NCBI RefSeq assembly: GCF_017348835.2
Contig: NZ_CP071375.1
Direction: 5' to 3' (one strand)
Source: Escherichia coli
GTDB lineage: Bacteria > Pseudomonadota > Gammaproteobacteria > Enterobacterales > Enterobacteriaceae
Length of the DNA stretch: 64,000 nucleotides
Shown here: positions 1 to 64,000 of the stretch, one piece after another
Layout: each line of letters opens with the position of its first letter
How positions within the stretch are numbered: position 1 is the stretch's first letter
Translations under genes and position numbers: made by a program
The notes under the pieces: model-generated
Database searches by the model: none
What the model was told of the DNA's origin: nothing
What the model saw: only the letters and a program-made list of their open reading frames with translations

Positions 1-2885
1 TCCAGCTGCACCCGCTGGTTTGTGCGGCATATAACGCCGACTTCGATGGTGACCAGATGGCTGTTCACGTACCGCTGACGCTGGAAGCCCAGCTGGAAGC
101 GCGTGCGCTGATGATGTCTACCAACAACATCCTGTCCCCGGCGAACGGCGAACCAATCATCGTTCCGTCTCAGGACGTTGTACTGGGTCTGTACTACATG
201 ACCCGTGACTGTGTTAACGCCAAAGGCGAAGGCATGGTGCTGACTGGCCCGAAAGAAGCAGAACGTCTGTATCGCTCTGGTCTGGCTTCTCTGCATGCGC
301 GCGTTAAAGTGCGTATCACCGAGTATGAAAAAGATGCTAACGGTGAATTAGTAGCGAAAACCAGCCTGAAAGACACGACCGTTGGCCGTGCCATTCTGTG
401 GATGATTGTACCGAAAGGTCTGCCTTACTCCATCGTCAACCAGGCGCTGGGTAAAAAAGCAATCTCCAAAATGCTGAACACCTGCTACCGCATTCTCGGT
501 CTGAAACCGACCGTTATTTTTGCGGACCAGATCATGTACACCGGCTTTGCATATGCAGCGCGTTCTGGTGCATCTGTTGGTATCGATGACATGGTCATCC
601 CGGAGAAGAAACACGAAATCATCTCCGAGGCAGAAGCAGAAGTTGCTGAAATTCAGGAGCAGTTCCAGTCTGGTCTGGTAACTGCGGGCGAACGCTACAA
701 CAAAGTTATCGATATCTGGGCTGCGGCGAACGATCGTGTATCCAAAGCGATGATGGATAACCTGCAAACTGAAACCGTTATTAACCGTGACGGTCAGGAA
801 GAGAAGCAGGTTTCCTTCAACAGCATCTACATGATGGCCGACTCCGGTGCGCGTGGTTCTGCGGCACAGATTCGTCAGCTTGCTGGTATGCGTGGTCTGA
901 TGGCGAAGCCGGATGGCTCCATCATCGAAACGCCAATCACCGCGAACTTCCGTGAAGGTCTGAACGTACTCCAGTACTTCATCTCCACCCACGGTGCTCG
1001 TAAAGGTCTGGCGGATACCGCACTGAAAACGGCGAACTCCGGTTACCTGACTCGTCGTCTGGTTGACGTGGCGCAGGACCTGGTGGTTACCGAAGACGAT
1101 TGTGGTACCCATGAAGGTATCATGATGACTCCGGTTATCGAGGGTGGTGACGTTAAAGAGCCGCTGCGCGATCGCGTACTGGGTCGTGTAACTGCTGAAG
1201 ACGTTCTGAAGCCGGGTACTGCTGATATCCTCGTTCCGCGCAACACGCTGCTGCACGAACAGTGGTGTGACCTGCTGGAAGAGAACTCTGTCGACGCGGT
1301 TAAAGTACGTTCTGTTGTATCTTGTGACACCGACTTTGGTGTATGTGCGCACTGCTACGGTCGTGACCTGGCGCGTGGCCACATCATCAACAAAGGTGAA
1401 GCAATCGGTGTTATCGCGGCACAGTCCATCGGTGAACCGGGTACACAGCTGACCATGCGTACGTTCCACATCGGTGGTGCGGCATCTCGTGCGGCTGCTG
1501 AATCCAGCATCCAGGTGAAAAACAAAGGTAGCATCAAGCTCAGCAACGTGAAGTCGGTTGTGAACTCCAGCGGTAAACTGGTTATCACTTCCCGTAACAC
1601 CGAACTGAAACTGATCGACGAATTCGGTCGTACCAAAGAAAGCTACAAAGTACCTTACGGTGCGGTACTGGCAAAAGGCGATGGCGAACAGGTTGCTGGC
1701 GGCGAAACCGTTGCAAACTGGGACCCGCACACCATGCCGGTTATCACCGAAGTAAGCGGTTTTGTACGCTTTACTGACATGATCGACGGCCAGACCATTA
1801 CTCGTCAGACCGACGAACTGACCGGTCTGTCTTCGCTGGTGGTTCTGGATTCCGCAGAACGTACCGCAGGTGGTAAAGATCTGCGTCCGGCACTGAAAAT
1901 CGTTGATGCTCAGGGTAACGACGTTCTGATCCCAGGTACCGATATGCCTGCGCAGTACTTCCTGCCGGGTAAAGCGATTGTTCAGCTGGAAGATGGCGTA
2001 CAGATCAGCTCTGGTGACACCCTGGCGCGTATTCCGCAGGAATCCGGCGGTACCAAGGACATCACCGGTGGTCTGCCGCGCGTTGCGGACCTGTTCGAAG
2101 CACGTCGTCCGAAAGAGCCGGCAATCCTGGCTGAAATCAGCGGTATCGTTTCCTTCGGTAAAGAAACCAAAGGTAAACGTCGTCTGGTTATCACCCCGGT
2201 AGACGGTAGCGATCCGTACGAAGAGATGATTCCGAAATGGCGTCAGCTCAACGTGTTCGAAGGTGAACGTGTAGAACGTGGTGACGTAATTTCCGACGGT
2301 CCGGAAGCGCCGCACGACATTCTGCGTCTGCGTGGTGTTCATGCTGTGACTCGTTACATCGTTAACGAAGTACAGGACGTATACCGTCTGCAGGGCGTTA
2401 AGATTAACGATAAACACATCGAAGTTATCGTTCGTCAGATGCTGCGTAAAGCTACCATCGTTAACGCGGGCAGCTCCGACTTCCTGGAAGGCGAACAGGT
2501 TGAATACTCTCGCGTCAAGATCGCAAACCGCGAACTGGAAGCGAACGGCAAAGTGGGTGCAACTTACTCCCGCGATCTGCTGGGTATCACCAAAGCGTCT
2601 CTGGCAACCGAGTCCTTCATCTCCGCGGCATCGTTCCAGGAGACCACTCGCGTGCTGACCGAAGCAGCCGTTGCGGGCAAACGCGACGAACTGCGCGGCC
2701 TGAAAGAGAACGTTATCGTGGGTCGTCTGATCCCGGCAGGTACCGGTTACGCGTACCACCAGGATCGTATGCGTCGCCGTGCTGCGGGTGAAGCTCCGGC
2801 TGCACCGCAGGTGACTGCAGAAGACGCATCTGCCAGCCTGGCAGAACTGCTGAACGCAGGTCTGGGCGGTTCTGATAACGAGTAA
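1..2885 (+). CDS. rpoC: DNA-directed RNA polymerase beta-prime subunit, C-terminal ~960 codons; 5' end lies outside the window
   Basis: Frame is open from position 3 and reads [22 protein letters not shown], containing the catalytic NADFDGD motif, then continues through the 942-aa ORF ending 2885. Confidence 0.97.
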
Positions 2886-2906
2886 TCGTTAATCCGCAAA
2901 TAACGT

Positions 2907-2933
2907 AAAAACCCGCTTCGGCGGGTTTTTTTA
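2907..2933 (+). terminator. Rho-independent terminator downstream of rpoC
   Basis: GC hairpin aaaacccgc-ttcg-gcgggt followed by a run of T. Confidence 0.85.
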
Positions 2934-3097
2934 TGGGGGGAGTTTAGGGAAAGAGCATTTGTCAGAATATTTAAGGAATTTCTGAATACTCATAATCAAT
3001 GTAGAGATGACTAATATCCTGAAACTGACTGAACTAATTGAGTCAAACTCGGCAAGGATTCGATACTATTCCTGTGTAACTTTCTTAAGGAACGAGA

Positions 3098-3627
3098 ATG
3101 AAACAGGAAGTGGAAAAGTGGCGACCTTTTGGACATCCGGATGGTGATATTCGTGATTTATCATTTCTTGATGCTCATCAGGCTGTCTACGTTCAGCATC
3201 ATGAGGGCTAGAGTATCGCTTTTGGGTTACCTACTCTCTTCACTGCTTCACAAAAGATTATGAACATCAGACGAACGAAGAAAAACAATCGTTAATGTAC
3301 CACGCGCCTAAAGAATCTCGTCCCTTCTGCCAGCACCGTTATAACTTAGCGCGCACACACTTAAAAAGAACCATTTTGGCGCTGCCAGAAAGCAATGTTA
3401 TTCATGCCGGGTATGGTAGCTATGCCGTGATTGAGGTGGACTTAGACGGAGGAGACAAGGCATTTTACTTTGTTGCGTTCAGGGCTTTCAGGGAAAAGAA
3501 AAAACTCCGTTTGCATGTAACTAGCGCTTACCCCATTTCTGAAAAACAGAAAGGTAAATCAGTGAAATTTTTCACCATTGCCTACAATTTATTGAGAAAT
3601 AAGCAGCTTCCTCAGCCCTCAAAATAA
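3098..3627 (+). pseudogene. yjaZ: yjaZ/htrC-like heat-shock protein gene disrupted by a 1-nt frameshift
   Basis: ATG 3098 with AAGGA RBS opens a frame that stops at TAG 3209-3211 after 37 codons. The frame one base over is open from 3205 to stop 3628-3630 (141 codons). Joined length ~177 aa matches the ~179 aa recalled for HtrC. The break sits at a GGG run. Confidence 0.6.
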
Positions 3628-3629
3628 CA

Positions 3630-3651
3630 AAACCCACCTTAAGGTGGGTTT
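3630..3651 (+). terminator. Hairpin downstream of yjaZ, possible terminator
   Basis: aaacccacc-ttaa-ggtgggttt inverted repeat; the T-run is short. Confidence 0.45.
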
Positions 3652-4036
3652 CGCCAGAGATAATTCTCTGGTATTCAGAACGCCATTACCGGACTTTGCC
3701 TTGACCTTGCGAGAATCGCAGGTTGCGGGATGTCTGAATTTCTTCAGTCTGCTGCATCCTGGAAGATGAGAACATGTGTTCTTATTTTCGTCTCTATCAT
3801 AGTTGAGTATTTACTCTCTTACAATCAGATCTCTTTCATTGCTCAACAGGCGATGGCTTCAGACTTTGCATTACGGAATTTTTAAGAAAGGCAGGGCGAA
3901 ACGAGGAAGAAGCTTTTCGCCCTGGACAACATTCCTGCTGACGGCACTACCATAAAAAAACACAACGCTTTCAACAACCTTGCGTTTTTCATCTTCCGTA
4001 GCGGCTCGGAATAAATTTACGTTCTTACATTCCGTC

Positions 4037-5170
4037 TCATAGTCTTTGCGAGGCGCGTCCCAGATAGCTGTCCCAGTCTTTCCATACCGGCTGCAAACCC
4101 TGAGCGGTTAACGCGGCAGCAACCGCTTCCGGTCTGCGATCGTCGTGCGGTGAGAACTGTTCCAGCTCGGGGTGATTGTCGGCATAGCCACCTGGCTGCG
4201 TTTTCGAAAAAGCGCTGACGTTATTAATTGCCAGCGGAATAACGCGATCGCGAAACCACGGTGATTCCCGCGTGGAGAGTGACAGTTCAATCTCCGGTGC
4301 AAGCAGTCGGAAGGCGCAGATGGTTTGCACTAACTGGCGTTCATCCATAATCGACGCAGGCTCAATGCCGCCAGTACACGGGCGCAGGCGCGGAAAGGAG
4401 ACAGAGTAACGGCTTTGCCAGTAATGCTGTTGCAGCCATAGCAAATGTTCGGCAACCATATAGCAGTCAACGCGCCAGTTGTCGGAAAGGCCAATTAGCG
4501 CGCCGAGGCCTATCTTATCAATCCCCGCACGCCCCAGCCGATCCGGCGTTTCCAGCCGCCAGAAGAAGTCCTGTTTTTTGCCTTTCAGATGATGGCGGGC
4601 ATAAGTCGCCTCGTGATATGTCTCCTGATAAACCATCACGCCATCCAGACCAAGCTGCTTTAACTCGGCGTATTCCGCCTCCGCGAGCGGTTGCACTTCT
4701 ATCTGTAGTGAAGAGAACTGTTCACGCAGGGCAGGGAGATGACGACGAAAGTAATCCATCCCCACTTTCGCCTGATGTTCACCAGTGACTAATAGCAGAT
4801 GTTCAAAGCCCATCTCCCGTATAGCGGCGCTTTCCTTGGCAATATCCGCTTCATCCAGCGTTTTGCGCTTGATGCGATTACTCATGGAAAATCCGCAGTA
4901 CGTGCAGTCGTTAGCGCAAAGATTGGAAAGATAAAGCGGGACGTAGAAACTAACTGTGTTGCCAAATCGCTGACGGGTCAGACGCTGCGCCCGTTGGGCC
5001 AGTTGTTCCAGATAGCCACTGGCGGCTGGCGATAACAGCGCCATCATATCGTCGCGGGTGAATTGCGAGGCATTTAGCGCCCGCTCTACGTCAACAGCCG
5101 TTTTGCCGTTGATACGCAGGCGGATGTCATCCCAGTCCAGTTGTCGCCAGCGATCGCTGAAGGTTTTCAT
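4037..5170 (-). CDS. thiH: Thiazole biosynthesis radical-SAM enzyme (2-iminoacetate synthase)
   Basis: 377-aa ORF with CxxxCxxC radical-SAM motif ([10 protein letters not shown]); position in the thiCEFSGH cluster. Confidence 0.93.
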
Positions 5171-5937
5171 GCCGATGCCTCCAGAAATCCAGTCAGCGGG
5201 CTGGTGGCATGAGCAAAATGACTGCGGCTGCCCGGTCCGGACTGACGTGCCAGCAGGCCTGCTTCTACCGCCAGACGAAATGCCTTCGCCATGTTGACGG
5301 GATCGTCCGCGACGGCAATCGCCGTATTCACTAACACCGCGTCGGCCCCCATTTCCAGCGCCTGCGCGGCATGGCTGGGAACGCCGATGCCAGCATCGAC
5401 AACCACCGGAACTGTGGCCTGCTGGATAATAATCTCCAGCATGGCACGGGTTTCCAGTCCCTGATTCGAGCCAATCGGCGCGCCGAGCGGCATCACCGCT
5501 GCACAGCCGACTTCTTCCAGACGTTTACACAATACCGGATCGGCCCCGCAGTAAGGCAGCACGACAAATCCCTGTTGTACCAGCGTTTCGGCGGCTTTCA
5601 GGGTTTCGATGGGATCGGGCAACAGCCAGCGGGCGTCAGGGTGAATCTCCAATTTTAGCCAGTTTGTGCCTAACGCTTCACGTGCCAGATGGGCGGCGAA
5701 AATGGCTTCTTCCGCTGTTTTCGCCCCGGAAGTATTCGGCAGCAGGGTCACACCCGCCGCGATAAGCGGTTCGAGGATAGCGTCGTTGTGCTGGCGCAAG
5801 TCGACACGTTTCATCGCCAGTGTCACCAGCTGGCTGCCGGAAGCGCGAATCGCCTCCACCATCAGTTGTGAAGAAGCGAATTTCCCGGTGCCGGTAAACA
5901 GATGTGAATCAAACGTTTTGTCCGCAATACGTAACAT
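5167..5937 (-). CDS. thiG: Thiazole synthase
   Basis: Start taken at MLRIADKTF inside the longer ORF, giving 256 aa; overlaps thiH start by 4 nt. Confidence 0.92.
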
Positions 5938-5938
5938 C

Positions 5939-6139
5939 TCAACCCCCTGCAATAACCTGAAAAAGCAGGATCTGGTCGCCATCCTGCACGATATGTTGCA
6001 TCCACTGCTCACGCGGGACGATTTGATGATTAATCGCCAGAGCCGCGCCCGCTTGTCGTTGGTCGAGTTGCTCCAGTAGTTCGTGAACAGTTTGCCCGGC
6101 GCCGCACTGCATCGGTTGATCGTTAAACAGGATCTGCAT
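5939..6139 (-). CDS. thiS: Sulfur-carrier protein ThiS
   Basis: 66-aa product MQILFNDQ...VIAGG with C-terminal GG, typical of ThiS. Confidence 0.9.
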
Positions 6140-6870
6140 TGCTTCCTCCGCATACCGGGCAACCACTGGCGCGGCGCAACGCCAGGCTGCGCCACTGGCT
6201 CGACTTACCGTCGAACAGTCGGAGTTCTCCCGCAGGCGTCTCTATACCGCTTAATAACTTAATGGCTTCCAGTGCCTGCAAAGTGCCCATAACCCCGACC
6301 ACCGGGCCAACCACGCCCGCCGTGCGGCAGTTGCGTTCTGGCTCCTGGTTATCTGGCCACAGGCAGCGGTAACACCCCTGCTCCCAGGGCGGCGTCAGTA
6401 CCATCAACTGACCGCCAAATCCGACCGCGCTGGCGGTGATAAGCGGCGTGTTGAGTGCCACGCAGGCGGCATTAATCTCCTGGCGAGTCGCCATATTGTC
6501 GGTACAGTCGAGCACCACATCGGCTTGTGCAACCGCATCTTTTAACGCCTCACCCGTTAACCGTTGTTGTAATGCTGTCAGTTGAATATCGGGATTCAAC
6601 TGTGTCAGTCGCTGATGGCTGACCTGCGATTTCGGGCGATCGATATCTTCAGTGGTAAAGAGGATTTGTCGTTGCAGATTGCTTAAATGCACATCGTCGT
6701 CATCTGCCAGTACCAGCGTCCCGACGCCAGCGCCCGCCAGGTATAGCGCAGCAGGTGTACCCAGCCCGCCAAGACCGATAATCAGCACCTGGCTGTCGAG
6801 CAGTTTTTGCTGCCCGTCAAGAGCGATATCGTCGAGCAGGATTTGGCGGCTATAACGCATAAAGTCACGG

Positions 6871-6878
<8 letters not shown>
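6123..6878 (-). CDS. thiF: ThiS adenylyltransferase (E1-like)
   Basis: 251 aa from [12 protein letters not shown]; GxGxxG nucleotide-binding motif ([10 protein letters not shown]) and CxxC pairs. Confidence 0.92.
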
Positions 6879-9404
<2,526 letters not shown>

Positions 9405-9444
9405 TCATTCCAAAAAGTTAAGGACGTGGCTTGTCAGACGACGG

Positions 9445-9580
9445 ATGAAGCAAGAGACGATCGCCGCAAAGGCGATGCGATAGCAGATTAACTCTTGTTC
9501 CCTTCGCAGGTATTAGCCTGATCAGGTTCCGCGGATCCCGAATAAACGGTCTCAGCCAGTTAAGGCACTCCGACAAGAAA
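9445..9580 (-). promoter_or_regulatory. TPP riboswitch (THI element) in the thiC leader
   Basis: Minus-strand leader contains CTGAGA followed by AACCTGATCAGGCTAATACCTGCGAAGGGAA, the conserved THI-box core; boundaries approximate. Confidence 0.7.
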
Positions 9581-9633
9581 TTAGCCCCACAAACGGGGCG
9601 TTGAATGTAAATTACGCGTTAACAGCGCAGAAC

Positions 9634-10110
9634 TCAAGCAGGATGTTTGACGCGGGCGGCGTCAAGCACCAGCAGAATCAGCTTATCTTCCAGCACAAAG
9701 CGCGCTTCCAGCGCCTCGCCGATGTCAGATAAAACCTGTTGAAACTCAAGGTAATTATCATGATCGATAGCGGTTTCCAGGCTGGAATCGTAGTAATCCA
9801 TAATCTGTTGGGTATTGGCTTCGAGTTGCGGCCAAATCTTCGCGGCGCGCGCGAGTTGCCCGTTGCCTTCCAGCTTATGAAGAATGCGCTCATAAATACT
9901 GAAATGTCCGGCAGACAAGTAATCGACCAGGCTCTGACAAAAATCATCAAGGGCTTTTTCGTTTAGCCTCATGTACGATTCTTTGCCAGGCTTAATGCCA
10001 ACCAGATTGTAGTAAGCCACGAGCAGATGCTTACGTACATGTAGCCAGCGATCAACCAGTTTGTTACTTCCTCTGACGCGCTCCGTCAGGTTATCGAGCT
10101 GGTTAAGCAT
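9634..10110 (-). CDS. rsd: Regulator of sigma-70 (anti-sigma D)
   Basis: 158-aa ORF MLNQLDNLTERVRGSNKLVDRWLHVRKHLL; position between thiC and nudC. Confidence 0.9.
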   Translation of the reverse strand: MLNQLDNLTERVRGSNKLVDRWLHVRKHLLVAYYNLVGIKPGKESYMRLNEKALDDFCQSLVDYLSAGHFSIYERILHKLEGNGQLARAAKIWPQLEANTQQIMDYYDSSLETAIDHDNYLEFQQVLSDIGEALEARFVLEDKLILLVLDAARVKHPA

Positions 10111-10204
10111 GATTGACTCCGCAAGTTTGTATTCAAAAACTGCTCAGTGAGAAATGTAAAAACCATGTTAAACATGCCAGTGATGCAAAGGTAGTGCAAG
10201 AGCT

Positions 10205-10978
10205 ATGGATCGTATAATTGAAAAATTAGATCACGGCTGGTGGGTCGTCAGCCATGAACAAAAATTATGGTTGCCGAAGGGAGAATTGCCATATGGCGAA
10301 GCGGCAAATTTCGATCTTGTGGGTCAGCGCGCACTACAAATCGGCGAATGGCAGGGGGAACCTGTTTGGTTAATACAACAGCAGCGGCGTCACGATATGG
10401 GGTCGGTACGTCAGGTCATTGATCTCGATGTTGGGCTGTTTCAACTGGCCGGACGTGGCGTGCAACTGGCGGAGTTTTACCGATCGCATAAATACTGTGG
10501 TTACTGCGGGCATGAAATGTATCCAAGCAAAACCGAATGGGCGATGCTGTGCAGCCATTGCCGTGAGCGTTACTACCCGCAAATCGCCCCCTGCATTATT
10601 GTTGCCATCCGTCGCGATGATTCGATCCTCCTCGCCCAGCATACCCGCCATCGTAACGGTGTCCATACGGTACTTGCCGGATTCGTCGAAGTGGGCGAAA
10701 CCCTCGAGCAGGCGGTCGCGCGGGAAGTGATGGAAGAGAGCGGAATTAAAGTTAAAAACTTGCGTTATGTGACTTCCCAGCCGTGGCCGTTTCCTCAGTC
10801 TTTAATGACCGCGTTTATGGCGGAATATGACAGCGGCGACATCGTGATCGACCCGAAAGAATTGCTCGAGGCGAACTGGTATCGCTATGACGATTTGCCG
10901 TTACTCCCGCCGCCCGGCACCGTGGCGCGCCGTCTGATAGAAGATACGGTGGCGCTGTGTCGGGCAGAGTACGAGTGA
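10205..10978 (+). CDS. nudC: NADH pyrophosphatase (Nudix hydrolase)
   Basis: 257-aa ORF with Cys4 zinc motif (CGYCG...CSHC) and Nudix box ([11 protein letters not shown]). Confidence 0.93.
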
Positions 10979-11017
10979 TGATACACTGACCGCCTGACGC
11001 ACTAAGGAACAGCCAAA

Positions 11018-12082
11018 ATGACCGAACTTAAAAACGATCGTTATCTGCGGGCGCTGCTGCGCCAGCCCGTTGATGTCACTCCAGTATGGATGATGCGCCA
11101 GGCGGGTCGCTATCTACCGGAATATAAAGCCACGCGCGCCCAGGCGGGCGATTTTATGTCGCTGTGCAAAAACGCCGAGCTGGCGTGCGAAGTGACTTTG
11201 CAACCGCTGCGTCGCTACCCGCTGGATGCGGCGATCCTCTTTTCCGATATCCTCACCGTGCCGGACGCGATGGGGTTAGGGCTCTATTTTGAAGCCGGAG
11301 AAGGTCCGCGTTTTACCTCGCCAGTCACCTGCAAAGCCGACGTCGATAAACTGCCAATTCCGGACCCGGAAGATGAGCTGGGTTACGTGATGAGCGCGGT
11401 GCGTACCATTCGCCGCGAACTGAAAGGCGACGTTCCGCTGATTGGTTTTTCCGGCAGCCCGTGGACGCTGGCGACCTACATGGTGGAAGGCGGTAGCAGC
11501 AAAGCGTTCACCGTGATCAAAAAAATGATGTATGCCGATCCGCAGGCGCTGCACGCGCTACTCGATAAACTGGCGAAAAGCGTCACCCTATACCTGAACG
11601 CGCAGATTAAAGCCGGTGCTCAGGCAGTGATGATTTTCGACACCTGGGGCGGTGTGCTTACCGGGCGCGATTATCAACAGTTCTCGCTCTATTACATGCA
11701 TAAAATTGTTGATGGTTTACTGCGTGAAAACGACGGTCGCCGCGTACCGGTCACGCTGTTTACCAAAGGCGGCGGACAGTGGCTGGAAGCCATGGCAGAA
11801 ACCGGTTGCGATGCGCTGGGCCTCGACTGGACAACGGACATCGCCGATGCGCGCCGCCGTGTGGGCAATAAAGTCGCGTTGCAGGGTAATATGGATCCGT
11901 CGATGCTGTACGCGCCGCCTGCCCGCATTGAAGAAGAAGTAGCGACTATACTTGCAGGTTTCGGTCACGGCGAAGGTCATGTCTTTAACCTTGGTCACGG
12001 CATTCATCAGGATGTGCCGCCAGAACATGCTGGCGTGTTCGTGGAGGCAGTGCATCGATTGTCTGAACAGTATCACCGCTAA
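11018..12082 (+). CDS. hemE: Uroporphyrinogen decarboxylase
   Basis: 354-aa ORF; N-terminal [27 protein letters not shown] signature. Confidence 0.95.
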
Positions 12083-12091
12083 GGAGCGATT

Positions 12092-12763
12092 ATGGATCTC
12101 GCGTCATTACGCGCTCAACAAATCGAACTGGCTTCTTCTGTGATCCGCGAGGATCGACTCGATAAGGATCCGCCGGATCTGATCGCCGGAGCCGATGTCG
12201 GGTTTGAGCAGGGCGGAGAAGTGACGCGAGCGGCGATGGTGCTGTTGAAACACCCCTCGCTTGAGCTGGTGGAGTATAAAGTGGCCCGCATCGCCACCAC
12301 CATGCCTTACATTCCAGGTTTTCTTTCCTTCCGCGAATATCCTGCGCTGCTGGCAGCGTGGGAGATGCTGTCACAAAAGCCGGATTTAGTGTTTGTCGAT
12401 GGTCATGGGATCTCGCATCCTCGCCGTCTTGGCGTCGCCAGCCATTTTGGTTTGCTGGTGGATGTGCCGACCATTGGCGTAGCGAAAAAACGACTATGCG
12501 GTAAATTCGAACCGCTCTCCAGCGAACCGGGCGCGCTGGCCCCACTGATGGATAAAGGCGAGCAGCTGGCCTGGGTCTGGCGCAGCAAAGCGCGCTGTAA
12601 CCCGTTGTTTATCGCTACCGGCCATCGGGTCAGCGTGGACAGCGCGCTGGCGTGGGTACAACGCTGCATGAAAGGCTATCGTCTGCCGGAGCCAACGCGC
12701 TGGGCGGACGCGGTGGCCTCGGAACGTCCGGCGTTCGTGCGCTATACAGCAAATCAGCCCTAA
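12092..12763 (+). CDS. nfi: Endonuclease V
   Basis: 223-aa ORF 9 nt after hemE; conserved synteny. Confidence 0.93.
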
Positions 12764-12805
12764 TTCAGGTAAACTGCGGATAATTTCCGTATTTGAGAAC
12801 TCAAC

Positions 12806-13396
12806 ATGTTACAAAACCCAATTCATCTGCGTCTGGAGCGCCTGGAAAGCTGGCAGCATGTCACTTTCATGGCTTGCTTATGCGAACGCATGTACCCCAA
12901 TTACGCCATGTTCTGCCAGCAAACCGGTTTTGGTGATGGGCAAATTTACCGTCGTATTCTCGATCTCATCTGGGAAACGCTGACCGTTAAAGACGCAAAA
13001 GTAAATTTCGACAGCCAACTGGAGAAATTTGAAGAAGCGATTCCTTCAGCCGACGATTTCGATCTGTACGGCGTTTATCCGGCAATCGATGCCTGCGTGG
13101 CGTTAAGTGAACTGGTCCATTCGCGTTTGAGTGGTGAAACGCTCGAACACGCGGTGGAAGTGAGTAAGACCTCCATCACGACCGTTGCGATGCTGGAAAT
13201 GACTCAGGCTGGTCGCGAAATGAGCGATGAAGAGCTCAAAGAAAACCCAGCTGTAGAGCAAGAATGGGACATTCAGTGGGAAATATTCCGACTTTTAGCT
13301 GAGTGCGAAGAACGTGATATCGAGCTGATAAAAGGCCTTAGGGCAGACCTGCGTGAGGCGGGTGAGAGCAATATTGGTATAATTTTTCAGCAATAA
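12806..13396 (+). CDS. yjaG: DUF416-family protein
   Basis: 196-aa ORF at the conserved position between nfi and hupA. Confidence 0.85.
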   Translation: MLQNPIHLRLERLESWQHVTFMACLCERMYPNYAMFCQQTGFGDGQIYRRILDLIWETLTVKDAKVNFDSQLEKFEEAIPSADDFDLYGVYPAIDACVALSELVHSRLSGETLEHAVEVSKTSITTVAMLEMTQAGREMSDEELKENPAVEQEWDIQWEIFRLLAECEERDIELIKGLRADLREAGESNIGIIFQQ

Positions 13397-13582
13397 GACC
13401 AGAAAACGTGATTTAACGCCTGATTTGTCGTACCTGGAGTCTTCCCTTTCGCCCCCCGTCTGGTCTACATTTGGGGGGCGAAAAAAAGTGGCTATCGGTG
13501 CGTGTATGCAGGAGAGTGCTATTCTGGCATTTCCGTCGCACTCGATGCTTAGCAAGCGATAAACACATTGTAAGGATAACTT

Positions 13583-13855
13583 ATGAACAAGACTCAACTG
13601 ATTGATGTAATTGCAGAGAAAGCAGAACTGTCCAAAACCCAGGCTAAAGCTGCTCTGGAGTCCACTCTGGCTGCAATTACTGAGTCTCTGAAAGAAGGCG
13701 ATGCTGTACAACTGGTTGGTTTCGGTACCTTCAAAGTGAACCACCGCGCTGAGCGTACTGGCCGCAACCCGCAGACCGGTAAAGAAATCAAAATTGCCGC
13801 AGCTAACGTACCGGCATTTGTTTCTGGCAAGGCACTGAAAGACGCAGTTAAGTAA
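13583..13855 (+). CDS. hupA: Nucleoid protein HU alpha subunit
   Basis: 90-aa [29 protein letters not shown]...; strong RBS. Confidence 0.97.
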
Positions 13856-13861
13856 GATTGC

Positions 13862-14563
13862 GTGGCAGTGAACAGTTTTAACGAAGGGGTGGTTTCACCC
13901 CTTTTGTCTTTCTGGCGTCGATCATTGATGCTGGCCGGCGCTCTGTTTCTCACTGCCTGTAGTCACAACTCTTCACTTCCTCCCTTTACCGCCAGTGGAT
14001 TTGCTGAAGACCAGGGCGCAGTACGTATCTGGCGAAAAGACAGCGGCGATAATGTGCATCTGCTTGCCGTGTTTAGCCCGTGGCGCAGTGGCGATACCAC
14101 GACGCGAGAGTATCGCTGGCAGGGCGATAACCTCACGCTCATCAATATCAATGTTTACAGCAAACCGCCGGTGAACATTCGCGCGCGTTTTGACGATCGC
14201 GGCGATCTGAGCTTTATGCAACGTGAATCCGATGGGGAAAAGCAGCAGCTTTCTAACGATCAAATCGATTTATACCGTTATCGTGCTGATCAGATCCGCC
14301 AGATTAGCGATGCCTTACGTCAGGGGAGAGTCGTGCTGCGCCAGGGGCGCTGGCATGCGATGGAACAGACCGTGACCACCTGCGAAGGGCAAACCATTAA
14401 ACCTGATTTAGATTCGCAGGCGATAGCGCATATCGAGCGCCGCCAGAGCCGCTCTTCTGTTGATGTCAGCGTGGCATGGCTGGAAGCGCCCGAAGGTTCG
14501 CAATTACTGTTGGTGGCAAACTCTGATTTCTGTCGCTGGCAACCCAACGAGAAAACGTTCTGA
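13862..14563 (+). CDS. yjaH: Putative lipoprotein (DUF1481-type); start codon uncertain
   Basis: ORF open from 13862, but the hupA terminator lies inside it. The internal ATG at 13928 precedes a lipobox-like LMLAGALFLTAC, so the real start may be 13928. Confidence 0.8.
   Translation: MAVNSFNEGVVSPLLSFWRRSLMLAGALFLTACSHNSSLPPFTASGFAEDQGAVRIWRKDSGDNVHLLAVFSPWRSGDTTTREYRWQGDNLTLININVYSKPPVNIRARFDDRGDLSFMQRESDGEKQQLSNDQIDLYRYRADQIRQISDALRQGRVVLRQGRWHAMEQTVTTCEGQTIKPDLDSQAIAHIERRQSRSSVDVSVAWLEAPEGSQLLLVANSDFCRWQPNEKTF
13885..13906 (+). terminator. Rho-independent terminator after hupA
   Basis: aggggtg-gtttc-cacccct hairpin followed by TTTT. Confidence 0.8.
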
Positions 14564-14564
14564 T

Positions 14565-14984
14565 TTACCAGTGGCCCATACCCATATGACCGCCACCACC
14601 GCAGCCGCCGTAACCCATTCCGGTACCGCGCGGAATACCCGCTTCAGCCATCGCAATATCTCGTTTCACCCGTAACTCATCTAACGACTGACGCAAATTC
14701 TCCATCTCTTTGGCGACCGCGTTAATTTTGCTGCTATCCGGTGGGTTCGCGGCTAACAGGGCATTGTATTCATAACGCTTCGTCACCAGTTGCTGTTGCA
14801 GTGCGCTGCTTTGAGCGTAAAAGTCATTATGGATTTTCTGCCACGCTGTCTGTTGTTCGCTGGTCAAAGGCGCGGCATTTTGCTGCCACATACCGTGTCC
14901 GCCGTGAGCAAATGCAGATGTCGATCCCATCGCCATTGCTGAAAGCGCCATCATTACCAGGGCAATTTTCGTGTTCCGTTTCAT
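14565..14984 (-). CDS. zraP: Periplasmic zinc-resistance-associated chaperone
   Basis: Start taken at MKRNTKIALVMMALSAMA (signal peptide); Gly/His-rich C-terminus GGCGGGGHMGMGHW. Confidence 0.9.
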   Translation of the reverse strand: MKRNTKIALVMMALSAMAMGSTSAFAHGGHGMWQQNAAPLTSEQQTAWQKIHNDFYAQSSALQQQLVTKRYEYNALLAANPPDSSKINAVAKEMENLRQSLDELRVKRDIAMAEAGIPRGTGMGYGGCGGGGHMGMGHW

Positions 14985-15019
14985 GGTTAATCCTCCAGTG
15001 GTTGTCTTACTTCGGGTAT

Positions 15020-15190
15020 TGCATTTTCCGTGCCAACGGTGAAACGCTGATATGACGGGCAATCTGGCGTGATAGGCGAGTAAAAATGACTCGCCTGCTG
15101 CGGGTGGCGAGTCATTTTTACTCATTGAAACTTAAGTCTTTGTGTTACAGCGCAGGGTAAGCGCTGATAAAAGATGGCATGATTTCTGCT
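15020..15190. promoter_or_regulatory. Divergent sigma-54-type promoters for zraP and zraSR
   Basis: Minus strand TGGCACGGAAAATGCA at 15020-15035; plus strand TGGCATGATTTCTGCT at 15175-15190. Both show GG-N10-GC spacing. Confidence 0.55.
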
Positions 15191-15221
15191 GTCAGAAAGG
15201 GATGAGCAGGCAAAGAAGAAG

Positions 15222-16598
15222 ATGCGTTTTATGCAATGTTCTAAAGACTCCTTCGCTAAATGGTTAAGCGCGATCCTCCCCGTAGTCATTGTTGGGCTGG
15301 TGGGGTTGTTTGCGGTAACGGTGATTCGCGATTATGGGCGCGAGACTGCCGCCGCCAGACAAACGCTGCTGGAAAAAGGCAGTGTACTTATTCGCGCTCT
15401 TGAATCCGGCTCGCGCGTCGGCATGGGGATGCGCATGCATCATGCGCAGCAGCAGGCCTTACTGGAAGAAATGGCCGGGCAGCCTGGAGTACGTTGGTTT
15501 GCGGTCACGGATGAACAAGGAACAATCGTGATGCATAGCAACTCCGGCATGGTGGGAAAACAGCTTTATTCCCCGCAGGAAATGCAGCAGTTACATCCGG
15601 GAGATGAAGAAGTGTGGCGGCGGATCGATAGCGCAGACGGCGAGCCTGTTCTGGAAATTTATCGCCAGTTTCAACCGATGTTTGCTGCTGGAATGCACCG
15701 GATGCGCCATATGCAGCAGTATGCCGCGACACCACAAGCAATTTTCATCGCTTTCGACGCCAGTAATATTGTGAGTGCCGAAGATCGTGAGCAGAGAAAC
15801 ACCCTGATTATCCTCTTCGCCCTGGCGACGGTCTTGCTGGCAAGCGTATTGTCATTCTTCTGGTATCGCCGTTATCTGCGCTCGCGCCAGCTTCTACAAG
15901 ATGAAATGAAGCGCAAAGAGAAGCTGGTGGCGCTGGGGCATCTTGCGGCAGGCGTTGCCCACGAAATCCGTAACCCACTTTCCTCGATTAAAGGACTGGC
16001 GAAATACTTTGCCGAGCGCGCGCCTGCAGGGGGAGAAGCGCATCAACTGGCGCAGGTGATGGCGAAAGAGGCCGACCGTTTAAACCGCGTGGTAAGCGAG
16101 TTGCTGGAACTGGTTAAGCCAACGCATCTGGCATTGCAGGCGGTGGATCTCAACACGCTGATTAACCACTCATTACAGCTGGTAAGCCAGGATGCAAACA
16201 GCCGGGAGATCCAGTTACGCTTTACCGCCAACGACACATTACCGGAAATTCAGGCCGATCCGGACAGGCTGACTCAGGTCCTGTTGAATCTCTATCTCAA
16301 TGCTATTCAGGCGATTGGTCAGCATGGCGTGATTAGCGTGACGGCCTGCGAAAGCGGCGCGGGCGTGAAAATCAGCGTTACCGACAGCGGTAAGGGAATT
16401 GCGGCAGATCAGCTTGAAGCCATCTTCACTCCGTACTTCACCACCAAAGCCGAAGGCACCGGATTGGGGCTGGCGGTCGTGCATAATATTGTTGAACAAC
16501 ACGGTGGTACAATTCAGGTCGCAAGCCAGAAGGGAAAAGGCTCAACGTTCACCCTCTGGCTTCCGGTCAATATTACGCGTAAGGACCCACAAGGATGA
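15222..16598 (+). CDS. zraS: Two-component sensor histidine kinase
   Basis: 458-aa ORF with H-box (AAGVAHEIRNPLSSIKG) and ATPase G-boxes; overlaps zraR by 4 nt. Confidence 0.93.
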   Translation: MRFMQCSKDSFAKWLSAILPVVIVGLVGLFAVTVIRDYGRETAAARQTLLEKGSVLIRALESGSRVGMGMRMHHAQQQALLEEMAGQPGVRWFAVTDEQGTIVMHSNSGMVGKQLYSPQEMQQLHPGDEEVWRRIDSADGEPVLEIYRQFQPMFAAGMHRMRHMQQYAATPQAIFIAFDASNIVSAEDREQRNTLIILFALATVLLASVLSFFWYRRYLRSRQLLQDEMKRKEKLVALGHLAAGVAHEIRNPLSSIKGLAKYFAERAPAGGEAHQLAQVMAKEADRLNRVVSELLELVKPTHLALQAVDLNTLINHSLQLVSQDANSREIQLRFTANDTLPEIQADPDRLTQVLLNLYLNAIQAIGQHGVISVTACESGAGVKISVTDSGKGIAADQLEAIFTPYFTTKAEGTGLGLAVVHNIVEQHGGTIQVASQKGKGSTFTLWLPVNITRKDPQG

Positions 16599-17920
16599 CG
16601 CACGATAATATCGATATTCTGGTGGTGGATGATGACATTAGCCACTGCACTATTTTGCAGGCTTTACTGCGCGGCTGGGGCTATAACGTCGCGCTGGCGA
16701 ACAGCGGGCGACAGGCGCTGGAGCAGGTGCGGGAACAGGTTTTTGATCTTGTGCTTTGCGATGTGCGAATGGCGGAGATGGACGGCATCGCCACGCTGAA
16801 AGAGATCAAAGCGTTAAACCCGGCGATTCCGGTACTGATTATGACCGCGTACTCCAGCGTCGAGACGGCGGTAGAAGCGTTGAAAACCGGGGCGCTGGAT
16901 TATCTCATCAAGCCGCTGGATTTCGATAACCTACAGGCGACGCTGGAAAAGGCGCTCGCGCATACGCACAGTATTGATGCTGAAACACCTGCGGTGACTG
17001 CCAGCCAGTTCGGTATGGTCGGTAAAAGCCCGGCGATGCAACACCTGCTCAGTGAAATCGCCCTCGTCGCGCCATCGGAAGCCACGGTGCTGATCCACGG
17101 CGATTCCGGCACCGGTAAAGAGCTGGTCGCCAGGGCGATTCACGCCAGTAGCGCACGTAGCGAAAAACCGCTGGTAACGCTCAACTGTGCGGCACTCAAC
17201 GAATCCTTGCTGGAATCTGAATTGTTCGGTCACGAAAAAGGGGCGTTTACCGGAGCCGATAAACGCCGGGAAGGGCGCTTTGTTGAGGCGGACGGCGGCA
17301 CGCTGTTTCTCGATGAAATTGGCGATATCTCGCCGATGATGCAGGTGCGTCTGCTGCGTGCGATTCAGGAGCGCGAAGTTCAGCGTGTCGGTAGCAACCA
17401 GACTATCTCGGTTGATGTCCGGCTGATTGCGGCGACCCATCGCGATCTTGCCGCAGAGGTGAATGCCGGGCGTTTTCGCCAGGATCTCTACTATCGCCTG
17501 AATGTGGTGGCGATTGAAGTACCATCGCTGCGGCAACGGCGGGAAGATATCCCTCTGCTGGCTGGCCATTTTCTGCAGCGCTTTGCCGAGCGTAATCGCA
17601 AGGCGGTAAAAGGCTTTACGCCACAGGCGATGGATTTGCTGATCCACTACGACTGGCCGGGAAATATTCGTGAACTGGAAAATGCGGTGGAACGGGCGGT
17701 GGTGCTGCTGACCGGGGAATATATTTCCGAACGCGAGCTGCCGCTGGCGATTGCCGGTACGCCGATCCCGCTGGGGCAAAGTCAGGATATTCAGCCGCTG
17801 GTGGAAGTCGAAAAAGAAGTGATTCTGGCGGCACTGGAGAAAACGGGCGGCAACAAAACCGAAGCCGCCCGTCAGTTAGGGATCACGCGCAAAACGCTAT
17901 TGGCAAAACTGTCGCGTTAG
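16595..17920 (+). CDS. zraR: Sigma-54-dependent response regulator
   Basis: 441-aa ORF with receiver domain, AAA+ sigma-54 interaction domain (GESGTGKE-like [14 protein letters not shown]) and C-terminal HTH. Confidence 0.93.
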
Positions 17921-19206
17921 TTCTGCTCGCGTTCGATGGCGCGCCAGCCGATATCTTTCCGGCAGAAGCAGTCGTCCCAGTGGATATCGGTCATTAAGTC
18001 ATAGGCGCGTTTCTGCGCTTCTGCTACGGTATGACCCAGCGCGGTGACGCACAGTACGCGCCCGCCGCTGGTCACTACCTGCTCGTCATCCGCCAGTTTT
18101 GTGCCCGCGTGGAACACTTTGCCGCCTGCCACTTCTTCCAGCGGCAGGCCGTGGATCACATCACCGGTGCGGTAATCACCCGGATATCCACCCGCAGCCA
18201 TCACCACGCCGAGAGAAGCGCGTTCATCCCACTCGGATGTTTTCTCGTCCAGCTTGCCTTCACAGGCTGCCAGGCAGAGTTCAACCAGATCGGACTTCAT
18301 GCGCAGCATAATCGGCTGGGTTTCTGGATCGCCAAAGCGGCAGTTAAATTCGATAACCTTCGGATTGCCCTGTTTGTCGATCATCAGACCCGCGTAGAGA
18401 AAACCGGTGTAGGTGTTGCCTTCCGCCGCCATGCCTTTCACGGTTGGCCAGATAATACGTTCCATGGTGCGCTGATGAACTTCATCGGTTACTACCGGCG
18501 CGGGGGAGTAAGCGCCCATCCCGCCGGTGTTTGGTCCGGTATCTTTATCGCCTACGCGTTTGTGATCCTGGCTGGTGGCCATCGGCAATACATGCTCGCC
18601 GTCCACCATCACGATAAAGCTCGCTTCTTCGCCATCGAGGAACTCTTCGATAACGATGCGATGACCCGCGTCGCCAAAAGCGTTGCCCGCCAGCATATCG
18701 TGAACAGCCGCTTCCGCTTCTTCCAGCGTCATCGCCACGATAACGCCTTTCCCGGCAGCCAGACCGTCAGCTTTAATGACGATTGGCGCGCCTTTCTCAC
18801 GCAGATACGCCAGCGCAGGTTCTACCTCGGTGAAGTTCTGGTATTCCGCCGTAGGGATCTTATGGCGGGCCAGGAAATCTTTGGTAAACGCTTTTGAGCC
18901 TTCCAGTTGGGCCGCACCTGCGGTTGGGCCGAAGATTTTCAGCCCGGCGGCGCGGAAGGTATCGACCACGCCTTTCACCAGCGGCGCTTCCGGGCCGACG
19001 ATGGTCAGATCAATCTTTTCGTTTTGTGCGAAATCCAACAGCGCCGGGATATCGGTCACGCCGATAGCAACGTTTTGCAGCGCGGGTTCCAGCGCAGTGC
19101 CTGCATTACCCGGAGCAACAAAAACAGTCTCAACCAGCGGCGACTGGGCCGCTTTCCAGGCCAGCGCGTGCTCGCGCCCGCCGTTACCAATCACTAATAC
19201 TTTCAT
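17917..19206 (-). CDS. purD: Phosphoribosylamine-glycine ligase
   Basis: 429-aa ORF MKVLVIGNGGREHALAWK...; operon with purH. Confidence 0.95.
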   Translation of the reverse strand: MKVLVIGNGGREHALAWKAAQSPLVETVFVAPGNAGTALEPALQNVAIGVTDIPALLDFAQNEKIDLTIVGPEAPLVKGVVDTFRAAGLKIFGPTAGAAQLEGSKAFTKDFLARHKIPTAEYQNFTEVEPALAYLREKGAPIVIKADGLAAGKGVIVAMTLEEAEAAVHDMLAGNAFGDAGHRIVIEEFLDGEEASFIVMVDGEHVLPMATSQDHKRVGDKDTGPNTGGMGAYSPAPVVTDEVHQRTMERIIWPTVKGMAAEGNTYTGFLYAGLMIDKQGNPKVIEFNCRFGDPETQPIMLRMKSDLVELCLAACEGKLDEKTSEWDERASLGVVMAAGGYPGDYRTGDVIHGLPLEEVAGGKVFHAGTKLADDEQVVTSGGRVLCVTALGHTVAEAQKRAYDLMTDIHWDDCFCRKDIGWRAIEREQN

Positions 19207-19217
19207 CTATTGCTCCA

Positions 19218-20807
19218 TTAATGGCGGAAGTGGCGCATGTCGGTGAAGAGCATCGCAATACCGTGCTCGTCGGCGGCGGCAATCACTTCGTCATCACGGA
19301 TGGAACCGCCAGGCTGGATTACGCAGGTCACGCCCGCAGCGGCGGCGGCATCAATACCGTCGCGGAACGGGAAGAACGCGTCAGAAGCCATCGAGGAACC
19401 TTTCACTTCCAGGCCTTCATCGGCAGCTTTAATACCGGCGATTTTCGCGGAGTACACGCGGCTCATCTGGCCCGCGCCAATACCGATGGTCATATTGTTT
19501 TTGGCATAGACGATAGCATTGGATTTCACGAACTTCGCCACTTTCCAGCAGAACAGCGCATCACGCAGTTCCTGTTCGGTCGGCTGACGTTGGGTGACGA
19601 CGCGCAGTTCTTCCGCACCGACCATCCCCAGGTCACGATCCTGAACCAGCAGACCGCCGTTCACGCGTTTGAAATCAAGACCCGGAACACGCTCGCCCCA
19701 CTGACCGCAGGTCAGAACGCGTACGTTCTGCTTGGCGGCGGTGATTTTCAGGGCTTCTTCGCTGGCGGAAGGCGCAATAATCACTTCGACAAACTGACGA
19801 GAAATGATGGCCTGTGCGGTTTCCGCATCCAGCTCGCGGTTAAAGGCAATGATGCCGCCGAATGCGGAGGTTGGGTCGGTTTTGTACGCGCGATCGTAAG
19901 CATCAAGAATGGAATTGCCGATAGCCACGCCGCAAGGGTTGGCGTGCTTCACAATCACACATGCCGGCTCGGCGAACTCTTTCACGCACTCCAGCGCCGC
20001 ATCGGTATCGGCGATGTTGTTATAAGAGAGGGCTTTACCCTGAACCTGGGTTGCGGTAGCAACGGAGGCCTCTTTCACATTCTCTTCTATATAGAAGGCA
20101 GCCTGCTGGTGGCTGTTCTCGCCGTAACGCATATCCTGCTTCTTAATGAAGTTCAGGTTCAGCGTGCGTGGGAAGCGACCGGCGGCTTCTTTGCTTTCAC
20201 CGTGGTAAGCCGGAACCATGCTGCCGAAGTAGTTGGCAATCATGCTGTCGTAGGCGGCAGTGTGTTCGAAGGCTTTGATGGCGAGGTCGAAACGGGTTGC
20301 AAGCGTCAGCGATCCTTCGTTGTCATCCATCTCTTTAATAATGGCGTCGTAGTCGCTGCTCTTCACCACGATTGCGACATCTTTATGGTTCTTGGCGGCG
20401 GAGCGCACCATCGTTGGGCCGCCGATATCGATGTTCTCAACCGCATCTTCCAGCGAGCAACCTTCACGGGCCACGGTCTGGGCGAACGGATACAGGTTAA
20501 CAACCACCATATCGATAGGCTGGATCTGATGTTCTTCCATAATGGCATCGTCCTGGCCGCGACGGCCCAGAATGCCACCATGTACTTTCGGATGCAGGGT
20601 CTTCACGCGTCCATCCATCATCTCTGGGAAACCGGTGTAATCGGAAACTTCGGTTACCGGCAGACCTTTTTCTGCTAACAGACGGGCAGTGCCCCCTGTA
20701 GACAGCAGCTCCACACCGCGTGCGGAAAGTGCCTGGGCGAATTCGACGATACCGGCTTTGTCAGAAACACTGAGCAGAGCGCGGCGGACTGGACGACGTT
20801 GTTGCAT
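19218..20807 (-). CDS. purH: Bifunctional AICAR transformylase / IMP cyclohydrolase
   Basis: 529-aa [30 protein letters not shown]... Confidence 0.95.
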
Positions 20808-20914
20808 GGTAAATCCCCTGGATTTGACTATTACAGAGAGCGTTAGCTGAATTTTTCGCGAAAAACTCAGCTAACGCCCCTAACGGGGCATCCTTATTTT
20901 TCGCTCGCATTGTA

Positions 20915-20930
20915 ACGAAAACGTTTGCGC
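20915..20930. promoter_or_regulatory. PurR operator (PUR box) upstream of purHD
   Basis: Minus strand reads GCGCAAACGTTTTCGT, a near-perfect match to the palindromic PurR box. Confidence 0.6.
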
Positions 20931-21094
20931 AACGCTCGCGAATTTTTCTCTTTCAATGGTGATCACAATTTTGACAGTGGTTACCGTGGGAAAAATACAG
21001 AAATTACATTGATGATTGTGGATAACTCTGTGCGTAAAAAGGTATAAAGCGGGCTTTTGCTGGGGAATGCAGCAGTCAGTCATTTTTCAGCAAT

Positions 21095-21245
21095 TTTTCT
21101 ATTGCGGCCTGCGGAGAACTCCCTATAATGCGCCTCCATCGACACGGCGGATGTGAATCACTTCACACAAACAGCCGGTTCGGTTGAAGAGAAAAATCCT
21201 GAAATTCAGGGTTGACTCTGAAAGAGGAAAGCGTAATATACGCCA
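21095..21245 (+). promoter_or_regulatory. rRNA operon tandem promoters P1 and P2
   Basis: P1: TTGCGG (21102-21107), 16-nt spacer, TATAAT (21124-21129), GC-rich discriminator. P2: TTGACT (21212-21217), 17-nt spacer, TAATAT (21235-21240). AT-rich upstream region. Confidence 0.7.
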
Positions 21246-21277
21246 CCTCGCGACAGTGCGCTAAAGCGCGTCGCAAC

Positions 21278-21290
21278 TGCTCTTTAACAA
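21278..21290 (+). promoter_or_regulatory. boxA antitermination element of the rRNA leader
   Basis: TGCTCTTTAACAA matches the rrn boxA consensus. Confidence 0.8.
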
Positions 21291-21421
21291 TTTATCAGAC
21301 AATCTGTGTGGGCACTCGAAGATACGGATTCTTAACGTCGCAAGACGAAAAATGAATACCAAGTCTCAAGAGTGAACACGTAATTCATTACGAAGTTTAA
21401 TTCTTTGAGCATCAAACTTTT

Positions 21422-22963
<1,542 letters not shown>

Positions 22964-23048
22964 CCTTAAAGAAGCGTTCTTTGTAGTGCTCACACAGATT
23001 GTCTGATAGAAAGTGAAAAGCAAGGCGTCTTGCGAAGCAGACTGATAC

Positions 23049-23124
23049 GTCCCCTTCGTCTAGAGGCCCAGGACACCGCCCTTTCACGGCGGTAACAGGG
23101 GTTCGAATCCCCTAGGGGACGCCA
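23049..23124 (+). tRNA. gltV: tRNA-Glu (anticodon UUC) in the 16S-23S spacer
   Basis: GTCCCCTTCGTCTAGAGGCCCAGGACACCGCCCTTTCACGGCGGTAACAGGGGTTCGAATCCCCTAGGGGACGCCA, 76 nt with encoded CCA. Confidence 0.95.
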
Positions 23125-23308
23125 CTTGCTGGTTTGTGAGTGAAAGTCACCTGCCTTGATATCTCAAAACTCATCTTCGGGTGATGTTTGAGATATTTGC
23201 TCTTTAAAAATCTGGATCAAGCTGAAAATTGAAACACTGAACAATGAAAGTTGTTCGTGAGTCTCTCAAATTTTCGCAACTCTGAAGTGAAACATCTTCG
23301 GGTTGTGA

Positions 23309-26212
<2,904 letters not shown>

Positions 26213-26305
26213 CAACGCCGAAGGTGTTTTGGCGGATTGAGAGAAGATTTTCAGCCTGATACAGATTAGATTAACCGGCGGTAAGCGGGTTAATACGACA
26301 GAATT

Positions 26306-26425
26306 TGCCTGGCGGCAGTAGCGCGGTGGTCCCACCTGACCCCATGCCGAACTCAGAAGTGAAACGCCGTAGCGCCGATGGTAGTGTGGGGTCTCCCCAT
26401 GCGAGAGTAGGGAACTGCCAGGCAT
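26306..26425 (+). rRNA. rrfE: 5S ribosomal RNA
   Basis: TGCCTGGCGGCAGTAGCGCGGTGGTCCCACCTGACCCC...GGGAACTGCCAGGCAT, 120 nt. Confidence 0.97.
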
Positions 26426-26434
26426 CAAATTAGA

Positions 26435-26466
26435 AAAACCCCGGTCCATAAGGCCGGGGTTTTTTG
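26435..26466 (+). terminator. rRNA operon terminator
   Basis: aaaaaccccggtccataaggccggggttttttg hairpin with T-run. Confidence 0.85.
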
Positions 26467-26499
26467 CATATCAATTATTTGCATGATGAAGGGAATCTC

Positions 26500-26883
26500 A
26501 TGTCAGTTCTGTATATCCAAATTCGTCGTAATCAAATTACTGTTCGCGATCTTGAAAGCAAACGTGAAGTGTCAGGAGACGCTGCCTTCAGTAACCAGCG
26601 CCTGTTAATCGCCAATTTCTTTGTTGCAGAAAAAGTTCTGCAAGATCTTGTTCTGCAACTCCACCCACGTTCAACCTGGCATTCTTTTTTGCCAGCAAAA
26701 CGTATGGATATTGTTGTGAGCGCGCTGGAAATGAATGAGGGCGGTTTGTCACAGGTTGAGGAACGCATTCTACATGAAGTGGTCGCTGGGGCAACGTTAA
26801 TGAAATATCGCCAGTTCCACATCCATGCGCAATCAGCGGTACTCAGTGATAGTGCGGTCATGGCAATGCTTAAGCAGAAATAA
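26500..26883 (+). CDS. yjaA: Conserved protein of unknown function
   Basis: 127-aa product from MSVLYIQIRRNQ; conserved position after the rrn operon. Confidence 0.85.
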   Translation: MSVLYIQIRRNQITVRDLESKREVSGDAAFSNQRLLIANFFVAEKVLQDLVLQLHPRSTWHSFLPAKRMDIVVSALEMNEGGLSQVEERILHEVVAGATLMKYRQFHIHAQSAVLSDSAVMAMLKQK

Positions 26884-26946
26884 TCGTGTCACCATTGGTG
26901 GGTACGAAACCTGAAGTTCAGCCCACCGGGATGAGAAAAAAATCAC

Positions 26947-27390
26947 CTACGCCCCCACATACGCCAGATTCAGCAACGGATACGGTTTCCCCAAATCGTC
27001 CACCTCAGAGCGTCCCGTAACCTTAAAACCCACCTTCTTATAGAACCCAACCGCCTGCTCATTTTGCTCATTAACGTTGGTTGTCAGTTCCGGTGCCATC
27101 GAGAGCGCATGCTCCACCAGCATCCGACCCACGCCGCAGCCGCGCACATCAGGATCGATAAACAGCGCATCCATATGCTGCCCACTTAACAACATAAACC
27201 CAACCGGCTGATCCCGTTCATTAACCGCGACCCACAACGGTGCTTCCGGCAGAAAGGAACGAACCAGCTCTTCCAGCTCGGCCCGATACTCTGCTGATAA
27301 AAAATCGTGAGTGGCATCGACAGAACGACACCAAATCGCAACGAGTTCCTCCCCTTCCTCATGCCGTGAGCGGCGAATACTAATAACCAT
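26947..27390 (-). CDS. yjaB: GNAT-family N-acetyltransferase
   Basis: 147-aa ORF with GNAT acetyl-CoA motif region (RGCGVGRMLVEHAL). Confidence 0.88.
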   Translation of the reverse strand: MVISIRRSRHEEGEELVAIWCRSVDATHDFLSAEYRAELEELVRSFLPEAPLWVAVNERDQPVGFMLLSGQHMDALFIDPDVRGCGVGRMLVEHALSMAPELTTNVNEQNEQAVGFYKKVGFKVTGRSEVDDLGKPYPLLNLAYVGA

Positions 27391-27495
27391 TTTCTCTCCT
27401 TTTCGTCATTCTTATATTCTAACGTAGCCTTTTCCTTGAAACTTTCTCACCTTCAACATGCAGGCTCGACATTGGCAAATTTTCTGGTTATCTTC

Positions 27496-27527
27496 AGCTA
27501 TCTGGATGTCTAAACGTATAAGCGTAT
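27496..27527 (+). promoter_or_regulatory. Tandem MetJ boxes in the metA promoter
   Basis: Four consecutive 8-bp units AGCTATCT-GGATGTCT-AAACGTAT-AAGCGTAT resembling the AGACGTCT met box. Confidence 0.55.
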
Positions 27528-27546
27528 GTGGTGAGGTAATCAGGTT

Positions 27547-28476
27547 ATGCCGATTCGTGTGCCGGACGAGCTGCCCGCCGTCAATTTCTTGCGTGAAGAA
27601 AACGTCTTTGTGATGACAACTTCTCGTGCGTCTGGTCAGGAAATTCGTCCACTTAAGGTTCTGATCCTTAACCTGATGCCGAAGAAGATTGAAACTGAAA
27701 ATCAATTTCTGCGCCTGCTTTCAAACTCACCTTTGCAGGTCGATATTCAGCTGTTGCGCATCGATTCCCGTGAATCGCGCAACACGCCCGCAGAGCATCT
27801 GAACAACTTCTACTGTAACTTTGAAGATATTCAGGAACAGAACTTTGACGGTCTGATTGTAACCGGTGCGCCGCTGGGCCTGGTGGAGTTTAATGATGTC
27901 GCTTACTGGCCGCAGATCAAACAGGTGCTGGAGTGGTCGAAAGATCACGTCACCTCGACGCTGTTTGTCTGCTGGGCGGTACAGGCCGCGCTCAATATCC
28001 TCTACGGCATTCCTAAGCAAACTCGCACCGACAAACTCTCTGGCGTTTACGAGCATCATATTCTCCATCCTCATGCGCTTCTGACGCGTGGCTTTGATGA
28101 TTCATTCCTGGCACCACATTCGCGCTATGCTGACTTTCCGGCAGCGTTGATTCGTGATTATACCGATCTGGAAATTCTGGCAGAGACAGAAGAAGGAGAT
28201 GCGTATCTGTTTGCCAGCAAAGACAAGCGTATCGCCTTTGTGACGGGGCATCCGGAATACGACGCACATACGCTGGCGCAGGAATATTTCCGCGATGAGG
28301 AAGCCGGACTAAAACCGGATGTACCGTATAACTATTTTCCGCACAACGATCCGCAAAACAAACCGCGAGCGAGCTGGCGTAGTCACGGTAATTTGCTATT
28401 TACCAACTGGCTCAACTATTACGTCTACCAGATCACGCCATACGATCTGCGCCGTATGAATCCAACGCTGGATTAA
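27547..28476 (+). CDS. metA: Homoserine O-succinyltransferase
   Basis: 309-aa [26 protein letters not shown]... Confidence 0.95.
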
Positions 28477-28482
28477 TCCTTA

Positions 28483-28510
28483 CAGCTCCCGAAACTTCAT
28501 TCGGGAGCTG
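28483..28510. terminator. Hairpin between convergent metA and the dehydratase gene
   Basis: cagctcccgaa-acttca-ttcgggagctg, 11-bp stem. Confidence 0.6.
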
Positions 28511-28516
28511 TCTCTG

Positions 28517-29704
28517 TCAGGCCATCCGACAAGCTACTGGTGAATAATCGAAGGCTTTATAGGTCAGAACAAACTCTTTATGCCCCAGCCGCTCTGCGCT
28601 ACAAAGTTTACCGCTGCTGACTTCCTCAATGCAGTGCAACATATCGCTTGCGACATCATCAAGCGATGCACCTTCACTGATAATCCTGCCAGCATTAATA
28701 TCCATATCATCCGCCATATTGGCCCAGGTTTGTGGGTTGTTACAGACTTTAATCACTGGCGCAATTACGGAGCCGATCACTGAACCTCGTCCGGTGGTAA
28801 ACAAAATCATATGACATCCGGTAGCGATAAGTTCCATCGCTTCTGATGAGTCATTGATGTTGGGATAGCCGAAACGCGCTTCGCCGTCGGGAACCACATC
28901 CATCAGATACAGACCAGGGTAAGGGGCATGTTCTGTCGGGAGTAAAACGCCCTGAATAGGGCTATCGCCTGACTTTGTATAGGCACCCAGCGATTTTTCT
29001 TCTTGCGTGGTTAACCCGCCGACGGCGTTACCGTTAGAAAAACTGCCTAAACCCATTGTCGCGTAATAGCGTTTAGCTTTATCCATTGCTGCATCAATCG
29101 CCTCTCTGGCCGCAGGTGTCGCCGCTCGCGCCATCATGTGGCCTTCACAACCAATCAACTCGCCGCTCTCTTCAAAAATGCAGGTCGCGCCTTGTGCGAG
29201 GAGTCGATCAAACGCGCGACCTACGGCAGGATTGCCCGTAATGCCGCTGGTGCCGTCGGAACCGCCGCAAATCGTACCAATAACTAAATCACTGAACGCA
29301 ATCGGGCGAACCGCCACCTGCTTAATTTGCGCCAGCATCTCTGTGACACAAACTTTGCCCCGTTTGATGGTTTCTGTAGTTCCCTTATTTTCCTGGATAA
29401 CCAGCTTATGGCATGGGCGACCACTGGCGATGACATCTTCATAAAGTTTATCGCGATCAAAGTTTTCGCAGCCGAGGGCGATAATCAACACCGCACCAAC
29501 ATTGGGATGGGTCGCCAGTCCTTTTACCAGTCGGTAGCCGTAGTCCGTGGGGTAACAGCCGGAAAAACCAAAATACTGCACGTCTTCATTTGTGAAAGAC
29601 TCAGCGATCGCTTTGGCAACGTGGCTGGCGCATTCCACCATAAAGATGACTTGTACGCTGTTACGTATACCGACTCTGCCATCTTGTCTCATGTAACCCT
29701 GCAT
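28517..29704 (-). CDS. UxaA-family (altronate/galactarate-type) sugar-acid dehydratase, catalytic large subunit
   Basis: 395-aa ORF resembling the C-terminal catalytic part of altronate dehydratase; start ATG overlaps the upstream stop by 1 nt. Confidence 0.7.
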   Translation of the reverse strand: MQGYMRQDGRVGIRNSVQVIFMVECASHVAKAIAESFTNEDVQYFGFSGCYPTDYGYRLVKGLATHPNVGAVLIIALGCENFDRDKLYEDVIASGRPCHKLVIQENKGTTETIKRGKVCVTEMLAQIKQVAVRPIAFSDLVIGTICGGSDGTSGITGNPAVGRAFDRLLAQGATCIFEESGELIGCEGHMMARAATPAAREAIDAAMDKAKRYYATMGLGSFSNGNAVGGLTTQEEKSLGAYTKSGDSPIQGVLLPTEHAPYPGLYLMDVVPDGEARFGYPNINDSSEAMELIATGCHMILFTTGRGSVIGSVIAPVIKVCNNPQTWANMADDMDINAGRIISEGASLDDVASDMLHCIEEVSSGKLCSAERLGHKEFVLTYKAFDYSPVACRMA

Positions 29705-30024
29705 CAGGCCTCTCCTGCTGGCTCATAGCCCGCATTATCATGGTGGAATACGGCGATATAATCGCTGTTCAGGTTATGGGAATGGATATGCTCGCCAATA
29801 GGGATAGCCTGACTGGCAGAGCCAATGCCTGCGCCATATTTACGAACTTTATCGCCCTGACATAACGTTTCGATTGCCAGCTTATGCCCAAGAGCAACGT
29901 AGCTTTGTGCCACAAATTCACCACCGTCATAGTGGACGCGATCGCCTTGCTGAATATCTTCCAGGGCGACAACGCAGTTATCGAGTTTGTGTAATAGCAG
30001 AGCGCGTTTATTCATGTTCACCAA
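29704..30024 (-). CDS. SAF-domain small subunit of a UxaA-family dehydratase
   Basis: 106-aa ORF resembling the N-terminal SAF domain of UxaA-type dehydratases; TGATG overlap with the large subunit. Confidence 0.65.
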   Translation of the reverse strand: MVNMNKRALLLHKLDNCVVALEDIQQGDRVHYDGGEFVAQSYVALGHKLAIETLCQGDKVRKYGAGIGSASQAIPIGEHIHSHNLNSDYIAVFHHDNAGYEPAGEA

Positions 30025-30071
30025 CTCTCCTGGTTGTGGGGATACAGGCGACCCACAGGCCGCCCGACTGT

Positions 30072-30836
30072 TTAGAAACCGATCAGCGCGCCGCCATCGA
30101 CAATCAGAACCTGACCGCTAACGAAACCGGCAGCATCAGAAGCCAGATAGGTTGCAGCCCAGCCGATATCTTCTGGTTTGCCGAATTTTTTCATCGGTGT
30201 ACGACCAAGAATTTTATTTTTACGCTCATCGTCACCCTCAATGGCTTTGCGCAGCATTGGCGTATCAATCCAGCCCGGAGCGACGCCGTTAACGCGGATC
30301 CCTGCGCCAGAAAGTTCGGTTGCCATGCCATGAATCAGCCCGAGGTAGGCAGACTTCGCGGCAGCATAGCCGGTGACATAAGGTTGACCGAGGAACGATG
30401 TCATTGAGGCGGTAAAAAGCACACAGGCATTGCCATGCTGTTTCATATGAGGGACCAGCGAGCGAGTCAGAGCGAACGCGCCAACGACATGGACATCAAG
30501 AACCGATTCAAAATCAGCGACGCTCATCTCTTCGATCGGTTTTTTACAGTGATTTCCGGCGTTATTGACCAGAATATCGATCTGATTATGCTGGCTCAGA
30601 AGGCCGTCTACCCAACTTTCCGTCTCGTCAGTGTGGGCCACATTGAACTGGCTCCAGGATGCATTTGGCCCCAGCGACTCGGCAGCGTTTTTGGCAGCTT
30701 CGCCATTGAGATCGGCAATGATGACTTTTGCGCCACAGGCGATCATGCATTTAGCCATTGCATAGCCCAGGCCACTGGCGGAACCGGTGATCAGGGCAGT
30801 TTTATTTTCCAGTGAAAAGGGGTTATTCATCGTCAT
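30072..30836 (-). CDS. Short-chain dehydrogenase/reductase (SDR) oxidoreductase
   Basis: 254-aa ORF with TGSASGLG cofactor motif and YAAAK catalytic pair. Confidence 0.8.
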   Translation of the reverse strand: MTMNNPFSLENKTALITGSASGLGYAMAKCMIACGAKVIIADLNGEAAKNAAESLGPNASWSQFNVAHTDETESWVDGLLSQHNQIDILVNNAGNHCKKPIEEMSVADFESVLDVHVVGAFALTRSLVPHMKQHGNACVLFTASMTSFLGQPYVTGYAAAKSAYLGLIHGMATELSGAGIRVNGVAPGWIDTPMLRKAIEGDDERKNKILGRTPMKKFGKPEDIGWAATYLASDAAGFVSGQVLIVDGGALIGF

Positions 30837-30861
30837 GATTTTTTTCTCGTCAGATAAAGGG

Positions 30862-31875
30862 TTAGAGGTCGATTAAAATTTTGGTGAATGCGCCGGGATC
30901 GGCGGCCCAGTCGCTGAACGCCCGATCGGCAGTATCAATCGGGTAGTGCGCGGAAATAATTAGCTCAATGGGGTAGCACTGCTTTTCCATTAAAGAGAGA
31001 ACTGCTCTGAAATCGGCAACGGTGGCGTTGCGGGAACCACGGATATCCAGCTCTTTCATGAGGAAGCGCGCGCTCTCATAATTCACCGGTTTTTTCGCAT
31101 AGCCGACGTACACCACGCGCCCGCAGAAGGCAGCCAGCTCGACTGCCTGCTCGATGGTTTTATCCAGGCCAATGGCTTCAATCACCACCGCAGGACCGCG
31201 GTCTTCGTTCAGTTTCGCCAGGATCTCAGCAACATTTTCGCGTGCGCTGTTGATATACCTTTCGGCACCACATGCCTTCGCTACCGCCTGCTTACGATCG
31301 TCGATATCAATGGCTACCACGCGACCGCCCATCGCGTTAGCTGCTGCAATAGCGCCAAGACCAATCACGCCGCAGCCCATAACGACGACCCATTCGCCAA
31401 CATTGATTTGCGCCCGGCGCGCAGCGTGAAGACCAACGGCTAATGGTTCGACTAACGCCAGTTCGTCACTGGAAAGGGAATTACAGACAATGACTTTATT
31501 GGCCGGAATAGACAGCAGCGGCACCATACCGCCCTGGCGCTGAACGCCAAGAGTCTGGTTGTTTTTACAGGCATTCGGGCGACCGCTCAGACAGGAACTG
31601 CAATGACCGCATTCGGTACAGGGCAGAACAACAACACGATCGCCTTCCAGAATATGTTTAACCTGGCTGCCTGTTTGCAGGATCTTGCCGCCGATTTCAT
31701 GACCGGGAATGCAAGGATACTGCGTGAGGGGATTTAGCCCGCGCCAGGTATTTAAATCTGAACCGCATAAACCAACTCGTTCAACACGAATTAATACATG
31801 GTCGGCTGGGCAATCAGGTTCGGCGATATCAATAAATCGCGTTACGGAACCTTTATCAATGGCTAACGCTTTCAT
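30862..31875 (-). CDS. Zinc-dependent medium-chain alcohol/polyol dehydrogenase
   Basis: Start taken at MKALAIDKG (337 aa); GHEIGG zinc motif, structural-zinc Cys cluster CTECGHCSSC, GCGVIG Rossmann motif. Confidence 0.8.
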   Translation of the reverse strand: MKALAIDKGSVTRFIDIAEPDCPADHVLIRVERVGLCGSDLNTWRGLNPLTQYPCIPGHEIGGKILQTGSQVKHILEGDRVVVLPCTECGHCSSCLSGRPNACKNNQTLGVQRQGGMVPLLSIPANKVIVCNSLSSDELALVEPLAVGLHAARRAQINVGEWVVVMGCGVIGLGAIAAANAMGGRVVAIDIDDRKQAVAKACGAERYINSARENVAEILAKLNEDRGPAVVIEAIGLDKTIEQAVELAAFCGRVVYVGYAKKPVNYESARFLMKELDIRGSRNATVADFRAVLSLMEKQCYPIELIISAHYPIDTADRAFSDWAADPGAFTKILIDL

Positions 31876-31888
31876 ATAAAAACCTTTT

Positions 31889-33187
31889 TTAAAGTGAATC
31901 GGATGAAATAACAGAATCGGTATTTTTAATATTTCTCTTAATAGGTTTAACGCCAAAGGCTACCCCAAGAGCGCCGATTACCCCAATGGCACCCGCAAGA
32001 ATAAATGCAGCAATAAAACTATTGGTATATTGGACAATGAAGCCAGTTAAAATAGGGGCGATAATTCCCGAGGTGTTTGCCAGTAAATGTACAAAACCAC
32101 CAACGCCACCGACTTTATCAGGGGAAATATTATCGGAGACAATTGCCCACGGCGCGGCAGCGGCGAGATACATAAAGAAGATACCCATTGCCATTAACAT
32201 CACTGCATTTGTTACGGAGGCAACCTGACCCGCAAAACTGATACAAATAGCCGAGAGAATTAACCCTCCAACGATAATTAACTTTCTGGCCAGCAGCAGA
32301 TTTTTGGTTTTGCGATATAACCAGTCTGAAAACATACCGCCAATAGCAATACCAACGCTACCAATAATCCACGGAATGGCCGAGGCAATACTCATCTCCT
32401 GAATATTTAGTCCCTTTTCCATTGAGAGATAACTTGGAAACCAGGTTAAAAAGAAATACAGAATATAGTTAATAGAGAAGAATGCCAGGCCAGTGAACAG
32501 AACTATAGGCTGGGTCAGGTAGAAGATAAAAGGCACTTTGGCTGAGTCAGTGCCGTAGCCTGGCGCGCCTTTTTGCGCCTCATCATACTCGGCAATTTCT
32601 TCTTTCGATGTATGAGGGTTATTATGTGGACGATCGGTAAATGCTTTAATCCAGAAAAATGTCCAGATAAAACCCAGAGACATTAAAATGATAAAAGCGA
32701 TGCGCCAGTTCCACATCACCACGATTGCGCCAACAATCGGACCCGCAATCGCACCACCCAAAGGGTTGCCCGCGTTTGCGATGCCCACAGCTCTGGCGCG
32801 CTGATCAAGCGGAACCCAGTTACTAATGCATTTGTTGATCGTCGTACTAATCGGGCCTTCGCTCATCCCGAATAATACGCGCACGATAAACAAAGATATA
32901 TAACCGAAAGCGAGGCCAGTCAGCCCACAGAACAATGACCAGGAAAGCATTGCAATGGCAAAAACTTTGCGGGGACCATAGAGATCGGATAAATAGCCAC
33001 CAACAAAGTTAAATAATGCATAACCAAAGAAAAAACTACTCAGCATAATCCCAACTTCGGCTGGGTTTAGGCCAAAATGATCTTTGATATAGGGCATTGC
33101 CACAGAAAATGCCGCACGATCGAGATAATTAATTATTCCAGCGATAAACAGCAGGAATAATATTTTGGAATGCTGTCGTTTGAACAT
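31889..33187 (-). CDS. MFS transporter, anion:cation symporter type (hexuronate/aldonate-like)
   Basis: 432-aa ORF with many hydrophobic segments and NYLDRAAFSVAMP motif near the N-terminus; AT-rich coding sequence. Confidence 0.75.
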   Translation of the reverse strand: MFKRQHSKILFLLFIAGIINYLDRAAFSVAMPYIKDHFGLNPAEVGIMLSSFFFGYALFNFVGGYLSDLYGPRKVFAIAMLSWSLFCGLTGLAFGYISLFIVRVLFGMSEGPISTTINKCISNWVPLDQRARAVGIANAGNPLGGAIAGPIVGAIVVMWNWRIAFIILMSLGFIWTFFWIKAFTDRPHNNPHTSKEEIAEYDEAQKGAPGYGTDSAKVPFIFYLTQPIVLFTGLAFFSINYILYFFLTWFPSYLSMEKGLNIQEMSIASAIPWIIGSVGIAIGGMFSDWLYRKTKNLLLARKLIIVGGLILSAICISFAGQVASVTNAVMLMAMGIFFMYLAAAAPWAIVSDNISPDKVGGVGGFVHLLANTSGIIAPILTGFIVQYTNSFIAAFILAGAIGVIGALGVAFGVKPIKRNIKNTDSVISSDSL

Positions 33188-33254
33188 AGCAAGTCCTGCA
33201 TAAATAATTTATGTGAATAGTGGTAGGGTAGAATTAATAATTTAAATATATGAT

Positions 33255-33941
33255 CTACATCACACCGAACTTTTCAAATACTTCCACGGTGCTCATGCCA
33301 TTTTTTATCGCCAGACGAACATCACTTTCGGTTGCGACTTTATTCAGTGCTTCAGCTATTACCTCCTTTTCAACTTCTTTTGGAATAACTAAAAGACCAT
33401 CGCAGTCGCCATAAATAATATCGCCGGGATTTATCACCACACCGCAAACTTCAACCGGGACGTTATAATCAATGACTTTTCCTCGCGGCCCCTGATCCTG
33501 AGCATAAGTACCATAACTAAATGTGGGGAAATTAATATCAAGAATTTCTTTAGAGTCCCGGACATAACCATCAAGAACAGCACCGGCGGCCTTAAGATGC
33601 ATAGCGCGAGTGGACATTAAACCGCCCCATAATGCGTAACGTAGCGAACTTCCTGTCGCAATATAAACATCGTTTTCTTTCAGCGAATCCAGCGCCTCAA
33701 ACATAATACCGAACGGTTTTTTACCAATTGCTGTATTCCCCGACGATGAGTGCAACTCATAAACATCGGCTTCAAGAACAGGCATAGCCCGCCCTGCGAG
33801 AACCATACTGGAGTGTAAAGGTTTCATTGAAGGAGAAACAAACTGATGCAAATATCCTTTGGTATCAAGAATATCGCCAACAACGGCAGTAAATAACTGC
33901 GTACGCATCAACTGAAAAAGTTCCTTGTCATTGTTCCACAT
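33255..33941 (-). CDS. RraA-like / class II aldolase-decarboxylase family protein
   Basis: 228-aa ORF; length and sequence resemble the RraA/HMG-CHA aldolase fold rather than 161-aa RraA itself. Confidence 0.6.
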   Translation of the reverse strand: MWNNDKELFQLMRTQLFTAVVGDILDTKGYLHQFVSPSMKPLHSSMVLAGRAMPVLEADVYELHSSSGNTAIGKKPFGIMFEALDSLKENDVYIATGSSLRYALWGGLMSTRAMHLKAAGAVLDGYVRDSKEILDINFPTFSYGTYAQDQGPRGKVIDYNVPVEVCGVVINPGDIIYGDCDGLLVIPKEVEKEVIAEALNKVATESDVRLAIKNGMSTVEVFEKFGVM

Positions 33942-33992
33942 AATTAACGATCCTGAATTGTAGTGAGGAGGTGTGAACAGAGACTAGAGTAG

Positions 33993-34025
33993 AACCTATA
34001 AACCTGTCAAACAGGTTTATAGGTT
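33993..34025. promoter_or_regulatory. Perfect 15-bp inverted repeat, candidate operator in the divergent promoter region
   Basis: AACCTATAAACCTGT-caa-ACAGGTTTATAGGTT, 52 bp upstream of the RraA-like gene start and ~210 bp upstream of the GntR-type regulator gene. Confidence 0.55.
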
Positions 34026-34236
34026 GAAGAGTGTAAACGATCGCACTCTGCGAGCCTCTTCACAATTTCAGCTATGGTTTACTGCGATCGCTTTTCAACC
34101 GGATGCGTCCTATCGCTGCTACGCCTTTTTCGGTAACATACGAACCAAAGGTAGGAGGGATTATCTGTAACGCTATGATTTTTAAGTTTTAGATAAGATA
34201 TGTTGCGGCTGAAACAGGTAATATCTGCTCGGTAAA

Positions 34237-34965
34237 TTGATGGCAAGAATGATGACAACGAAAATTCAGCTAGAAAGTAACACGCTCTCAGCCCAGGTAC
34301 GAGACTACATACTGTCGTTAATTGCGCGGCAAAAGTTAACCGTCGGGATGCCGGTGCCCAGTGAAATGCAACTTACCCAGGAACTTGGCGTCAGTAAGGG
34401 CGTTGTCCGTGAGGCCTATCGTTCACTTGCCGCCCTTGGAATACTCGAAACCAAAAGTGGTAAAGTGCCACGCATTAAAGCCTTTGATTCTAGCGTGTTG
34501 CAGGTCATTTTTTCCTTTGCGACGCTGACCGAGCAGGTCAGTTCTTCACAGATACTTGCCGCCAGACGTTGGCTGGAAGCCGGATGCGTACAAATGGCGG
34601 CGCTCAATGGAGATGAAGAGGATTTTGCTGCGCTGAAGCAAGAAATGTCGTTGATACGCGAAGAGTTTTCTGACACCGAGCGTTTCCTGGAACATGATTT
34701 AAATTTCCATTTGCTGTTATCGCAGGCATCTAAAAATCCTTTATTCAGCATTCTGTTGCAGGCTTTACACACCCAGTTAACCCACTCAATGCGAGCGGGT
34801 CTGGAAGCACAACGCAATAATCATGAATATGAGCGTGGGATAATTGCATTGCACCAACGTGTTTGTGACTGTGTTTGTAATCGCGATGCTGAAGGTGCGA
34901 TGAAAGCCATGGATGAGCATTTCAACCTCTCTTCTGATGCTTTAAACAATCAGTCTCCTCTTTAA
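34237..34965 (+). CDS. GntR/FadR-family transcriptional regulator
   Basis: 242-aa ORF with N-terminal winged-HTH (QLTQELGVSKGVVREAYRSLAALGILE) and a C-terminal helical ligand domain; divergent from the catabolic genes. Confidence 0.8.
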   Translation: MMARMMTTKIQLESNTLSAQVRDYILSLIARQKLTVGMPVPSEMQLTQELGVSKGVVREAYRSLAALGILETKSGKVPRIKAFDSSVLQVIFSFATLTEQVSSSQILAARRWLEAGCVQMAALNGDEEDFAALKQEMSLIREEFSDTERFLEHDLNFHLLLSQASKNPLFSILLQALHTQLTHSMRAGLEAQRNNHEYERGIIALHQRVCDCVCNRDAEGAMKAMDEHFNLSSDALNNQSPL

Positions 34966-34989
34966 TTAAGCGATTCAGCACCTTATCTC

Positions 34990-35013
34990 AGGCACCTTCG
35001 GGTGCCTTTTTTG
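34990..35013 (+). terminator. Rho-independent terminator after the GntR-type regulator gene
   Basis: aggcacc-ttcg-ggtgcct followed by TTTTTT. Confidence 0.8.
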
Positions 35014-35213
35014 TACCCGAAACGCCCTTCATAAAGTGAATGTTTTTTATTTATATTGTTATCAATAAGTTATCAAGTATTTTTAATTAAAATGGAAATT
35101 GTTTTTGATTTTGCATTTTAAATGAGTAGTCTTAGTTGTGCTGAACGAAAAGCGCACAACGATCCTTCGTTCACAGTGGGGAAGTTTTCGGATCCATGAC
35201 GAGGAGCTGCACG

Positions 35214-36815
35214 ATGACTGAACAGGCAACAACAACCGATGAACTGGCTTTCACAAGGCCTTATGGCGAGCAGGAGAAGCAAATTCTTACTGCCGAAGCG
35301 GTAGAATTTCTGACTGAGCTGGTGACGCATTTTACGCCACAACGCAATAAACTTCTGGCGGCGCGTATTCAGCAGCAGCAAGATATTGATAACGGAACGT
35401 TGCCTGATTTTATTTCGGAAACAGCTTCCATTCGTGATACAGACTGGAAAATTCGTGGTATTCCCGCGGACTTACAAGATCGTCGAGTCGAGATAACTGG
35501 CCCGGTTGAGCGCAAGATGGTGATCAACGCACTCAACGCCAATGTGAAAGTCTTTATGGCCGATTTCGAAGATTCACTGGCACCAGACTGGAACAAAGTG
35601 ATCGACGGGCAAATAAACCTGCGTGATGCAGTTAACGGCACCATCAGCTATACCAATGAAGCAGGCAAAATTTATCAGCTCAAGCCCAATCCAGCGGTTT
35701 TGATTTGTCGGGTACGCGGTCTGCACTTGCCGGAAAAACATGTCACCTGGCGTGGTGAGGCAATCCCCGGTAGCCTGTTTGATTTTGTGCTCTATTTCTT
35801 CCACAACTATCAGGCACTGTTGGCAAAGGGCAGCGGTCCCTATTTCTATCTGCCGAAAACCCAGTCCTGGCAGGAAGCGGCCTGGTGGAGCGAAGTCTTC
35901 AGCTATGCAGAAGATCGCTTTAATCTGCCGCGCGGCACCATCAAGGCGACGTTGCTGATTGAAACGCTGCCCGCCGTGTTCCAGATGGACGAAATCCTTC
36001 ACGCACTGCGTGACCATATTGTTGGTCTGAACTGCGGTCGTTGGGATTACATCTTCAGTTATATCAAAACGTTGAAAAACTATCCCGATCGCGTCCTGCC
36101 AGACAGACAGGCAGTGACGATGGATAAACCATTCCTGAATGCTTACTCACGCCTGTTAATCAAAACCTGCCATAAACGCGGTGCTTTTGCGATGGGCGGC
36201 ATGGCGGCGTTTATTCCGAGCAAAGATGAAGAGCGCAATAACCAGGTGCTCAACAAAGTAAAAGCGGATAAATCGCTGGAAGCCAACAACGGTCACGATG
36301 GCACATGGATCGCTCACCCAGGCCTTGCGGATACGGCAATGGCGGTATTCAACGACATTCTCGGCTCCCGTAAAAATCAGCTTGAAGTGATGCGCGAACA
36401 AGACGCGCCGATTACTGCCAATCAGCTACTGGCACCTTGTGATGGTGAACGCACCGAAGAAGGTATGCGCGCCAACATTCGCGTGGCTGTGCAGTACATC
36501 GAAGCGTGGATCTCCGGCAACGGCTGCGTGCCGATTTATGGCCTGATGGAAGATGCGGCGACGGCTGAAATTTCCCGTACCTCGATCTGGCAGTGGATCC
36601 ATCATCAAAAAACGTTGAGCAATGGCAAACCGGTGACCAAAGCCTTGTTCCGCCAGATGCTGGGCGAAGAGATGAAAGTCATTGCCAGCGAACTGGGCGA
36701 AGAACGTTTCTCCCAGGGGCGTTTTGACGATGCCGCACGCTTGATGGAACAGATCACCACTTCCGATGAGTTAATTGATTTCCTGACCCTGCCAGGCTAC
36801 CGCCTGTTAGCGTAA
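35214..36815 (+). CDS. aceB: Malate synthase A
   Basis: 533 aa from [21 protein letters not shown]; first gene of aceBAK. Confidence 0.95.
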
Positions 36816-36844
36816 ACCACCACATAACTATGGAGCATCTGCAC

Positions 36845-38149
36845 ATGAAAACCCGTACACAACAAATTGAAGAATTACAGAAAGAGTGGACTCAACCGCG
36901 TTGGGAAGGCATTACTCGCCCATACAGCGCGGAAGATGTGGTGAAATTACGCGGTTCAGTCAATCCTGAATGCACGCTGGCGCAACTGGGCGCGGCGAAA
37001 ATGTGGCGTCTGCTGCATGGCGAGTCGAAAAAAGGCTACATCAACAGCCTCGGCGCACTGACTGGCGGTCAGGCGCTGCAACAGGCGAAAGCGGGTATTG
37101 AAGCAGTCTATCTGTCGGGATGGCAGGTAGCGGCGGACGCTAACCTGGCGGCCAGCATGTATCCGGATCAGTCGCTCTATCCGGCAAACTCGGTGCCAGC
37201 TGTGGTGGAGCGGATCAACAACACCTTCCGTCGTGCCGATCAGATCCAATGGTCCGCGGGCATTGAGCCGGGCGATCCGCGCTATGTCGATTACTTCCTG
37301 CCGATCGTTGCCGATGCGGAAGCCGGTTTTGGCGGTGTCCTGAATGCCTTTGAACTGATGAAAGCGATGATTGAAGCCGGTGCAGCGGCAGTTCACTTCG
37401 AAGATCAGCTGGCGTCAGTGAAGAAATGCGGTCACATGGGCGGCAAAGTTTTAGTGCCAACTCAGGAAGCTATTCAGAAACTGGTCGCGGCGCGTCTGGC
37501 AGCTGACGTGACGGGCGTTCCAACCCTGCTGGTTGCCCGTACCGATGCTGATGCGGCGGATCTGATCACCTCCGATTGCGACCCGTATGACAGCGAATTT
37601 ATTACCGGCGAGCGTACCAGTGAAGGCTTCTTCCGTACTCATGCGGGCATTGAGCAAGCGATCAGCCGTGGCCTGGCGTATGCGCCGTATGCTGACCTTG
37701 TATGGTGTGAAACTTCTACACCGGATCTGGAACTGGCGCGTCGCTTTGCACAAGCTATCCACGCGAAATATCCGGGCAAACTGCTGGCTTATAACTGCTC
37801 GCCGTCGTTCAACTGGCAGAAAAACCTCGACGACAAAACTATTGCCAGCTTCCAGCAGCAGCTGTCGGATATGGGCTACAAGTTCCAGTTCATCACCCTG
37901 GCAGGTATCCACAGCATGTGGTTCAACATGTTTGACCTGGCAAACGCCTATGCCCAGGGCGAGGGTATGAAGCACTACGTTGAGAAAGTGCAGCAGCCGG
38001 AATTTGCCGCCGCGAAAGATGGCTATACCTTCGTATCTCACCAGCAGGAAGTGGGTACAAGTTACTTCGATAAAGTGACGACTATTATTCAGGGCGGCAC
38101 GTCTTCAGTCACCGCGCTGACCGGCTCCACTGAAGAATCGCAGTTCTAA
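36845..38149 (+). CDS. aceA: Isocitrate lyase
   Basis: 434 aa from [15 protein letters not shown]; contains KKCGHMGGK active-site motif. Confidence 0.96.
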
Positions 38150-38159
38150 GCAACCTACA

Positions 38160-38320
38160 AACGTTGCTGACTGTAGGCCGGATAAGGCATTTACGCCGCA
38201 TCCGGCAATCAGTGCACGATGCCTGATGCGACGCTTGCGCGTCTTATCATGCCTACAACCGTTGCCGAACGTAGGCTGGATAAGGCGTTTACGCCGCATC
38301 CGGCAATTCTCTGCTCCTGA
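38160..38320. repeat. REP (repetitive extragenic palindromic) elements between aceA and aceK
   Basis: Repeated GCCGGATAAGGCATTTACGCCGCATCCGGCA / GCCTGATGCGACGCTTGCGCGTCTTATCA units in alternating orientation. Confidence 0.8.
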
Positions 38321-38332
38321 TGAGGGCGCTAA

Positions 38333-42224
<3,892 letters not shown>

Positions 42225-42540
42225 TTAAATATCTCATTGTTTATTGATGTCTTGAATTTTAACTATCAGAACAGTGAAAAAATTTAATATGATTACAACT
42301 AAAGAAATATCATAAATCGCTCAATCTCATAATGCAGCCGTAAAAGTTTCGGTGGAATGAGATCTTGCGATTTTGTTAATAATTAAGTGGTTTGATGTTT
42401 AAAAATAATGCTGAGTTAATAAAAGTGTGTGAAGTGTATGACATTAAGTTATTTTGGCGTCAATGCGATTAACAGACACCCTTATTCTATTGCCACTCAG
42501 GTATGATGGGCAGAATATTGCCTCTGCCCGCCAGAAAAAG

Positions 42541-43365
42541 TCAGCGCATTCCACCGTACGCCAGCGTCACTTCCTTCGCCGCTTTAATCACCATCGCGCC
42601 AAACTCGGTCACGCGGTCATCGGTAATACGTGAAATCGGTCCGGAAATAGAAATTGCGGCAAACGGTTCACGGTGCTCATCGAAAATACACGCTGCAAGG
42701 CAACGTAGCCCCAGTGCATGTTCCTCATCGTCAAATGAATAACCCCGTTTGCGCGTTTGGGCGAGATCTTCTTTTAAATGCACAGGAGACACCAGCGTTG
42801 CGTGGGTATAGGCATGTAACCCTTTGCGGTGCAGCAGCTTCGTCACCTGTTCTTCGCTCAGTTGGGCTAAAAAGGCTTTACCCGCACCGGAAGCGTGCAT
42901 CGGCAATTTACCGCCGATAGGCGCGGACATTCGCATCAGATGCGTACACTGTACCTGGTCGATAATAATCGCTTCGTGATCGCTTTGATCAAGCACCGCC
43001 ATATTGACCGTTTCACCAGATTCTTCCATTAGATTGCGCAGGATAGGGTGAACAATCGCTAACAAATTACGGCTCTGGAGAAAGCTGCTGCCGACCATAA
43101 AGGCATGTGCGCCGATTGCCCAATGTCCTAGTTCGCCGACCTGACGCACGAAACCCTGCTGTTGCATCGTGGTTAGCAGGCGGTGGGTCGTGGAGTTGGG
43201 TAACCCGGCTTGTTGCGCCAGCTCTGTGAGTGCCACACTGCCATTGGATTCGGCAATCCACTCCAGTAATTTCAGGCCACGCGTTAAAGACTGAACCTGT
43301 CCAGTCGCTGGTGCGGTGGCAACGGCGGGTTTTCTGCCGCGTTTCGCGGGAATGGGTGCGACCAT
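42541..43365 (-). CDS. iclR: Glyoxylate-shunt repressor, IclR family
   Basis: Start taken at MVAPIPAKRGRKPAV (274 aa); HTH near the N-terminus. Confidence 0.93.
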   Translation of the reverse strand: MVAPIPAKRGRKPAVATAPATGQVQSLTRGLKLLEWIAESNGSVALTELAQQAGLPNSTTHRLLTTMQQQGFVRQVGELGHWAIGAHAFMVGSSFLQSRNLLAIVHPILRNLMEESGETVNMAVLDQSDHEAIIIDQVQCTHLMRMSAPIGGKLPMHASGAGKAFLAQLSEEQVTKLLHRKGLHAYTHATLVSPVHLKEDLAQTRKRGYSFDDEEHALGLRCLAACIFDEHREPFAAISISGPISRITDDRVTEFGAMVIKAAKEVTLAYGGMR

Positions 43366-43564
43366 GACAGTCTCCTTTTTCTGTATCGTGGAAATCATTT
43401 TCATTTTTATTGTTAGCTAATGCAATAGTTGCTGAACTGATCCGATGAGTTAATGTTGAACAAATCTCATGTTGCGTGGTGGTCGCTTTTACCACAGATG
43501 CGTTTATGCCAGTATGGTTTGTTGAATTTTTATTAAATCTGGGTTGAGCGTGTCGGGAGCAAGT

Positions 43565-47248
<3,684 letters not shown>

Positions 47249-47276
47249 TTCACAAATCTGTCACTTTTCCTTACAA

Positions 47277-47310
47277 CAAACAGGGCGCTCAATGAGTGCC
47301 CTGTCTCTTT
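47277..47310 (+). terminator. Imperfect hairpin downstream of metH, possible terminator
   Basis: aacagggcgctca-a-tgagtgccctgt with one mismatch, followed by a T-rich stretch. Confidence 0.5.
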
Positions 47311-47467
47311 ATTAATATGAAACACTTATACTGGAATCAGGCTGGAATAATCTTAGCTGGAAAAACGAATGTTAAAAGGCACAGTAAAGATGCCAGTCAG
47401 CGTGTTTCCGGTCCTTTGGTCATTCAATTGCTTCAGGAACATATAACGATAAGGAGAACCTGAACTC

Positions 47468-49099
47468 GTGTTAACGCTGCTTCACCTGCTTTCTGCCGTC
47501 GCCCTGCTGGTCTGGGGGACTCATATTGTTCGAACCGGCGTAATGCGCGTCTTCGGCGCGCGTCTGCGTACTGTCCTTAGCCGGAGCGTCGAAAAAAAGC
47601 CGCTCGCCTTTTGCGCGGGGATCGGCGTTACCGCACTGGTACAGAGCAGTAATGCCACCACCATGCTGGTGACCTCGTTCGTCGCTCAGGATCTGGTAGC
47701 CCTCGCACCGGCTCTGGTGATTGTGCTGGGGGCAGATGTCGGGACGGCGCTAATGGCGCGTATTCTCACCTTCGACTTATCCTGGCTGTCACCGTTACTT
47801 ATTTTTATCGGCGTGATTTTTTTCCTCGGACGCAAACAGTCACGCGCCGGGCAACTGGGCCGCGTCGGTATTGGTCTTGGGCTGATTTTACTGGCGCTGG
47901 AGTTGATTGTGCAGGCCGTAACGCCGATCACCCAGGCAAACGGCGTTCAGGTGATCTTTGCCTCGCTGACCGGCGATATTCTGCTGGATGCGCTGATTGG
48001 CGCGATGTTCGCCATTATCAGCTACTCCAGCCTTGCTGCTGTACTGCTGACCGCGACTCTGACCGCCGCAGGCATTATCTCCTTCCCCGTGGCACTCTGT
48101 CTGGTGATTGGTGCTAACCTCGGTTCCGGCCTGCTGGCGATGCTCAACAACAGTGCCGCCAATGCCGCAGCCCGCCGTGTCGCGCTGGGTAGTCTGCTGT
48201 TTAAGCTGGTGGGTAGCCTGATTATCCTGCCGTTTGTCCATTTGCTGGCAGAGACAATGGGGAAGCTGTCATTGCCAAAAGCGGAACTGGTTATCTATTT
48301 CCACGTCTTCTACAACCTTGTACGTTGCCTGGTCATGCTGCCATTTGTTGACCCGATGGCACGGTTTTGCAAAACGATTATTCGCGATGAACCGGAACTG
48401 GATACCCAGCTACGGCCTAAACATCTGGATGTCAGCGCGCTGGATACACCCACGCTTGCTCTGGCGAACGCCGCGCGCGAAACCCTGCGCATTGGCGACG
48501 CCATGGAACAGATGATGGAAGGGCTGAATAAAGTGATGCACGGCGAGCCAAGGCAGGAGAAAGAGCTGCGTAAGCTGGCAGATGATATCAACGTTCTCTA
48601 TACCGCCATTAAGCTGTATCTGGCGCGGATGCCAAAAGAGGAACTGGCAGAAGAAGAGTCGCGCCGCTGGGCGGAGATCATCGAAATGTCGCTCAACCTT
48701 GAACAGGCCTCCGATATCGTCGAGCGCATGGGGAGCGAAATTGCCGACAAATCGCTGGCTGCAAGGCGAGCATTTTCGCTTGATGGCTTGAAGGAACTGG
48801 ATGCGCTCTATGAGCAATTGCTCAGTAATTTAAAGCTGGCAATGTCGGTGTTCTTCTCTGGTGATGTTACCAGCGCCCGTCGTTTGCGCCGCAGCAAGCA
48901 TCGCTTTCGCATTCTTAATCGCCGCTATTCCCACGCCCACGTCGATCGCCTGCATCAGCAAAACGTGCAGAGCATTGAAACCAGTTCGCTACATTTAGGC
49001 TTACTGGGAGATATGCAGCGTCTGAACTCGCTGTTTTGTTCGGTGGCTTACAGTGTGCTGGAACAGCCGGATGAAGATGAAGGACGGGACGAGTATTAA
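47468..49099 (+). CDS. yjbB: Na/Pi-cotransporter-family membrane protein
   Basis: 543-aa ORF; hydrophobic N-terminal half and soluble C-terminal region. Confidence 0.88.
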   Translation: MLTLLHLLSAVALLVWGTHIVRTGVMRVFGARLRTVLSRSVEKKPLAFCAGIGVTALVQSSNATTMLVTSFVAQDLVALAPALVIVLGADVGTALMARILTFDLSWLSPLLIFIGVIFFLGRKQSRAGQLGRVGIGLGLILLALELIVQAVTPITQANGVQVIFASLTGDILLDALIGAMFAIISYSSLAAVLLTATLTAAGIISFPVALCLVIGANLGSGLLAMLNNSAANAAARRVALGSLLFKLVGSLIILPFVHLLAETMGKLSLPKAELVIYFHVFYNLVRCLVMLPFVDPMARFCKTIIRDEPELDTQLRPKHLDVSALDTPTLALANAARETLRIGDAMEQMMEGLNKVMHGEPRQEKELRKLADDINVLYTAIKLYLARMPKEELAEEESRRWAEIIEMSLNLEQASDIVERMGSEIADKSLAARRAFSLDGLKELDALYEQLLSNLKLAMSVFFSGDVTSARRLRRSKHRFRILNRRYSHAHVDRLHQQNVQSIETSSLHLGLLGDMQRLNSLFCSVAYSVLEQPDEDEGRDEY

Positions 49100-49188
49100 T
49101 ACCGTGACCCTGTAGGCCTGATAAGACGCGTAAAGCGTCGCATCAGGCACTATGAACAAGATGCCGGATCATGCATCCGGCAATTCAC
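49100..49188. repeat. REP elements between yjbB and pepE
   Basis: GCCTGATAAGACGCGTAAAGCGTCGCATCAGGC and GCCGGATCATGCATCCGGCA palindromic units. Confidence 0.75.
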
Positions 49189-49878
49189 TTAAAAACGGTG
49201 ACCCGCTTCCAGCGGAACCGCTTCTTCACCGGCCTTAAACACATAGGTGGTGTTCGGGCCACCCAGCGTTGCGTGACCTTTACTCACTGTGATCCAGTTA
49301 CCTTCCGGTAGACCAATAATTGTGAGTTCTGGCGCGACGACCAGCAGTTCGCGAATACGCTGTTCACGGGTTTCACCTTTATGGCCTTCCGGCAGCGCGT
49401 TGGTGAAGTGCGGGTTGATTTGCAACGGGAACAGATTCAGCGCATCGAAACCTTGTGGATCGACAATCGGCATATCGTTGGTGGTACGAATGGTTGGGCA
49501 AGCAAGGTTAGCGCCAGCGCTCCAGCCAATATACAGCGCGCCACGTTTAACCACGTCAGTAATTGGTGCCAGCAGCCCGCGCTCGCGGCACTGTTTCAGC
49601 AACTGGAAAGTATTACCGCCGCCGACAATCACGATCTCAGCATTTTCAATCGCGGCAACGGGATCGACAACGCTATGAATACCGGTGACAGAAACACCCA
49701 GCGGAGCAAGAACCGCAGCCGTTTTCGCTGTGTAATCATCCCAGGTCTGCGTTACGCCAGCGAAAGGGATAAACACCGCTGAGCGGCGACCCTGCAACTG
49801 TTCAGCAATTAGCGGCAGTGCATGTTCCAGCCAGGCTTTACCCGGCAGCGTCGAGTTACTCAATAAAAGCAGTTCCAT
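49189..49878 (-). CDS. pepE: Dipeptidase E (alpha-aspartyl dipeptidase)
   Basis: 229-aa [31 protein letters not shown]... Confidence 0.93.
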
Positions 49879-49959
49879 TACTTCTCCGGTTAGTAAGAAA
49901 TCACGGAAGGAATGCTACCACTGCGAATTTAACCACTTACTGACATGGCTCACGATGTC

Positions 49960-50110
49960 ACGTATTGCACAGGCGCTGAGACTGATGACAAACACAGCAT
50001 TGCCTGATGCGCTACGCTTACCTGACCTACCAGATAACTGCAATATATTGAATTTTCAAAATTATGTAGACCGAATAAGGCTTCATTCCGCATCCGGCAT
50101 AAACAATGTG
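49960..50110. repeat. REP-like elements downstream of pepE
   Basis: GCCTGATGCGCTACGCTTACCTGACCTAC and CATTCCGCATCCGGCATAAACAATGTGCAC units. Confidence 0.65.
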
Positions 50111-50258
50111 CACTTTGCCACCAATTTGAGCGCCCCTTAAGGCGCTGATATTTTTTATGCTTCTCGTGCAAATTGTGCTGCTTCAGCAATCAGCAGCTCA
50201 TCCGGTCGCGAAGTTGCTGGTGCGACCAGCCAGCGACATGCAGAGTTGAGTAACGCGA

Positions 50259-51488
50259 TTAATCATGGGAAATTGCCTCTGCATGAGTGAGCAGATATTG
50301 CTCCGCCTCACCGGACCAGATCCCCTGATGACGCGCCAGAATCGCCGCCAGTGCTTGATCCTGAATCTGCGTGAGTGACGTCAGCGGCAGGTATTTCTCG
50401 GTATACACCAGCTTTTTGCCGCCGCCGACGGCAGGCAATTCAAGCGTGGTTTCGCCCGCGGCATTCAGCCCAAGAATATGTGTTACCACTTTTGCGGCCT
50501 GCACTTTTTTCTCTTCGATCAGTTTGACCGCCGCGCGCATGTCGTCGGTATTGCCGCCTGACGTGCCCACGTAGTGGGTAAATGCATAATGCACATCGTA
50601 GAAATTAATTGGCGCGCTGAAATGTTTATCCTGCGGTCCGGCGAAGAAATTCAGGCAACCATCTGTCGCCAGCAAGGAAGAGGCGAGAGTCACCAGTCCT
50701 TCATTAGGCACAAAGACGAAAATATCATCGAAGCCGTGACCGCCACTCAGCGCCATTAGCGTATCAAATGCTGCATCGGTGGCATTGAGATAATGAATCA
50801 GTGTTTGCGGTTCTGATGGATAGTGCTTGCGCGCATAACTCAATTTATCGTTGTCGGTATCGGTAATGACGAGCAGCGACGGGTTAACGGGTCCATGTAG
50901 CGCATAATCAATCGCCAACAGTCCCATTGGTCCGGTGCCGCCGAGGATCAGCGTGCGCCCTTGCGGGCGAATCCCCATCGTGTGGTTATAACTACCTTCC
51001 TGAAGATGATAGTTGGCGTTGAACGCGCCAATCACGCAGGAAAGTGGTTCAACCAGCGAGCCTTCAAAATAGGTTTCGCCGTCGTATGCCAGCAGGCAAT
51101 CTTGTTCCATGACCTCGTTGGGAATAACCACATGCGTGGCTTCGCCGCCCACCCACGGGAAGGAGTAGCCGGGGCAGTCCGGGCGATCCGGCAATTGCAG
51201 GTTGGCCTGAATCACATAACGCTGACCCGGCTGGAATTTGTGCTGCCACTTTTTACCCACGGCCAGAATATCGCCGCAAAACTCGTGGCCGATGATGATT
51301 GGGTTGGTCGCCACATCGTCGGGTACTTTTTTATGGTTTTCACCCAGGTTGGCCTCTTTCCAGGAAGAGAGGCACAGGCTGTCAGTGACCACCGTCGCGA
51401 GGATTTCATCCTCCTGCATTTCAGGAAGGTCAAAGGTTTCCAGGCGTAAATCACGTTTACCATAAAGACGCAGAGCTGTTGTTTTCAT
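50259..51488 (-). CDS. sorE: Zinc-dependent dehydrogenase, sorbose-1-phosphate reductase-like
   Basis: Start taken at MKTTALRLYG with GAGGTG RBS (409 aa); GHEFCG zinc motif; last gene of a sor-type operon. Confidence 0.7.
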   Translation of the reverse strand: MKTTALRLYGKRDLRLETFDLPEMQEDEILATVVTDSLCLSSWKEANLGENHKKVPDDVATNPIIIGHEFCGDILAVGKKWQHKFQPGQRYVIQANLQLPDRPDCPGYSFPWVGGEATHVVIPNEVMEQDCLLAYDGETYFEGSLVEPLSCVIGAFNANYHLQEGSYNHTMGIRPQGRTLILGGTGPMGLLAIDYALHGPVNPSLLVITDTDNDKLSYARKHYPSEPQTLIHYLNATDAAFDTLMALSGGHGFDDIFVFVPNEGLVTLASSLLATDGCLNFFAGPQDKHFSAPINFYDVHYAFTHYVGTSGGNTDDMRAAVKLIEEKKVQAAKVVTHILGLNAAGETTLELPAVGGGKKLVYTEKYLPLTSLTQIQDQALAAILARHQGIWSGEAEQYLLTHAEAISHD

Positions 51489-51539
51489 AAACCACCTCAT
51501 GTTGAGCGATGGCCCCGGCAGTCGTGCCGGGGCGAAGAA

Positions 51540-52394
51540 TCAGGACAGGAAGCCCAGCGCATTGCCGATAATCCCTAAGCCAAACAGGGCGAAAATCAGC
51601 CATACCGGGTTAATTTTTTTGTTGAGCAGACGAACCATTAGTAGCGTCAGACCGAGCGCCAGCAAACCAGGGCAAAGTTGGTCGAGAATGTTCTGCACGG
51701 TCATGATGACGGTGGAGCCATCGGCGGCATGCGTTTGTGAAACCACCAACGGTACGTTGATTGACGTCCATTTGGTGACCAGCACGCCCATCACAAACAG
51801 TCCGAGAATCGACGCGCCTTCGGTGAGTTTTTGCAGCAAATTACCGCCCATATCGCTGACGATATTCACCCCTTTGCGAAAGCCGAGCTGGAGGCCATAC
51901 CACTTCATCGCCAGACGCACCGCGTTGAAAATAAAGAAGAACAGCAGCGGGCCGAGAATGTTGCCCGAAAGTGCCAGAGATGCGCCGAGCGCGGCGGTAA
52001 TCGGGCGCAGCGTTCCCCAGACCAGTGGATCGCCAACCCCTGCCAATGGTCCCATCAGACCGACTTTGATGCCGTTAATGGTGCCGTCATCAATTTCCGC
52101 GCCGTTGGCCCGCGCCTCTTCCATGGCGGCAGTGACGCCGATGACCGGGCCACATACGGCTGGCGTGGTATTGAAGAACACCAGGTGTCGCCTGAGCGCC
52201 GCAACCTGATCCTCTTTTAATGGGTAAAGTCGCTTGATGGCGGGGATCATGTCGTAGCAAAAGCCCAGCCCGTGAATACGTTCAAAGTTAAAGGACGCCT
52301 GTTGCAGGTTGGAGCGCAGAAACATGCTCACCAGATCGCTGCGTGTAATTTTTCTCTGTTCCATGATGGCTCCGTTAATCGTCAAGTTGGTCAA
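51540..52394 (-). CDS. sorM: PTS mannose/sorbose-family EIID component
   Basis: 284-aa hydrophobic ORF; start may be the internal MEQRK at 52364. Confidence 0.8.
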   Translation of the reverse strand: MTNLTINGAIMEQRKITRSDLVSMFLRSNLQQASFNFERIHGLGFCYDMIPAIKRLYPLKEDQVAALRRHLVFFNTTPAVCGPVIGVTAAMEEARANGAEIDDGTINGIKVGLMGPLAGVGDPLVWGTLRPITAALGASLALSGNILGPLLFFFIFNAVRLAMKWYGLQLGFRKGVNIVSDMGGNLLQKLTEGASILGLFVMGVLVTKWTSINVPLVVSQTHAADGSTVIMTVQNILDQLCPGLLALGLTLLMVRLLNKKINPVWLIFALFGLGIIGNALGFLS

Positions 52395-53172
52395 GGGCGG
52401 TGGAAGCGGGGGCCTGGAGCTGAGGTTCAGCTTTACGCCACTGTGGATTTAACTGGATGTAGACCAGGGCCATGATCACGCCGACGCCACCGAACGCCAG
52501 CAGACTGAGATCGAGGTAGCCACCTGCGAGGAAACCGAGGAAAAAGAAAGGCATCAAATATTTCACGCCCATCATACGTAGCACCATGGCGTAACCGACC
52601 ACCACGATAAAACCGCCAGCAATCTGTAGTCCTCGGGTCACAAATTCGGGAATGGCGTTTAACATATTGCTCACCATATCGGCGCTGACGAACAGCGAGA
52701 CAATCAGTGCCGGAACAGCAACGCGCAGCGCCTGCACGCCAAGCGCGGAGACATGCAGAATATCGAGAGTGCGAAACCGTGCTTCTTCCGCTGCTTTATC
52801 CGCCGCGTGCTGGAACACTACGGTGATGGTACGTGCAAACACCGTCAGCACCTGGCCTGCCGCAGCCACAGGCAACGCGATGGCGATTCCGGTGGCGATG
52901 CTTTGCTGACCAACGATAACCAGAATGGCGGAGATTATGCTGGCGAGTGCAGAATCCGGAGATTGCGCCGCGCCGACGTTCATCCAGCCGAGAGCTATCA
53001 ATTCCAGCGTACCACCGAGTATTATTCCGGTTTTTAAATCACCGAGAATTAAACCAATCACCGTACAGGCAATTAACGGGCGATGAGTCTGGAATTCATC
53101 CAGCACGCTGCCCATTCCGGCAATACAGGAAAAAAGAAATATAGCAATAATTTGTAGGGTACTTATTTCCAT
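52375..53172 (-). CDS. sorA: PTS mannose/sorbose-family EIIC component
   Basis: 265-aa integral membrane ORF MEISTLQIIAIFLFSCIAGMGSVLDEF... Confidence 0.8.
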   Translation of the reverse strand: MEISTLQIIAIFLFSCIAGMGSVLDEFQTHRPLIACTVIGLILGDLKTGIILGGTLELIALGWMNVGAAQSPDSALASIISAILVIVGQQSIATGIAIALPVAAAGQVLTVFARTITVVFQHAADKAAEEARFRTLDILHVSALGVQALRVAVPALIVSLFVSADMVSNMLNAIPEFVTRGLQIAGGFIVVVGYAMVLRMMGVKYLMPFFFLGFLAGGYLDLSLLAFGGVGVIMALVYIQLNPQWRKAEPQLQAPASTALDQLDD

Positions 53173-53237
53173 GATTTGTCACCTTTTAAGTGTCGTCATC
53201 CCTGCCTGTTAAAGCATATGTACACAGGCGCTATTAT

Positions 53238-53732
53238 TTAATTTGCGATTAACTGTTCGTTTATTTTGTCGATAATATTGATTGAGGGATCTGACGCTAC
53301 GACGCGTAAATCCAGTATGACGCCAAGATTATTTAACTCATGAAATGCGTTAATATCATCATCATCTAATGAAACCGCTTTGGTTAACTGTTTTTTACCG
53401 GGCCGCCAGGCCATGCCGCCAATATTCAGGGTGCCTATTTTTACCCCCTGGCGAACCATCGCTAAGGCATCCTGTGGGCGAGTGAAAAGATAAAAAACGG
53501 TTTCGTCCTGATATTGCGGGTTGTGATAAACCGCGACGGCTTTTTCAATATTGACCACGTTAACCTTCATTCCCGGTGGCGCAGCCTGACGCAATAATGT
53601 CCGGCGAACTTCATCGTTATAAACTTCGTCATTGCAGATAATAATGCGCTGGGCGTTAGCCACTTTCGACCAGACGGTAGTGACCTGACCGTGGATCAGG
53701 CGGTCATCAATGCGGGCGAGCGTAATGTTCAT
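53238..53732 (-). CDS. sorB: PTS mannose/sorbose-family EIIB component
   Basis: 164-aa ORF with the IIB-Man signature ARIDDRLIHGQV (phospho-His). Confidence 0.85.
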   Translation of the reverse strand: MNITLARIDDRLIHGQVTTVWSKVANAQRIIICNDEVYNDEVRRTLLRQAAPPGMKVNVVNIEKAVAVYHNPQYQDETVFYLFTRPQDALAMVRQGVKIGTLNIGGMAWRPGKKQLTKAVSLDDDDINAFHELNNLGVILDLRVVASDPSINIIDKINEQLIAN

Positions 53733-54139
53733 CAGAAATCCTCCTCTGCCGTTGCCACCTGTCTCCAGACGACGCAGGATTGCTTTGCGATTTGCGTCAG
53801 GTGTTCACACAGTTCATCAACATTCATGCTGTCCTGGTTATCAACCAGTTCGAGCGCCAGCGGCAGAGAAAGGCCGCTGATTACCCGCAAACGAGGATTG
53901 CGCATCGCAAGCATCGCTGCCGCATTCCACGGGCTGCCGCACTGTAAATCCACGGCAATCAGCCACTCATCTTGATTGTGAATGCTTACTAACTTTTCCA
54001 GCTTTACCACAATGTCTCCGGCGTTTTCACCGGGCACAAATTCAACGGCTTCAACATTGGCGTTGCCGTAAACCATCTGAACCGATTCCAGCATGGCGCA
54101 AGCTAATTTGCCGTGGGCACAAAAAATGGCGTTGACCAT
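53732..54139 (-). CDS. sorF: PTS mannose/sorbose-family EIIA component
   Basis: 135-aa ORF MVNAIFCAHGKLA... (IIA-Man N-terminal His); 1-nt overlap with sorB. Confidence 0.8.
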   Translation of the reverse strand: MVNAIFCAHGKLACAMLESVQMVYGNANVEAVEFVPGENAGDIVVKLEKLVSIHNQDEWLIAVDLQCGSPWNAAAMLAMRNPRLRVISGLSLPLALELVDNQDSMNVDELCEHLTQIAKQSCVVWRQVATAEEDF

Positions 54140-54148
54140 AAAGCCTCC

Positions 54149-54955
54149 TTATCCGCGCGTTTTGCCGCCCGCAATGTTAGTGGTTACTCCGGTGATGTAG
54201 CTGGCGCGTTCAGACAACAGATAACAAACAAAATCAGCGACTTCTGCTAATCTACCGGCGCGCCCAATAGGAATGGCGTTTTTGGTATAGCCTTCACGCA
54301 GCTGCTCGACGGTGATATTGCGCGTCCACGCCAGCGCTTCTTCATATTCCGGCGTGCGCAGTCCTGTTTTTTCCAGAATCCCCGGCGCGATACCGACCAC
54401 ACGGATACCGTGTTTACCCAATTCTTTCGACCAGGAGCGCGTGAAGCTATTGAGCGCGGCTTTGGTAGCGGCGTAACAGCTTTGTCCTTCTGAGCCTTCC
54501 AGCCCACTTTCTGAGGAAACATTCACAATCACGCCATCATGTTGTTTGACCATCTGTCGCGCCACCGCCTGCGACATCAGAAAAACACCTTTCTGGTTGA
54601 TATTGACCATTTTTTCGAATGCAGCTTCGTTGAGTTCATACTGCCCGGCAGGCGCTTTCTCATCGACCAGCAGACGCGGGAAATTGACCCCGGCGTTATT
54701 GACCAGACCGTCGATGCGACCAAAACGCTGGATAATTTCCGCTACCGTATGATTTACCTCTTTGGCGCTGGAAATATCGGTCGGCCAAAACTGATAGCCT
54801 TTATGACCTTCATATTGTCCATCGCCACCGTGAATATCGACCATCTGTACATTCGCGCCTTGTGCTAATAATTCCTCTACAATCGCCAGACCAATACCGG
54901 ATGCGCCGCCGGTGACGATAATGATTTTATCCTGCAAATTTAACCACGTTTGCAT
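54149..54955 (-). CDS. sorD: SDR dehydrogenase, sorbitol-6-phosphate dehydrogenase-like
   Basis: 268-aa ORF with TGGASGIG and YAATK motifs. Confidence 0.78.
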   Translation of the reverse strand: MQTWLNLQDKIIIVTGGASGIGLAIVEELLAQGANVQMVDIHGGDGQYEGHKGYQFWPTDISSAKEVNHTVAEIIQRFGRIDGLVNNAGVNFPRLLVDEKAPAGQYELNEAAFEKMVNINQKGVFLMSQAVARQMVKQHDGVIVNVSSESGLEGSEGQSCYAATKAALNSFTRSWSKELGKHGIRVVGIAPGILEKTGLRTPEYEEALAWTRNITVEQLREGYTKNAIPIGRAGRLAEVADFVCYLLSERASYITGVTTNIAGGKTRG

Positions 54956-55024
54956 AACAGACTCCTGATTTTAGATAATAGGGACCCGCCGTAATTTTTA
55001 TTACGATAAACATCGGGAAGATTT

Positions 55025-55972
55025 TTATTTCAGTAATAGTTCAGCTGTGCTGCTATTCGTTACCAGACAATTAATATATTTTCCACGCAGTGCACCAATA
55101 ATTCCGCTGTATTTTTCTTCACTCATGGCAATGCCAATGGAATATCGTGCCTGCTTTAATTTATTCATTTCGATAGAGAGTGTTTTTTCGCTCATATTCG
55201 TTTCAACCATTGCGCCGTGAATATCAAAAAAGCGCGAGCAAATATCGCCAGCAACCTGGCGGGCATTCAGGTCGTCACTCTCTTCACCACCATAAAACGC
55301 ATGCCAGTTAGCGCCGTCGCGAATGGCCGGTGAGCCAATTCCCACCAGGGCGACATCCAGATTATCCCAGTAGGCAGAGATGGTTTTAAAGTGCTGAGAC
55401 TGCATGATCCCATTACGAATTAAGGGGTTATCCAGCAGAGCCGGAAAATCCGCGAGATGCGATTCCCCTTTCAGCTTCGCTGCCGCGCTGTAGGTTAATG
55501 TGTTTACGTGATAGCGGCTTTCGAGTTTACCGGACGGTCCGCCAATAATTGGCACGCAGATTAACTGCCGCGATTGCCCCGCTTGCGGCAAGTTTTCAAC
55601 CAGTGCGCTCACCGCGCGACCCCAGGAAAAACCGACAATATCGCCAGGCTCCAGCAAGCGATCCAGCAGTTGCGCGCCGTGTAACCCCATCATCGCCAGT
55701 TGAGTCTCTTCATCCTCATCATTTCCCGACACCACCACAACGTCTTTCAGGCCAAACTTTTGCTTCAGTTGCTGCTCGAGCCAGAGATTTTCGTTGTAGT
55801 CATAGTTGATGGCGATGGTGACAATTCCCTGATCGCGGCCTCGTTTAAGCAAGCGGCTGATGGTGGTGCGGTAAATACCCAGTTCGCGCGCGATTTGCGC
55901 CTGCGTCATATCCTGTTCGTAATAGAGTTGGGCAATCTTCACAATCAAACGGATATCGTCACTGTTTTCCAT
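55025..55972 (-). CDS. sorC: SorC-family transcriptional regulator
   Basis: Start taken at MENSDDIRL with AGGAGG RBS (315 aa); N-terminal HTH (MTQAQIARELGIYRTTISRLL) plus sugar-binding domain. Confidence 0.8.
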   Translation of the reverse strand: MENSDDIRLIVKIAQLYYEQDMTQAQIARELGIYRTTISRLLKRGRDQGIVTIAINYDYNENLWLEQQLKQKFGLKDVVVVSGNDEDEETQLAMMGLHGAQLLDRLLEPGDIVGFSWGRAVSALVENLPQAGQSRQLICVPIIGGPSGKLESRYHVNTLTYSAAAKLKGESHLADFPALLDNPLIRNGIMQSQHFKTISAYWDNLDVALVGIGSPAIRDGANWHAFYGGEESDDLNARQVAGDICSRFFDIHGAMVETNMSEKTLSIEMNKLKQARYSIGIAMSEEKYSGIIGALRGKYINCLVTNSSTAELLLK

Positions 55973-56319
55973 TGCCGCCTCCTGGTTCTGCACATTTGTG
56001 CAAATACGCTTTCTCACCGCTTGATCTGATATAACCCCATCATGATGGCCTTTCAAAGCGATTTTTCACTCTTTGCATGGGGAGAAATAGCGCTTTCTCT
56101 TGCACATTTGTTTCTCTGCGCAGTAGTCATCAGCACAGGTGTGCAGCGATTCGTAATATGTTGATTATCCTTATTTTGCCAGGCAAATTTGCATTGTACT
56201 TCCGGAGACACTTTTGTGATAAAAGGCGTGGCAGATCACATTTAATTTCGACGTTGCCGCATAACTCTGTTTTTCCCTGCTAAGAGGTACGGTATATTCC
56301 GCGTTTTACAGGAGAATTT

Positions 56320-57192
56320 ATGCTGCCCGACTCATCAGTCCGTTTAAATAAATACATCAGCGAAAGCGGAATTTGCTCACGCCGCGAAGCGGATCGCTAT
56401 ATCGAGCAAGGCAATGTGTTCCTTAATGGCAAGCGAGCCACCATTGGCGATCAGGTGAAACCCGGCGACGTTGTGAAAGTAAACGGTCAGTTGATTGAGC
56501 CTCGGGAAGCCGAAGATTTGGTACTTATCGCCTTGAACAAGCCCGTCGGTATTGTCAGCACCACCGAAGATGGCGAGCGCGATAACATTGTCGATTTCGT
56601 TAACCACAGCAAACGCGTGTTCCCGATTGGTCGTCTGGATAAAGATTCCCAGGGGCTGATTTTCCTCACCAACCACGGTGATCTGGTGAATAAGATCCTG
56701 CGTGCTGGCAATGATCATGAAAAAGAGTATTTGGTAACGGTCGATAAACCGATTACCGATGAATTTATTCGTGGTATGGGGGCGGGAGTGCCGATCCTCG
56801 GGACGGTGACGAAAAAGTGCAAAGTCAAAAAAGAAGCACCGTTTGTCTTCCGCATTACCCTGGTGCAGGGGTTGAACCGTCAGATCCGTCGCATGTGCGA
56901 GCACTTTGGTTACGAAGTGAAAAAGCTGGAACGTACGCGCATTATGAACGTCAGCTTAAGCGGCATTCCGCTGGGTGAGTGGCGCGATTTAACTGACGAT
57001 GAGTTAATCGACCTCTTTAAGCTCATCGAAAATTCCTCTTCCGAGGCAAAACCTAAAGCGAAGGCCAAACCGAAAACAGCGGGCATCAAACGTCCAGTCG
57101 TTAAGATGGAAAAAACGGCGGAAAAAGGCGGTCGCCCGGCGTCCAACGGTAAGCGTTTTACCTCGCCGGGGCGAAAAAAGAAGGGGCGCTAA
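56320..57192 (+). CDS. rluF: 23S rRNA pseudouridine synthase F
   Basis: 290-aa ORF with S4 domain and RsuA-type catalytic core; Lys/Ala-rich tail. Confidence 0.93.
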
Positions 57193-57465
57193 TCAGCGCC
57201 TGCCGCGCGTCGACGTATTTGCTGACCAGCTAAATGACGCTTCAGGATCCGGTTTATAAGCCTGCTTTTTCTTTAACTGGCGGGCTTTTTTCGCTTCAGC
57301 CTCACGCTCGACCATTAATTTATCGATGTACTCTTTCTTAATGCTGTTGGTTTCGGAGTTGGTCAGTACGCGACCATGCGCAATCCGCGCCCGATCCAGC
57401 AGTGTTTTAAGTTCACGTTGCTCGCGTTCAGTCATCTCTTTTTGAGTAATACGGGGGAGTGCCAT
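57193..57465 (-). CDS. yjbD: DUF3811-family small protein
   Basis: 90-aa ORF; its stop codon abuts the rluF stop codon. Confidence 0.85.
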   Translation of the reverse strand: MALPRITQKEMTEREQRELKTLLDRARIAHGRVLTNSETNSIKKEYIDKLMVEREAEAKKARQLKKKQAYKPDPEASFSWSANTSTRGRR

Positions 57466-57678
57466 GATGGTGCCCTCAGTGAGCCAGAGAGTTCAGTGTA
57501 CGGGAATTCGTTTGCGAGCAGAACTGATAATATTCCTTTGTTCTCTTCTTAAATATTTATCTTTCTTGATAATTGACGATAAATACAGATACAAATTTAG
57601 CGAAAAAATCTCCCCCTACAAACAACAATGATTTATTAAATCTTTATTTTTCATGTAATTAAAATTTTTTATCACTTC

Positions 57679-57694
57679 TGGCACGCTTCTCGCA
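57679..57694 (+). promoter_or_regulatory. Candidate sigma-54-type promoter ~300 nt upstream of the SPFH gene
   Basis: TGGCACGCTTCTCGCA with GG-N10-GC spacing; motif match only. Confidence 0.3.
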
Positions 57695-57993
57695 ATAACA
57701 CTTTTGCGTTGATACTGAATTACAAAGGGGGTTAAACCCCGTCGGCACACCAGGAACGGCCAGGCTGTTTTCCGGGCGTGTTCCGTCAGCCTTTGACGCC
57801 AATTACGGGTTCGATTCCCACATTCATTCCTGAAATGAATACTGGTTGTAACTTATTAAATAAAAAATGAGGGATTGCGCAGTCTGCGGTCCCCGATAAC
57901 GTCACCGATAAAGATGCCGGGTAACAGGCAAAAGGGAATTCCCCTGTCGCTTCGTGTCTGCTTCCGCGACGGCTATTAAGCAAGGAATAGATA

Positions 57994-59121
57994 ATGATTA
58001 AAAAAATAAGCGTAAGAAAAGATCAGCTGGCATTACTCTCCAGAAACGGCGATTACTACAAAGTGCTGCATGCAGGCGAGCATATTTTACCCTGGTTAAA
58101 TACCCCGGAAGTGTTGCTGATTACGCTGGATGGTAGCGAAGTTCCCGACGTGCTTGCGGATTATTTGCGCCGCTTTCAGCCTGATTGGGTGGAGAAATAT
58201 TGCCTGGTGGCAGACTTGTCGGAGACTGAAGCCGGGGTGTTGTATATGGACGGTATTTTGTTGGAGATCCTGCCGCCATCAACGCGTCGTTTGTACTGGC
58301 GTGTAGAGGATGATTTGACGCTGGTGCGGATGAATACGCAGCAAGTCCCGGTACAAACGGAGGTGATGAATGCGGTATTACAGCCACGGCGCAAAGGAGT
58401 TGTTAAAGGCCGCGATGCGATACTGACGGTGCAGGTTCCGGCCTGGCATGTAGGCGTGCTGAAAATCGATGGTGAAACGCAGGCGCTGTTACCGCCGGGG
58501 CTGACTGCGTACTGGAAAATAAATCATCTGGTTGAAGCTGAAGTTGTCGACACCCGCTTGCAGGTACTGGAAGTCAGCGGGCAAGAAATCTTAACGAAAG
58601 ATAAGGTCAATCTGCGGATTAATCTCGCCGCTAACTGGCGCTATAGCGATGTGTTGCTGGCATTTAGTCAGCTAACGAAGCCGATTGATCATTTGTATCG
58701 GGAATTACAATTTGCCCTGCGTGAAGCGGTAGGTACGCGCACACTGGATGAACTGCTGGAAGATAAACAGGTCATTGATGACGTTGTTAGCGAGCAGGTG
58801 AAACTACGCATGAAGCCGTTCGGTATGGAGATCGCTTCGTTAGGAGTAAAAGATATCGTCCTGCCTGGCGATATGAAAAATATTCTTGCGCAACTGGTAG
58901 AGGCGGAGAAATCCGCGCAGGCCAATGTGATTCGCCGACGTGAAGAAACGGCAGCGACGCGCTCGTTACTGAACACCGCCAAAGTCATGGAGAACAATCC
59001 GGTAGCGTTGCGTTTAAAAGAGCTGGAAACGCTGGAGAGAGTGGCTGAGCGGATTGATAACATCTCTGTATTTGGCGGTCTGGATCAGGTTCTGCATGGG
59101 TTGGTTAATATCAAAGGGTGA
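57994..59121 (+). CDS. SPFH/band-7 (stomatin-like) domain protein with an unassigned ~180-aa N-terminal region
   Basis: 375-aa ORF with RBS. C-terminal half (GQEILTKDKVNLRINLAANWRY...IASLGVKDIVLPGDMKNILAQLVEAEKSAQANVIRRRE...) is stomatin/prohibitin-like. No obvious transmembrane helix. Confidence 0.7.
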   Translation: MIKKISVRKDQLALLSRNGDYYKVLHAGEHILPWLNTPEVLLITLDGSEVPDVLADYLRRFQPDWVEKYCLVADLSETEAGVLYMDGILLEILPPSTRRLYWRVEDDLTLVRMNTQQVPVQTEVMNAVLQPRRKGVVKGRDAILTVQVPAWHVGVLKIDGETQALLPPGLTAYWKINHLVEAEVVDTRLQVLEVSGQEILTKDKVNLRINLAANWRYSDVLLAFSQLTKPIDHLYRELQFALREAVGTRTLDELLEDKQVIDDVVSEQVKLRMKPFGMEIASLGVKDIVLPGDMKNILAQLVEAEKSAQANVIRRREETAATRSLLNTAKVMENNPVALRLKELETLERVAERIDNISVFGGLDQVLHGLVNIKG

Positions 59122-59126
59122 GTAAC

Positions 59127-59918
59127 ATGCCATTAAATGGAGTCAGTGCTGCGATGCGCGAAAGGGTATCGCAGCAGTTAAAAGAAATTGAACGTCGCTA
59201 TGGCGTGAAAGTGCTGTACGCCTGCGAATCGGGGAGTCGCGGCTGGGGATTTGCTTCGCCCGACAGCGATTACGATGTGCGGTTTTTGTATGTCCATCCG
59301 CTGGAATGGTATCTGCGGGTAGAGGCACCACGCGATGTTATCGAACTGCCCATCGACGACGAGTTAGATGTTTCCGGTTGGGAATGGCGCAAAGCGCTGG
59401 GATTGCTGAAAGGTGCGAATCCCACGCTAATTGAATGGCTGGATTCACCGGTGGTCTATCAGCAAGATGAAGAGACGATAACGGCGCTTAAGGCAATGGT
59501 CCCAACGTGGTTTTCTCCGTTGCGTGCGCGCTGGCATTACTATTCGATGGCGCAGAAAAACTTCCGCGGATATTTGCAGGGCGATGAAGTTCGACTGAAA
59601 AAATACTTTTACGTGCTGCGTCCGTTGCTGGCCGTGCGTTGGGTTGAAGCGGGAAAAGGCGTACCGCCAATGCGTTTTTCCGAATTGCTGGCGGGAAGTG
59701 AGTTGGATGCGGCCTTACGCGCAGAAATAGATGAATTACTGGAACGTAAACAGCGTGCGGGTGAAGCGGAATATGGCCCACGCCGTCCATTGCTACATGC
59801 GTTTATCCATGCGGAACTGGCGCGTGGGGAAATTCCGCCTGTGTTACCGGATAGTAGAGAAGGGGACGTTAAGAAACTGGATAGCTTACTGTACCAGACG
59901 GTAATGCGCCGGGCGTGA
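59127..59918 (+). CDS. Pol-beta-superfamily nucleotidyltransferase
   Basis: 263 aa from ATG 59127 (a GTG at 59118 would overlap the upstream stop by 4 nt); motif GSRGWGFASPDSDYDV fits GS-x10-DhDh. Confidence 0.7.
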   Translation: MPLNGVSAAMRERVSQQLKEIERRYGVKVLYACESGSRGWGFASPDSDYDVRFLYVHPLEWYLRVEAPRDVIELPIDDELDVSGWEWRKALGLLKGANPTLIEWLDSPVVYQQDEETITALKAMVPTWFSPLRARWHYYSMAQKNFRGYLQGDEVRLKKYFYVLRPLLAVRWVEAGKGVPPMRFSELLAGSELDAALRAEIDELLERKQRAGEAEYGPRRPLLHAFIHAELARGEIPPVLPDSREGDVKKLDSLLYQTVMRRA

Positions 59919-59933
59919 TGCCCGGCGTTATTT
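59908..59933. terminator. Bidirectional terminator-like hairpin between convergent genes
   Basis: cgccgggc-gtga-gcccggcg followed by TTATTT; spans the nucleotidyltransferase stop codon. Confidence 0.6.
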
Positions 59934-59950
59934 CAGGTCATCAGCTTTTA

Positions 59951-60880
59951 TTATTCTTGTGCACTTCCGCTGATTTCATTTTGTATATGCGTTGCAATAT
60001 CGCAATTGGTTGCCGCTTGTGAACTAAATATCATCTTCTCACGCGAATACACCGCAAACTTATCTGCCAGGTTTGAAGCAAACACCTTGCTGGCATTTTC
60101 TGCTAGCAAATCGGTAACGATATCATGGTGATTTTTATCCACTTTGCGGGCGATATTTCCCGCCTCTTTGTCCTTATTATACCCTTCGTTGGTGCTTTCC
60201 CAGCTTAATGCCGCTGAGGTGGTTTTTATCATGACTTCTGTTCGGTAGCCTGCATCTTTGAGTTTTTTTAATGTTTGTAGCGGCGTAGCGGCATTACGAA
60301 ATGTTCCTTCGACAACAATATTGAGTTTATTGGCTATGGCCCTCTCTATTGCACGTTCGACCGTTTCGCCGGAAAATTTTGCCGTATGGGTAACAAAATC
60401 GTCGCCATAAGTTTGATATATATAATTAAAATCAGGGTGTAGAAATCTGAAATCATCACCATTAATAATCATTATATTATTCTTTGTTTCCCTTTTTGCT
60501 AATTCGATTAGGGCGGATTTTCCGGCTCCTGGTTGTCCACCTAAAACAAAACCAATGGGACTCTGCTGGGATGTGACGTCATGGTTTGTCAGACGCTGCC
60601 AAATAGAATCAAAAGACGCTTTATTTTCTGAATGCGCAGTATTATTAAATTCACGCTGATACTTTTTTCTGACCTGCTGGAGGCGTAACTTTCCCTGTGT
60701 AAAATCAACAAGTTCTGCTGGAGTGGAATAAAGATTGTCGCGATAGCTGACTAATTGTGATAGCTCATCGTCTGAGTCCTGAACTTGTGAGGAAAAACAA
60801 CTGTCGACGATATTTGATAAAAACGCGATGCACTGACTGGTGCCGTTTAAAAGTGCATCTTTTTCCATTAAAGTAGCCAT
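59951..60880 (-). CDS. Zeta-toxin-family kinase with ~100-aa N-terminal extension (EzeT-like)
   Basis: 309 aa from ATG 60880 with AGGAG RBS; Walker A GGQPGAGKS ~115 residues from the N-terminus; AT-rich codon usage. Confidence 0.65.
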   Translation of the reverse strand: MATLMEKDALLNGTSQCIAFLSNIVDSCFSSQVQDSDDELSQLVSYRDNLYSTPAELVDFTQGKLRLQQVRKKYQREFNNTAHSENKASFDSIWQRLTNHDVTSQQSPIGFVLGGQPGAGKSALIELAKRETKNNIMIINGDDFRFLHPDFNYIYQTYGDDFVTHTAKFSGETVERAIERAIANKLNIVVEGTFRNAATPLQTLKKLKDAGYRTEVMIKTTSAALSWESTNEGYNKDKEAGNIARKVDKNHHDIVTDLLAENASKVFASNLADKFAVYSREKMIFSSQAATNCDIATHIQNEISGSAQE

Positions 60881-60981
60881 TAACACTCCTGTTAAATAAT
60901 ATTTTTCGGTGATTATAATACTGTTCTACAGGAGTGATTTTGCATTTCAGATATTATTTAATCTATGTTTGCAGTGAGGAT

Positions 60982-61012
60982 GGCGTATAACAATTGGTGA
61001 GCGTTATACGCC
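60982..61012. promoter_or_regulatory. 10-bp perfect inverted repeat between lysC stop and the zeta-like gene
   Basis: GGCGTATAAC-11 nt-GTTATACGCC; no T-run follows on either strand. Confidence 0.4.
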
Positions 61013-61024
61013 AGTAGGAAAATA

Positions 61025-62374
61025 TTACTCAAACAAATTACTATGCAGTTTTTGCACCACCTGCTCGGCATCTTCGCCGGGCACCAGGAAGCACAGGTTA
61101 TGGCTGGATGCGCCGTAACAAATCATGCGAATGTTGAACGGTTCCAGTACGCCGAATACCTCTTTGCCAACGCCGCAGGCTTTTGACAGGTCATTGCCAA
61201 TCAACGCGACCAGCGCCAGACCTTCTTCTACTTCCACCCGGCACAGTGCGGAAAGCTCCATCAGCAGAGATTGCGTCAGCAACGTATCGCCAGTGGAGGT
61301 TGAACCGGTGGTATCAAGGGTTAATGCCACGCTCACTTCTGACGTGGTGATTAAGTCTACCGAAATATTATGCCGCGCGAGGATGCCGAAAACTTCCGCG
61401 AGGAAGCCGCGAGAATGCAGCATATTCAGGCTGTGCAAAGTGAGCAGAGTCTGATTGCGACGAAGCGCCAGCGCGCGGAACAGCGGCGGATTTTCAGTTT
61501 TATTGCATACCAGCGTACCACCTGCGCGTGGGTCTTTGCTGGAGCCGACAAAGACCGGGATATCGCTGCGTACTGCGGGTAGCAATGTTGCCGGATGCAG
61601 TACTTTTGCACCAAAAGTTGCCATCTCTGCTGCTTCGGCAAACGCGATTTCATCAATGCGTTTTGCTGCGGAAACCACGCGTGGATCGGTGGTGTAGATG
61701 CCCGGGACGTCGGTCCAGATATCAACACGAGATGCGTGTAAAGCCTCCGCCAGCAAGGCTGCCGTATAATCGCTGCCTCCACGGCCAAGCGTCGTTGTAC
61801 GACCTTTATTTTCGCTACCGATAAATCCCTGGGTGATCACTAAACCTTCATTGAGACGTGGGAGCAGCTGCAGCGCGGCCAGTTCCGCCAGCGCGGCTAT
61901 ATCTGGCTCTGCACGACCAAATCGGTCGTTGGTACGCATCACTTTACGTACATCAAACCACTGTGCCTGAACATCGCGTTCGCGCAGGATCTCAACAAAC
62001 AGCAGGGTCGACATCAGCTCGCCGTGGCTGACCAGCTCATCTGTCAGCGCCGGAGACGTTGCCAGCGCCGCCGCTTCTGCCAGAACAGTAATGTTCTCCA
62101 GCAGACGTTCAATCTCTTCACGGATAACGTTCGGGTAACGCAGACGTTCCAGAATGGCAAACTGGATGTTGCGAATAGCGTCGAGTTTTTCGAATCGCTC
62201 GCCAGGTTCCAGCCCTTCCGCTAAAGCGACCAGCAGATTAGTGATACCAGCAGAAGCCGAGAGGACAACTAAACGCACGTTGGCATCAGAAAGCACAATA
62301 TCAGCGCTGCGGTTCATGGCGTCAAAATCAGCTACGCTGGTACCGCCAAATTTGGAGACAACAATTTCAGACAT
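61025..62374 (-). CDS. lysC: Lysine-sensitive aspartokinase III
   Basis: 449-aa ORF MSEIVVSKFGGTSVADFDAMNRSADIVL... with C-terminal ACT domains. Confidence 0.96.
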   Translation of the reverse strand: MSEIVVSKFGGTSVADFDAMNRSADIVLSDANVRLVVLSASAGITNLLVALAEGLEPGERFEKLDAIRNIQFAILERLRYPNVIREEIERLLENITVLAEAAALATSPALTDELVSHGELMSTLLFVEILRERDVQAQWFDVRKVMRTNDRFGRAEPDIAALAELAALQLLPRLNEGLVITQGFIGSENKGRTTTLGRGGSDYTAALLAEALHASRVDIWTDVPGIYTTDPRVVSAAKRIDEIAFAEAAEMATFGAKVLHPATLLPAVRSDIPVFVGSSKDPRAGGTLVCNKTENPPLFRALALRRNQTLLTLHSLNMLHSRGFLAEVFGILARHNISVDLITTSEVSVALTLDTTGSTSTGDTLLTQSLLMELSALCRVEVEEGLALVALIGNDLSKACGVGKEVFGVLEPFNIRMICYGASSHNLCFLVPGEDAEQVVQKLHSNLFE

Positions 62375-62399
62375 AACTACCTCGTGTCAGGGGATCCAT

Positions 62400-62640
62400 T
62401 TTCAGCCTTGGCACAAGGGAAGAGCGGAAGACGGGTGGGCGCAGAGCGATACTTCGCTACTATTTTCACCCAGAAGTGCTCCACCACTTGCGAAACGCCC
62501 GACTGCGAACGCTTCTGGTGACAACCCAGGGGATTCAGCCCCTGTAGCCGATGATGAACGTGGCCAGCCGTTCAATCACCTCGGCGATGCACCCCCTCAG
62601 GTGTTATCACAGGACTGGCTCCTCCAACACCGTTACTTGG
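62400..62640 (-). promoter_or_regulatory. Lysine riboswitch (LYS element) in the lysC leader
   Basis: Long structured leader within the ~525-bp divergent lysC-pgi region; assigned from the known lysC leader, boundaries approximate. Confidence 0.5.
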
Positions 62641-62844
62641 GCAACGCGCCTCTTCTGGCCTGCGCTAGCGCAGGTAGTACATTTATAAATAAAGGGTGAG
62701 CGGGGCGGTTGTCAACGACGGGGTCATGCGGATTTTTCATCCACTCCTGGCGGTCAGTAGTTCAGCTAATAAATGCTTCACTGCGCTAAGGGTTTACACT
62801 CAACATTACGCTAACGGCACTAAAACCATCACATTTTTCTGTGA

Positions 62845-64000
<1,156 letters not shown>

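What the first reader, a model, noticed from the sequence alone, without database searches (positions are those of the whole stretch)
3098..3627. yjaZ (htrC) open reading frame broken by a 1-nt frameshift at a G-run
A well-placed ATG with RBS opens a frame that ends at TAG 3209-3211 after 37 codons. The frame shifted by one base is open from 3205 for 141 codons. Together they reconstitute about 177 aa, close to the ~179 aa recalled for HtrC. The break is at GAGGGCTAG; one extra G would give HHEG-LEYRFW in a single frame.
Basis: seen in the sequence. Interest (0 to 1): 0.45.

Follow-up and report, generated by a model that had tools for sequence, protein, structure and literature searches.

The report
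yjaZ pseudogene: a 10-bp deletion
The small E. coli accessory gene yjaZ (old name htrC) is broken here by an inherited 10-base deletion, not by one missing G or a sequencing error; this is ordinary gene decay already flagged in public annotations.

Summary
ATG 3098 opens a 37-codon frame that ends at TAG 3209-3211, and the -1 frame is open over 3205-3627. The two pieces equal K-12 YjaZ residues 1-37 and 41-179 with no amino-acid change.

The proposed lesion is wrong. Alignment with K-12 shows a 10-bp deletion (AAAGAGCCTT) between 3208 and 3209. It removes K38-E39-P40 plus one base. It has a single possible placement and no junction microhomology, and it is not in the G-run.

The same junction occurs in three complete RefSeq genomes: PE164, F2_81 and A30. 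All three are annotated "frameshifted" pseudogenes. A30 differs by 1.2% in the flanks, so the allele is inherited and not an artefact.

Substitutions against K-12 are 5 synonymous and 0 non-synonymous, so the loss looks recent. No slippery heptamer or downstream RNA structure supports programmed frameshifting.

The locus decays repeatedly in E. coli:
- About 31% of complete genomes lack the whole yjaZ-sroH segment.
- O157:H7 has a 71-bp deletion.
- Other genomes carry W46*, Q67*, ±1 frameshifts, IS insertions or a 5' truncation.

YjaZ function is unknown. The predicted fold gives only a weak RelE/ParE-like hint. Interest is low.

The parts
3098..3627 (+). yjaZ (htrC) pseudogene, 530 bp versus 540 bp in K-12
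   Evidence: Alignment to K-12 MG1655, PE164 and A30. RefSeq annotates the identical sequence as pseudo, 'frameshifted'.
3087..3091 (+). SD-like AAGGA, 6 nt upstream of ATG 3098
   Evidence: Read directly from the sequence. The start codon is the one annotated in K-12.
3098..3211 (+). N-terminal remnant ORF: 37 codons plus a premature TAG created by the deletion
   Evidence: Matches NF007263 profile positions 1-37.
3208..3209 (+). Deletion junction: the 10 bp AAAGAGCCTT present in K-12 are missing between these two bases
   Evidence: Reading the sequence shows only one possible placement and 0 bp of microhomology.
3205..3627 (+). Out-of-frame (-1) C-terminal coding remnant, equal to YjaZ residues 41-179, with no start codon before ATG 3295
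   Evidence: Scores 327 bits to NF007263 over profile positions 41-179.
3295..3627 (+). 110-aa ORF (YjaZ residues 70-179) that gene callers report for broken alleles; no SD-like sequence precedes it
   Evidence: The upstream sequence was read.
2907..2933 (+). rpoC terminator hairpin with a T-run, upstream boundary of the yjaZ unit
   Evidence: Sequence. The terminator scan flagged the palindrome.
3629..3789 (-). sroH sRNA gene, convergent with yjaZ and intact; its 3' hairpin abuts the yjaZ stop
   Evidence: Rfam RF00372, 190.6 bits against a gathering score of 80.
2938..3872 (.). Low-GC (0.40-0.44) variable segment carrying yjaZ and sroH; replaced by about 23 nt in roughly 31% of complete E. 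coli genomes

Best explanation
This is a lineage-specific loss-of-function allele of the accessory gene yjaZ. A single 10-bp deletion (AAAGAGCCTT, K-12 yjaZ nt 112-121) removed codons K38-E39-P40 plus one base. That put TAG in frame right after G37. Translation from the normal start therefore yields a 37-aa peptide lacking 19 of the family's 22 invariant positions. The remaining 139 codons are out of frame and have no start or ribosome-binding site of their own before M70. The allele is inherited, being shared by a small clade or haplotype that includes pig isolates PE164 and F2_81 and baboon isolate A30. It is evolutionarily recent and has no known phenotypic cost, because yjaZ is dispensable and is often lost or broken in E. 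coli. Shown here: the deletion, its distribution, and the frame consequences. Inferred: absence of functional protein, and neutrality or benefit of the loss.
For: The 10-bp gap against K-12 appears. K-12 YjaZ is 179 aa and reads HHEGKEPLEYRFW. A junction-specific search found ungapped matches only in PE164, F2_81 and A30; the other roughly 3,730 yjaZ-bearing complete genomes align with a 10-nt gap. All three carriers are annotated pseudo/frameshifted. The window is 99.97% identical to PE164 over 64 kb and identical to F2_81 over the first 20 kb. A30 differs by 270 mismatches in 23.7 kb yet carries the same gap. Substitutions against K-12 are 5 synonymous and 0 non-synonymous in the window, and 6 and 0 in A30. 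The family alignment has 22 invariant columns, of which only W8, D20 and L21 precede the break. The pieces hit NF007263 at positions 1-37 and 41-179. On dispensability, the Keio delta-yjaZ::kan allele is used as a neutral marker linked to rpoC (PMC4666387), and the htrC functional designation has been retracted (PMC11551758). About 31% of complete genomes lack the segment. Independent lesions exist elsewhere.
Against: No expression or protein data were available, so absence of any full-length product is inferred. A low level of spontaneous -1 slippage of tRNA-Gly from GGC to GGG at the G_GGC_UAG stop cannot be excluded, and it would give a 176-aa protein lacking KEP. I could not inspect raw reads of the source assembly. 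Whether A30 shares the allele by descent or by recombination is unresolved.
Confidence: 0.93

Rival explanations
1. Sequencing or assembly artefact: the gene is intact in the organism, and the break is a miscalled homopolymer (one G missing), as the first reader suggested checking.
For: The break lies next to a GGG run. The window differs from PE164 by 12 gap positions over 64 kb, so some indel noise between assemblies exists.
Against: The G-run has the same length as in K-12, and the difference is a 10-bp non-homopolymer block. The identical gap is present in three independently produced complete genomes from China, Australia and a baboon study. It sits on a background 1.2% diverged in A30.
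Confidence: 0.02
2. Programmed or tolerated -1 ribosomal frameshift at G_GGC_UAG restores a near-full-length (176 aa, KEP-less) YjaZ, so the gene is still functional.
For: The required shift is -1. P-site tRNA-Gly could re-pair with GGG in two of three positions. The stop codon would pause the ribosome, and the KEP positions are in a variable part of the family alignment.
Against: There is no X_XXY_YYZ slippery heptamer. RNA downstream of the stop is less structured than shuffled controls (z = +1.4 and +1.4). The arrangement is not conserved: it occurs in 3 of about 3,733 genomes, and all others have a plain ORF. Programmed frameshifts are conserved features.
Confidence: 0.02
3. Split gene: the 110-aa C-terminal ORF (ATG 3295) is translated on its own and keeps part of the function.
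For: The ORF is intact, with no non-synonymous change. It covers the C-terminal half, which gives the weak RelE/ParE-like fold hits. The same ORF is left in many other broken alleles.
Against: No SD-like sequence lies within 15 nt upstream of ATG 3295. The ORF lacks invariant positions W8, D20, L21, Y43, F45, Y49, H52, F54, K56 and L69, and the two N-terminal strands 27-33 and 41-49 of the predicted fold. It scores 250.7 bits, below the family cutoff of 324. Its intactness is explained by the recency of the deletion.
Confidence: 0.03

Closest known systems
E. coli K-12 yjaZ (b4001; old name htrC, 'heat-shock protein C'; NCBIfam NF007263 'stationary phase growth adaptation protein YjaZ'; Pfam PF27200)
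   Same: Same locus (rpoC - yjaZ - sroH - thiH) and same start codon. All 176 retained codons are identical at the amino-acid level, with 5 synonymous differences.
   Different: The window lacks 10 bp (nt 112-121), so the reading frame is broken after codon 37.
yjaZ pseudogenes annotated 'frameshifted' in RefSeq genomes PE164 (NZ_CP114128.1), F2_81 (NZ_CP043542.1) and A30 (NZ_CP028745.1)
   Same: Identical deletion junction. PE164 and F2_81 are identical to the window over 2900-3700, and A30 has one synonymous SNP in the gene.
   Different: None at the lesion. The window is not byte-identical to PE164 (5 mismatches and 12 gap positions in 64 kb).
Other natural yjaZ lesions in E. coli: O157:H7 71-bp deletion ('protein HtrC', 147 aa), W46* (G137A or G138A), Q67* (C199T), +A at nt 164, -C at nt 199, 5-bp deletion at nt 191, IS3-family insertion, 5' truncation in 33F4, and complete absence in APEC O1-like genomes
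   Same: Same gene and same outcome: loss or truncation of YjaZ. Each is confined to few genomes or one lineage.
   Different: They have different positions and mutational types, so they are independent events. The window's lesion is the only one at nt 112-121 found in complete genomes.
Programmed frameshift genes (prfB +1, dnaX -1, IS1/IS3 transposases -1)
   Same: Two overlapping frames that together encode one protein, with a stop codon at the shift site as in prfB.
   Different: There is no slippery heptamer, no stimulatory SD at the right spacing for a -1 shift, and no downstream structure. The frameshift is also not conserved among relatives.

Membership tests
YjaZ family (NCBIfam NF007263 equivalog / Pfam PF27200) | Full-length match to the 179-position profile above the curated cutoff (324 bits) | tested here: met
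   The K-12 orthologue scores 430 bits over 1-179. The window's two frame pieces match positions 1-37 (81.9 bits) and 41-179 (327.4 bits). Homology is therefore met at the DNA or conceptual level, but no single ORF in the window encodes a full-length member.
YjaZ family (NCBIfam NF007263 equivalog / Pfam PF27200) | Orthologous position in E. coli: between the rpoC terminator and sroH/thiH | tested here: met
YjaZ family (NCBIfam NF007263 equivalog / Pfam PF27200) | Uninterrupted ORF retaining the family's invariant residues (a functional member) | tested here: not met
   A premature TAG follows codon 37, and 19 of 22 invariant positions are out of frame. This is a pseudogene of the family and not a functional member.
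Programmed -1 ribosomal frameshift sites | Slippery heptamer X_XXY_YYZ at the frame junction | tested here: not met
   The junction reads CAU_GAG_GGC_UAG, where only a single-tRNA GGC-to-GGG slip is conceivable.
Programmed -1 ribosomal frameshift sites | Stimulatory downstream RNA structure | tested here: not met
   Fold z-scores are +1.44 and +1.40 against shuffles for 3212-3271 and 3215-3300. No Rfam frameshift element was found.
Programmed -1 ribosomal frameshift sites | Conservation of the two-frame arrangement among homologues | tested here: not met
   Only 3 of about 3,733 yjaZ-bearing complete genomes have it, and family members in other genera are single ORFs.
RelE/ParE-superfamily (BECR-fold) toxins, considered for the intact YjaZ protein only | Significant structural similarity to solved RelE/ParE/HigB/YoeB toxins | tested here: inconclusive
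RelE/ParE-superfamily (BECR-fold) toxins, considered for the intact YjaZ protein only | Sequence-profile relationship or an adjacent antitoxin gene | tested here: not met
   A profile search of PDB sequences found nothing relevant. There were no Pfam toxin or PADLOC hits. The gene is solitary in E. coli, Aeromonas and a cyanobacterium.

The most novel reading that the evidence does not exclude
Intact YjaZ may be a self-contained toxin-like protein, with a C-terminal RelE/ParE-like domain guarded by its own N-terminal domain, or some other costly mobile defence or addiction gene. It is about 50% identical from enterobacteria and their plasmids to Aeromonas and cyanobacteria. It sits in a low-GC insertion that is present or absent among E. 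coli, and it is repeatedly knocked out by independent mutations. Under this reading the 10-bp deletion is one of many adaptive escapes from a costly gene and not neutral decay.
Probability: 0.07. Interest if true: 0.45.

Novelty: already known. Interest (0 to 1): 0.08.

Why it matters
It matters little. The result corrects the lesion from a 1-nt G-run slip to a 10-bp deletion and rules out a sequencing artefact. It also gives a clean 10-bp indel marker for a small E. coli lineage that includes the pig isolates PE164 and F2_81 and the baboon isolate A30. More broadly, yjaZ has no established function, is highly conserved and patchily distributed across phyla, and is recurrently lost in E. coli. 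That makes the intact family, rather than this allele, a reasonable target for functional study.

Tried and rejected
- The 1-nt G-run frameshift was rejected by direct alignment.
- Sequencing error was rejected because the identical allele occurs in three independent complete genomes, including a diverged background.
- Slippage between direct repeats as the origin was rejected. GAG repeats at 9-nt spacing would give 9- or 18-bp in-frame deletions. The 10-bp deletion has a unique placement and no junction microhomology. It removes 10 of the 11 nt of a small quasi-palindrome (AAAG-AGC-CTTT), which is only a speculative cause.
- Programmed frameshifting was rejected.
- Searches for YjaZ function led nowhere. 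The local Pfam copy has no model, although precomputed tables list PF27200 'YjaZ'. PADLOC, PHROGs, PDB sequence and profile searches were empty. Foldseek against PDB and BFVD gave nothing significant. The afdb50 library was unavailable.
- Junction queries for two other alleles seen in the protein database found no carrier among complete genomes. These were the 5-bp TAGAG deletion and the 10-bp GCGCTGCCAG deletion. I therefore do not claim that disruption is common, since each lesion is rare (W46*: 4 of 3,732 genomes).
- One search was a script path error with no result.

Full report
**Observation**

The window starts inside rpoC (ORF to 2885). An intergenic terminator follows, then the region in question, then thiH-thiG-thiS-thiF-thiE on the minus strand.

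At 3098 an ATG preceded by AAGGA (3087-3091) opens a 37-codon frame that stops at TAG 3209-3211. The frame one base back is open from 3205 to the stop at 3625-3627. The coordinates and frame arithmetic in the finding are correct.

**Identity**

A megablast of 2900-3700 against 5,426 complete E. coli genomes hits yjaZ in 3,740 of them. K-12 MG1655 annotates a 540-bp yjaZ ('heat-shock protein C', WP_001307500.1) at the same place between rpoC and thiH. Its product is 179 aa.

The window's first piece equals residues 1-37 and its second piece equals residues 41-179, with no amino-acid difference. Against NCBIfam NF007263 (YjaZ equivalog) the pieces match profile positions 1-37 and 41-179. Exactly positions 38-40 are missing.

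**The real lesion**

Nucleotide alignment of the window with K-12, PE164 and A30 shows one gap. K-12 reads CATGAGGGC-AAAGAGCCTT-TAGAGTATCGC, and the window lacks the ten bases AAAGAGCCTT.

The GGG run has the same length in both sequences. Reading the sequence, the deletion can be placed in only one way and has no microhomology at its ends. GAG repeats spaced 9 nt apart would give in-frame 9-bp losses, so simple slippage does not explain it.

The ten bases comprise three codons (K38, E39, P40) plus one base, hence the net -1 frame change and the TAG that becomes in-frame.

**Real allele or artefact**

An 80-nt junction query matches without a gap in only three complete genomes:
- PE164 (pig, China), 100%
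- F2_81 (pig, Australia), 100%
- A30 (baboon), one SNP

All other matching genomes, about 3,730, align at 88.9% because of the 10-nt gap. RefSeq annotates yjaZ in all three carriers as a pseudogene, 'frameshifted'.

The window is 99.97% identical to PE164 over all 64 kb but not identical (5 mismatches, 12 gap positions). It is identical to F2_81 over its first 20 kb. A30 differs from the window by 270 mismatches in 23.7 kb (1.2%) and still has the same gap.

A non-homopolymer 10-bp gap shared by independent assemblies on diverged backgrounds is an inherited allele. It is not a base-calling error.

**Age and consequence**

Relative to K-12, the retained codons show 5 synonymous and 0 non-synonymous differences in the window, and 6 and 0 in A30. 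The gene was therefore under purifying selection for most of that divergence, and the deletion is recent.

An alignment of 38 family members from enterobacteria, Aeromonas, Oceanimonas, Thiolinea and cyanobacteria has 22 invariant columns. Only W8, D20 and L21 lie before the break. A confident AlphaFold model (pLDDT 87, pTM 0.84) folds residues 27-170 as one alpha/beta unit. A 37-aa stub cannot be functional.

The only start codon in the downstream frame is ATG 3295 (M70), and it has no SD-like sequence. That 110-aa product would lack ten invariant positions and two strands of the fold, and it scores below the family cutoff.

**Rival: recoding**

Rejoining the frames needs a -1 shift at CAU_GAG_GGC_UAG. 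There is no X_XXY_YYZ heptamer. The 60-86 nt downstream fold less well than shuffled controls (z = +1.4), and Rfam finds no element there. The two-frame arrangement is confined to 3 of about 3,733 genomes.

Low-level spontaneous slippage of tRNA-Gly from GGC to GGG cannot be excluded, but nothing suggests it is programmed.

**Context: a gene that is often lost**

Roughly 31% of complete E. coli genomes, APEC O1 among them, have rpoC and thiH but lack a segment of about 936 bp (window about 2938-3872). About 23 unrelated nucleotides stand in its place. The segment has GC of 0.40-0.44, against 0.52-0.61 in the flanks. It carries yjaZ and, on the opposite strand, the sRNA gene sroH (3629-3789, 190.6 bits).

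Other lesions found:
- O157:H7 genomes have a 71-bp internal deletion and a 147-aa 'protein HtrC'.
- ET650 has IS1 just upstream of yjaZ.
- 33F4, the next-closest genome to the window by flanking sequence, has a 5'-truncated yjaZ.
- The 110-aa C-terminal ORF is on record as a called gene in 1,576 blocks of the public assembly collection. Ten examples analysed carry independent lesions: G137A (W46*), G138A (W46*), C199T (Q67*), +A at nt 164, -C at nt 199, a 5-bp deletion at nt 191, and an IS3-family insertion.

Each lesion is rare among complete genomes. W46* occurs in 4 of 3,732. Two further alleles seen in the protein database were absent from complete genomes. The picture is sporadic, recurrent decay and not a sweep.

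This fits the literature. The Keio delta-yjaZ::kan allele is used as a neutral marker linked to rpoC (PMC4666387). The rpoC-htrC interval is described as 'featureless' and used for marker insertion (PMC7160681). The original heat-shock designation htrC has been retracted (PMC11551758).

**What YjaZ is**

Its function is unknown. The precomputed domain tables of the protein collection assign it to PF27200 'YjaZ'. My local Pfam copy, PADLOC, PHROGs and the PDB sequence and profile searches gave nothing.

Homologues are solitary genes in unrelated neighbourhoods. In Aeromonas the gene lies next to a prophage tail module, in a cyanobacterium it lies between sodB and pyrF, and in Raoultella it is on a plasmid. 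About 50% identity across phyla indicates horizontal spread under strong constraint.

**Verdict**

What is there is an ordinary, recent, lineage-specific 10-bp deletion pseudogene of a dispensable accessory gene. It is already annotated as such in RefSeq, so novelty is 'already known' and interest is low.

Noticed in passing
window 3629-3789 (- strand): An intact sroH sRNA gene (Rfam RF00372, 190.6 bits) is convergent with yjaZ. Its terminal palindrome AAACCCACCTTAAGGTGGGTTT starts right after the yjaZ stop. A sigma-70-like TTGTAA-17-TATGAT lies at 3824->3796, just upstream of its 5' end.
   Followed up: partly
window 3654-3671: A hairpin-loop 'flip' lies inside sroH. The stem CCAGAGA/TCTCTGG is unchanged, but the 4-nt loop is TAAT in the window and F2_81, and its reverse complement ATTA in K-12, A30 and O157:H7. 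This is the signature of a small inversion of a palindrome.
   Followed up: partly
window ~2938-3872: The whole low-GC (0.40-0.44) yjaZ-sroH segment is a presence/absence polymorphism. About 31% of complete E. coli genomes (APEC O1, for example) have about 23 unrelated nt instead. O157:H7 has a 71-bp deletion inside yjaZ, and 33F4 has a 5'-truncated copy.
   Followed up: yes
window 57994-60886: An accessory trio sits between yjbD and lysC: an SPFH/Band 7 slipin (57994-59121, +), an RlaP Pol-beta-family nucleotidyltransferase (59118-59918, +, start overlapping the slipin stop) and a zeta-toxin-family P-loop protein (59951-60886, -). None matches PADLOC v2, so it could be an uncharacterised defence or TA-like module.
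   Followed up: partly
window 28517-34965: A six- to seven-gene island lies between metA and aceB, which are adjacent in K-12-like EC1515. From the PE164 annotation it encodes two UxaA-family hydrolase pieces, an SDR oxidoreductase, a zinc alcohol dehydrogenase, an MFS transporter, an RraA-family protein and a GntR/FadR regulator. It looks like a sugar-acid catabolic island.
   Followed up: no
window 40038-42224 (- strand): A 728-aa ORF annotated in PE164 as the type III effector EspL4 lies between iclR and aceK. My recollection is that K-12 has arpA at this position; this was not checked here.
   Followed up: no
window ~50259-56056: An L-sorbose PTS utilisation cluster (regulator, SDR, IIA/IIB/IIC/IID, sorE) is present between rluF and pepE according to the PE164 annotation. 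It is an accessory operon in E. coli.
   Followed up: no
L012 5001-5543 (Aeromonas hydrophila CP053883.1) and L014 5001-5555 (Waterburya sp.): YjaZ-family genes about 50% identical to the E. coli protein occur as solitary genes in unrelated contexts. In Aeromonas the gene is beside a P2/HP1-like prophage tail module, and in the cyanobacterium it is between sodB and pyrF. This suggests horizontal spread of a strongly constrained orphan protein.
   Followed up: partly

What the first reader, a model, noticed from the sequence alone, without database searches (positions are those of the whole stretch)
13862..13928. hupA terminator lies inside the longest yjaH ORF
The longest ORF for yjaH starts 7 nt after the hupA stop and contains the hupA terminator hairpin. 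An internal ATG at 13928 sits directly before a lipoprotein-type signal (LMLAGALFLTAC), so the real product is probably a shorter lipoprotein.
Basis: seen in the sequence. Interest (0 to 1): 0.2.

Follow-up and report, generated by a model that had tools for sequence, protein, structure and literature searches.

The report
hupA terminator inside yjaH start
The transcription terminator of the E. coli HU-alpha gene really does sit inside the first 15 codons of the annotated neighbouring lipoprotein gene yjaH, but the short form starting at the internal ATG is very unlikely; this is a gene-start question, not a new system.

Summary
hupA ends at 13855. The longest yjaH ORF starts at GTG 13862, and RefSeq uses GTG 13868. 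A GC-rich hairpin (13883-13904) with a T tract lies in codons 8-17. ATG 13928 is in-frame codon 23.

The hairpin is a working terminator. It pairs in 98.5% of cells across 65 distinct sequences, with compensatory changes. Published Term-seq places a very abundant, Rho-independent RNA 3' end at window 13907.

YjaH is almost certainly a lipoprotein: the lipobox Cys33 is conserved. The ATG 13928 start is not supported:
- It occurs in only 14 of 80 Enterobacteriaceae.
- It would leave a 10-residue, uncharged signal peptide.
- Codons 16-20 upstream of it (Ser, Trp, Arg) show protein-level conservation.

A start codon just after the hupA stop (GTG 13862 and/or 13868) is present in 80/80 species. The other canonical option, TTG 13904 in the T tract, is lost in 8/80.

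Best reading (about 60%): translation starts before the hairpin, probably coupled to hupA termination, on read-through transcripts. The mature protein is the same whichever start is used. Low novelty.

The parts
13583..13855 (+). hupA (HU-alpha) CDS; stop TAA at 13853-13855
   Evidence: ORF list; RefSeq annotation
13842..13863 (+). Predicted hairpin. It pairs hupA codons 86-89 with the spacer and the first two bases of GTG 13862; the hupA stop codon is in the loop.
   Evidence: -11.2 kcal/mol, z = -3.3. Comparable folds occur in 39 distinct Enterobacteriaceae sequences (mean -8.8 kcal/mol). No clean covariation, so this is a prediction only.
13862..13864 (+). GTG, first possible yjaH start (233-aa precursor)
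   Evidence: GTG or ATG in 75 of 80 Enterobacteriaceae. It is lost only where the second GTG is kept.
13868..13870 (+). GTG, the RefSeq/K-12 annotated yjaH start (231-aa precursor)
   Evidence: Annotation. GTG in 75 of 80. It is lost only where the first start is kept.
13883..13904 (+). hupA intrinsic terminator hairpin (9-bp stem, 4-nt loop), lying in yjaH codons 8-15
   Evidence: Scan; fold; pair counts with compensatory changes
13902..13912 (+). Interrupted T tract TTTTGTCTTTC of the terminator. The in vivo RNA 3' end is at 13907.
   Evidence: Term-seq 3' end at K-12 4200605: not Rho-dependent, intrinsic terminator score 5.76. Coordinate mapping checked.
13904..13906 (+). TTG, alternative start at the 3' foot of the hairpin. 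It would give MSFWRRSLMLAGALFLTAC, a 19-residue canonical lipoprotein signal.
   Evidence: Passes the lipoprotein rule in 72 of 72 species that have it. It is TCG in 8 of 80 species.
13913..13921 (+). Codons Trp18-Arg19-Arg20: the positively charged n-region of the signal peptide
   Evidence: Trp in 72 of 73 and Arg19 in 70 of 73, with synonymous CGT/CGC variation
13928..13930 (+). Judged not to be the functional start.
   Evidence: Present in 14 of 80. Fails the signal-peptide rule. Lies in local hairpin 13912-13934.
13949..13960 (+). Lipobox L-T-A-C; Cys33 (13958-13960) is the predicted lipidated first residue of the mature protein
   Evidence: Ala32 and Cys33 invariant, Leu30 in 70 of 73, Thr/Ser31. 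The +2 residue is Ser, not Asp.
13958..14563 (+). Mature YjaH (201 aa, DUF1481) plus stop TGA 14561-14563
   Evidence: Pfam PF07356, E = 9.4e-73, over residues 44-229. AlphaFold2 model with pLDDT 95.6.

Best explanation
The hairpin at 13883-13904 with its T tract is the working Rho-independent terminator of the highly expressed hupA gene. yjaH follows so closely that there is no room for a promoter or leader after the terminator. The gene can therefore only be transcribed through the terminator. This could be read-through from the hupA promoter, or from a start site inside hupA.

YjaH is made as a prolipoprotein. Its signal peptide ends at the lipobox LTA|C (Cys33). Translation most likely begins at GTG 13862 and/or GTG 13868, 7-13 nt after the hupA stop. 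The 231-233-aa precursor then really is read through the terminator hairpin, and the RefSeq start is essentially right.

These GTGs have almost no Shine-Dalgarno sequence and are predicted to pair with the last hupA codons. Initiation is therefore probably coupled to ribosomes finishing hupA (termination-reinitiation or unmasking). Elongating ribosomes then melt the hairpin. Signal peptidase II removes everything before Cys33, so the mature outer-membrane-type lipoprotein (Ser at +2) is the same whichever start is used.

Shown: the terminator, its in vivo 3' end, lipobox conservation, and the start-codon census. Inferred: which codon is used, the coupling, and expression by read-through.
For: **Terminator**
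- Scan and fold.
- 98.5% pairing with compensatory CG<->UA and GC<->UG/UA/AU changes.
- Term-seq 3' end at window 13907: 102,752 reads in LB at OD 0.4, also 27,872 and 14,561 in the two other growth-condition datasets; Rho score 0.74 (not Rho); intrinsic terminator score 5.76.

**Start before the hairpin**
- An in-frame ATG/GTG at position 1 or 2 is present in 80 of 80 Enterobacteriaceae. Each position is lost in 5 species, never both.
- The hupA-stop-to-GTG spacer varies in length (5-7 nt) and sequence. From the GTG onward there is a single indel, of 3 nt.
- In 9 of 10 lineage representatives (Escherichia, Atlantibacter, Dickeya, Proteus, Edwardsiella and unnamed taxa) the yjaH frame has a pre-hairpin start with an open frame through the hairpin. 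Each of the other two frames has this in 1 of 10 (Fisher p = 3.5e-5).
- L094 has only a pre-hairpin start. Eight Enterobacteriaceae have TCG instead of the T-tract TTG, yet keep an intact, conserved gene.

**Coupling**
- All E. coli candidate starts score poorly as stand-alone initiation sites (+11 to +22 kcal/mol, against -2.8 for hupA).
- The GTGs lie 7 and 13 nt from the hupA stop, in a predicted stem with hupA codons 86-89.

**Lipoprotein**
- Lipobox conservation. Canonical lipoprotein signals in distant homologues.
Against: - No experimental start-site data for yjaH were found. Supplements of three start-mapping papers and one Salmonella study hold nothing.
- Codons 3-6, 9 and 13-15 are invariant even at third positions. 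The open frame there may partly be a by-product of RNA-level constraint rather than of translation. A clean coding signature begins only at codon 16.
- The long precursors fail the 'K/R in the first 7 residues' heuristic in 136 of 150 cases. The TTG 13904 form passes in 72 of 72.
- In two distant lineages (L091, L096) an in-frame stop makes a pre-hairpin start impossible, so starts at or after the hairpin do exist in this family.
- NCBI itself annotates some Atlantibacter orthologues from the T-tract TTG (219 aa).
Confidence: 0.6

Rival explanations
1. Translation starts at TTG 13904, the first codon after the 3' arm of the terminator hairpin. This gives a textbook 19-residue lipoprotein signal, MSFWRRSLMLAGALFLTA|C. 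The terminator would then be 5' UTR, and the 14 codons upstream would be an annotation artefact kept open by RNA-level constraint.
For: - This form passes the PROSITE-type rule (Cys19, Arg5/6) in 72 of 72 species that carry the TTG.
- The coding signature is only clear from codon 16.
- Distant homologues with an unambiguous start have 17-21-residue signals beginning M-[KR].
- L096 starts at an ATG 18 nt after the hairpin and L091 must start within or after it.
- PGAP picks this codon in some Atlantibacter genomes.
Against: - The TTG is TCG in 8 of 80 Enterobacteriaceae, in two clades (the Citrobacter amalonaticus group and Kluyvera). These species have no other start upstream of the conserved Arg and still keep an intact gene.
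- The same TTTTG is part of the terminator in Pantoea, where yjaH starts about 95 nt further on. Its conservation therefore need not reflect a start codon.
- The codon abuts a -14.5 kcal/mol hairpin that also buries the only G-rich Shine-Dalgarno-like stretch. Unfolding costs about 19 kcal/mol.
Confidence: 0.27
2. One reading: translation starts at ATG 13928, giving a 211-aa precursor whose signal peptide is MLAGALFLTA|C.
For: - It is the only ATG before the lipobox, and lies downstream of the terminator.
- Some metagenome gene calls use it (P0005, 211 aa, 50 member sequences).
- Its crude initiation score is no worse than the others (+11.5).
Against: - It is present in 14 of 80 species. Four species have no start-capable codon there at all.
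- The signal would be 10 residues with no charge, failing the rule as all 161 'after' candidates do.
- Ser16, Trp18 and Arg19 upstream show protein-level conservation.
- No Shine-Dalgarno sequence, and it sits inside a -9.8 kcal/mol hairpin.
Confidence: 0.04
3. More than one start is used (GTG 13862/13868 and TTG 13904). All precursors give the same mature lipoprotein, so the start site is free to drift between lineages.
For: - Start options turn over across the family: pre-hairpin only (L094), loop ATG (L089-L092), T-tract TTG, and post-terminator ATG (L096, L087).
- The cleavage site is identical in all forms.
Against: No direct evidence. It is not distinguishable from the single-start models with sequence data alone.
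Confidence: 0.09

Closest known systems
Rho-independent (intrinsic) transcription terminators of E. coli
   Same: A GC-rich 9-bp stem with a tetraloop and a U-rich tail. The in vivo 3' end lies 3 nt past the stem and is insensitive to the Rho inhibitor bicyclomycin.
   Different: It lies within the annotated coding sequence of the next gene rather than in an intergenic region. The U tract is interrupted (UUUUGUCUUUC), which fits partial read-through. Read-through was not measured here.
Translational coupling / termination-reinitiation between adjacent genes (textbook cases such as trpE-trpD and trpB-trpA, cited from general knowledge)
   Same: The downstream start lies 7-13 nt from the upstream stop, with a weak or absent Shine-Dalgarno sequence. 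The start region is predicted to pair with the end of the upstream ORF.
   Different: A strong terminator sits between the start codon and the body of the downstream gene. Only the minority of transcripts that read through could yield protein. Dependence on hupA translation is untested.
Bacterial lipoprotein signal peptides (Sec/SPase II, lipobox; PROSITE PROKAR_LIPOPROTEIN rule)
   Same: A conserved lipobox L-[TS]-A-C, a hydrophobic h-region and Arg residues before it. The +2 residue is Ser, which implies the outer-membrane sorting default.
   Different: If the annotated start is used, the n-region is unusually long (about 20 residues), contains a Glu, and has its Arg residues at positions 17-20 rather than in the first 7.
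Ribosome-controlled attenuators (trp and his leaders)
   Same: A ribosome translating into the 5' arm of a terminator hairpin could in principle prevent termination.
   Different: There is no alternative antiterminator hairpin, no regulatory codons and no separate leader peptide. The translated ORF is the structural gene itself.

Membership tests
Intrinsic terminator | GC-rich stem-loop directly followed by a U-rich tract | tested here: met
   9-bp stem (5 G-C pairs), 4-nt loop, T tract; -14.5 kcal/mol, z = -3.5
Intrinsic terminator | Structure conserved, with compensatory substitutions | tested here: met
   98.5% of cells paired; 14 cells with double changes against 2.6 in shuffles; slid controls 50-80%
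Intrinsic terminator | RNA 3' end in the U tract in vivo, independent of Rho | tested here: met
   Published Term-seq and bicyclomycin data (PMC7815308): 3' end at window 13907, Rho score 0.74 ('No'), intrinsic score 5.76
Bacterial lipoprotein (SPase II substrate) | Lipobox [LVI][ASTVI][GAS]C after a hydrophobic stretch | tested here: met
   LTAC at codons 30-33. Ala32 and Cys33 are invariant in 73 sequences, and the pattern matches.
Bacterial lipoprotein (SPase II substrate) | Cys at residue 15-35 and K/R within the first 7 residues (PROSITE-type rule) | tested here: inconclusive
   The result depends on the start. The GTG forms have Cys31/33 but no K/R in the first 7. The TTG 13904 form passes both tests. 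The ATG 13928 form fails both.
Bacterial lipoprotein (SPase II substrate) | Lipid modification and globomycin-sensitive processing | not testable with these tools
   Needs palmitate labelling or globomycin treatment
Translationally coupled gene pair | Downstream start within a few nt of the upstream stop, with a weak own ribosome-binding site | tested here: met
   7 and 13 nt from the stop. Best Shine-Dalgarno pairing is -1.2 kcal/mol and total score is +11 to +13 kcal/mol.
Translationally coupled gene pair | Downstream translation depends on upstream translation | not testable with these tools
   Needs a premature hupA stop codon combined with a yjaH reporter
DUF1481 (Pfam PF07356) | Match to the family profile above the gathering score | tested here: met
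   244.4 bits against a cut-off of 25, over residues 44-229
Twin-arginine (Tat) signal peptide | Conserved S/T-R-R-x-F-L-K motif | tested here: not met
   The second Arg is His, Gly, Gln or Ser in 23 of 73 sequences

The most novel reading that the evidence does not exclude
Embedding the hupA terminator in the first codons of yjaH may be a conserved expression device across Enterobacterales rather than an accident. Ribosomes that finish hupA would reinitiate at the adjacent GTG and translate into the 5' arm of the hairpin. They could suppress termination on the same transcript, or at least be the only way to open the hairpin. This would tie synthesis of the YjaH lipoprotein to a fixed small fraction of HU-alpha synthesis.

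The Pantoea arrangement would be a variant of the same device. There, a 36-codon ORF runs from just after the hupA stop, through the terminator, to an ATGA overlap with the yjaH start.
Probability: 0.12. Interest if true: 0.5.

Novelty: new member of a known kind. Interest (0 to 1): 0.25.

Why it matters
The main value is for annotation.
- It shows that the 'ORF-internal' Term-seq 3' end listed for yjaH is simply the hupA terminator. It missed the 'primary' class only because it lies 52 nt from the stop, against a 50-nt cut-off.
- It argues against shortening yjaH to the internal ATG.
- It shows that start calls for this family are inconsistent between genomes: 233 or 219 aa in Atlantibacter, and 215, 217, 220 or 221 aa in Edwardsiella.

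More generally, this is a clean, conserved example of a strong intrinsic terminator overlapping the translation start region of the next gene. It could serve as a simple test bed for how read-through, ribosome reinitiation and hairpin melting set the output of a downstream gene. The mature protein does not depend on the answer, so the physiological stakes are small.

Tried and rejected
- **Start-site data for yjaH.** I looked in the supplements of TetRP (PMC4909307), TRAINSPOTTER (PMC13245402), Giess et al. (PMC5576327) and the Salmonella riboproteogenomics paper (PMC11005335). None mentions the gene.
- **Papers not available.** No supplementary files are held for the Ribo-RET preprint or for Conway 2014. 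The journal version of the Ribo-RET paper and the Thomason 2015 TSS paper are not held at all.
- **Full-text searches.** Searches for 'yjaH' and 'DUF1481' gave only gene lists.
- **Promoter scan.** It found nothing in 13300-14700, but it also missed the hupA promoter, so it is uninformative.
- **Initiation-energy model.** A crude RBS-calculator-like model did not separate the candidate starts. All were poor.
- **Tat signal (WRR).** Rejected, because the second Arg is not conserved.
- **Stop-codon read-through fusion.** hupA and yjaH share a frame in E. coli, but the spacer is 5 or 7 nt in many genera, so this was rejected.
- **Covariation in the hupA-stop hairpin (13842-13863).** The outer pairs are invariant and the inner pair is mostly mismatched, so the test is inconclusive.
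- **Rfam.** No match.
- **Solved structures.** No relative by sequence and no specific fold match.

Full report
**What is in the sequence.** The window is Escherichia coli. The 1.1 kb around the finding is 100% identical to two pig isolates and is present in 5,425 of 5,426 complete genomes.
- hupA occupies 13583-13855 (stop TAA 13853-13855).
- The next ORF on the same strand opens at GTG 13862 and ends at 14563 (233 aa).
- RefSeq/PGAP and the K-12 record (b4001) start yjaH at the second GTG, 13868 (231 aa).
- A terminator-like site lies at 13883-13904: a 9-bp stem and 4-nt loop followed by TGTCTTTCTG. It folds at -14.5 kcal/mol, z = -3.5. It covers codons 8-15, with the T tract running into codon 17.
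- ATG 13928 is in-frame codon 23.
- The lipobox LTAC is codons 30-33, with Cys33 at 13958-13960.
- Residues 44-229 match Pfam DUF1481 (E = 9.4e-73).

**The hairpin is a real, active terminator.** The consensus scan alone is not above chance: 1 site against 1.6 expected. Two independent lines settle the matter.

The first is conservation. In 65 distinct sequences from Enterobacteriaceae and more distant Enterobacterales, the nine pairs are formed in 98.5% of cells. Controls with the partner slid by 1-3 columns give 50-80%. Compensatory changes occur at the two inner pairs (C:G to U:A; G:C to U:G, U:A or A:U).

The second is published Term-seq for MG1655 (Adams et al. 2021, PMC7815308). It lists a 3' end at 4200605(+) with an average of 102,752 reads in LB at OD 0.4, and 27,872 and 14,561 in the two other growth-condition datasets. 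The site has a Rho score of 0.74 ('No') and an intrinsic-terminator score of 5.76 against a threshold of 3. That coordinate is window 13907, the U after CACCCCUUUUG.

The paper files this end as 'internal' to yjaH, 39 nt from the annotated start. It lies 52 nt from the hupA stop and their 'primary' class stops at 50 nt. Their filter kept this end, which implies that a mapped transcription start lies within 200 nt upstream, that is, inside hupA or the spacer. I could not see that start site itself.

**YjaH is a lipoprotein.** Ala32 and Cys33 are invariant, Leu30 is Leu in 70 of 73, and residue 31 is Thr or Ser in 73 distinct Enterobacteriaceae sequences. The +2 residue is Ser or Gly, never Asp. 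Homologues at 25-45% identity carry LAGC, LSAC or LSGC lipoboxes after a short M-[KR]-hydrophobic signal.

**The ATG 13928 start does not stand.** Eighty orthologous loci were fetched from one genome per species, and 79 could be scored; with the window this gives 80 sequences.
- The codon is ATG in only 14. It is otherwise ACG, GCG, TGG or GTG. Four species have no ATG/GTG/TTG anywhere between the T tract and the Cys.
- A start there leaves 10 residues before the Cys and no Lys/Arg. None of 161 'after the T tract' candidates passes a PROSITE-type rule (pattern, Cys at 15-35, K/R in the first 7).
- Upstream codons show a protein-level signature. Ser16 is TCT/TCC/TCA, Trp18 is invariant, and Arg19 is CGT/CGC in 70 of 73. 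The start must therefore be at or before codon 15.
- In E. coli the ATG has no Shine-Dalgarno sequence and is paired in a -9.8 kcal/mol hairpin at 13912-13934.

**Which upstream codon?** Two candidates remain: the GTGs at 13862/13868, before the hairpin, and TTG 13904, at its 3' foot.

The census favours the former. A start at position 1 or 2 is present in 80 of 80. Position 1 is lost in five loci (two Salmonella enterica subspecies and three Leclercia, where it is GTA). Position 2 is lost in five others (GCG or GTA). Both are never lost together. The TTG is TCG in eight species from two clades, which nevertheless keep an intact, well-conserved gene and have no other start upstream of the conserved Arg.

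The spacer between the hupA stop and the first GTG varies in length (5-7 nt) and sequence. From the GTG to the Cys there is only one indel before the Trp-Arg codons (3 nt, in the loop) and one other, also in-frame, in the hydrophobic core.

The nfi-yjaG-hupA-yjaH-purD neighbourhood is conserved in more distant lineages: Atlantibacter, Dickeya, Proteus, Edwardsiella and unnamed taxa. There the terminator again abuts or overlaps the 5' end of yjaH. In 9 of 10 lineage representatives the yjaH frame has a pre-hairpin start with an open frame through the hairpin. Each of the other frames has this in 1 of 10 (Fisher p = 3.5e-5). L094 has only a pre-hairpin GTG.

**Evidence on the other side.**
- Codons 3-6, 9 and 13-15 are invariant even at third positions. 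A similar AGTTTTAA motif occurs in Pantoea and Dickeya in a different frame. The open frame before the hairpin is thus partly explained by RNA-level constraint.
- The TTG form gives the most canonical signal (MSFWRRS..., passing in 72 of 72). The long forms fail the 'K/R in the first 7' heuristic in 136 of 150 cases.
- L091 and L096 have an in-frame stop before or within the hairpin and must start in the loop or after it. L096 uses an ATG 18 nt after the stem, giving MIKRGL....
- In L089-L092 an ATG sits in the hairpin loop with the G-rich 5' arm as a Shine-Dalgarno look-alike.
- NCBI annotations disagree between genomes: 233 or 219 aa in Atlantibacter, and 221, 220, 217 or 215 aa in Edwardsiella.

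The start has evidently moved during evolution. That is easy to understand, because every precursor is cut at the same Cys.

**Mechanism, with steps marked.**
- *Shown:* a strong terminator ends most hupA transcripts at 13907, and yjaH has no room for its own promoter after it.
- *Inferred:* yjaH is expressed from transcripts that pass the terminator.
- *Inferred:* initiation at GTG 13862/13868 is coupled to hupA translation. All candidate starts score poorly as independent sites (+11 to +22 kcal/mol against -2.8 for hupA). The GTGs lie 7 and 13 nt from the stop. They are predicted to pair with hupA codons 86-89 (-11.2 kcal/mol, z = -3.3 in E. coli; mean -8.8 over 39 distinct sequences), a structure that a terminating ribosome would open. 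A ribosome sitting on the hupA stop would not reach the terminator hairpin, which begins 28 nt after the last base of the stop. TTG 13904 would stay buried.
- *Speculative:* reinitiating ribosomes reduce termination. The time window looks short, and I give this low probability.

I put the pre-hairpin start at about 60%, TTG 13904 at about 27%, mixed use at about 9%, and ATG 13928 at about 4%.

**Comparison with known systems and novelty.** Every element is of a known kind: an intrinsic terminator, a lipoprotein signal, and a closely spaced, probably coupled gene pair. What is slightly unusual is a strong terminator inside the 5' end of the next gene's coding sequence, conserved across an order. 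No paper found here discusses it. I rate it a new member of a known kind, of low interest.

Noticed in passing
L087:1384-1503 (Pantoea sp. IMH type): Here the hupA terminator is followed by about 95 nt before the yjaH ATG. A 36-codon ORF starts at a GTG 10 nt after the hupA stop, runs through the terminator, and ends in a TGA that overlaps the yjaH ATG (ATGA). It may be a coupling uORF. Its conservation in other Erwiniaceae was not tested.
   Followed up: partly
window 13868-13880: GTGAACAGTTTTA is invariant, including third codon positions, in 73 distinct Enterobacteriaceae sequences. Real coding positions nearby vary freely. A similar AGTTTTAA motif precedes the terminator in Pantoea and Dickeya in another frame. 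This points to an RNA-level constraint of unknown function.
   Followed up: partly
L089:1190-1215, L090:1190-1215, L091:1190-1230, L092:1190-1215: In Edwardsiella and three unnamed lineages an in-frame ATG lies in the loop of the hupA terminator. The G-rich 5' arm lies 2-5 nt upstream, like a Shine-Dalgarno sequence. The hairpin would then hide both the ribosome-binding site and the start.
   Followed up: partly
window 13842-13863: A predicted hairpin (-11.2 kcal/mol, z = -3.3) has the hupA stop codon in its loop and the first yjaH GTG in its 3' arm. Comparable folds occur in other Enterobacteriaceae, but without clean covariation.
   Followed up: partly
window 13912-13934: A local hairpin (-9.8 kcal/mol; 0 of 200 shuffles fold as well) pairs the Trp-Arg-Arg codons with TTG 13925 and ATG 13928. 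Its conservation was not tested.
   Followed up: no
window 13583-14563: hupA and the yjaH ORF are in the same reading frame in E. coli, separated only by TAA GAT TGC. One ENA contig has a 300-aa protein call (P0002) carrying both HU and DUF1481 domains. This is probably a stop-codon variant or a sequencing error. The shared frame is not conserved in genera with 5- or 7-nt spacers.
   Followed up: no
window 13907 (K-12 4200605): The Term-seq paper classes the hupA terminator 3' end as 'internal' to yjaH. It lies 52 nt from the hupA stop, just past their 50-nt 'primary' limit. Its retention in their table implies a mapped TSS within 200 nt upstream, inside hupA or the spacer.
   Followed up: partly
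window 13958-14560: Mature YjaH (DUF1481) gives a very confident AlphaFold2 model (pLDDT 95.6): a long antiparallel beta-meander followed by helices and a small sheet. It has no specific match among solved structures. One source names an orthologue 'putative VirB-like lipoprotein'.
   Followed up: partly
window 14561-14567 and 14565-15125: The yjaH stop (14563) and the convergent zraP stop (14565) are 1 nt apart. ExcludonFinder lists yjaH-zraP among its RNA-seq-detected excludon gene pairs. The annotated zraP start differs by 6 nt between K-12 and strain PE164. The longest ORF there is 186 aa, against about 140 aa annotated.
   Followed up: no
L013 (CACSKA010000020.1): The record is titled Chryseobacterium sp. 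18061 but carries a typical Enterobacteriaceae hupA-yjaH locus at 79% identity to E. coli YjaH. This is probably a mislabelled or contaminated assembly.
   Followed up: no

What the first reader, a model, noticed from the sequence alone, without database searches (positions are those of the whole stretch)
15020..15190. Back-to-back sigma-54-type promoters for zraP and zraSR
Two -24/-12-type motifs face opposite directions within ~170 bp. This fits known control of zraP and zraSR by the sigma-54 activator ZraR, so it confirms annotation rather than being novel.
Basis: partly seen in the sequence, partly recalled or inferred. Interest (0 to 1): 0.15.

Follow-up and report, generated by a model that had tools for sequence, protein, structure and literature searches.

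The report
Known divergent zraP/zraSR sigma-54 promoters
This is the well-documented control region between the E. coli genes zraP and zraSR: two sigma-54 promoters pointing away from each other with a shared ZraR binding site between them, so the finding is correct but ordinary.

Summary
Both the observation and the interpretation hold. The window is E. coli chromosome: hupA-yjaH-zraP(-)/zraS-zraR(+)-purD. The pattern TGGCAY-N6-TGCW occurs exactly twice in the 64 kb. Both copies lie in the 237-bp zraP-zraS spacer, at 15020-15035 (-) and 15175-15190 (+), and each faces its own gene. Between them is a perfect 18-nt inverted repeat (15078-15123), which I read as the ZraR enhancer. The spacer is about 98% identical to K-12. 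In K-12 these same motifs are sigma-54 ChIP-seq peaks OS38 and OS39 (PMC4591121) and are tabulated as known sigma-54 promoters at -51/-34 and -47/-30 from the start codons (PMC2831329). The window has those same offsets. ZraR binds this spacer in gSELEX and ChIP-exo experiments. In 21 loci from Escherichia, Citrobacter and Salmonella, both motifs and both enhancer halves are conserved islands in an otherwise variable spacer. The enhancer spacing is fixed at 31 bp in 19 of the 20 loci measured. One caveat: I could not read a paper with experimentally mapped start sites, and EcoCyc listed both promoters as "predicted" in 2015. The finding is already known and of low interest. Seen in passing: a sharply bounded, deeply diverged allele of the ZraS periplasmic sensor domain, and an unexplained conserved block upstream of the zraS promoter.

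The parts
14565..14984 (-). zraP coding sequence (139 aa plus stop). It encodes a periplasmic protein of the Metal_resist/CpxP family and is the target gene of the left-hand promoter.
   Evidence: ORF and translation. Pfam PF13801, E=1e-23. Annotated as zraP in K-12 and in strain PE164.
14991..14996 (-). zraP Shine-Dalgarno sequence GGAGGA, 6 nt upstream of the ATG.
   Evidence: Read directly from the sequence. Largely conserved in alignment A2.
15020..15036 (-). zraP sigma-54 promoter, TTGGCACGGAAAATGCA. The -24 GG is at 15034-15033 and the -12 GC at 15022-15021. The predicted start is about 15009, giving a 25-nt leader.
   Evidence: The K-12 counterpart TTGGCACGGAAGATGCA is sigma-54 ChIP-seq peak OS38, 25 nt from the gene (PMC4591121). 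It sits at -51/-34 from the ATG, as in PMC2831329. 13 of 17 columns are invariant across 12 taxa.
15078..15092 (.). Left half of the ZraR enhancer (UAS), GAGTAAAAATGACTC, a GAGT-N7-ACTC palindrome. Its centre is about -76 from the predicted zraP start and -116 from the predicted zraS start.
   Evidence: Inverted repeats I1 and I2. The core GTAAAAATGAC is invariant in all 21 loci. ZraR binding to this spacer is shown by gSELEX and ChIP-exo. The assignment to these exact bases is an inference.
15109..15123 (.). Right half of the ZraR enhancer, GAGTCATTTTTACTC, the exact reverse complement of the left half. Its centre is about -85 from the predicted zraS start and -107 from the predicted zraP start.
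   Evidence: these are the only two copies in the window with up to 3 mismatches. Centre-to-centre spacing is 31 bp in 19 of 20 loci measured.
15138..15158 (+). Conserved block of unknown role. The 80% consensus is GTTTGTGT-N7-CAGGGT, in fixed ungapped register with the zraS -24 element, at about -63 to -43.
   Evidence: There is no IHF consensus with up to 1 mismatch in the spacer and no sigma-70-like promoter.
15174..15190 (+). zraSR sigma-54 promoter, ATGGCATGATTTCTGCT. The -24 GG is at 15176-15177 and the -12 GC at 15188-15189. The predicted start is about 15201, giving a 21-nt leader.
   Evidence: It is identical to K-12 sigma-54 ChIP-seq peak OS39, 21 nt from the gene (PMC4591121). It sits at -47/-30 from the ATG, as in PMC2831329. 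14 of 18 columns are invariant.
15222..16598 (+). zraS, the sensor histidine kinase (458 aa).
   Evidence: Pfam HisKA and HATPase_c. Annotation.
16595..17920 (+). zraR, the sigma-54-dependent response regulator (441 aa) with REC, AAA+ (GAFTGA) and HTH_8 domains.
   Evidence: Pfam PF00158 E=8e-74, PF00072, PF02954. GAFTGA is visible in the translation.

Best explanation
The 237-bp spacer between zraP and zraSR is a compact bidirectional sigma-54 control region. RNA polymerase carrying sigma-54 sits in closed complexes on two back-to-back -24/-12 promoters whose predicted starts are about 192 bp apart (about 15009 minus, about 15201 plus). Midway between them lie two 15-bp palindromes, GAGT-N7-ACTC, 31 bp (three helical turns) apart. 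I read these as the binding sites for dimers of phosphorylated ZraR. When ZraS senses zinc, lead or envelope stress, it phosphorylates ZraR. ZraR then assembles into an AAA+ ring on this enhancer, contacts either polymerase by DNA looping and uses ATP to open the promoter. One arm makes the periplasmic protein ZraP. The other makes more ZraS and ZraR, which is positive autoregulation.

Shown in the literature for the near-identical K-12 sequence: sigma-54 occupancy of both motifs, ZraR occupancy of the spacer, and dependence of zraP and zraS expression on rpoN and zraR.

Inferred here: the exact start sites, the assignment of the palindromes as the ZraR sites, and looping from one shared enhancer to both promoters.
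For: Sequence and statistics:
- The motifs are unique in the window and correctly oriented. A chance pair is rare: 3 of 1500 simulations.
- The enhancer is a perfect 18-nt inverted repeat, and its 15-mer occurs nowhere else in the window.
- The spacer is about 98% identical to K-12, with both motifs and both palindromes intact.
- No sigma-70-like promoter or terminator-like site was found in 14400-15400.
- ZraR has the Sigma54_activat domain and GAFTGA.

Literature:
- Sigma-54 ChIP-seq peaks OS38 and OS39 carry these motifs, with predicted leaders of 25 and 21 nt (PMC4591121). The window gives the same values.
- PMC2831329 lists both among known sigma-54 promoters at identical offsets.
- RpoN holoenzyme gSELEX gives a peak in the zraP/zraS spacer (PMC8743547).
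- The Salmonella sites TGGCACGGAAGATGCAAG and TGGCATGATCTCTGCTTA are bound by sigma-54 holoenzyme, and a promiscuous activator induces zraP 16-fold and hydHG 3.7-fold (PMC3844500).
- In gSELEX, ZraR binds essentially only this spacer: 81 of 86 clones (PMC8249747).
- ChIP-exo peaks lie upstream of zraP and zraSR, and zraS falls by log2 3.18 in a zraR knockout under zinc (PMC7657598).

Conservation:
- In 12 taxa the four elements have a mean majority fraction of 0.92-0.99, against 0.58-0.65 for the DNA between them.
- The distance from the zraP promoter to the enhancer differs between Escherichia and most Citrobacter/Salmonella loci by 11 bp, about one helical turn (10 bp in C. sedlakii). The enhancer spacing and the zraS-side distance stay nearly constant.
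Against: No experimentally mapped 5' ends could be read here. Leonhartsberger et al. 2001 is not held, and Bonocora's Table 1 marks both promoters 'P' (predicted in EcoCyc). In unstimulated cells, zraS mRNA is unchanged in a zraR knockout (log2 -0.02), so some basal, ZraR-independent transcription of zraSR must exist, and its promoter was not found. The zraS site gives weaker signals than the zraP site (ChIP FAT 9 against 39; 3.7-fold against 16-fold induction). The window strain itself has not been tested, and rpoN lies outside the window.
Confidence: 0.95

Rival explanations
1. Only the zraP motif is a working promoter. The zraS motif binds sigma-54 but contributes little, and zraSR is mainly transcribed from an unrecognised constitutive promoter.
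For: Signals at zraS are weaker: ChIP FAT 9 against 39, and 3.7-fold against 16-fold induction in Salmonella. Basal zraS mRNA is independent of ZraR (log2 -0.02 unstimulated). The iModulon analysis did not capture zraS.
Against: zraS drops by log2 3.18 in a zraR knockout under zinc. The zraS motif is the most conserved stretch of the spacer, with 14 of 18 columns invariant over three genera. No sigma-70-like promoter was found. Reviews state that both promoters are ZraR-controlled (PMC4987338).
Confidence: 0.04
2. The motifs are chance matches to a short degenerate consensus and have no function in this strain.
For: A looser consensus with 2 mismatches is no more frequent in the window than chance: 13 found against 14 expected. 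A count of two strict matches in 64 kb is not in itself significant: 21 of 100 shuffles had at least 2.
Against: Both strict matches lie in one 237-bp spacer, are divergent, and sit 34-51 and 30-47 nt from the start codons of a sigma-54 activator operon and its target gene. They are conserved in all 21 loci, and the near-identical K-12 sequence is bound by sigma-54 in vivo.
Confidence: 0.005
3. The promoters are also, or instead, driven by another enhancer-binding protein such as NtrC, by cross-activation from solution.
For: zraP expression rose under nitrogen limitation (PMC4591121). The ZraR iModulon is active in phosphate-depleted medium and in ethanol.
Against: [quoted passage not shown] ZraR gSELEX is highly specific for this spacer.
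Confidence: 0.05

Closest known systems
E. coli K-12 zraP and zraSR (hydHG) sigma-54 promoters with the ZraR enhancer (Leonhartsberger et al. 2001; sigma-54 ChIP-seq peaks OS38/OS39 of Bonocora et al. 2015)
   Same: It is the same locus. The spacer is about 98% identical. The zraS motif is identical, the zraP motif differs at one spacer base (A for G), and both palindromes are identical. The offsets from the start codons are the same.
   Different: There are a few point differences in non-motif spacer DNA. The adjacent ZraS periplasmic domain is a different allele from K-12.
Salmonella Typhimurium zraP / hydHG sigma-54 promoters (Samuels et al. 2013)
   Same: The arrangement is the same divergent pair, with near-identical -24/-12 sequences. 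The S. arizonae locus L021 has both motifs and both enhancer cores.
   Different: The distance from the zraP promoter to the enhancer is 11 bp longer in the Salmonella locus and in most Citrobacter loci (10 bp in C. sedlakii). The intervening spacer DNA is unrelated.
Other divergent sigma-54 promoter pairs sharing one activator, for example hycA/hypA with FhlA, and the NtrC enhancer at glnAp2
   Same: The logic is the same: an enhancer-binding protein bound about 80-120 bp upstream activates sigma-54 closed complexes. hycA and hypA are likewise divergent sigma-54 promoters listed in the same tables.
   Different: The activator, signal and enhancer sequence all differ. This comparison rests on general knowledge of those systems and was not tested here.

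Membership tests
Sigma-54 (-24/-12) promoter class | GG and GC dinucleotides exactly ten positions apart within a TGGCAC-N5-TTGCW-like sequence | tested here: met
   TGGCACGGAAAATGCA and TGGCATGATTTCTGCT. Each departs from the full consensus at 1-2 positions.
Sigma-54 (-24/-12) promoter class | Correct orientation and a short distance to a downstream gene start | tested here: met
   Predicted leaders are 25 nt (zraP) and 21 nt (zraS), the same as the published K-12 values.
Sigma-54 (-24/-12) promoter class | Occupancy by sigma-54 holoenzyme | not testable with these tools
   Shown for the near-identical K-12 sequence by ChIP-seq and gSELEX, and for Salmonella by ChIP-chip. Not measured in this strain.
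Sigma-54 (-24/-12) promoter class | A transcription start about 12 nt downstream of the GC, mapped experimentally | not testable with these tools
   No mapped 5' end could be read. The primary paper is not held. EcoCyc status was 'predicted' according to PMC4591121 Table 1.
Sigma-54 (-24/-12) promoter class | An upstream enhancer for an AAA+ activator, and no -35/-10 promoter | tested here: met
   The palindrome pair lies at -76 to -116. There are no sigma-70-like sites in 14400-15400.
ZraPSR envelope-stress / zinc-responsive system | Gene set and order: zraP divergent from zraS-zraR | tested here: met
   ORFs, Pfam domains, and RefSeq annotation of matching genomes.
ZraPSR envelope-stress / zinc-responsive system | ZraR is a sigma-54 activator with REC, AAA+ (GAFTGA) and Fis-type HTH domains | tested here: met
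   PF00072, PF00158 (E=8e-74), PF25601 and PF02954. GAFTGA is present in the translation.
ZraPSR envelope-stress / zinc-responsive system | ZraR binds the zraP-zraS spacer | not testable with these tools
   Published gSELEX and ChIP-exo data for K-12. The palindromes are identical in the window. My recollection that the 2001 paper describes two inverted repeats separated by a 14-bp spacer fits CGAGTAAAAATGACTCG-N14-CGAGTCATTTTTACTC, but I could not check it.
ZraPSR envelope-stress / zinc-responsive system | Induction by zinc or lead through ZraS | not testable with these tools
   Literature only. The window's ZraS sensor domain is a different allele from the K-12 protein that was studied.

The most novel reading that the evidence does not exclude
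The spacer may hold one more functional element than the textbook picture of two promoters plus two ZraR palindromes. The block GTTTGTGT-N7-CAGGGT (15138-15158) keeps an ungapped, fixed register with the zraS -24 element in most of 22 sequences from three genera. It lies on the zraS side only. It could be a third, weak ZraR site or a site for an architectural or other regulatory protein that sets how the shared enhancer is divided between the two promoters, or that provides the ZraR-independent basal zraSR expression. The indel of about one helical turn on the zraP side suggests that helical phasing to the enhancer is under selection.
Probability: 0.3. Interest if true: 0.3.

Novelty: already known. 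Interest (0 to 1): 0.08.

Why it matters
For annotation, it confirms that this strain keeps the complete, intact ZraPSR control region: both sigma-54 promoters and the enhancer. It adds little new biology. The modest additions are cross-genus footprinting that pins the functional bases, the phasing-preserving indel, and the reminder that the start sites appear to rest on prediction plus ChIP data, not on mapped 5' ends in the sources I could read.

Tried and rejected
- My first motif search used the wrong spacer length (N7) and missed both sites. N6 is correct.
- A loose consensus with 2 mismatches is uninformative: 13 found against 14 expected.
- I looked for an IHF site between the enhancer and the promoters. 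There is none with up to 1 mismatch in the spacer. The best candidate, read by eye, is TAAGTCTTTGTGT with 2 mismatches, and it is not conserved in Citrobacter. No paper links IHF to this spacer.
- I looked for a sigma-70 promoter that could explain basal zraSR expression and for terminators at the convergent gene ends. None was found by the consensus scan.
- I considered the inverted repeat as a terminator or an RNA hairpin. I rejected this because it lies upstream of both predicted starts, has no terminator signature, and its conservation is of sequence (an invariant 11-nt core), not only of pairing.
- I considered a third ZraR site centred 31 bp right of the enhancer. The sequence there is only weakly similar by eye, so this is not supported.
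- I tried to obtain mapped start sites. Leonhartsberger 2001 is not held. Full-text searches returned no paper giving zraP or zraS 5' ends. One search was too permissive and was wasted.
- A search for prior description of the ZraS sensor-domain dimorphism found nothing relevant in the papers listed.

Full report
**What is in the sequence.** The region reads as yjaH(+), zraP(-), a 237-bp spacer, zraS(+), zraR(+) and purD(-). zraP is 14565-14984 on the minus strand, zraS is 15222-16598 and zraR is 16595-17920. A 401-bp probe across the spacer matches 5420 of 5426 complete E. coli genomes, always under features annotated zraP and zraS. K-12 MG1655 and strain PE164 show the same gene order. Pfam supports the three products:
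- ZraP matches Metal_resist.
- ZraS matches HisKA and HATPase_c.
- ZraR matches Response_reg, Sigma54_activat (E=8e-74), an AAA lid and HTH_8. The GAFTGA signature is visible in the ZraR translation.

**Checking the observation.** The pattern TGGCAY-N6-TGCW has exactly two matches in the 64-kb window on both strands:
- 15020-15035 on the minus strand, TGGCACGGAAAATGCA.
- 15175-15190 on the plus strand, TGGCATGATTTCTGCT.

Two matches in 64 kb is not remarkable on its own: 0.83 are expected, and 21 of 100 shuffles had at least two. Their placement is what matters. Both lie in one spacer, they are divergent, and each faces a gene start 30-51 nt away. In 1500 Markov simulations only 3 contained a divergent pair 50-400 bp apart anywhere in the window. 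A looser consensus with two mismatches carries no information.

**What lies between the motifs.** A perfect 18-nt inverted repeat, GAGTAAAAATGACTCGCC / GGCGAGTCATTTTTACTC, occupies 15078-15095 and 15106-15123. Each arm contains a GAGT-N7-ACTC palindrome. This 15-mer occurs nowhere else in the window, even with three mismatches allowed. I applied the convention of Bonocora et al., which places the start 19 nt downstream of the centre of the 17-nt motif. That gives:
- predicted starts at 15009 (minus) and 15201 (plus), 192 bp apart;
- leaders of 25 and 21 nt;
- palindrome centres at -76 and -107 from the zraP start, and at -85 and -116 from the zraS start;
- palindrome centres 31 bp apart, about three helical turns.

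No sigma-70-like promoter or terminator-like site is found between 14400 and 15400. No IHF consensus with up to one mismatch falls in the spacer.

**Comparison with published data.** The spacer is about 98% identical to K-12. The only difference inside a motif is one spacer base of the zraP element (A for G). The published evidence for K-12 and Salmonella is as follows.
- Bonocora et al. 2015 (PMC4591121) report sigma-54 ChIP-seq peaks OS38 (zraP, TTGGCACGGAAGATGCA, 25 nt from the gene) and OS39 (zraS, ATGGCATGATTTCTGCT, 21 nt from the gene). These distances equal those in the window.
- Zhao et al. 2010 (PMC2831329) list both among known sigma-54-dependent promoters, at -51/-34 and -47/-30 from the start codons. 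These offsets are also identical in the window.
- RpoN holoenzyme gSELEX gives a peak in the zraP/zraS spacer (PMC8743547).
- In Salmonella LT2, the corresponding sites are bound by sigma-54 holoenzyme, and a promiscuous activator induces zraP 16-fold and hydHG 3.7-fold (PMC3844500).
- ZraR gSELEX recovers essentially only this spacer: 81 of 86 clones (PMC8249747).
- ZraR ChIP-exo peaks lie upstream of zraP and zraSR, and zraS mRNA falls by log2 3.18 in a zraR knockout under zinc (PMC7657598).
- A review states directly that ZraR controls divergent sigma-54 promoters for zraSR and zraP (PMC4987338).

**Independent test by conservation.** A scan of one genome per species with the ZraP protein returned 21 loci from Escherichia (including E. 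albertii and E. whittamii), many Citrobacter species and S. enterica subsp. arizonae. Every locus has both motifs in the same orientation and near the same position. In a 12-taxon alignment the spacer is otherwise poorly conserved, but four islands stand out:

| Element | Mean majority fraction | Invariant columns |
|---|---|---|
| zraP motif | 0.94 | 13 of 17 |
| Left palindrome | 0.99 | 14 of 17 |
| Right palindrome | 0.92 | 11 of 16 |
| zraS motif | 0.96 | 14 of 18 |
| DNA between the elements | 0.58-0.65 | few |

The geometry is conserved too:
- The palindrome centres are 31 bp apart in 19 of the 20 loci measured.
- The right palindrome is 58.5-60.5 bp from the zraS GG.
- The distance from the zraP GG to the left palindrome is 51.5 bp in Escherichia. 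It is 62.5 bp in the Salmonella locus and most Citrobacter loci, and 61.5 bp in C. sedlakii. The difference of 10-11 bp is about one helical turn. This is what one expects if the enhancer must stay on the same face of the helix as the promoter.

**Mechanism.** The best-supported reading is the established one. Sigma-54 holoenzyme waits in closed complexes at both promoters. Phosphorylated ZraR assembles on the two central palindromes and, by looping and ATP hydrolysis, opens either promoter. This produces ZraP and, through autoregulation, more ZraS and ZraR.
- Shown, for the K-12 or Salmonella sequence: occupancy by sigma-54 and ZraR, and the dependence of expression on them.
- Inferred: the exact start sites, the assignment of the palindromes as the ZraR contacts, and the sharing of one enhancer by both promoters. 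For the palindromes, my memory of Leonhartsberger et al. 2001, "two inverted repeats separated by a 14 bp spacer", fits CGAGTAAAAATGACTCG-N14-CGAGTCATTTTTACTC, but I could not check it.

**Caveats.**
The 2001 primary paper is not held. No held paper that I found gives 5' ends. Bonocora's table marks both promoters as only "predicted" in EcoCyc.
- Basal zraS expression does not depend on ZraR (log2 -0.02 unstimulated), so a basal promoter exists that I did not locate.

**Verdict.** This is an already known regulatory region, intact in this strain, and of low interest.

**Seen along the way.**
- The ZraS periplasmic sensor domain (about 15300-15812) is only 43-82% identical to K-12 at the DNA level in 60-nt bins, while the DNA on both sides is mostly 98-100% identical. 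At the protein level the two alleles are 61% identical, about as far apart as either is from Citrobacter or Salmonella.
- About 77% of complete E. coli genomes carry the window's allele, and K-12 carries the minority one. The K-12 type is shared with E. whittamii and E. albertii. The window type is shared with Escherichia sp. MOD1-EC7003.
- A conserved block, GTTTGTGT-N7-CAGGGT, sits in fixed register upstream of the zraS -24 element and is unexplained.

Noticed in passing
window 15300-15812 (zraS codons ~27-197): The ZraS periplasmic sensor domain is a sharply bounded divergent allele. It is 43-82% identical to K-12 DNA in 60-nt bins, while the DNA on both sides is mostly 98-100% identical. 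The protein segment is 61% identical to K-12, about as far as either allele is from Citrobacter or Salmonella. 4183 of 5419 complete E. coli genomes carry the window type, and 1236, including K-12, carry the other. The K-12 type is shared with E. whittamii and E. albertii, and the window type with Escherichia sp. MOD1-EC7003. This looks like an old polymorphism, or recombination, confined to the signal-sensing domain. The allele studied in K-12 is the minority one. None of the papers listed by my search described it.
   Followed up: partly
window 15138-15158: A conserved block, GTTTGTGT-N7-CAGGGT (80% consensus), sits in ungapped fixed register with the zraS -24 element, at about -63 to -43, across 22 sequences of three genera. 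It is weaker in S. arizonae and C. sedlakii. It is not an IHF consensus and not a sigma-70 promoter. Its role is unknown.
   Followed up: partly
window 15037-15076; loci L007-L022: The spacer between the zraP promoter and the left ZraR palindrome is 11 bp longer in the Salmonella locus and most Citrobacter loci than in Escherichia, and 10 bp longer in C. sedlakii (62.5 or 61.5 bp against 51.5 bp from the GG to the palindrome centre). The other distances are nearly constant. That is about one helical turn, consistent with a face-of-helix constraint.
   Followed up: yes
window 14580-14633: The 3' end of zraP, which encodes the Gly/His-rich C-terminal tail, carries a 6-nt indel relative to K-12, giving 139 aa against 141 aa.
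   Followed up: no
window 14563-14565 and 17917-17920: The convergent gene pairs end almost on top of each other. The yjaH stop and the zraP stop are 1 nt apart, and zraR and purD overlap by 4 nt. No terminator-like hairpin was found near the yjaH/zraP junction. ExcludonFinder lists yjaH-zraP and zraR-purD as convergent overlapping transcription units in E. coli (PMC12288877).
   Followed up: partly
window ~28530-34980: A six-gene block lies between metA and aceB in the matching strain PE164: two UxaA-family hydrolase ORFs, an SDR oxidoreductase, a zinc-type alcohol dehydrogenase, an MFS transporter, an RraA-family protein and a GntR-type regulator (locus L023, offset 5101). From memory, K-12 has no such block here. 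I did not check this.
   Followed up: no
window 57679-57694 (+): TGGCACGCTTCTCGCA is a one-mismatch match to the full sigma-54 consensus TGGCACG-N4-TTGCW. Its context and function were not examined.
   Followed up: no
window 3629-3789 (-), 9482-9582 (-), 21422-26423 (+), 38176-38253 (+), 62466-62662 (-): The Rfam gathering-threshold hits are sroH sRNA, the TPP riboswitch upstream of thiC, a complete rrn operon with tRNA-Glu and the StyR-44 spacer element, naRNA4 and a lysine riboswitch. All are ordinary for this part of the E. coli chromosome.
   Followed up: no

Follow-up and report, generated by a model that had tools for sequence, protein, structure and literature searches.

The window analysed here is a 64,000-nt stretch of one strand of the Escherichia coli contig NZ_CP071375.1 (assembly GCF_017348835.2), and the pig E. 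coli isolates PE164 and F2_81 are essentially identical to it. Three blocks in it vary among strains: block 1 between metA and aceB, block 2 between pepE and rluF, and block 3 between yjbD and lysC. Their limits were set by exact alignment with empty-site alleles, and their frequencies were counted in 5,426 complete E. coli genomes. Of these, 2 have block 1. The pepE-rluF site is filled by block 2 in 2865 and has the empty K-12 form in 2557, the two states together covering 5422 of the genomes; the block-3 site is filled in 1424, empty in 3757 and in other states in about 245. Each block always sits at its own junction, between the same two core genes. The empty alleles carry 18 bp (block 1), 86 bp (block 2) and 122 bp (block 3) without counterpart in the filled alleles, thus neither state is a clean derivative of the other.

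Block 1 (28479-34965) is 6487 bp long, takes the place of 18 bp in the empty metA-aceB spacer and holds the seven genes of a predicted sugar-acid catabolic cluster. The minus strand encodes the large subunit of a UxaA/galactarate-type dehydratase (28517-29704; Pfam GD_AH_C and GD_AH_second, with NCBIfam galactarate dehydratase below its curated cut-off), the dehydratase small subunit with its SAF domain (29704-30015; Pfam SAF, named UxaA family hydrolase by PGAP), an SDR oxidoreductase (30072-30836; Pfam adh_short_C2), a zinc-dependent alcohol dehydrogenase family protein (30862-31875 in PGAP coordinates; Pfam ADH_N and ADH_zinc_N), an MFS transporter (31889-33187; Pfam MFS_1) and an RraA-like protein (33255-33941; Pfam RraA-like). 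The last is probably an aldolase, with NCBIfam aldolase subfamilies matching below cut-off, and its nearest relatives outside E. coli are 76-92% identical. On the plus strand follows a GntR/FadR-family regulator (34240-34965; Pfam GntR and FCD), whose stop codon is the final triplet of the block. The divergent promoter region contains a perfect 15-nt palindrome (33993-34025), found by the repeat search as a 100% complementary inverted pair with a 3-nt spacer, which is probably the operator of the GntR-type regulator.

Block 2 (49969-56284; 6316 bp, replacing 86 bp of the K-12 pepE-rluF spacer) consists of the L-sorbose operon sorCDFBAME and some debris at its left end. All operon genes are on the minus strand: sorE for L-sorbose-1-phosphate reductase (50259-51488; PGAP, Pfam ADH_N and ADH_zinc_N), the sorbose PTS components IID (51540-52364; Pfam EIID-AGA), IIC (52375-53172; EII-Sor), IIB (53238-53732; PTSIIB_sorb) and IIA (53732-54139; EIIA-man), a sorD-type SDR dehydrogenase (54149-54955; adh_short) and a SorC-family regulator (55025-55972; Sugar-bind with HTH). 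The debris comprises a dispersed REP-pair repeat of BIME type (49969-50138, with REPs at 50002-50031 and 50066-50098), present as a secondary insert, and what remains of the two ends of a shikimate-dehydrogenase-like gene (50139-50258, minus strand). Next comes a core segment (56285-57595) with rluF (56320-57192, plus strand) and yjbD (57193-57465, minus strand), and then block 3 (57596-61024), whose 3429 bp replace 122 bp of the K-12 yjbD-lysC spacer. It contains a plus-strand operon of a slipin (SPFH/Band 7) family protein (57994-59121; Pfam Band_7) and an RlaP-family Pol-beta nucleotidyltransferase (59127-59918; Pfam RlaP, E 1e-96). Convergent with it, on the minus strand and 144 bp from lysC, is the gene of an EzeT-type zeta toxin with a kinase domain and an N-terminal extension (59951-60880; Pfam Zeta_toxin at residues 102-282 of 309), which matches PezT and zeta structures with E values of 3e-31 and 1e-26.

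Do the blocks bear any mark of a mobile element? In the record identical to the window, PGAP annotates neither integrases nor transposases nor pseudogenes within them. The domains that Pfam assigns to the 17 block coding sequences are all of metabolic, transport, regulatory, SPFH, RlaP or zeta-toxin type and none is a mobility domain, and the ten longest intergenic open frames have no mobility matches; no intergenic gap within the blocks exceeds 400 bp. There is no tRNA or tmRNA target at the blocks, the only tRNA of the window being tRNA-Glu in the rrnE operon at 23049, and no Rfam family inside them. The longest direct or inverted match between the two junctions of each block is 7-9 nt, while shuffled controls have a mean of 7.4 and a maximum of 11-13 nt, and no repeat in the repeat search spans a block junction. 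A preliminary description had stated that the three blocks lack an integrase, transposase, IS end, tRNA site and flanking direct repeat, and annotation, Pfam and junction tests all agree with it. It had also named integrase remnants or target-site duplications at the junctions, found by exact alignment, as the observation that would speak against its reading; this alignment found no terminal inverted repeats, IS ends, target-site duplications or integrase remnants at any block junction.

The same description placed every block beside hairpins or REP clusters, and this is correct in part. Blocks 1 and 3 have a strong hairpin at one junction each. The one at block 1, with a 12-bp stem, lies between the convergent metA and uxaA-like genes (28482-28511), 3 nt inside the left junction; it folds with -21.5 kcal/mol on one strand (z -8.2) and -23 kcal/mol on the other (z -8.8) and was not flagged by the terminator scan because it has no U-tract. 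The one at block 3, also with a 12-bp stem, lies in block-specific sequence just past the lysC stop codon (60981-61013, minus strand; -15.7 kcal/mol, z -6.8). Terminator-like hairpins were found by terminator scan and folding at 34990-35007 in core sequence and at 50129-50146 in block 2. The only REPs in the blocks, on the other hand, are those of the left end of block 2, where they belong to a secondary insertion; none is found at the right junction of block 2 or anywhere in blocks 1 and 3, and the remaining REPs of the range lie in the core spacers aceA-aceK and yjbB-pepE.

For block 1 a discrete recombination tract could be mapped, the evidence for blocks 2 and 3 being at the population level. 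The 3' end of metA plus 2 nt (28188-28478, plus strand) is 8.2-9.3% diverged from three other E. coli strains and about 1% farther upstream. On the other side, in the stretch 34966-35053 (plus strand) that holds the conserved metA-side terminator 34990-35007, 13 of 87 positions (14.9%) differ from the same strains, and the flanks outside show 0.8-2.7% divergence. The maximum-chi-square method puts the breakpoints at 28188 and 35053, where none of 1000 permutations attained the observed value, and the shift in divergence is significant against three independent references (Fisher p 6e-12 to 6e-6). By this pattern of divergence and breakpoints, block 1 appears to lie in a recently imported tract of about 6.9 kb (about 28188-35053), with the two stretches as its donor-type left and right arms. 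Among complete genomes that lack block 1, the best match to its flanks reaches only 96.8% identity, while the relatives over positions 1-20000 of the window reach 99.0%. A second E. coli background (L016 and L017) carries block 1 at 99.85% identity (10 differences in 6487 bp); its flanks differ by 2.8% in aceB and aceA and by 4.4% in the yjbA-side yjaB region, and its right-hand crossover is at a different point from that of the window. In another genome (L011) an 82%-identical version of the cluster abuts metA and the aceB-side spacer. The donor of the tract was probably some 8-9% diverged from E. coli and already had the cluster at metA-aceB.

The histories differ among the three blocks. In Raoultella the gene order is pepE, a shikimate-dehydrogenase gene, sorE to sorC, and rluF, and the sor genes have 75-86% nucleotide identity to those of the window, compared with about 79% for pepE, rluF, yjbD and lysC. 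Since the operon is at the same site there and as diverged as its flanking genes, sor is ancestral at pepE-rluF and was lost from the empty strains; one common deletion allele is shared by about 47% of E. coli. An 8-gene sor allele (L030 type) is found in 177 E. coli genomes and in Raoultella. Alignment to it shows that a 701-bp internal deletion left the shikimate-dehydrogenase-like remnants of the window, a stretch that includes the hairpin 50129-50146. The REP-pair repeat is missing from this older allele and from Raoultella, which indicates that it arrived later than the operon; at least 40 copies of it are present in every E. coli genome, including strains without sor. The sor allele of the window thus seems, from this comparison of alleles, to have lost the shikimate-dehydrogenase-like gene and gained the REP-pair repeat.

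For block 3, the alleles within E. coli are 5-10% diverged while the flanks are 1-3% diverged, and the EzeT-type allele of the window shares 89% identity with the one that is common in E. coli. An Escherichia lineage about 5% diverged carries blocks 2 and 3 at the same junctions. Judged by these divergences, block 3 is apparently a polymorphism of long standing in Escherichia whose alleles diverge fast. As a check, the preliminary description had proposed to look for alternative cargo at the block junctions, and such cargo was found at metA-aceB, pepE-rluF and yjbD-lysC. Between pepE and rluF it is a DUF1722 gene in Citrobacter rodentium, or the 8-gene sor allele. Between yjbD and lysC it is an SBF transporter in C. 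koseri and Raoultella, and SBF-rtcR-rtcB-rlaP in C. rodentium, whose RlaP, downstream of rtcB at the same junction, has 84% amino-acid identity to that of block 3; E. coli PapRG-06-5 has an extra DeoR-HAD-PTS module there together with block 3. A Mu-like prophage or IS1 is occasionally found at yjbD-lysC in a few strains, so this site is not closed to mobile elements.

Do the blocks move independently of each other? The sor and block-3 polymorphisms are about 1.3 kb apart. Both are present in 711 genomes, sor only in 2154, block 3 only in 713, and neither or other states are found in 1848. The resulting r2 of 0.0012 is that of linkage equilibrium, although it comes from a non-random, clonally structured sample and could also be affected by repeated independent loss. 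The core segment 56285-57595 is therefore where recombination separates the two polymorphisms. SNPs adjacent to the junctions follow presence or absence of the blocks, with occasional recombinants such as the SNP mosaic of L030. These observations support an exchange of the blocks that would run through flanking core homology. The block-1 tract, its second background, the r2 and the junction SNPs all bear out the earlier preference for recombination-mediated gain or loss over site-specific integration; for block 2 the variable event is the loss of an ancestral operon. Recombination accounts for the spread of the blocks, not for their first arrival. We consider it likely that all three are ordinary chromosomal segments and not mobile elements, occupying long-lived variable spots between pairs of core genes. 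The mechanism would be that incoming chromosomal DNA, which may enter by transduction or conjugation, takes the place of the resident segment through two crossovers in flanking core sequence, presumably through RecA-type housekeeping recombination, and the presence, absence and allele type of the blocks would thereby pass between lineages. As a whole, this explanation is probably right.

Could the same distribution have arisen by vertical inheritance alone, with deletions that recurred independently and without lateral transfer of the segments? Loss clearly contributes, as sor is ancestral and a diverged Escherichia lineage has blocks 2 and 3. However, all sampled empty alleles share junction and filler (2557 and 3757 genomes, at least 80% coverage), which indicates one deletion allele that spread rather than many independent deletions. 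Moreover, two backgrounds with a difference of about 3-4% in their flanks have block 1 at 99.85% identity, and deletion cannot produce the donor-type flanks of this block. Descent without exchange is thus very unlikely, although slightly less so than the other alternatives.

A second scenario, which we regard as very unlikely, is that the blocks are decayed integrative islands that entered by site-specific integration and later lost integrase and attachment repeats. The low GC relative to the surroundings (0.39-0.48 in the part of block 1 from the MFS gene to the GntR gene, 0.39-0.41 in ezeT) and the patchy presence of blocks 1 and 3 would fit it. But neither coding sequences nor intergenic frames have an integrase or recombinase domain, tRNA or tmRNA targets and above-chance junction repeats are missing, and the small intergenic gaps leave no space for a decayed gene. 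Block edges fall on a stop codon (34965) and 3 nt from a hairpin, Raoultella has a syntenic, equally diverged sor, and donor-type core around block 1 is predicted by homologous exchange, not by site-specific insertion. Slightly less probable still is transposition, by REP/BIME sequences with a RAYT transposase or by a composite IS transposon that later lost its IS copies: the left junction of block 2 coincides with a multi-copy REP-pair repeat, and yjbD-lysC has received IS1 and a Mu-like prophage in a few strains, but the repeat came after the operon, the right junction of block 2 and the other two blocks have no REP, terminal inverted repeats and target duplications are missing, and the IS1 and Mu insertions are secondary ones that interrupt existing alleles in rare strains.

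Exchange of chromosomal segments through flanking homology also agrees with what is known of other variable sites. Many hotspots are without mobile elements and show excess recombination in the flanking core genes (Oliveira et al. 2017, PMC5635113; Touchon et al. 2009, PMC2617782). The three blocks resemble them in having variable cargo between fixed core genes, no integrase, transposase or tRNA target, a recombination signal in the flanking core and different cargo in the same place in other strains and genera. They differ in being small (3 to 8 genes), so that they would probably be coldspots by the statistical definition of PMC5635113, and in that sor is an ancestral operon under loss and not transferred-in cargo. 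The three-block pattern is well documented, matching the published mobile-element-free hotspots, and is no new kind of element. With tRNA-linked islands and defence-island hotspots (Hochhauser et al. 2023, PMC10121019) the blocks share variable cargo at fixed chromosomal positions; unlike those islands, they have no integrase, tRNA or tmRNA, attachment repeats or recognised defence system, the only PADLOC match on them being a weak one (E 0.0012) of the zeta-like protein to the candidate model PDC-M04B.

Two of the blocks contain known systems. EzeT is a zeta toxin-antitoxin of E. coli that consists of a single polypeptide (Rocker and Meinhart 2015, cited after PMC4826407 and PMC10532202), reported in the latter paper to be beside lysC. 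The block-3 protein likewise has a zeta/PezT-type kinase after an N-terminal extension of about 90 residues, is beside lysC and has no separate antitoxin gene. The assignment was made by domain layout, location and published description, the published EzeT sequence being WP_000212693.1. The characteristic trait of EzeT, UDP-N-acetylglucosamine kinase toxicity quenched by the N-terminal domain, may be shared by the block-3 protein. A difference from the EzeT descriptions in these papers is the three-gene block with the slipin-RlaP operon, whose relationship to EzeT they leave undescribed.

As for block 2, Wehmeier, Nobelmann and Lengeler reportedly mapped sorCDFBAME near metH and iclR in 1992. 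The block is the sorCDFBAME operon of Klebsiella and E. coli in gene order and domain content, and sorbose use is predicted for its carriers. Its presence varies among E. coli strains as that of the known operon does, and sor has been treated as a lineage-associated trait in recent work (PMC12817954). What sets the allele of the window apart from the known operon is its pepE end, with the shikimate-dehydrogenase-like remnant and the REP-pair insert.

Two pig isolates of E. coli, PE164 (NZ_CP114128.1) and F2_81 (NZ_CP043542.1), are essentially identical to the window. In the PGAP annotation of an identical record, the genes run metA, the seven genes of block 1, aceBAK, espL4, iclR, metH, yjbB and pepE, followed by the L-sorbose (sor) operon, rluF, yjbD, a slipin gene, a gene for a Pol-beta-superfamily nucleotidyltransferase, a zeta toxin gene and lysC. 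The limits of the three strain-variable blocks were set by aligning empty-site alleles to the window, from O114:H49 for metA-aceB; the alleles of K-12 and EC17CM7 served for pepE-rluF and yjbD-lysC. Block 1 (28479-34965) stands in place of 18 bp in the empty allele, block 2 (the sor operon, 49969-56284) in place of 86 bp and block 3 (57596-61024) in place of 122 bp. The blocks are thus swapped in for short unrelated filler and not merely added to a spacer. Their prevalence, counted over 5,426 complete E. coli genomes, differs greatly. Two genomes carry block 1. Block 2 is carried by 2865, and 2557 have the empty site, leaving 4 genomes outside these two states. Block 3 is carried by 1424, with the empty site in 3757 and some other state in about 245.

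Is there any trace of a mobile element at these sites? The preliminary description held that there are no mobility genes, and this was borne out. No mobility domain was found in any coding sequence of the three blocks, and a Pfam search of their intergenic open frames gave neither a mobility domain nor anything else relevant. The sole tRNA of the window lies inside rrnE, and no Rfam family was matched within the blocks. Matches between the two junctions of a block are just 7-9 nt long, the range of shuffled sequence, and no repeat spanning a junction was found at any block. A 4-nt TTAA near both junctions of block 1 was dismissed as chance microhomology. The blocks had also been described as sitting beside terminator hairpins or REP clusters. 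Hairpins are indeed near the junctions, two of them strong (28482-28511 and 60981-61013) and two terminator-like (34990-35007 and 50129-50146), but REPs occur only at the left end of block 2, so the mention of REP clusters holds for one block alone.

At block 1, divergence changes sharply along the flanking core sequence. Relative to three independent E. coli references it is about 1% across yjaB and the greater part of metA, and 8-9% over the last 291 bp of metA. To the right of the block, divergence is 14.9% over 87 bp and then returns to 1.3-2.7%. Maximum-chi-square analysis placed breakpoints at 28188 and 35053 with all three references, and none of 1000 permutations equalled the observed statistic. 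Across the flanks of block 1 the closest complete genome without it has just 96.8% identity, in contrast to window positions 1-20000, which have relatives at 99.0%. The block thus has core of donor type to its left and right, which is the mark left by a double crossover in homologous flanks. Two draft assemblies (L016 and L017) carry block 1 in a second E. coli background, with differences at 10 of 6487 positions; their core differs by 2.8% in aceB and aceA and by 4.4% in the yjaB region, and their right-hand crossover lies farther toward the aceB side than that of the window. Taken together, these alignments argue that block 1 is a recent import, taken up by E. coli through homologous recombination with donor-type core at both ends. 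A Logan contig (L011) holds the whole cluster at 82% identity, abutting metA at one end and the spacer on the aceB side at the other, which indicates that the cluster has long resided at metA-aceB in some related lineage. A contig scan with the RraA-like protein of the block returned relatives of only 33-44% identity, in Bacillota MAGs, so no donor species can be named for the tract.

The genes of block 1 encode two UxaA-family dehydratase subunits, an SDR, a zinc alcohol dehydrogenase, an MFS transporter, an RraA-family protein and a GntR/FadR regulator. The intergenic region from which the rraA-like and gntR-like genes diverge contains a palindrome (33993-34025) with perfectly matched 15-nt arms and a spacer of 3 nt, probably the operator of the GntR-type regulator. 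About 660 E. coli genomes have a related cluster in the abrB-gltA interval (L012/L013, 9024-16829), without mobility genes; in it a TRAP transporter takes the place of the MFS transporter, and the RraA-like protein is 77% identical. Another related cluster, with an additional enolase-superfamily gene, was found in an enterobacterial contig, again with no mobility genes. We found no literature description of block 1 at metA-aceB.

Block 2 has the opposite direction of change. On a Raoultella contig the order is pepE, a shikimate-dehydrogenase-like gene, sorE through sorC, rluF and yjbD. The sor genes there have 75-86% nucleotide identity to those of the window, and the flanking genes 79% (pepE), 79.6% (rluF), 79% (yjbD) and 78.9% (lysC). 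Since the identity of the operon equals that of its neighbours, the operon has co-diverged with them, and the empty state in E. coli reflects loss; block 2 is an ancestral operon undergoing loss. The same site is empty in C. koseri and holds a different gene in C. rodentium. An eight-gene form of the operon is kept in 177 E. coli genomes, relative to which the window allele has a 701-bp internal deletion of the shikimate-dehydrogenase-like gene (remnants at 50139-50258) and a 170-bp insert (49969-50138). The insert belongs to a dispersed REP-pair repeat, of which each E. coli genome has 40 copies or more. A REP-mediated origin of block 2 was rejected, since the older allele has no REP pair; the element is therefore secondary and not the cause of the polymorphism.

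In block 3, a single operon codes for a slipin (Band 7) protein and an RlaP nucleotidyltransferase, and a convergent gene codes for a zeta-toxin-like kinase that has an N-terminal extension. RlaP enzymes are RNA-ligase-associated nucleotidyltransferases (PMC12776372), and EzeT is a zeta toxin of E. coli to which a cis-acting antitoxin is fused, reported next to lysC (PMC4826407, PMC10532202). Compared by description, the kinase fits EzeT in its type, its extension and its position adjoining lysC. Divergence within E. coli is 5.4% for slipin, 9.1% for rlaP and 10.6% for ezeT, against 1-3% for the flanks, and as proteins the EzeT alleles share 89% identity. Within the species, divergence of these genes (57994-60880) is 2- to 5-fold faster than that of their neighbours. 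An Escherichia lineage diverged by about 5% has block 3 and sor at the same junctions. Block 3 is an old polymorphism with fast-evolving alleles. The literature we found describes no functional link between the slipin-RlaP pair and EzeT, and PADLOC assigned neither the block 3 proteins nor EspL4 to a defence system.

The preliminary description had proposed looking for other cargo at the same junctions, and the search was positive, with the other gene at pepE-rluF and several modules at yjbD-lysC. At the latter site, C. koseri and Raoultella have an SBF-family transporter, C. rodentium has SBF-rtcR-rtcB-rlaP (its RlaP shares 84% identity with that of the window), and E. coli PapRG-06-5 has an extra DeoR-HAD-PTS module; rare strains have a Mu-like prophage or IS1 there. 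In C. rodentium RlaP comes after rtcB. When remnants of this cargo (SBF, rtcR, rtcB) were sought inside block 3, rlaP alone was common to both.

The polymorphisms of blocks 2 and 3 are separated only by rluF and yjbD (1311 bp). Do they travel together? All four combinations exist: K-12 has neither block, EC17CM7 block 3 only, O157:H7 and Nissle 1917 sor only, and the window both. There are 711 genomes with both, 2154 with sor only, 713 with block 3 only and 1848 with neither or another state; 752 with both are expected under independence (r2 = 0.0012). This near-zero linkage is suggestive population-level evidence of recombination, drawn from a clonally biased sample and distinct from a mapped tract. 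The filled or empty state is tracked by SNPs within a few bases of each junction, with exceptions such as L030, a carrier of the eight-gene sor allele, in which block 3 is present beside a left flank of the empty type. In K-12 and certain other strains, rluF and yjbD are separated by a 132-bp element (6355-6486 of L003), which the window lacks (57192/57193) and which accounts for the two length classes of empty-site matches.

Oliveira et al. described many hotspots without recognisable mobile elements, with excess homologous recombination in their flanking core genes, and proposed that double recombination in the flanks is the mechanism (PMC5635113). Touchon et al. reported that, in E. coli, genes are gained and lost between the same core gene pairs (PMC2617782). 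The pattern of the three blocks is that of these mobile-element-free hotspots. The earlier reading of gain or loss by recombination is therefore supported, with the refinements that block 2 represents loss of an ancestral operon, that REPs concern one block alone, where they are a secondary insertion, and that recombination accounts for the spread of the blocks and not for their first arrival. The phenomenon is already established and these loci are new examples of it; block 1 is simply one more of a known kind, and the sor operon and EzeT were individually known.

There is a further question, how did the blocks first arrive? Exchange through flanking homology accounts for their spread only and not for the founding insertions. 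The K-12 fillers (86 and 122 bp) gave chance-level matches of 9-13 nt to the filled alleles and to the Citrobacter and Raoultella loci, except for the conserved yjbD-proximal spacer. One might suppose that recombination only spreads the blocks, and that an unrecognised trans-acting mechanism targeting hairpin-bearing 3' ends of core genes founded them. Room for it is left by a strong hairpin or REP pair within a few dozen nt of one junction of each block, by unrelated filler DNA instead of a clean joint in every empty allele, and by the three unrelated chromosomal contexts of the block-1-type cluster, all without mobility genes; even so, we consider it very improbable. With recombination in the flanks as the means of spread, one 33-kb stretch serves as a worked example of three routes by which gene content changes where no mobile elements are at hand. 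One block was imported recently from a diverged relative, and its two crossover points are mapped; another is an ancestral operon that has been lost, with the deletion allele now in half the species; the third is an old polymorphism of fast-evolving alleles that includes a toxin-antitoxin gene. Knowledge of mechanisms is unchanged by this. The example cautions that a strain-specific block is not always an "insertion", and it also shows that a distance of 1.3 kb between two presence/absence sites in E. coli is compatible with a lack of statistical linkage.

Other features were observed in the window and in the sequences compared with it. The espL4/arpA-like gene (40038-42224, minus strand), with a ShET2 N-terminal domain and ankyrin repeats, has a very low GC content (0.33-0.40) and shares 32 bp with the 3' end of aceK; in C. 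koseri, which lacks it, aceK adjoins iclR. It is a foreign-looking fourth segment without mobility genes. Another presence/absence spot without mobility genes is yjaA (26500-26883), present in the window and K-12 and absent from Combat11I9 and O145:H28 RM12761, where yjaB directly follows the 5S rRNA gene. The rrnE spacer has tRNA-Glu (23049-23124) in the window and Combat11I9, and tRNA-Ile and tRNA-Ala in O145:H28 RM12761, which indicates a swap of spacer type between rRNA operons. The metH-yjbB spacer varies too, on a small scale: in Nissle 1917 it holds two short hypothetical genes (L032 3386-4198; equivalent to 47249-47467) that are absent from the window. In the Escherichia lineage diverged by about 5% (L033/L034, 1425-3334), the interval from pgi to psiE has lost the exopolysaccharide genes yjbEFGH or retains them only as fragments. 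Finally, the cluster of three REPs between aceA and aceK (38173-38304) has an Rfam match to naRNA4, a nucleoid-associated RNA derived from REPs.

What the first reader, a model, noticed from the sequence alone, without database searches (positions are those of the whole stretch)
28511..34990. Sugar-acid catabolic cluster inserted between metA and aceB
From memory, metA and aceB are near-adjacent in K-12. Here they are separated by a six-gene catabolic unit plus a divergent GntR/FadR regulator. The gene set is a split UxaA-type dehydratase, SDR, Zn-dehydrogenase, ACS-type MFS transporter and RraA-like aldolase, with no sugar-acid kinase. This suggests uptake, redox steps, dehydration to a 2-keto-3-deoxy acid and direct non-phosphorylative aldol cleavage. 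The substrate is not identifiable from sequence.
Basis: partly seen in the sequence, partly recalled or inferred. Interest (0 to 1): 0.65.

Follow-up and report, generated by a model that had tools for sequence, protein, structure and literature searches.

The report
Rare sugar-acid catabolic gene islet
A 6.5-kb, seven-gene accessory cluster between metA and aceB, found in only 2 of 5,426 complete E. coli genomes, most likely imports an L-aldonic sugar acid (best guess L-galactonate or L-fuconate), converts it to a 2-keto-3-deoxy acid and splits that with an uncharacterised RraA-fold enzyme; the gene set is real and biochemically untested, but it is a variant of a known pathway.

Summary
Window 28479-34965 (6,487 bp) replaces 18 bp of the K-12 metA-aceB spacer. 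It carries an intact six-gene operon (RraA-like, ACS-type MFS, Zn-dehydrogenase, SDR, two-subunit UxaA-type dehydratase) and a divergent GntR/FadR regulator. Only 2 of 5,426 complete E. coli genomes have it, both from pigs. The gene set is not unique: a version 75-80% identical in protein sequence, with a TRAP transporter, lies next to gltA in 661 of 5,426 E. coli genomes. The MFS version occupies the same metA-aceB site in Citrobacter.

Comparative context gives a pathway. The binding protein of the TRAP version is about 70% identical to PDB 4OVT. Orthologues of that protein and of the Zn-dehydrogenase also sit in a canonical UxaB + UxaA cluster. So the SDR replaces UxaB and the split dehydratase replaces UxaA: L-aldonate, then 5-keto acid, then D-altronate, then a KDG-type acid.

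The RraA-like protein belongs to a very conserved orthogroup. In 43 of 57 informative loci it lies next to KDG-forming enzymes, almost never next to KdgK or Eda, and it keeps the aldolase catalytic residues. A pyruvate-releasing cleavage is likely but unproven. I found no published characterisation. Verdict: new variant of a known kind, moderate interest.

The parts
28479..34965 (.). Whole accessory islet (6,487 bp) that is absent from K-12. GC content is 47.9% against 51.5% for the window.
   Evidence: BLASTN against K-12 metA-aceB; GC content; present in 2 of 5,426 complete E. coli genomes.
28483..28510 (.). Inverted repeat CAGCTCCCGAA...TTCGGGAGCTG between the convergent metA and dehydratase genes. 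It is probably a two-way terminator.
   Evidence: Read directly from the sequence. The simple terminator scan did not report it, so this is an inference.
28517..29704 (-). Large subunit of a two-subunit UxaA/GarD-family dehydratase (395 aa). Proposed function: D-altronate (or 6-deoxy-altronate) dehydratase.
   Evidence: Matches the NCBIfam galactarate dehydratase model over profile positions 180-492, below cut-off. PDB 6U7L GarD, E = 5e-32. 30% identical to K-12 UxaA. Homologues carry PF04295 + PF20629.
29704..30015 (-). Small (SAF-domain) subunit of the dehydratase (103 aa). Its stop codon overlaps the start codon of the large subunit by 1 nt.
   Evidence: Matches the N-terminal 78 positions of the GarD model. 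40% identical to the N-terminus of K-12 UxaA. Homologues carry PF08666 SAF.
30072..30836 (-). Classical SDR (254 aa). Proposed function: 5-keto-aldonate (D-tagaturonate/D-fructuronate) reductase, a functional replacement of UxaB.
   Evidence: Carries the TGSASGLG and YAAAK motifs (sequence). Nearest named families are gluconate 5-dehydrogenase, KduD and glucose 1-dehydrogenase. 38% identical to K-12 IdnO. SDRs at least 40% identical always lie with a split UxaA, or with UxaC + UxuA.
30862..31875 (-). Zn-dependent medium-chain dehydrogenase (337 aa). Proposed function: L-aldonate 5-dehydrogenase (LgoD-like).
   Evidence: Carries the GHE motif, a C-x2-C-x2-C-x7-C motif and GxGxxG (sequence). The best K-12 relative is LgoD at 35%. 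48% identical to the Zn-dehydrogenase of the Brucella UxaB/UxaA/TRAP cluster.
31889..33187 (-). ACS-family MFS transporter (432 aa). Proposed function: sugar-acid:H+ importer.
   Evidence: TIGR00893 D-galactonate transporter subfamily, 333 bits, below cut-off. 30% identical to K-12 LgoT. A TRAP DctPQM system replaces it in the gltA-linked E. coli version.
33255..33941 (-). RraA-fold protein (228 aa) and first gene of the operon. Proposed function: metal-dependent pyruvate-releasing lyase acting on the 2-keto-3-deoxy acid (KDG, KDPG or the 6-deoxy analogue).
   Evidence: PF03737 in the 99%-identical P0121. R128, D129 and E205 align with Arg123, Asp124 and Glu199 of the HMG/CHA aldolase 3NOJ and are invariant in the orthogroup. 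The neighbourhood statistics support this role.
33993..34025 (.). Perfect 15+15 palindrome AACCTATAAACCTGT-caa-ACAGGTTTATAGGTT, 52-84 bp upstream of the RraA-like start codon. Candidate operator of the GntR/FadR regulator.
   Evidence: the repeat finder. The core CCTGT...ACAGG recurs upstream of the RraA-like gene in the SE15, Sodalis and Buttiauxella versions.
34240..34965 (+). Divergent GntR/FadR-subfamily regulator (241 aa). Its stop codon is the last base of the islet.
   Evidence: NCBIfam hits to NanR, LldR and GlcC, all below cut-off. Homologues carry PF00392 + PF07729. 62-67% identical to the regulators of the SE15 and Sodalis versions.
28065..28464 (.). Left recombination tract at the 3' end of metA. 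It is 92-93.5% identical to K-12, against 98-100% further out.
   Evidence: Sliding identity profile.
34966..35565 (.). Right recombination tract covering the metA terminator remnant, the aceB promoter and the 5' end of aceB. Blocks are 92-92.5% identical to K-12.
   Evidence: Sliding identity profile.

Best explanation
The islet is a self-contained, GntR/FadR-repressed operon for an acidic sugar.

Proposed steps:
1. The ACS-type MFS carrier imports an L-aldonate. The best guess is L-galactonate and/or its 6-deoxy form L-fuconate.
2. The Zn-dehydrogenase oxidises C5 to give the 5-keto acid (D-tagaturonate, or its 6-deoxy analogue).
3. The SDR reduces it with opposite stereochemistry to D-altronate. 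This is the same dehydrogenase + reductase logic as IdnD/IdnO and LgoD/UxaB.
4. [quoted passage not shown]
5. The RraA-fold enzyme is a metal-dependent class II pyruvate lyase. It cleaves that product, or its 6-phosphate, to pyruvate plus glyceraldehyde, lactaldehyde or glyceraldehyde 3-phosphate.

What is shown: the gene content, the intactness of the genes, the orthology relations, the neighbourhood statistics and the conservation of catalytic residues.

What is inferred: every enzymatic step, the substrate, and the operator.

My estimates for the parts are:
- route to a 2-keto-3-deoxy acid through a 5-keto intermediate: about 0.7
- RraA-like protein releases pyruvate from a KDG-type acid: about 0.5
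- physiological substrate is L-galactonate or L-fuconate: about 0.45
For: 1. Module equivalence.
- The TRAP version of the cluster in E. coli SE15 is 75-80% identical to the window enzymes.
- Its binding protein is 68-73% identical to PDB 4OVT (Ochrobactrum anthropi Oant_3902) and 42% identical to 4O8M (Actinobacillus succinogenes).
- Both belong to the EFI set of TRAP binding proteins 'with known ligands'.
- PMC5507952 reports that Vetting et al. 2015 found dual L-fuconate/L-galactonate specificity for a different TRAP transporter, encoded in the Chromohalobacter salexigens lgoD-uxaA-uxaB locus.
- The Brucella orthologue of Oant_3902 lies in UxaB | GntR-UxaA(full length)-ZnADH-DctPQM.
- A Phyllobacteriaceae binding protein 77-79% identical to the Brucella one lies in GntR-ZnADH-SDR-DctPQM-RraA-SAF-UxaA(large).
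- The two Zn-dehydrogenases are 75% identical to each other and 48% identical to the window's.
- So the SDR stands where UxaB stands, and the split dehydratase stands where UxaA stands.

2. Uronate versions.
- Propionivibrio has a glucuronate/galacturonate-type binding protein (best PDB matches 4N15, 4N17 and 4N8Y) plus UxaC-SDR-SAF-UxaA-RraA and no Zn-dehydrogenase.
- Maribellus and Labilibacter have RraA-UxaC-SDR-x-UxuA.
- After the isomerase UxaC, a keto-uronate reductase is needed, and the SDR is the only candidate.

3. Precedent. The route L-galactonate, D-tagaturonate, D-altronate, KDG has been shown biochemically in Luteolibacter and is described for E. coli (PMC12632266).

4. The RraA-like protein.
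- The orthogroup is 59-82% identical across Proteobacteria and Bacteroidota and was found in at least 542 stretches of the species-level genome set.
- In 43 of 57 loci with at least 5 kb on both sides, a homologue of a KDG-forming enzyme lies within 10 kb (UxuA family 32, split UxaA 8, KduI 3).
- KdgK occurs in 3 of those loci and Eda in none.
- R128, D129, E205 and G106 align with the essential Arg123, the metal ligands Asp124 and Glu199, and Gly101 of HMG/CHA aldolase. All are invariant in the orthogroup.

5. Operon signals.
- Gaps between the operon genes range from a 1-nt overlap to 67 bp.
- A conserved palindrome lies upstream of the first gene in four enterobacterial versions.
Against: - No enzyme of this cluster or of its close homologues has been assayed. 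Six literature searches found nothing.
- Identity to characterised enzymes is low: LgoD 35%, UxaA 30%, IdnO 38%, HMG/CHA aldolase about 25%.
- E. coli K-12 already converts L-galactonate with LgoT/LgoD and UxaB/UxaA (PMC12632266) and carries kdgK and eda. For L-galactonate the islet would therefore be redundant and the aldolase unnecessary. This hints that the true substrate or product differs, for example a 6-deoxy acid.
- The ligands of 4OVT and 4O8M are taken from my memory. The PDB titles returned were cut off before the ligand name.
- The window has an MFS carrier, not the TRAP system, so specificity may differ.
- The only characterised sugar-acid enzyme of the RraA family, FlDet, is a dehydratase/decarboxylase and not an aldolase.
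- About a quarter of the orthogroup loci (Variovorax and others) show no KDG-forming neighbour.
Confidence: 0.55

Rival explanations
1. Direct-dehydration L-fuconate/L-galactonate route of the Xanthomonas/Campylobacter type.
1. The split UxaA enzyme dehydrates L-fuconate (or L-galactonate) itself to L-2-keto-3-deoxyfuconate.
2. The SDR oxidises C4 to the 2,4-diketo acid.
3. The RraA-fold enzyme replaces the FAH-family hydrolase and releases pyruvate plus L-lactate (or glycerate).
4. The Zn-dehydrogenase is auxiliary.
For: - C. jejuni Cj0482 (88 aa) and Cj0483 (389 aa) form the same split UxaA architecture. They are proposed to convert L-fuconate to 2-oxo-3-deoxy-L-fuconate in a kinase-free pathway (PMC9100392).
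- The oxidative L-fucose pathway uses a COG1028 SDR and a COG0179 hydrolase for its last two steps (PMC5507952).
- NCBIfam has a model for a FAH family protein (NF009399) whose profile positions 339-475 match the RraA-like region of this protein.
- The 4OVT-like binding protein may bind L-fuconate (from memory).
Against: - It gives no role to the Zn-dehydrogenase, yet that enzyme is orthologous (75%) between the RraA-type cluster and the canonical UxaB + UxaA cluster with the same binding protein.
- It leaves the Propionivibrio, Maribellus and Labilibacter clusters without the reductase needed after UxaC.
- The known L-KDF 4-dehydrogenase is not among the top 60 PDB matches of the SDR.
Confidence: 0.15
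2. Phosphorylative variant. The steps up to KDG are as in the best explanation, but KDG is phosphorylated by the chromosomal KdgK. The RraA-fold enzyme is then a class II KDPG aldolase that duplicates or replaces Eda.
For: - A KdgK homologue (38-42% identical to E. coli KdgK) is encoded in the locus in three alphaproteobacterial genomes (L027, L056, L091); in L027 it directly follows the RraA-like gene. No Eda homologue is present in any of the three.
- HMG/CHA aldolase is activated more than 10-fold by inorganic phosphate bound near Arg123 (PMC5065237). This shows that the fold has an anion site beside the catalytic centre.
- E. coli K-12 has kdgK.
Against: - KdgK is absent from 54 of the 57 informative loci.
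- Many of those are complete-looking sugar-to-aldonate-to-dehydratase clusters, where a kinase would be expected if it were required.
- In E. coli, Eda already does this job.
Confidence: 0.15
3. Aldarate or oxidative route. The split dehydratase acts like GarD on an aldarate, and the RraA-fold enzyme acts like FlDet, dehydrating and decarboxylating 2-keto-3-deoxy-glucarate to alpha-ketoglutarate semialdehyde.
For: - FlDet of Flavobacterium sp. UMI-01 is an RraA-family protein with exactly this activity (PMC8563752).
- The only NCBIfam model hit by the dehydratase is galactarate dehydratase.
- FlDet aligns over 215 residues at 29% identity, E = 4e-12.
Against: - No alpha-ketoglutarate-semialdehyde dehydrogenase (ALDH) is present in the islet or among the recurrent neighbours.
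- The recurrent neighbours are UxaC, UxuA, KduI and LgoD-like enzymes, which make KDG and not an aldarate product.
- 29% identity is no closer than to the aldolases.
- The GarD hit is far below cut-off (168 against 731 bits).
Confidence: 0.07
4. The split UxaA-family enzyme is a sulfolactate sulfo-lyase (SuyAB type), and the cluster degrades a C3 sulfonate.
For: The only support is the two-subunit architecture, which SuyAB shares within the UxaA family. This rests on my own knowledge and was not tested with a SuyAB sequence.
Against: There is no sulfite exporter or other sulfonate gene. The contexts contain uronate isomerase, uronate- and aldonate-type binding proteins and LgoD-like dehydrogenases.
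Confidence: 0.02

Closest known systems
E. coli L-galactonate pathway (LgoT, LgoR, LgoD, then UxaB, UxaA, KdgK, Eda)
   Same: It has an ACS-type MFS importer, a GntR-family regulator, a Zn-dependent aldonate 5-dehydrogenase, reduction to D-altronate and a UxaA-family dehydration to KDG. The Zn-dehydrogenase's best K-12 relative is LgoD at 35%. The pathway logic is confirmed biochemically in Luteolibacter (PMC12632266).
   Different: Here all steps are in one operon. UxaB (mannitol-dehydrogenase family) is replaced by a classical SDR. UxaA is split into SAF and catalytic subunits (30% identity). KdgK and Eda are not encoded, and an RraA-fold enzyme is added.
gltA-linked TRAP-type cluster of E. 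coli B2/F-type strains (e.g. SE15 ECSF_RS03380-03420, CE10)
   Same: It has the same regulator, RraA-like protein, Zn-dehydrogenase, SDR and split dehydratase, 61-80% identical to the window products. It also carries the same upstream palindrome core.
   Different: It uses a DctPQM TRAP transporter in place of the MFS carrier. It sits at a different chromosomal site (abrB-gltA), has a different gene order and is common (661 of 5,426 genomes). It is also uncharacterised.
L-idonate pathway IdnD/IdnO
   Same: A Zn-dehydrogenase and an SDR together invert C5 of an aldonate through a 5-keto intermediate. The SDR is 38% identical to IdnO.
   Different: The Idn pathway ends in gluconate plus a kinase (IdnK). 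It has no dehydratase and no aldolase.
Campylobacter jejuni L-fucose cluster (Cj0481-Cj0490)
   Same: It has a two-subunit UxaA-family dehydratase (88 + 389 aa) in a kinase-free route that ends in an aldolase (PMC9100392).
   Different: Its aldolase is of DapA type, not RraA type. Its substrate is the neutral sugar, with FucP, a lactonase and an aldehyde dehydrogenase.
HMG/CHA aldolase (LigK/GalC/ProA; PDB 3NOJ), a class II pyruvate aldolase with RraA fold
   Same: The fold is the same. Equivalents of the essential Arg123, the metal ligands Asp124 and Glu199, and Gly101 are conserved.
   Different: Identity is only about 25% over 143 residues (47 bits). His75 and Asp102 are not conserved. The context is sugar-acid genes, not aromatic-ring cleavage genes.
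FlDet, RraA-family 2-keto-3-deoxyglucarate dehydratase/decarboxylase (Flavobacterium sp. UMI-01)
   Same: It belongs to the RraA family, acts on a 2-keto-3-deoxy sugar acid and keeps the DG-x-x-RD motif.
   Different: Identity is 29%. FlDet is paired with an alpha-ketoglutarate-semialdehyde dehydrogenase, which is absent here.

Membership tests
UxaA/GarD dehydratase family (SAF + GD_AH domains) | An N-terminal SAF domain followed by the GD_AH second and C-terminal domains (Pfam PF08666, PF04295, PF20629). | tested here: met
   The small ORF matches GarD model positions 4-78 and the large ORF matches positions 180-492. Homologues 77-91% identical carry PF04295 + PF20629, and the Sodalis small subunit carries PF08666. 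Here the domains are on two polypeptides.
UxaA/GarD dehydratase family | Equivalog-level identity with galactarate dehydratase (NCBIfam TIGR03248 cut-off 730.85 bits). | tested here: not met
   167.6 and 29.3 bits. It belongs to the family but is not GarD.
UxaA/GarD dehydratase family | Fe2+-dependent dehydration of D-altronate. | not testable with these tools
   This needs an enzyme assay. It is only 30% identical to K-12 UxaA.
RraA-like / class II HMG-CHA pyruvate aldolase | RraA-like fold (Pfam PF03737). | tested here: met
   PF03737 is precomputed for P0121, which is 99% identical. PDB hits include 3NOJ, 2C5Q, 1J3L and 3C8O.
RraA-like / class II HMG-CHA pyruvate aldolase | The catalytic Arg123 and the metal ligands Asp124 and Glu199 (P. 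putida numbering). | tested here: met
   R128, D129 and E205 align with them (roles from PMC5065237). They are invariant in 16 orthologues.
RraA-like / class II HMG-CHA pyruvate aldolase | [quoted passage not shown] | tested here: not met
   76.8 and 72.5 bits. It is not an orthologue of LigK.
RraA (RNase E regulator) | Equivalog score for RraA (NF006875 cut-off 136 bits) and a length of about 160 aa. | tested here: not met
   49.6 bits. The protein is 228 aa, with an N-terminal extension.
Zn-dependent medium-chain dehydrogenase; L-galactonate 5-dehydrogenase LgoD | Catalytic and structural zinc motifs and a GxGxxG Rossmann motif. | tested here: met
   The sequence contains GLCGSD, PGHEIGG, CTECGHCSSCLSGRPNAC and GCGVIGLG.
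Zn-dependent medium-chain dehydrogenase; L-galactonate 5-dehydrogenase LgoD | Orthology with E. coli LgoD. | tested here: inconclusive
   LgoD is the best K-12 hit but at only 35%. The protein is 48% identical to the Zn-dehydrogenase of a UxaB + UxaA + TRAP cluster. The equivalence is by context, not by sequence.
Classical SDR; 5-keto-aldonate reductases (IdnO, Ga5DH, KduD) | The TGxxxGxG cofactor motif and the S...YxxxK catalytic motif. | tested here: met
   The sequence contains TGSASGLG and YAAAK. It passes only the broad 'glucose 1-dehydrogenase' subfamily cut-off (222 against 215 bits). It is below cut-off for IdnO, Ga5DH and KduD.
GntR family, FadR subfamily | An N-terminal GntR winged helix plus a C-terminal FCD domain. 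| tested here: met
   Homologues carry PF00392 + PF07729. The best NCBIfam hits are NanR, LldR and GlcC, all below cut-off.
Canonical isomerase (Ashwell) / L-galactonate pathway | KDG kinase and KDPG aldolase complete the pathway. | tested here: not met
   The islet has no KdgK or Eda homologue. Both exist elsewhere in E. coli K-12. This strain was not checked.
SuyAB sulfolactate sulfo-lyase | Sequence orthology to SuyA/SuyB and linkage to sulfite export and sulfonate genes. | not tested
   No SuyAB sequence was available. The context argues against it.

The most novel reading that the evidence does not exclude
The 228-aa RraA-fold protein founds a new, widespread enzyme family: a class II (metal-dependent) aldolase for 2-keto-3-deoxy-D-gluconate and its 6-deoxy analogue. 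The family was found in at least 542 stretches of the species-level genome set, across Proteobacteria, Bacteroidota and others.

This would make hexuronate, L-galactonate, L-fuconate and mannose catabolism independent of KdgK and Eda. In this E. coli it would open a route for L-fuconate, a 6-deoxy acid that cannot be phosphorylated at C6.
Probability: 0.35. Interest if true: 0.65.

Novelty: new variant of a known kind. Interest (0 to 1): 0.5.

Why it matters
If the model is right, three things follow.

1. A very conserved and so far unassigned RraA-fold orthogroup gets a function at the KDG node of sugar-acid metabolism. It is currently mislabelled 'HMG aldolase', 'RNase E regulator' or 'demethylmenaquinone methyltransferase' in thousands of genomes. 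This would change pathway reconstruction for pectin, ulvan, alginate and mannan degraders as well as for enterobacteria.

2. E. coli would have a second, kinase-independent route for L-aldonates. It would come in two transporter versions: a TRAP version in 12% of complete genomes and an MFS version in 0.04%. This is relevant to niche adaptation in the gut, where fucose- and galacturonate-derived acids occur.

3. The locus is a clean example of a metabolic islet kept at one chromosomal site across genera and moved within Escherichia by flanking homologous recombination, without any mobility gene.

If the model is wrong, the cluster is still an ordinary accessory catabolic operon.

Tried and rejected
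- Literature. Searches on RraA + UxaA + aldolase, RraA + 2-keto-3-deoxy, the RefSeq product names, HMG aldolase + mannonate/altronate/KDG, RraA + mutant fitness, and six WP_ accessions found no paper on this cluster or orthogroup. The GapMind paper does not mention altronate, fuconate or PF03737.
- Vetting et al. 2015 holds the ligand table for Oant_3902 and Asuc_0158. I could not read it by DOI or by PMC id. A search for the PDB codes found only irrelevant papers.
- To get the PDB titles, I modelled the SE15 binding protein (pLDDT 74) and ran Foldseek against the PDB. 4OVT and 4O8M came first, but the titles were cut off just before the ligand name.
- The idea that the RraA-like protein equals FlDet was tested with the sequence from the paper's supplement. 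Identity is only 29%. I kept it as a minor rival.
- The SuyAB idea was considered and dropped on context.
- Mobile-element origin. The islet has no integrase, IS element or direct repeats. There is no close plasmid copy; the best plasmid matches are 64-67% identical fragments.
- Recent transfer from Citrobacter was rejected because the islet is as diverged (81.4%) as the flanking core genes (82-84.5%).
- The promoter and terminator scan gave no more hits than shuffled sequence.

Full report
OBSERVATION

The window carries, on the minus strand between metA (27547-28476) and aceB (35214-36815), six tightly packed genes and one divergent regulator.
- RraA family protein, 33255-33941
- MFS transporter, 31889-33187
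- zinc-binding alcohol dehydrogenase, 30862-31875
- SDR, 30072-30836
- two 'UxaA family hydrolase' genes, 29704-30015 and 28517-29704, which overlap by one base
- a FadR/GntR regulator on the plus strand, 34240-34965

Alignment with K-12 MG1655 shows 97.7% identity up to 28478 and again from 34966. So 6,487 bp stand in place of 18 bp of the K-12 spacer. All products are full length compared with their homologues.

DISTRIBUTION AND ORIGIN

- Megablast finds the islet in 2 of 5,426 complete E. coli genomes (PE164 and F2_81, both from pigs).
- The exact proteins occur on roughly 33-98 public contigs each (depending on the protein), named E. coli where a name is given. Members of the same 90% clusters come from the Citrobacter freundii complex.
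- In Citrobacter (CP057824.1) the same seven genes, in the same order, lie between metA and aceBAK. A metagenomic contig shows the same junction.
- The islet is 81.4% identical between the window and Citrobacter. The flanking metA and aceB are 82-84.5% identical. The islet is therefore as old as the site, not a recent import from Citrobacter.
- In the window, about 400 bp to the left and about 600 bp to the right of the islet are only 92-93.5% identical to K-12, against 98-100% further away. That is the signature of homologous recombination with a donor about 8% diverged.
- The islet contains no integrase, IS element or direct repeat, and there is no close plasmid copy.

A SECOND, COMMON VERSION IN E. 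COLI

The best named relatives of the RraA-like protein include a 77%-identical E. coli protein with hundreds of member sequences. Its locus lies between abrB and gltA. It encodes GntR | RraA-like, Zn-dehydrogenase, SDR, SAF subunit, large subunit and DctPQM. This 8-kb cluster is present in 661 of 5,426 complete genomes. Its enzymes are 75-80% identical to those of the window (the SAF subunit 61%), and its regulator is 62% identical. The window therefore holds the rare MFS-transporter form of a gene set that is already frequent in E. coli.

WHAT THE PROTEINS ARE

- Family searches place them in the UxaA/GarD dehydratase family (split into SAF and catalytic parts), classical SDRs nearest to the gluconate 5-dehydrogenase, KduD and glucose 1-dehydrogenase families, Zn-dependent medium-chain dehydrogenases, ACS-type MFS carriers, the RraA-like fold, and FadR-type GntR regulators. 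The SDR passes only the broad glucose 1-dehydrogenase subfamily cut-off (222 against 215 bits); no other protein reaches any curated cut-off.
- The best solved relatives are GarD (6U7L), RspB, threonine dehydrogenase and GatD, SDRs of the Ga5DH and 7-alpha-HSDH type, and, for the RraA-like protein, 5IR2, 3K4I, yeast YER010C and the HMG/CHA aldolase 3NOJ.
- Against K-12 the best relatives are LgoD (35%), UxaA (30%), IdnO (38%) and LgoT (30%).

PATHWAY FROM COMPARATIVE CONTEXT

1. The core RraA-like + SDR + SAF + large subunit recurs in:
   - Sodalis and Buttiauxella
   - Succinivibrionaceae
   - Rhizobium
   - Phyllobacteriaceae
   - Pedobacter and Pontibacter
   - rumen Bacteroidales

   The transporter differs between them (MFS, TRAP or ABC), and the Zn-dehydrogenase is sometimes absent.
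2. The binding protein of the SE15 TRAP version is 68-73% identical to PDB 4OVT (Ochrobactrum anthropi Oant_3902) and 42% identical to 4O8M (Actinobacillus succinogenes).
   - Both are in the EFI set of TRAP proteins with known ligands.
   - From memory, 4OVT holds L-fuconate and 4O8M holds L-galactonate. The titles returned were cut before the ligand name.
   - PMC5507952 records that Vetting et al. found dual L-fuconate/L-galactonate specificity for another TRAP transporter, the one encoded in the Chromohalobacter salexigens lgoD-uxaA-uxaB locus.
3. The Brucella orthologue of Oant_3902 is encoded in UxaB | GntR, full-length UxaA, Zn-dehydrogenase, DctPQM. This is the canonical L-galactonate enzyme set.
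   - A binding protein 77-79% identical to it in Phyllobacteriaceae is encoded with Zn-dehydrogenase, SDR, RraA-like, SAF and the large subunit.
   - The two Zn-dehydrogenases are 75% identical to each other and 48% identical to the window's.
   - Hence the SDR substitutes for UxaB, and the split enzyme substitutes for UxaA.
4. Where the Zn-dehydrogenase is missing, a uronate isomerase is present instead.
   - Propionivibrio has a glucuronate/galacturonate-type binding protein and UxaC.
   - Maribellus and Labilibacter have RraA-UxaC-SDR-x-UxuA.
   - After UxaC a keto-uronate reductase is required, and the SDR is the only candidate.
5. The chemistry L-galactonate, D-tagaturonate, D-altronate, KDG is established (PMC12632266).

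THE RraA-LIKE PROTEIN

- Its orthogroup is unusually conserved: 59-82% identity between Proteobacteria and Bacteroidota, and a mean column identity of 76%. A scan of one genome per species gave at least 542 confirmed stretches.
- I clustered all ORFs of the best 80 loci, annotated the recurrent families and scored reference enzymes.
- Of the 57 loci with at least 5 kb on both sides, 43 have a homologue of a KDG-forming enzyme within 10 kb: UxuA family 32, split UxaA 8, KduI with GH88 3. KdgK is present in 3 and Eda in none.
- Residues R128, D129, E205 and G106 align with Arg123 (essential, enolate stabilisation), Asp124 and Glu199 (metal ligands) and Gly101 of the P. putida HMG/CHA aldolase. 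All are invariant in the orthogroup.
- The protein therefore most likely releases pyruvate from the 2-keto-3-deoxy product.
- Open points:
  - Whether the substrate is KDG, KDPG or a 6-deoxy analogue is open. E. coli's own KdgK and Eda make a plain KDG aldolase redundant. That is an argument for a 6-deoxy (L-fuconate-derived) substrate, which cannot be phosphorylated at C6.
  - The one characterised sugar-acid enzyme of this fold, FlDet, is a dehydratase/decarboxylase (PMC8563752) and is 29% identical.

REGULATION

- A perfect 15+15 palindrome (33993-34025, core AAACCTGT-N3-ACAGGTTT) lies 52-84 bp upstream of the first operon gene.
- Closely related palindromes lie upstream of the RraA-like gene in the SE15, Sodalis and Buttiauxella versions.
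- The GT-N-AC core fits FadR-type GntR operators (established knowledge). I take it as the operator of the divergent regulator. This is an inference.

COMPARISON WITH KNOWN SYSTEMS

The cluster works like the E. coli L-galactonate/Ashwell route and like the IdnD/IdnO epimerising pair. It differs in three ways:
- an SDR stands in place of UxaB
- the dehydratase has two subunits, an architecture shared with C. jejuni Cj0482/Cj0483 (PMC9100392)
- an RraA-fold lyase stands in place of KdgK + Eda

I found no publication on it.

VERDICT

The finding is real. The system is a new variant of a known kind. Its most interesting element is the unassigned RraA-fold orthogroup.

Noticed in passing
L012 (E. 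coli SE15 NC_013654.1 715488-723293); also L008, L009, L018: A TRAP-transporter version of the same gene set lies between abrB and gltA in 661 of 5,426 complete E. coli genomes. It occupies the position where I recall K-12 having the ybgOPQD fimbrial genes. It is unannotated beyond family names.
   Followed up: yes
window 28065-28464 and 34966-35565: The flanks next to the islet are 92-93.5% identical to K-12, against 98-100% further out. These are recombination tracts from a donor about 8% diverged. The donor was not identified.
   Followed up: partly
L104 (Citrobacter CP057824.1) and L101 (Logan SRR28408695 contig): The same seven genes sit between metA and aceBAK in the Citrobacter freundii complex. 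The islet is as diverged (81.4%) as the flanking core genes (82-84.5%).
   Followed up: yes
L021, L024, L029, L034, L040, L043, L060-L063, L069, L075, L076, L086, L094 (about 10 kb around position 10001): In marine Flavobacteriia and Marinilabiliales the RraA-like orthologue is embedded in GH38 alpha-mannosidase, sugar porter, SDR, lactonase, enoyl-CoA hydratase, CoA-transferase and UxuA-family dehydratase loci. This looks like an oxidative, kinase-free mannose route. The role of the CoA enzymes is unexplained.
   Followed up: partly
L030, L037, L046 (Variovorax), L031, L064: In Burkholderiales the RraA-like orthologue lies with a GntR regulator and a polar-amino-acid-type ABC transporter, and there is no recognisable KDG-forming enzyme. 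This does not fit the KDG model.
   Followed up: no
L027 10682-11584; also L056 and L091: A KdgK homologue (38-42% identical to E. coli KdgK) is encoded in these loci beside the RraA-like gene; in L027 (Tabrizicola) it directly follows it. No Eda homologue is present. The RraA-like enzyme may act on the phosphorylated acid there.
   Followed up: partly
window 40038-42224 (-): The type III effector gene espL4 lies between aceK and iclR, according to the PE164 annotation.
   Followed up: no
window 57994-60880: A three-gene islet between lysC and yjbD encodes a slipin family protein, a DNA polymerase beta superfamily (nucleotidyltransferase) protein and a zeta toxin family protein. It may be a toxin-antitoxin or defence module.
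   Followed up: no
window 50259-55972 (-): An L-sorbose PTS operon lies between rluF and pepE. It comprises a regulator, an SDR, IIA-IID components and sorE. It is another accessory sugar locus in the same window.
   Followed up: no
window about 3098-3627: yjaZ is annotated as frameshifted in the 99.99%-identical PE164 record. The window differs from PE164 by a 12-nt indel inside the rrn operon.
   Followed up: no

What the first reader, a model, noticed from the sequence alone, without database searches (positions are those of the whole stretch)
28517..30024. UxaA-type dehydratase encoded as two overlapping ORFs
In E. coli UxaA and GarD the SAF N-terminal domain and the catalytic C-terminal domain are one polypeptide. 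Here they are a 106-aa and a 395-aa ORF joined by a TGATG overlap. This is either a natural two-subunit variant or a frameshifted single gene.
Basis: partly seen in the sequence, partly recalled or inferred. Interest (0 to 1): 0.4.

Follow-up and report, generated by a model that had tools for sequence, protein, structure and literature searches.

The report
Naturally two-subunit UxaA-family sugar-acid dehydratase
The two overlapping genes are an intact, widely conserved two-subunit form of a UxaA/GarD-type sugar-acid dehydratase, not a broken single gene, and this split layout is already known and annotated, so the finding is ordinary.

Summary
On the minus strand, a small ORF with a SAF domain (29704-30015, 103 aa from the ATG that PGAP uses) ends in a TGA. 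That TGA shares its A with the ATG of a 395-aa ORF (28517-29704), which carries the second and C-terminal UxaA/GarD domains.

The frameshift reading is rejected. I examined 82 related loci from many phyla. In 76 of them a separate SAF ORF lies directly upstream of the large gene, and none is fused. The junctions differ: ATGA, TGATG or TAATG overlaps, or short gaps. Of the 120 best large-subunit homologues, 118 lack a SAF domain. Of the 150 best small-subunit cluster representatives, 141 are under 200 aa. A split pair occurs in 663 of 5426 complete E. coli genomes, and it is annotated as two CDS in all 17 rows shown.

The break falls in the interdomain linker, and an AGGAG Shine-Dalgarno sequence lies 7 nt before the second ATG. 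Heteromeric members of this superfamily are already described: SuyAB, a proposed L-fuconate dehydratase, and the KEGG "altronate dehydratase large subunit" entry.

The pair closes a sugar-acid operon (GntR regulator, RraA-like protein, anion-type MFS transporter, Zn-ADH, SDR) inserted between metA and aceB. The substrate is unknown. Interest is low.

The parts
29704..30015 (-). Small subunit gene (103 aa plus stop). It has a SAF/beta-clip domain (residues ~6-84) and a variable tail that is predicted disordered (residues 85-103). Alternative starts are the GTG at 30021 and the TTG at 30024.
   Evidence: Pfam SAF E 6.8e-07. PDB 3k3s altronate hydrolase fragment E 5e-14. PGAP CDS WP_053883796.1 'UxaA family hydrolase', not marked as a pseudogene. 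AF2 pLDDT is 90-96 over residues 1-80 and below 50 from residue 89.
28517..29704 (-). Large subunit gene (395 aa plus stop). It carries the second and C-terminal domains of the UxaA/GarD dehydratases, including four invariant cysteines (C25, C50, C79, C146).
   Evidence: Pfam GD_AH_second 1.4e-28 and GD_AH_C 2.7e-78. It aligns to GarD 6u7l residues 124-504, E 5e-32, with the four Cys columns matched. The Cys are invariant in alignments A1 and A2. PGAP CDS WP_170942571.1.
29702..29706 (-). TGATG junction. The small gene's TGA stop (29704-29706) and the large gene's ATG start (29702-29704) share base 29704.
   Evidence: Read directly from the sequence. In the large-gene frame there is a stop codon six codons upstream of the ATG, so the large ORF cannot be extended.
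29712..29716 (-). Shine-Dalgarno-like AGGAG inside the last codons of the small gene, 7 nt upstream of the large gene's ATG. This is a translational-coupling layout.
   Evidence: Read from the sequence. An SD-like motif lies before the large-subunit start in 60 of 76 related loci.
30072..30836 (-). SDR-family oxidoreductase, immediately upstream in the same operon.
   Evidence: Pfam adh_short_C2 5e-57. It passes the NCBIfam NF005559 'glucose 1-dehydrogenase' subfamily cut-off (222 vs 215 bits). It is syntenic in related loci at 67-81% identity.
30862..31875 (-). Zinc-dependent alcohol/polyol dehydrogenase family protein.
   Evidence: Pfam ADH_N and ADH_zinc_N. The best solved relatives are RspB, L-threonine 3-dehydrogenase and galactitol-1-P 5-dehydrogenase. 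PGAP annotation.
31889..33187 (-). MFS transporter of the anion:cation symporter type, similar to the D-galactonate transporter.
   Evidence: Pfam MFS_1 7e-62. NCBIfam TIGR00893 'D-galactonate transporter' scores 333 bits, below its cut-off of 395.
33255..33941 (-). RraA-like protein (aldolase/decarboxylase fold), the first gene of the operon.
   Evidence: Pfam RraA-like 1.1e-32. It is related to the HMG/CHA aldolase 3noj. It is syntenic with the split pair in distant genomes at 54-79% identity.
34240..34965 (+). Divergently transcribed GntR/FadR-family (FCD domain) regulator.
   Evidence: Pfam GntR and FCD. PGAP annotation. It is syntenic in close relatives.
28484..28511 (.). Perfect 12-bp stem-loop between the convergent metA and the large-subunit gene. 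It is likely a shared transcription stop.
   Evidence: RNA fold -23.4 kcal/mol, z = -4.8 against shuffles. There is no clear U-tract, so the role is inferred.

Best explanation
These are two genuine genes encoding the small (SAF/beta-clip) and large (catalytic) subunits of a heteromeric member of the UxaA/GarD sugar-acid dehydratase superfamily. They are the last two genes of a six-gene minus-strand operon. The large gene's ATG overlaps the small gene's TGA by one base and follows an AGGAG embedded in the small gene. Ribosomes finishing the small subunit would therefore re-initiate on the large one (translational coupling), which favours roughly equal amounts of the two subunits. The two products then assemble into the same architecture that UxaA and GarD achieve in one chain. 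The covalent interdomain linker is replaced by a short disordered tail on the small subunit. The metal site with its four conserved cysteines lies wholly in the large subunit. The small subunit supplies the conserved D-N, G-H-K and H-x-H-N motifs of the SAF domain. The enzyme probably dehydrates an imported sugar acid to a 2-keto-3-deoxy acid, which the operon's RraA-like protein then cleaves or decarboxylates. The two dehydrogenases probably prepare the substrate. Shown here: the gene structure, domain content, conservation of the split, synteny and SD placement. Inferred: complex formation, coupling, the reaction and the substrate class.
For: - **ORFs and junction.**
- **Domains.** SAF in the small ORF; GD_AH_second and GD_AH_C in the large ORF.
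- **Position of the split.** The small ORF aligns to GarD 21-89 and the large ORF to GarD 124-504, so the break lies in the interdomain linker.
- **Annotation.** RefSeq annotates two intact 'UxaA family hydrolase' CDS.
- **Large-subunit homologues.** 118 of the 120 best are 327-414 aa with no SAF domain; several carry the JGI name 'altronate dehydratase large subunit'.
- **Small-subunit homologues.** In the exhaustive search, 141 of the 150 best 50%-cluster representatives are under 200 aa, and only 2 look like canonical fused proteins.
- **Related loci.** 76 of 82 loci from Proteobacteria, Chloroflexi, Actinobacteria, Verrucomicrobia, Planctomycetes and Bacteroidetes have a separate SAF ORF directly upstream. 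Junction types: 38 ATGA, 11 one-base overlaps, the rest short gaps or overlaps; none is fused. An SD-like motif is present in 60 of 76.
- **E. coli genomes.** 663 of 5426 complete genomes carry a split pair. All 17 rows shown are annotated as two CDS.
- **Natural fusions.** P0043 and P0052 join the two parts through long low-complexity linkers. This is Rosetta-stone evidence that the two parts work together.
- **Structure prediction.** AF2 was run on small subunit, GS linker and large subunit with a paired alignment. It gives pLDDT 84.7 and pTM 0.86, with only the tail and linker disordered. The best structural match is GarD 6u7l.
- **Literature.** SuyAB is heteromeric, and Paraburkholderia mimosarum A19U_RS0100650/655 was assigned as a heteromeric L-fuconate dehydratase in this superfamily (PMC6336799). 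The KEGG K16850 term is cited in PMC12080928.
- **Operon.** The core is conserved across genera. The transporter is of the sugar-acid type.
Against: - No experiment shows that these two proteins bind each other or that the small subunit is needed for activity.
- The AF2 model was built on an artificial fusion, and no inter-domain error map was available.
- The Foldseek superposition on GarD has an rmsd of about 9 A. Whether the SAF domain sits as it does in GarD is therefore unresolved.
- The substrate is unknown. The protein scores far below the galactarate dehydratase equivalog cut-off (168 vs 731 bits).
- In 4 loci that do have upstream sequence, the SAF ORF is farther away (L022, L055, L056) or was not found (L047).
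Confidence: 0.93

Rival explanations
1. A single uxaA-like gene was broken by a frameshift mutation or a sequencing error, leaving a pseudogene or two non-functional fragments.
For: E. coli's own GarD is a single chain, and the two ORFs are in different frames and touch each other.
Against: The split is conserved in 76 of 76 loci where a SAF ORF adjoins the large gene, across phyla, with different junction sequences and spacings, and none is fused. Two independent complete genomes are 100% identical here, and 661 more E. coli genomes carry a 70%-identical pair that is also split. The break lies in the interdomain linker, no sequence is wasted, and an SD sits 7 nt before the ATG. PGAP does not flag a pseudogene. 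A real frameshift looks different: in strain ST648 the homologous Zn-ADH is cut inside a domain, and the two pieces overlap in query coordinates.
Confidence: 0.02
2. Programmed ribosomal frameshifting or stop-codon bypass at the TGATG junction makes a single fused polypeptide, alone or alongside the two separate products.
For: The frames overlap at the stop codon. Natural fused relatives exist.
Against: There is no slippery heptamer at GAG GCC TGA. The large frame has a stop six codons upstream of its ATG. Relatives have gaps of 1-31 nt, in-frame stops or ATGA overlaps that share no frameshift site. The junction looks like ordinary stop-start coupling with an SD.
Confidence: 0.02
3. The two proteins are real but act independently: the large protein is a self-sufficient dehydratase and the small SAF protein has another role.
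For: All four conserved cysteines lie in the large protein. In 3 related loci the SAF ORF is 0.7-1.4 kb away.
Against: The two genes are strictly adjacent and overlap stop-to-start in most loci. Natural fusions of exactly these two parts exist. The SAF domain keeps the same invariant polar motifs (D12-N13, G43-H44-K45, H78-x-H80-N81) in split and fused forms. SuyAB is described as heteromeric (PMC6336799).
Confidence: 0.04

Closest known systems
E. coli UxaA (D-altronate dehydratase) and GarD (galactarate dehydratase, PDB 6u7l)
   Same: They share the three domains in the same order (SAF/beta-clip, second domain, C-terminal domain). The four cysteine columns are conserved, and GarD is the best structural match.
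   Different: UxaA and GarD are single polypeptides with a covalent linker (GarD residues ~90-123). Here the chain is divided at that linker into 103-aa and 395-aa products. Identity to GarD is only about 24%, and the score is far below the GarD equivalog cut-off, so the substrate is probably different.
Heteromeric UxaA/GarD-superfamily enzymes: SuyAB (R)-sulfolactate sulfo-lyase, the two-gene L-fuconate dehydratase assigned in Paraburkholderia mimosarum (A19U_RS0100650/655), and the KEGG/IMG 'altronate dehydratase small/large subunit' entries
   Same: The architecture is the same: a small subunit gene and a large subunit gene encoded side by side (PMC6336799; for the IMG names; for K16850).
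   Different: According to PMC6336799, SuyAB lacks the four conserved cysteines, which are present here, so this is a sugar-acid dehydratase type and not a sulfo-lyase type. The operon here (RraA-like, Zn-ADH, SDR, sugar-acid MFS) is not the L-fucose route described in that paper. I could not compare sequences directly with SuyAB or the P. mimosarum pair.
The gltA-abrB island of about 12% of E. coli genomes (e.g. strain ST648, WP_022645373/WP_022645374)
   Same: It has the same operon core (GntR, RraA-like, Zn-ADH, SDR, small, large) and the same one-base stop/start overlap, here TAATG.
   Different: It is only about 70% identical in DNA (small subunit 62%, large subunit 75% amino-acid identity). 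It uses a TRAP transporter instead of the MFS and sits at a different chromosomal site.

Membership tests
UxaA/GarD dehydratase superfamily (COG2721) | N-terminal SAF/beta-clip domain | tested here: met
   Pfam SAF E 6.8e-07. PDB 3k3s E 5e-14 and 3laz E 0.0027. Foldseek TM 0.89 to 3k3s. The domain lies on the separate small protein.
UxaA/GarD dehydratase superfamily (COG2721) | Second domain plus C-terminal catalytic domain (GD_AH_second, GD_AH_C) | tested here: met
   E 1.4e-28 and 2.7e-78, both far above the gathering scores. It aligns to GarD 124-504.
UxaA/GarD dehydratase superfamily (COG2721) | Four conserved cysteines proposed as iron ligands (PMC6336799) | tested here: met
   C25, C50, C79 and C146 of the large protein align with GarD cysteines. 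They are invariant in 13 and 32 sequences.
UxaA/GarD dehydratase superfamily (COG2721) | Fe2+/Mn2+-dependent dehydration of a sugar acid to a 2-keto-3-deoxy acid | not testable with these tools
   This needs an enzyme assay.
Galactarate dehydratase GarD (NCBIfam TIGR03248 equivalog) | Score above the curated equivalog cut-off (730.85 bits) | tested here: not met
   167.6 bits for the large protein and 29.5 bits for the small protein.
Heteromeric (two-subunit) UxaA/GarD enzymes | Separate small SAF gene adjacent to the large catalytic gene, with the split conserved among orthologues | tested here: met
   76 of 82 loci have it and none is fused. 118 of 120 large homologues lack SAF. 141 of 150 small homologues are under 200 aa.
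Heteromeric (two-subunit) UxaA/GarD enzymes | The two products form one enzyme complex | not testable with these tools
   Only indirect support is available: natural fusions and an AF2 fused-chain pTM of 0.86.
SuyAB sulfolactate sulfo-lyase | Lacks the four cysteines conserved in the rest of the superfamily (as stated in PMC6336799) | tested here: not met
   All four cysteines are present and invariant here. No SuyAB sequence was available for direct comparison.
Frameshifted pseudogene | Break inside a domain, homology running on in another frame, and intact single-ORF orthologues | tested here: not met
   The break is at the linker, the stop and start abut with an SD, the large frame is closed six codons upstream, and orthologues are split.

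The most novel reading that the evidence does not exclude
The conserved module of RraA-like protein, Zn-ADH, SDR and split UxaA-type dehydratase, with either an MFS or a TRAP acid transporter and a GntR regulator, could be an uncharacterised non-phosphorylative sugar-acid catabolic pathway of the E. coli accessory genome. It is found in 12% of complete genomes at gltA-abrB and, rarely, at metA-aceB. In this reading the two dehydrogenases invert or prepare a stereocentre, the heteromeric dehydratase makes a 2-keto-3-deoxy acid, and an RraA-fold enzyme cleaves or decarboxylates it without phosphorylation. I found no paper that assigns a substrate to this cluster.
Probability: 0.45. Interest if true: 0.35.

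Novelty: already known. Interest (0 to 1): 0.12.

Why it matters
It matters little for the question asked. The split is a normal, ancient and already annotated architecture, and nothing here needs fixing or resequencing. It does have some practical value. Annotators should not merge these two genes or flag them as a pseudogene. Anyone expressing this enzyme should co-express both genes. The residual scientific interest lies in the unknown substrate of the operon. That operon is an accessory trait of a sizeable minority of E. coli, and it pairs a heteromeric UxaA-type dehydratase with an RraA-fold enzyme.

Tried and rejected
- **Frameshift or sequencing error.** Rejected by the comparative genomics.
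- **Programmed frameshift.** Rejected: no slippery site, a closed upstream frame, and no conserved junction type.
- **GarD or UxaA orthology.** Rejected: well below the equivalog cut-off and only ~24% identity.
- **SuyAB identity.** Disfavoured only through the cysteine criterion taken from PMC6336799. A tblastn of the plasmid collection, run hoping to find an annotated suyB, returned none so labelled.
- **Internal promoter or terminator.** The scan of the operon found no more sites than in shuffled sequence and nothing at the junction.
- **SAF placement from the Foldseek superposition on GarD.** TM is 0.70/0.78 but rmsd is about 9 A, so the result is inconclusive.
- **Literature.** The key paper on heteromeric family members (Watanabe et al. 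2019, Mol Microbiol, doi 10.1111/mmi.14259) and JBC PMC6996899 are not held. One search ('GarD', 'clip') was swamped by 'garden' hits and gave nothing.
- **Substrate.** Solved-structure searches with the Zn-ADH, SDR and RraA-like proteins gave only generic relatives and no substrate call.

Full report
**What is in the sequence**

Two minus-strand ORFs occupy the stated interval. One runs 29704..30024 (106 aa counted from a TTG) and the other 28517..29704 (395 aa). On the coding strand the junction reads ...GAG GCC TGA TG CAG GGT... The stop of the first ORF and the ATG of the second share a single base, window 29704.

The window is 100% identical to the chromosome of E. coli PE164. There, RefSeq annotates both ORFs as intact 'UxaA family hydrolase' genes. 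The small one starts at the ATG at 30015, giving 103 aa.

Pfam places a SAF domain in the small protein (E 6.8e-07). It places the GD_AH_second (1.4e-28) and GD_AH_C (2.7e-78) domains in the large protein.

Against solved structures, the small protein matches the N-terminal fragment of altronate hydrolase (3k3s, E 5e-14) and GarD residues 21-89. The large protein matches GarD residues 124-504. The break falls in the interdomain linker.

**Split gene or broken gene?**

Every comparative test favours a natural split.

- **Large-subunit homologues.** Of the 120 best homologues in a 5.8-billion-protein collection, 118 are 327-414 aa and have no SAF domain. Several carry the IMG name 'altronate dehydratase large subunit'.
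- **Small-subunit homologues.** An exhaustive HMMER search found 3310 relatives. Of the 150 best 50%-cluster representatives, 141 are under 200 aa, and only two look like canonical fused proteins of about 500 aa.
- **Related loci.** I fetched 80 loci from one-genome-per-species contigs and added the window and a second E. coli locus.
  - 76 of these 82 have a separate SAF ORF immediately upstream of the large gene, and none is fused.
  - The junctions differ: 38 ATGA overlaps, 11 one-base overlaps (TGATG, TAATG or TAGTG), and the rest short gaps or other overlaps. Six of these are in the same frame but separated by a stop.
  - Of the six loci without an adjacent SAF ORF, two end at a contig edge, three have the SAF ORF 0.7-1.4 kb upstream, and one has none that I detected.
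- **Taxonomic spread.** These genomes span Proteobacteria, Chloroflexi, Actinobacteria, Verrucomicrobia, Planctomycetes and Bacteroidetes. Small-subunit identity runs from 30 to 63%. A frameshift lesion would not persist across such distances while the junction sequence itself turned over.
- **Within E. coli.** 663 of 5426 complete genomes carry a split pair. All 17 rows shown are annotated as two CDS.

That test fails.

**Fused relatives**

Two close relatives, P0043 (531 aa) and P0052 (560 aa), are fused. Their two parts are joined by roughly 45-65 residues of proline/alanine/serine/threonine-rich low-complexity sequence. These are gene fusions through a new linker, not the unbroken ancestor of a one-base frameshift. 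They act as Rosetta-stone evidence that the two products function together.

**A real frameshift, for contrast**

The homologous operon of E. coli ST648 has its Zn-dependent dehydrogenase cut inside a domain. The two pieces are in different frames and overlap in query coordinates, and RefSeq annotates two fragment genes. The UxaA-type junction looks nothing like this.

**How it probably works**

An AGGAG lies at 29712-29716, inside the last codons of the small gene and 7 nt before the large gene's ATG. The large frame is closed by a stop six codons upstream. An SD-like motif precedes the large-subunit start in 60 of 76 related loci. This is the usual layout for stop-start translational coupling. 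I infer that it keeps the two subunits in balance.

The four cysteines conserved across the superfamily are proposed as iron ligands in PMC6336799. All four lie in the large protein (C25, C50, C79, C146). They align with GarD cysteines and are invariant in my alignments.

The small protein keeps invariant polar motifs: D12-N13, G43-H44-K45 and H78-x-H80-N81. These motifs are also visible in the fused altronate hydrolase fragment. They suggest a real contribution to the enzyme, though that is inference.

I modelled the small subunit, a 20-residue GS linker and the large subunit with AlphaFold2, using a paired alignment of 32 sequences. The model has mean pLDDT 84.7 and pTM 0.86. Only the tail of the small subunit (from residue 89) and the artificial linker are disordered. 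The best structural match is GarD 6u7l (TM 0.70/0.78). The rmsd is about 9 A, so I cannot say whether the SAF domain docks as it does in GarD.

**Genomic setting**

The pair ends a minus-strand operon:

- RraA-like protein (33255-33941)
- anion-type MFS transporter resembling D-galactonate transporters (31889-33187)
- Zn-dependent dehydrogenase (30862-31875)
- SDR (30072-30836)
- small subunit
- large subunit

A divergent GntR/FCD regulator lies at 34240-34965.

The block of about 6.5 kb sits between metA and aceB. Only 2 of 5426 complete E. coli genomes have it at that site. A version about 70% identical, with a TRAP transporter instead of the MFS, sits between gltA and abrB in 661 other genomes.

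The core (RraA-like, SDR, small, large, usually with the Zn-ADH) recurs in Sodalis, Entomohabitans, E. albertii, Propionivibrio, a Succinivibrionaceae MAG, Devosia, Pelagibacterium and a Prevotella MAG.

This pattern points to catabolism of an imported sugar acid. The likely steps are dehydration to a 2-keto-3-deoxy acid, then cleavage or decarboxylation by the RraA-fold enzyme. An RraA-like protein acting on 2-keto-3-deoxy-glucarate is reported in PMC8563752. The substrate remains unknown. The protein is not a GarD equivalog (168 vs 731 bits).

**Comparison with what is known**

PMC6336799 lists SuyAB as a heteromeric member of the UxaA/GarD superfamily. It also assigns the adjacent genes A19U_RS0100650/655 of Paraburkholderia mimosarum as a heteromeric L-fuconate dehydratase. 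KEGG has an entry for the altronate dehydratase large subunit, K16850, cited in PMC12080928. IMG uses the same name.

The architecture is therefore known and annotated. According to PMC6336799, SuyAB lacks the four cysteines, which are present here. This places the window's enzyme with the sugar-acid dehydratases and not with the sulfo-lyases. I could not obtain SuyAB or P. mimosarum sequences for a direct comparison.

**Verdict**

The feature is ordinary and already known, so interest is low (0.12). The only open question is the substrate and pathway of the operon.

Noticed in passing
L082 (E. coli ST648, NZ_CP008697.1) 9253-10267: In the homologous operon of strain ST648 the Zn-dependent dehydrogenase is genuinely frameshifted. 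Two tblastn pieces lie in frames -1 and -3 and overlap at query residues 105-117, and RefSeq annotates two fragment CDS.
   Followed up: yes
window 28517-34965: The whole operon is an accessory block of about 6.5 kb (GC 0.479, against 0.50 in the flanks) inserted between metA and aceB. Only 2 of 5426 complete E. coli genomes (PE164 and F2_81, both from pigs) carry it at this site.
   Followed up: partly
L082 4137-11943 (gltA-abrB region of E. coli ST648): A second version of the same operon, about 70% identical in DNA, has a three-gene TRAP transporter in place of the MFS. It is present in 661 of 5426 complete E. coli genomes. I found no literature on its substrate.
   Followed up: partly
window 28484-28511: A perfect 12-bp hairpin (RNA -23.4 kcal/mol, z -4.8) lies between the convergent metA and the large-subunit gene. 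It is probably a shared terminator, but it lacks a clear U-tract.
   Followed up: partly
L003 (Entomohabitans teleogrylli) 6001-~6984: The large-subunit gene of this close relative is cut short at 327 aa (also seen as P0037), which suggests decay of the operon in that genome.
   Followed up: no
L051 and L066, ~5714-6133: In two MAG loci the small ORF runs on to 139-144 aa and overlaps the large gene by more than 120 nt. This could be a lost stop codon, an assembly error or a longer tail.
   Followed up: no
proteins P0181, P0201, P0242, P0244: Some relatives of the small subunit carry the SAF domain at the C-terminus of a 285-437 aa protein. These could be fusions with an upstream operon gene or gene-calling read-through.
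   Followed up: no
window ~28400-28478 (3' end of metA): The 79 nt of metA included in the query are only 92-95% identical to 5151 other E. coli genomes. This hints that the source strain belongs to a divergent Escherichia lineage.
   Followed up: no
window ~40040-42100 (L001 23639-25701): A type III secretion effector gene, espL4, is annotated just downstream of aceK on the opposite strand.
   Followed up: no
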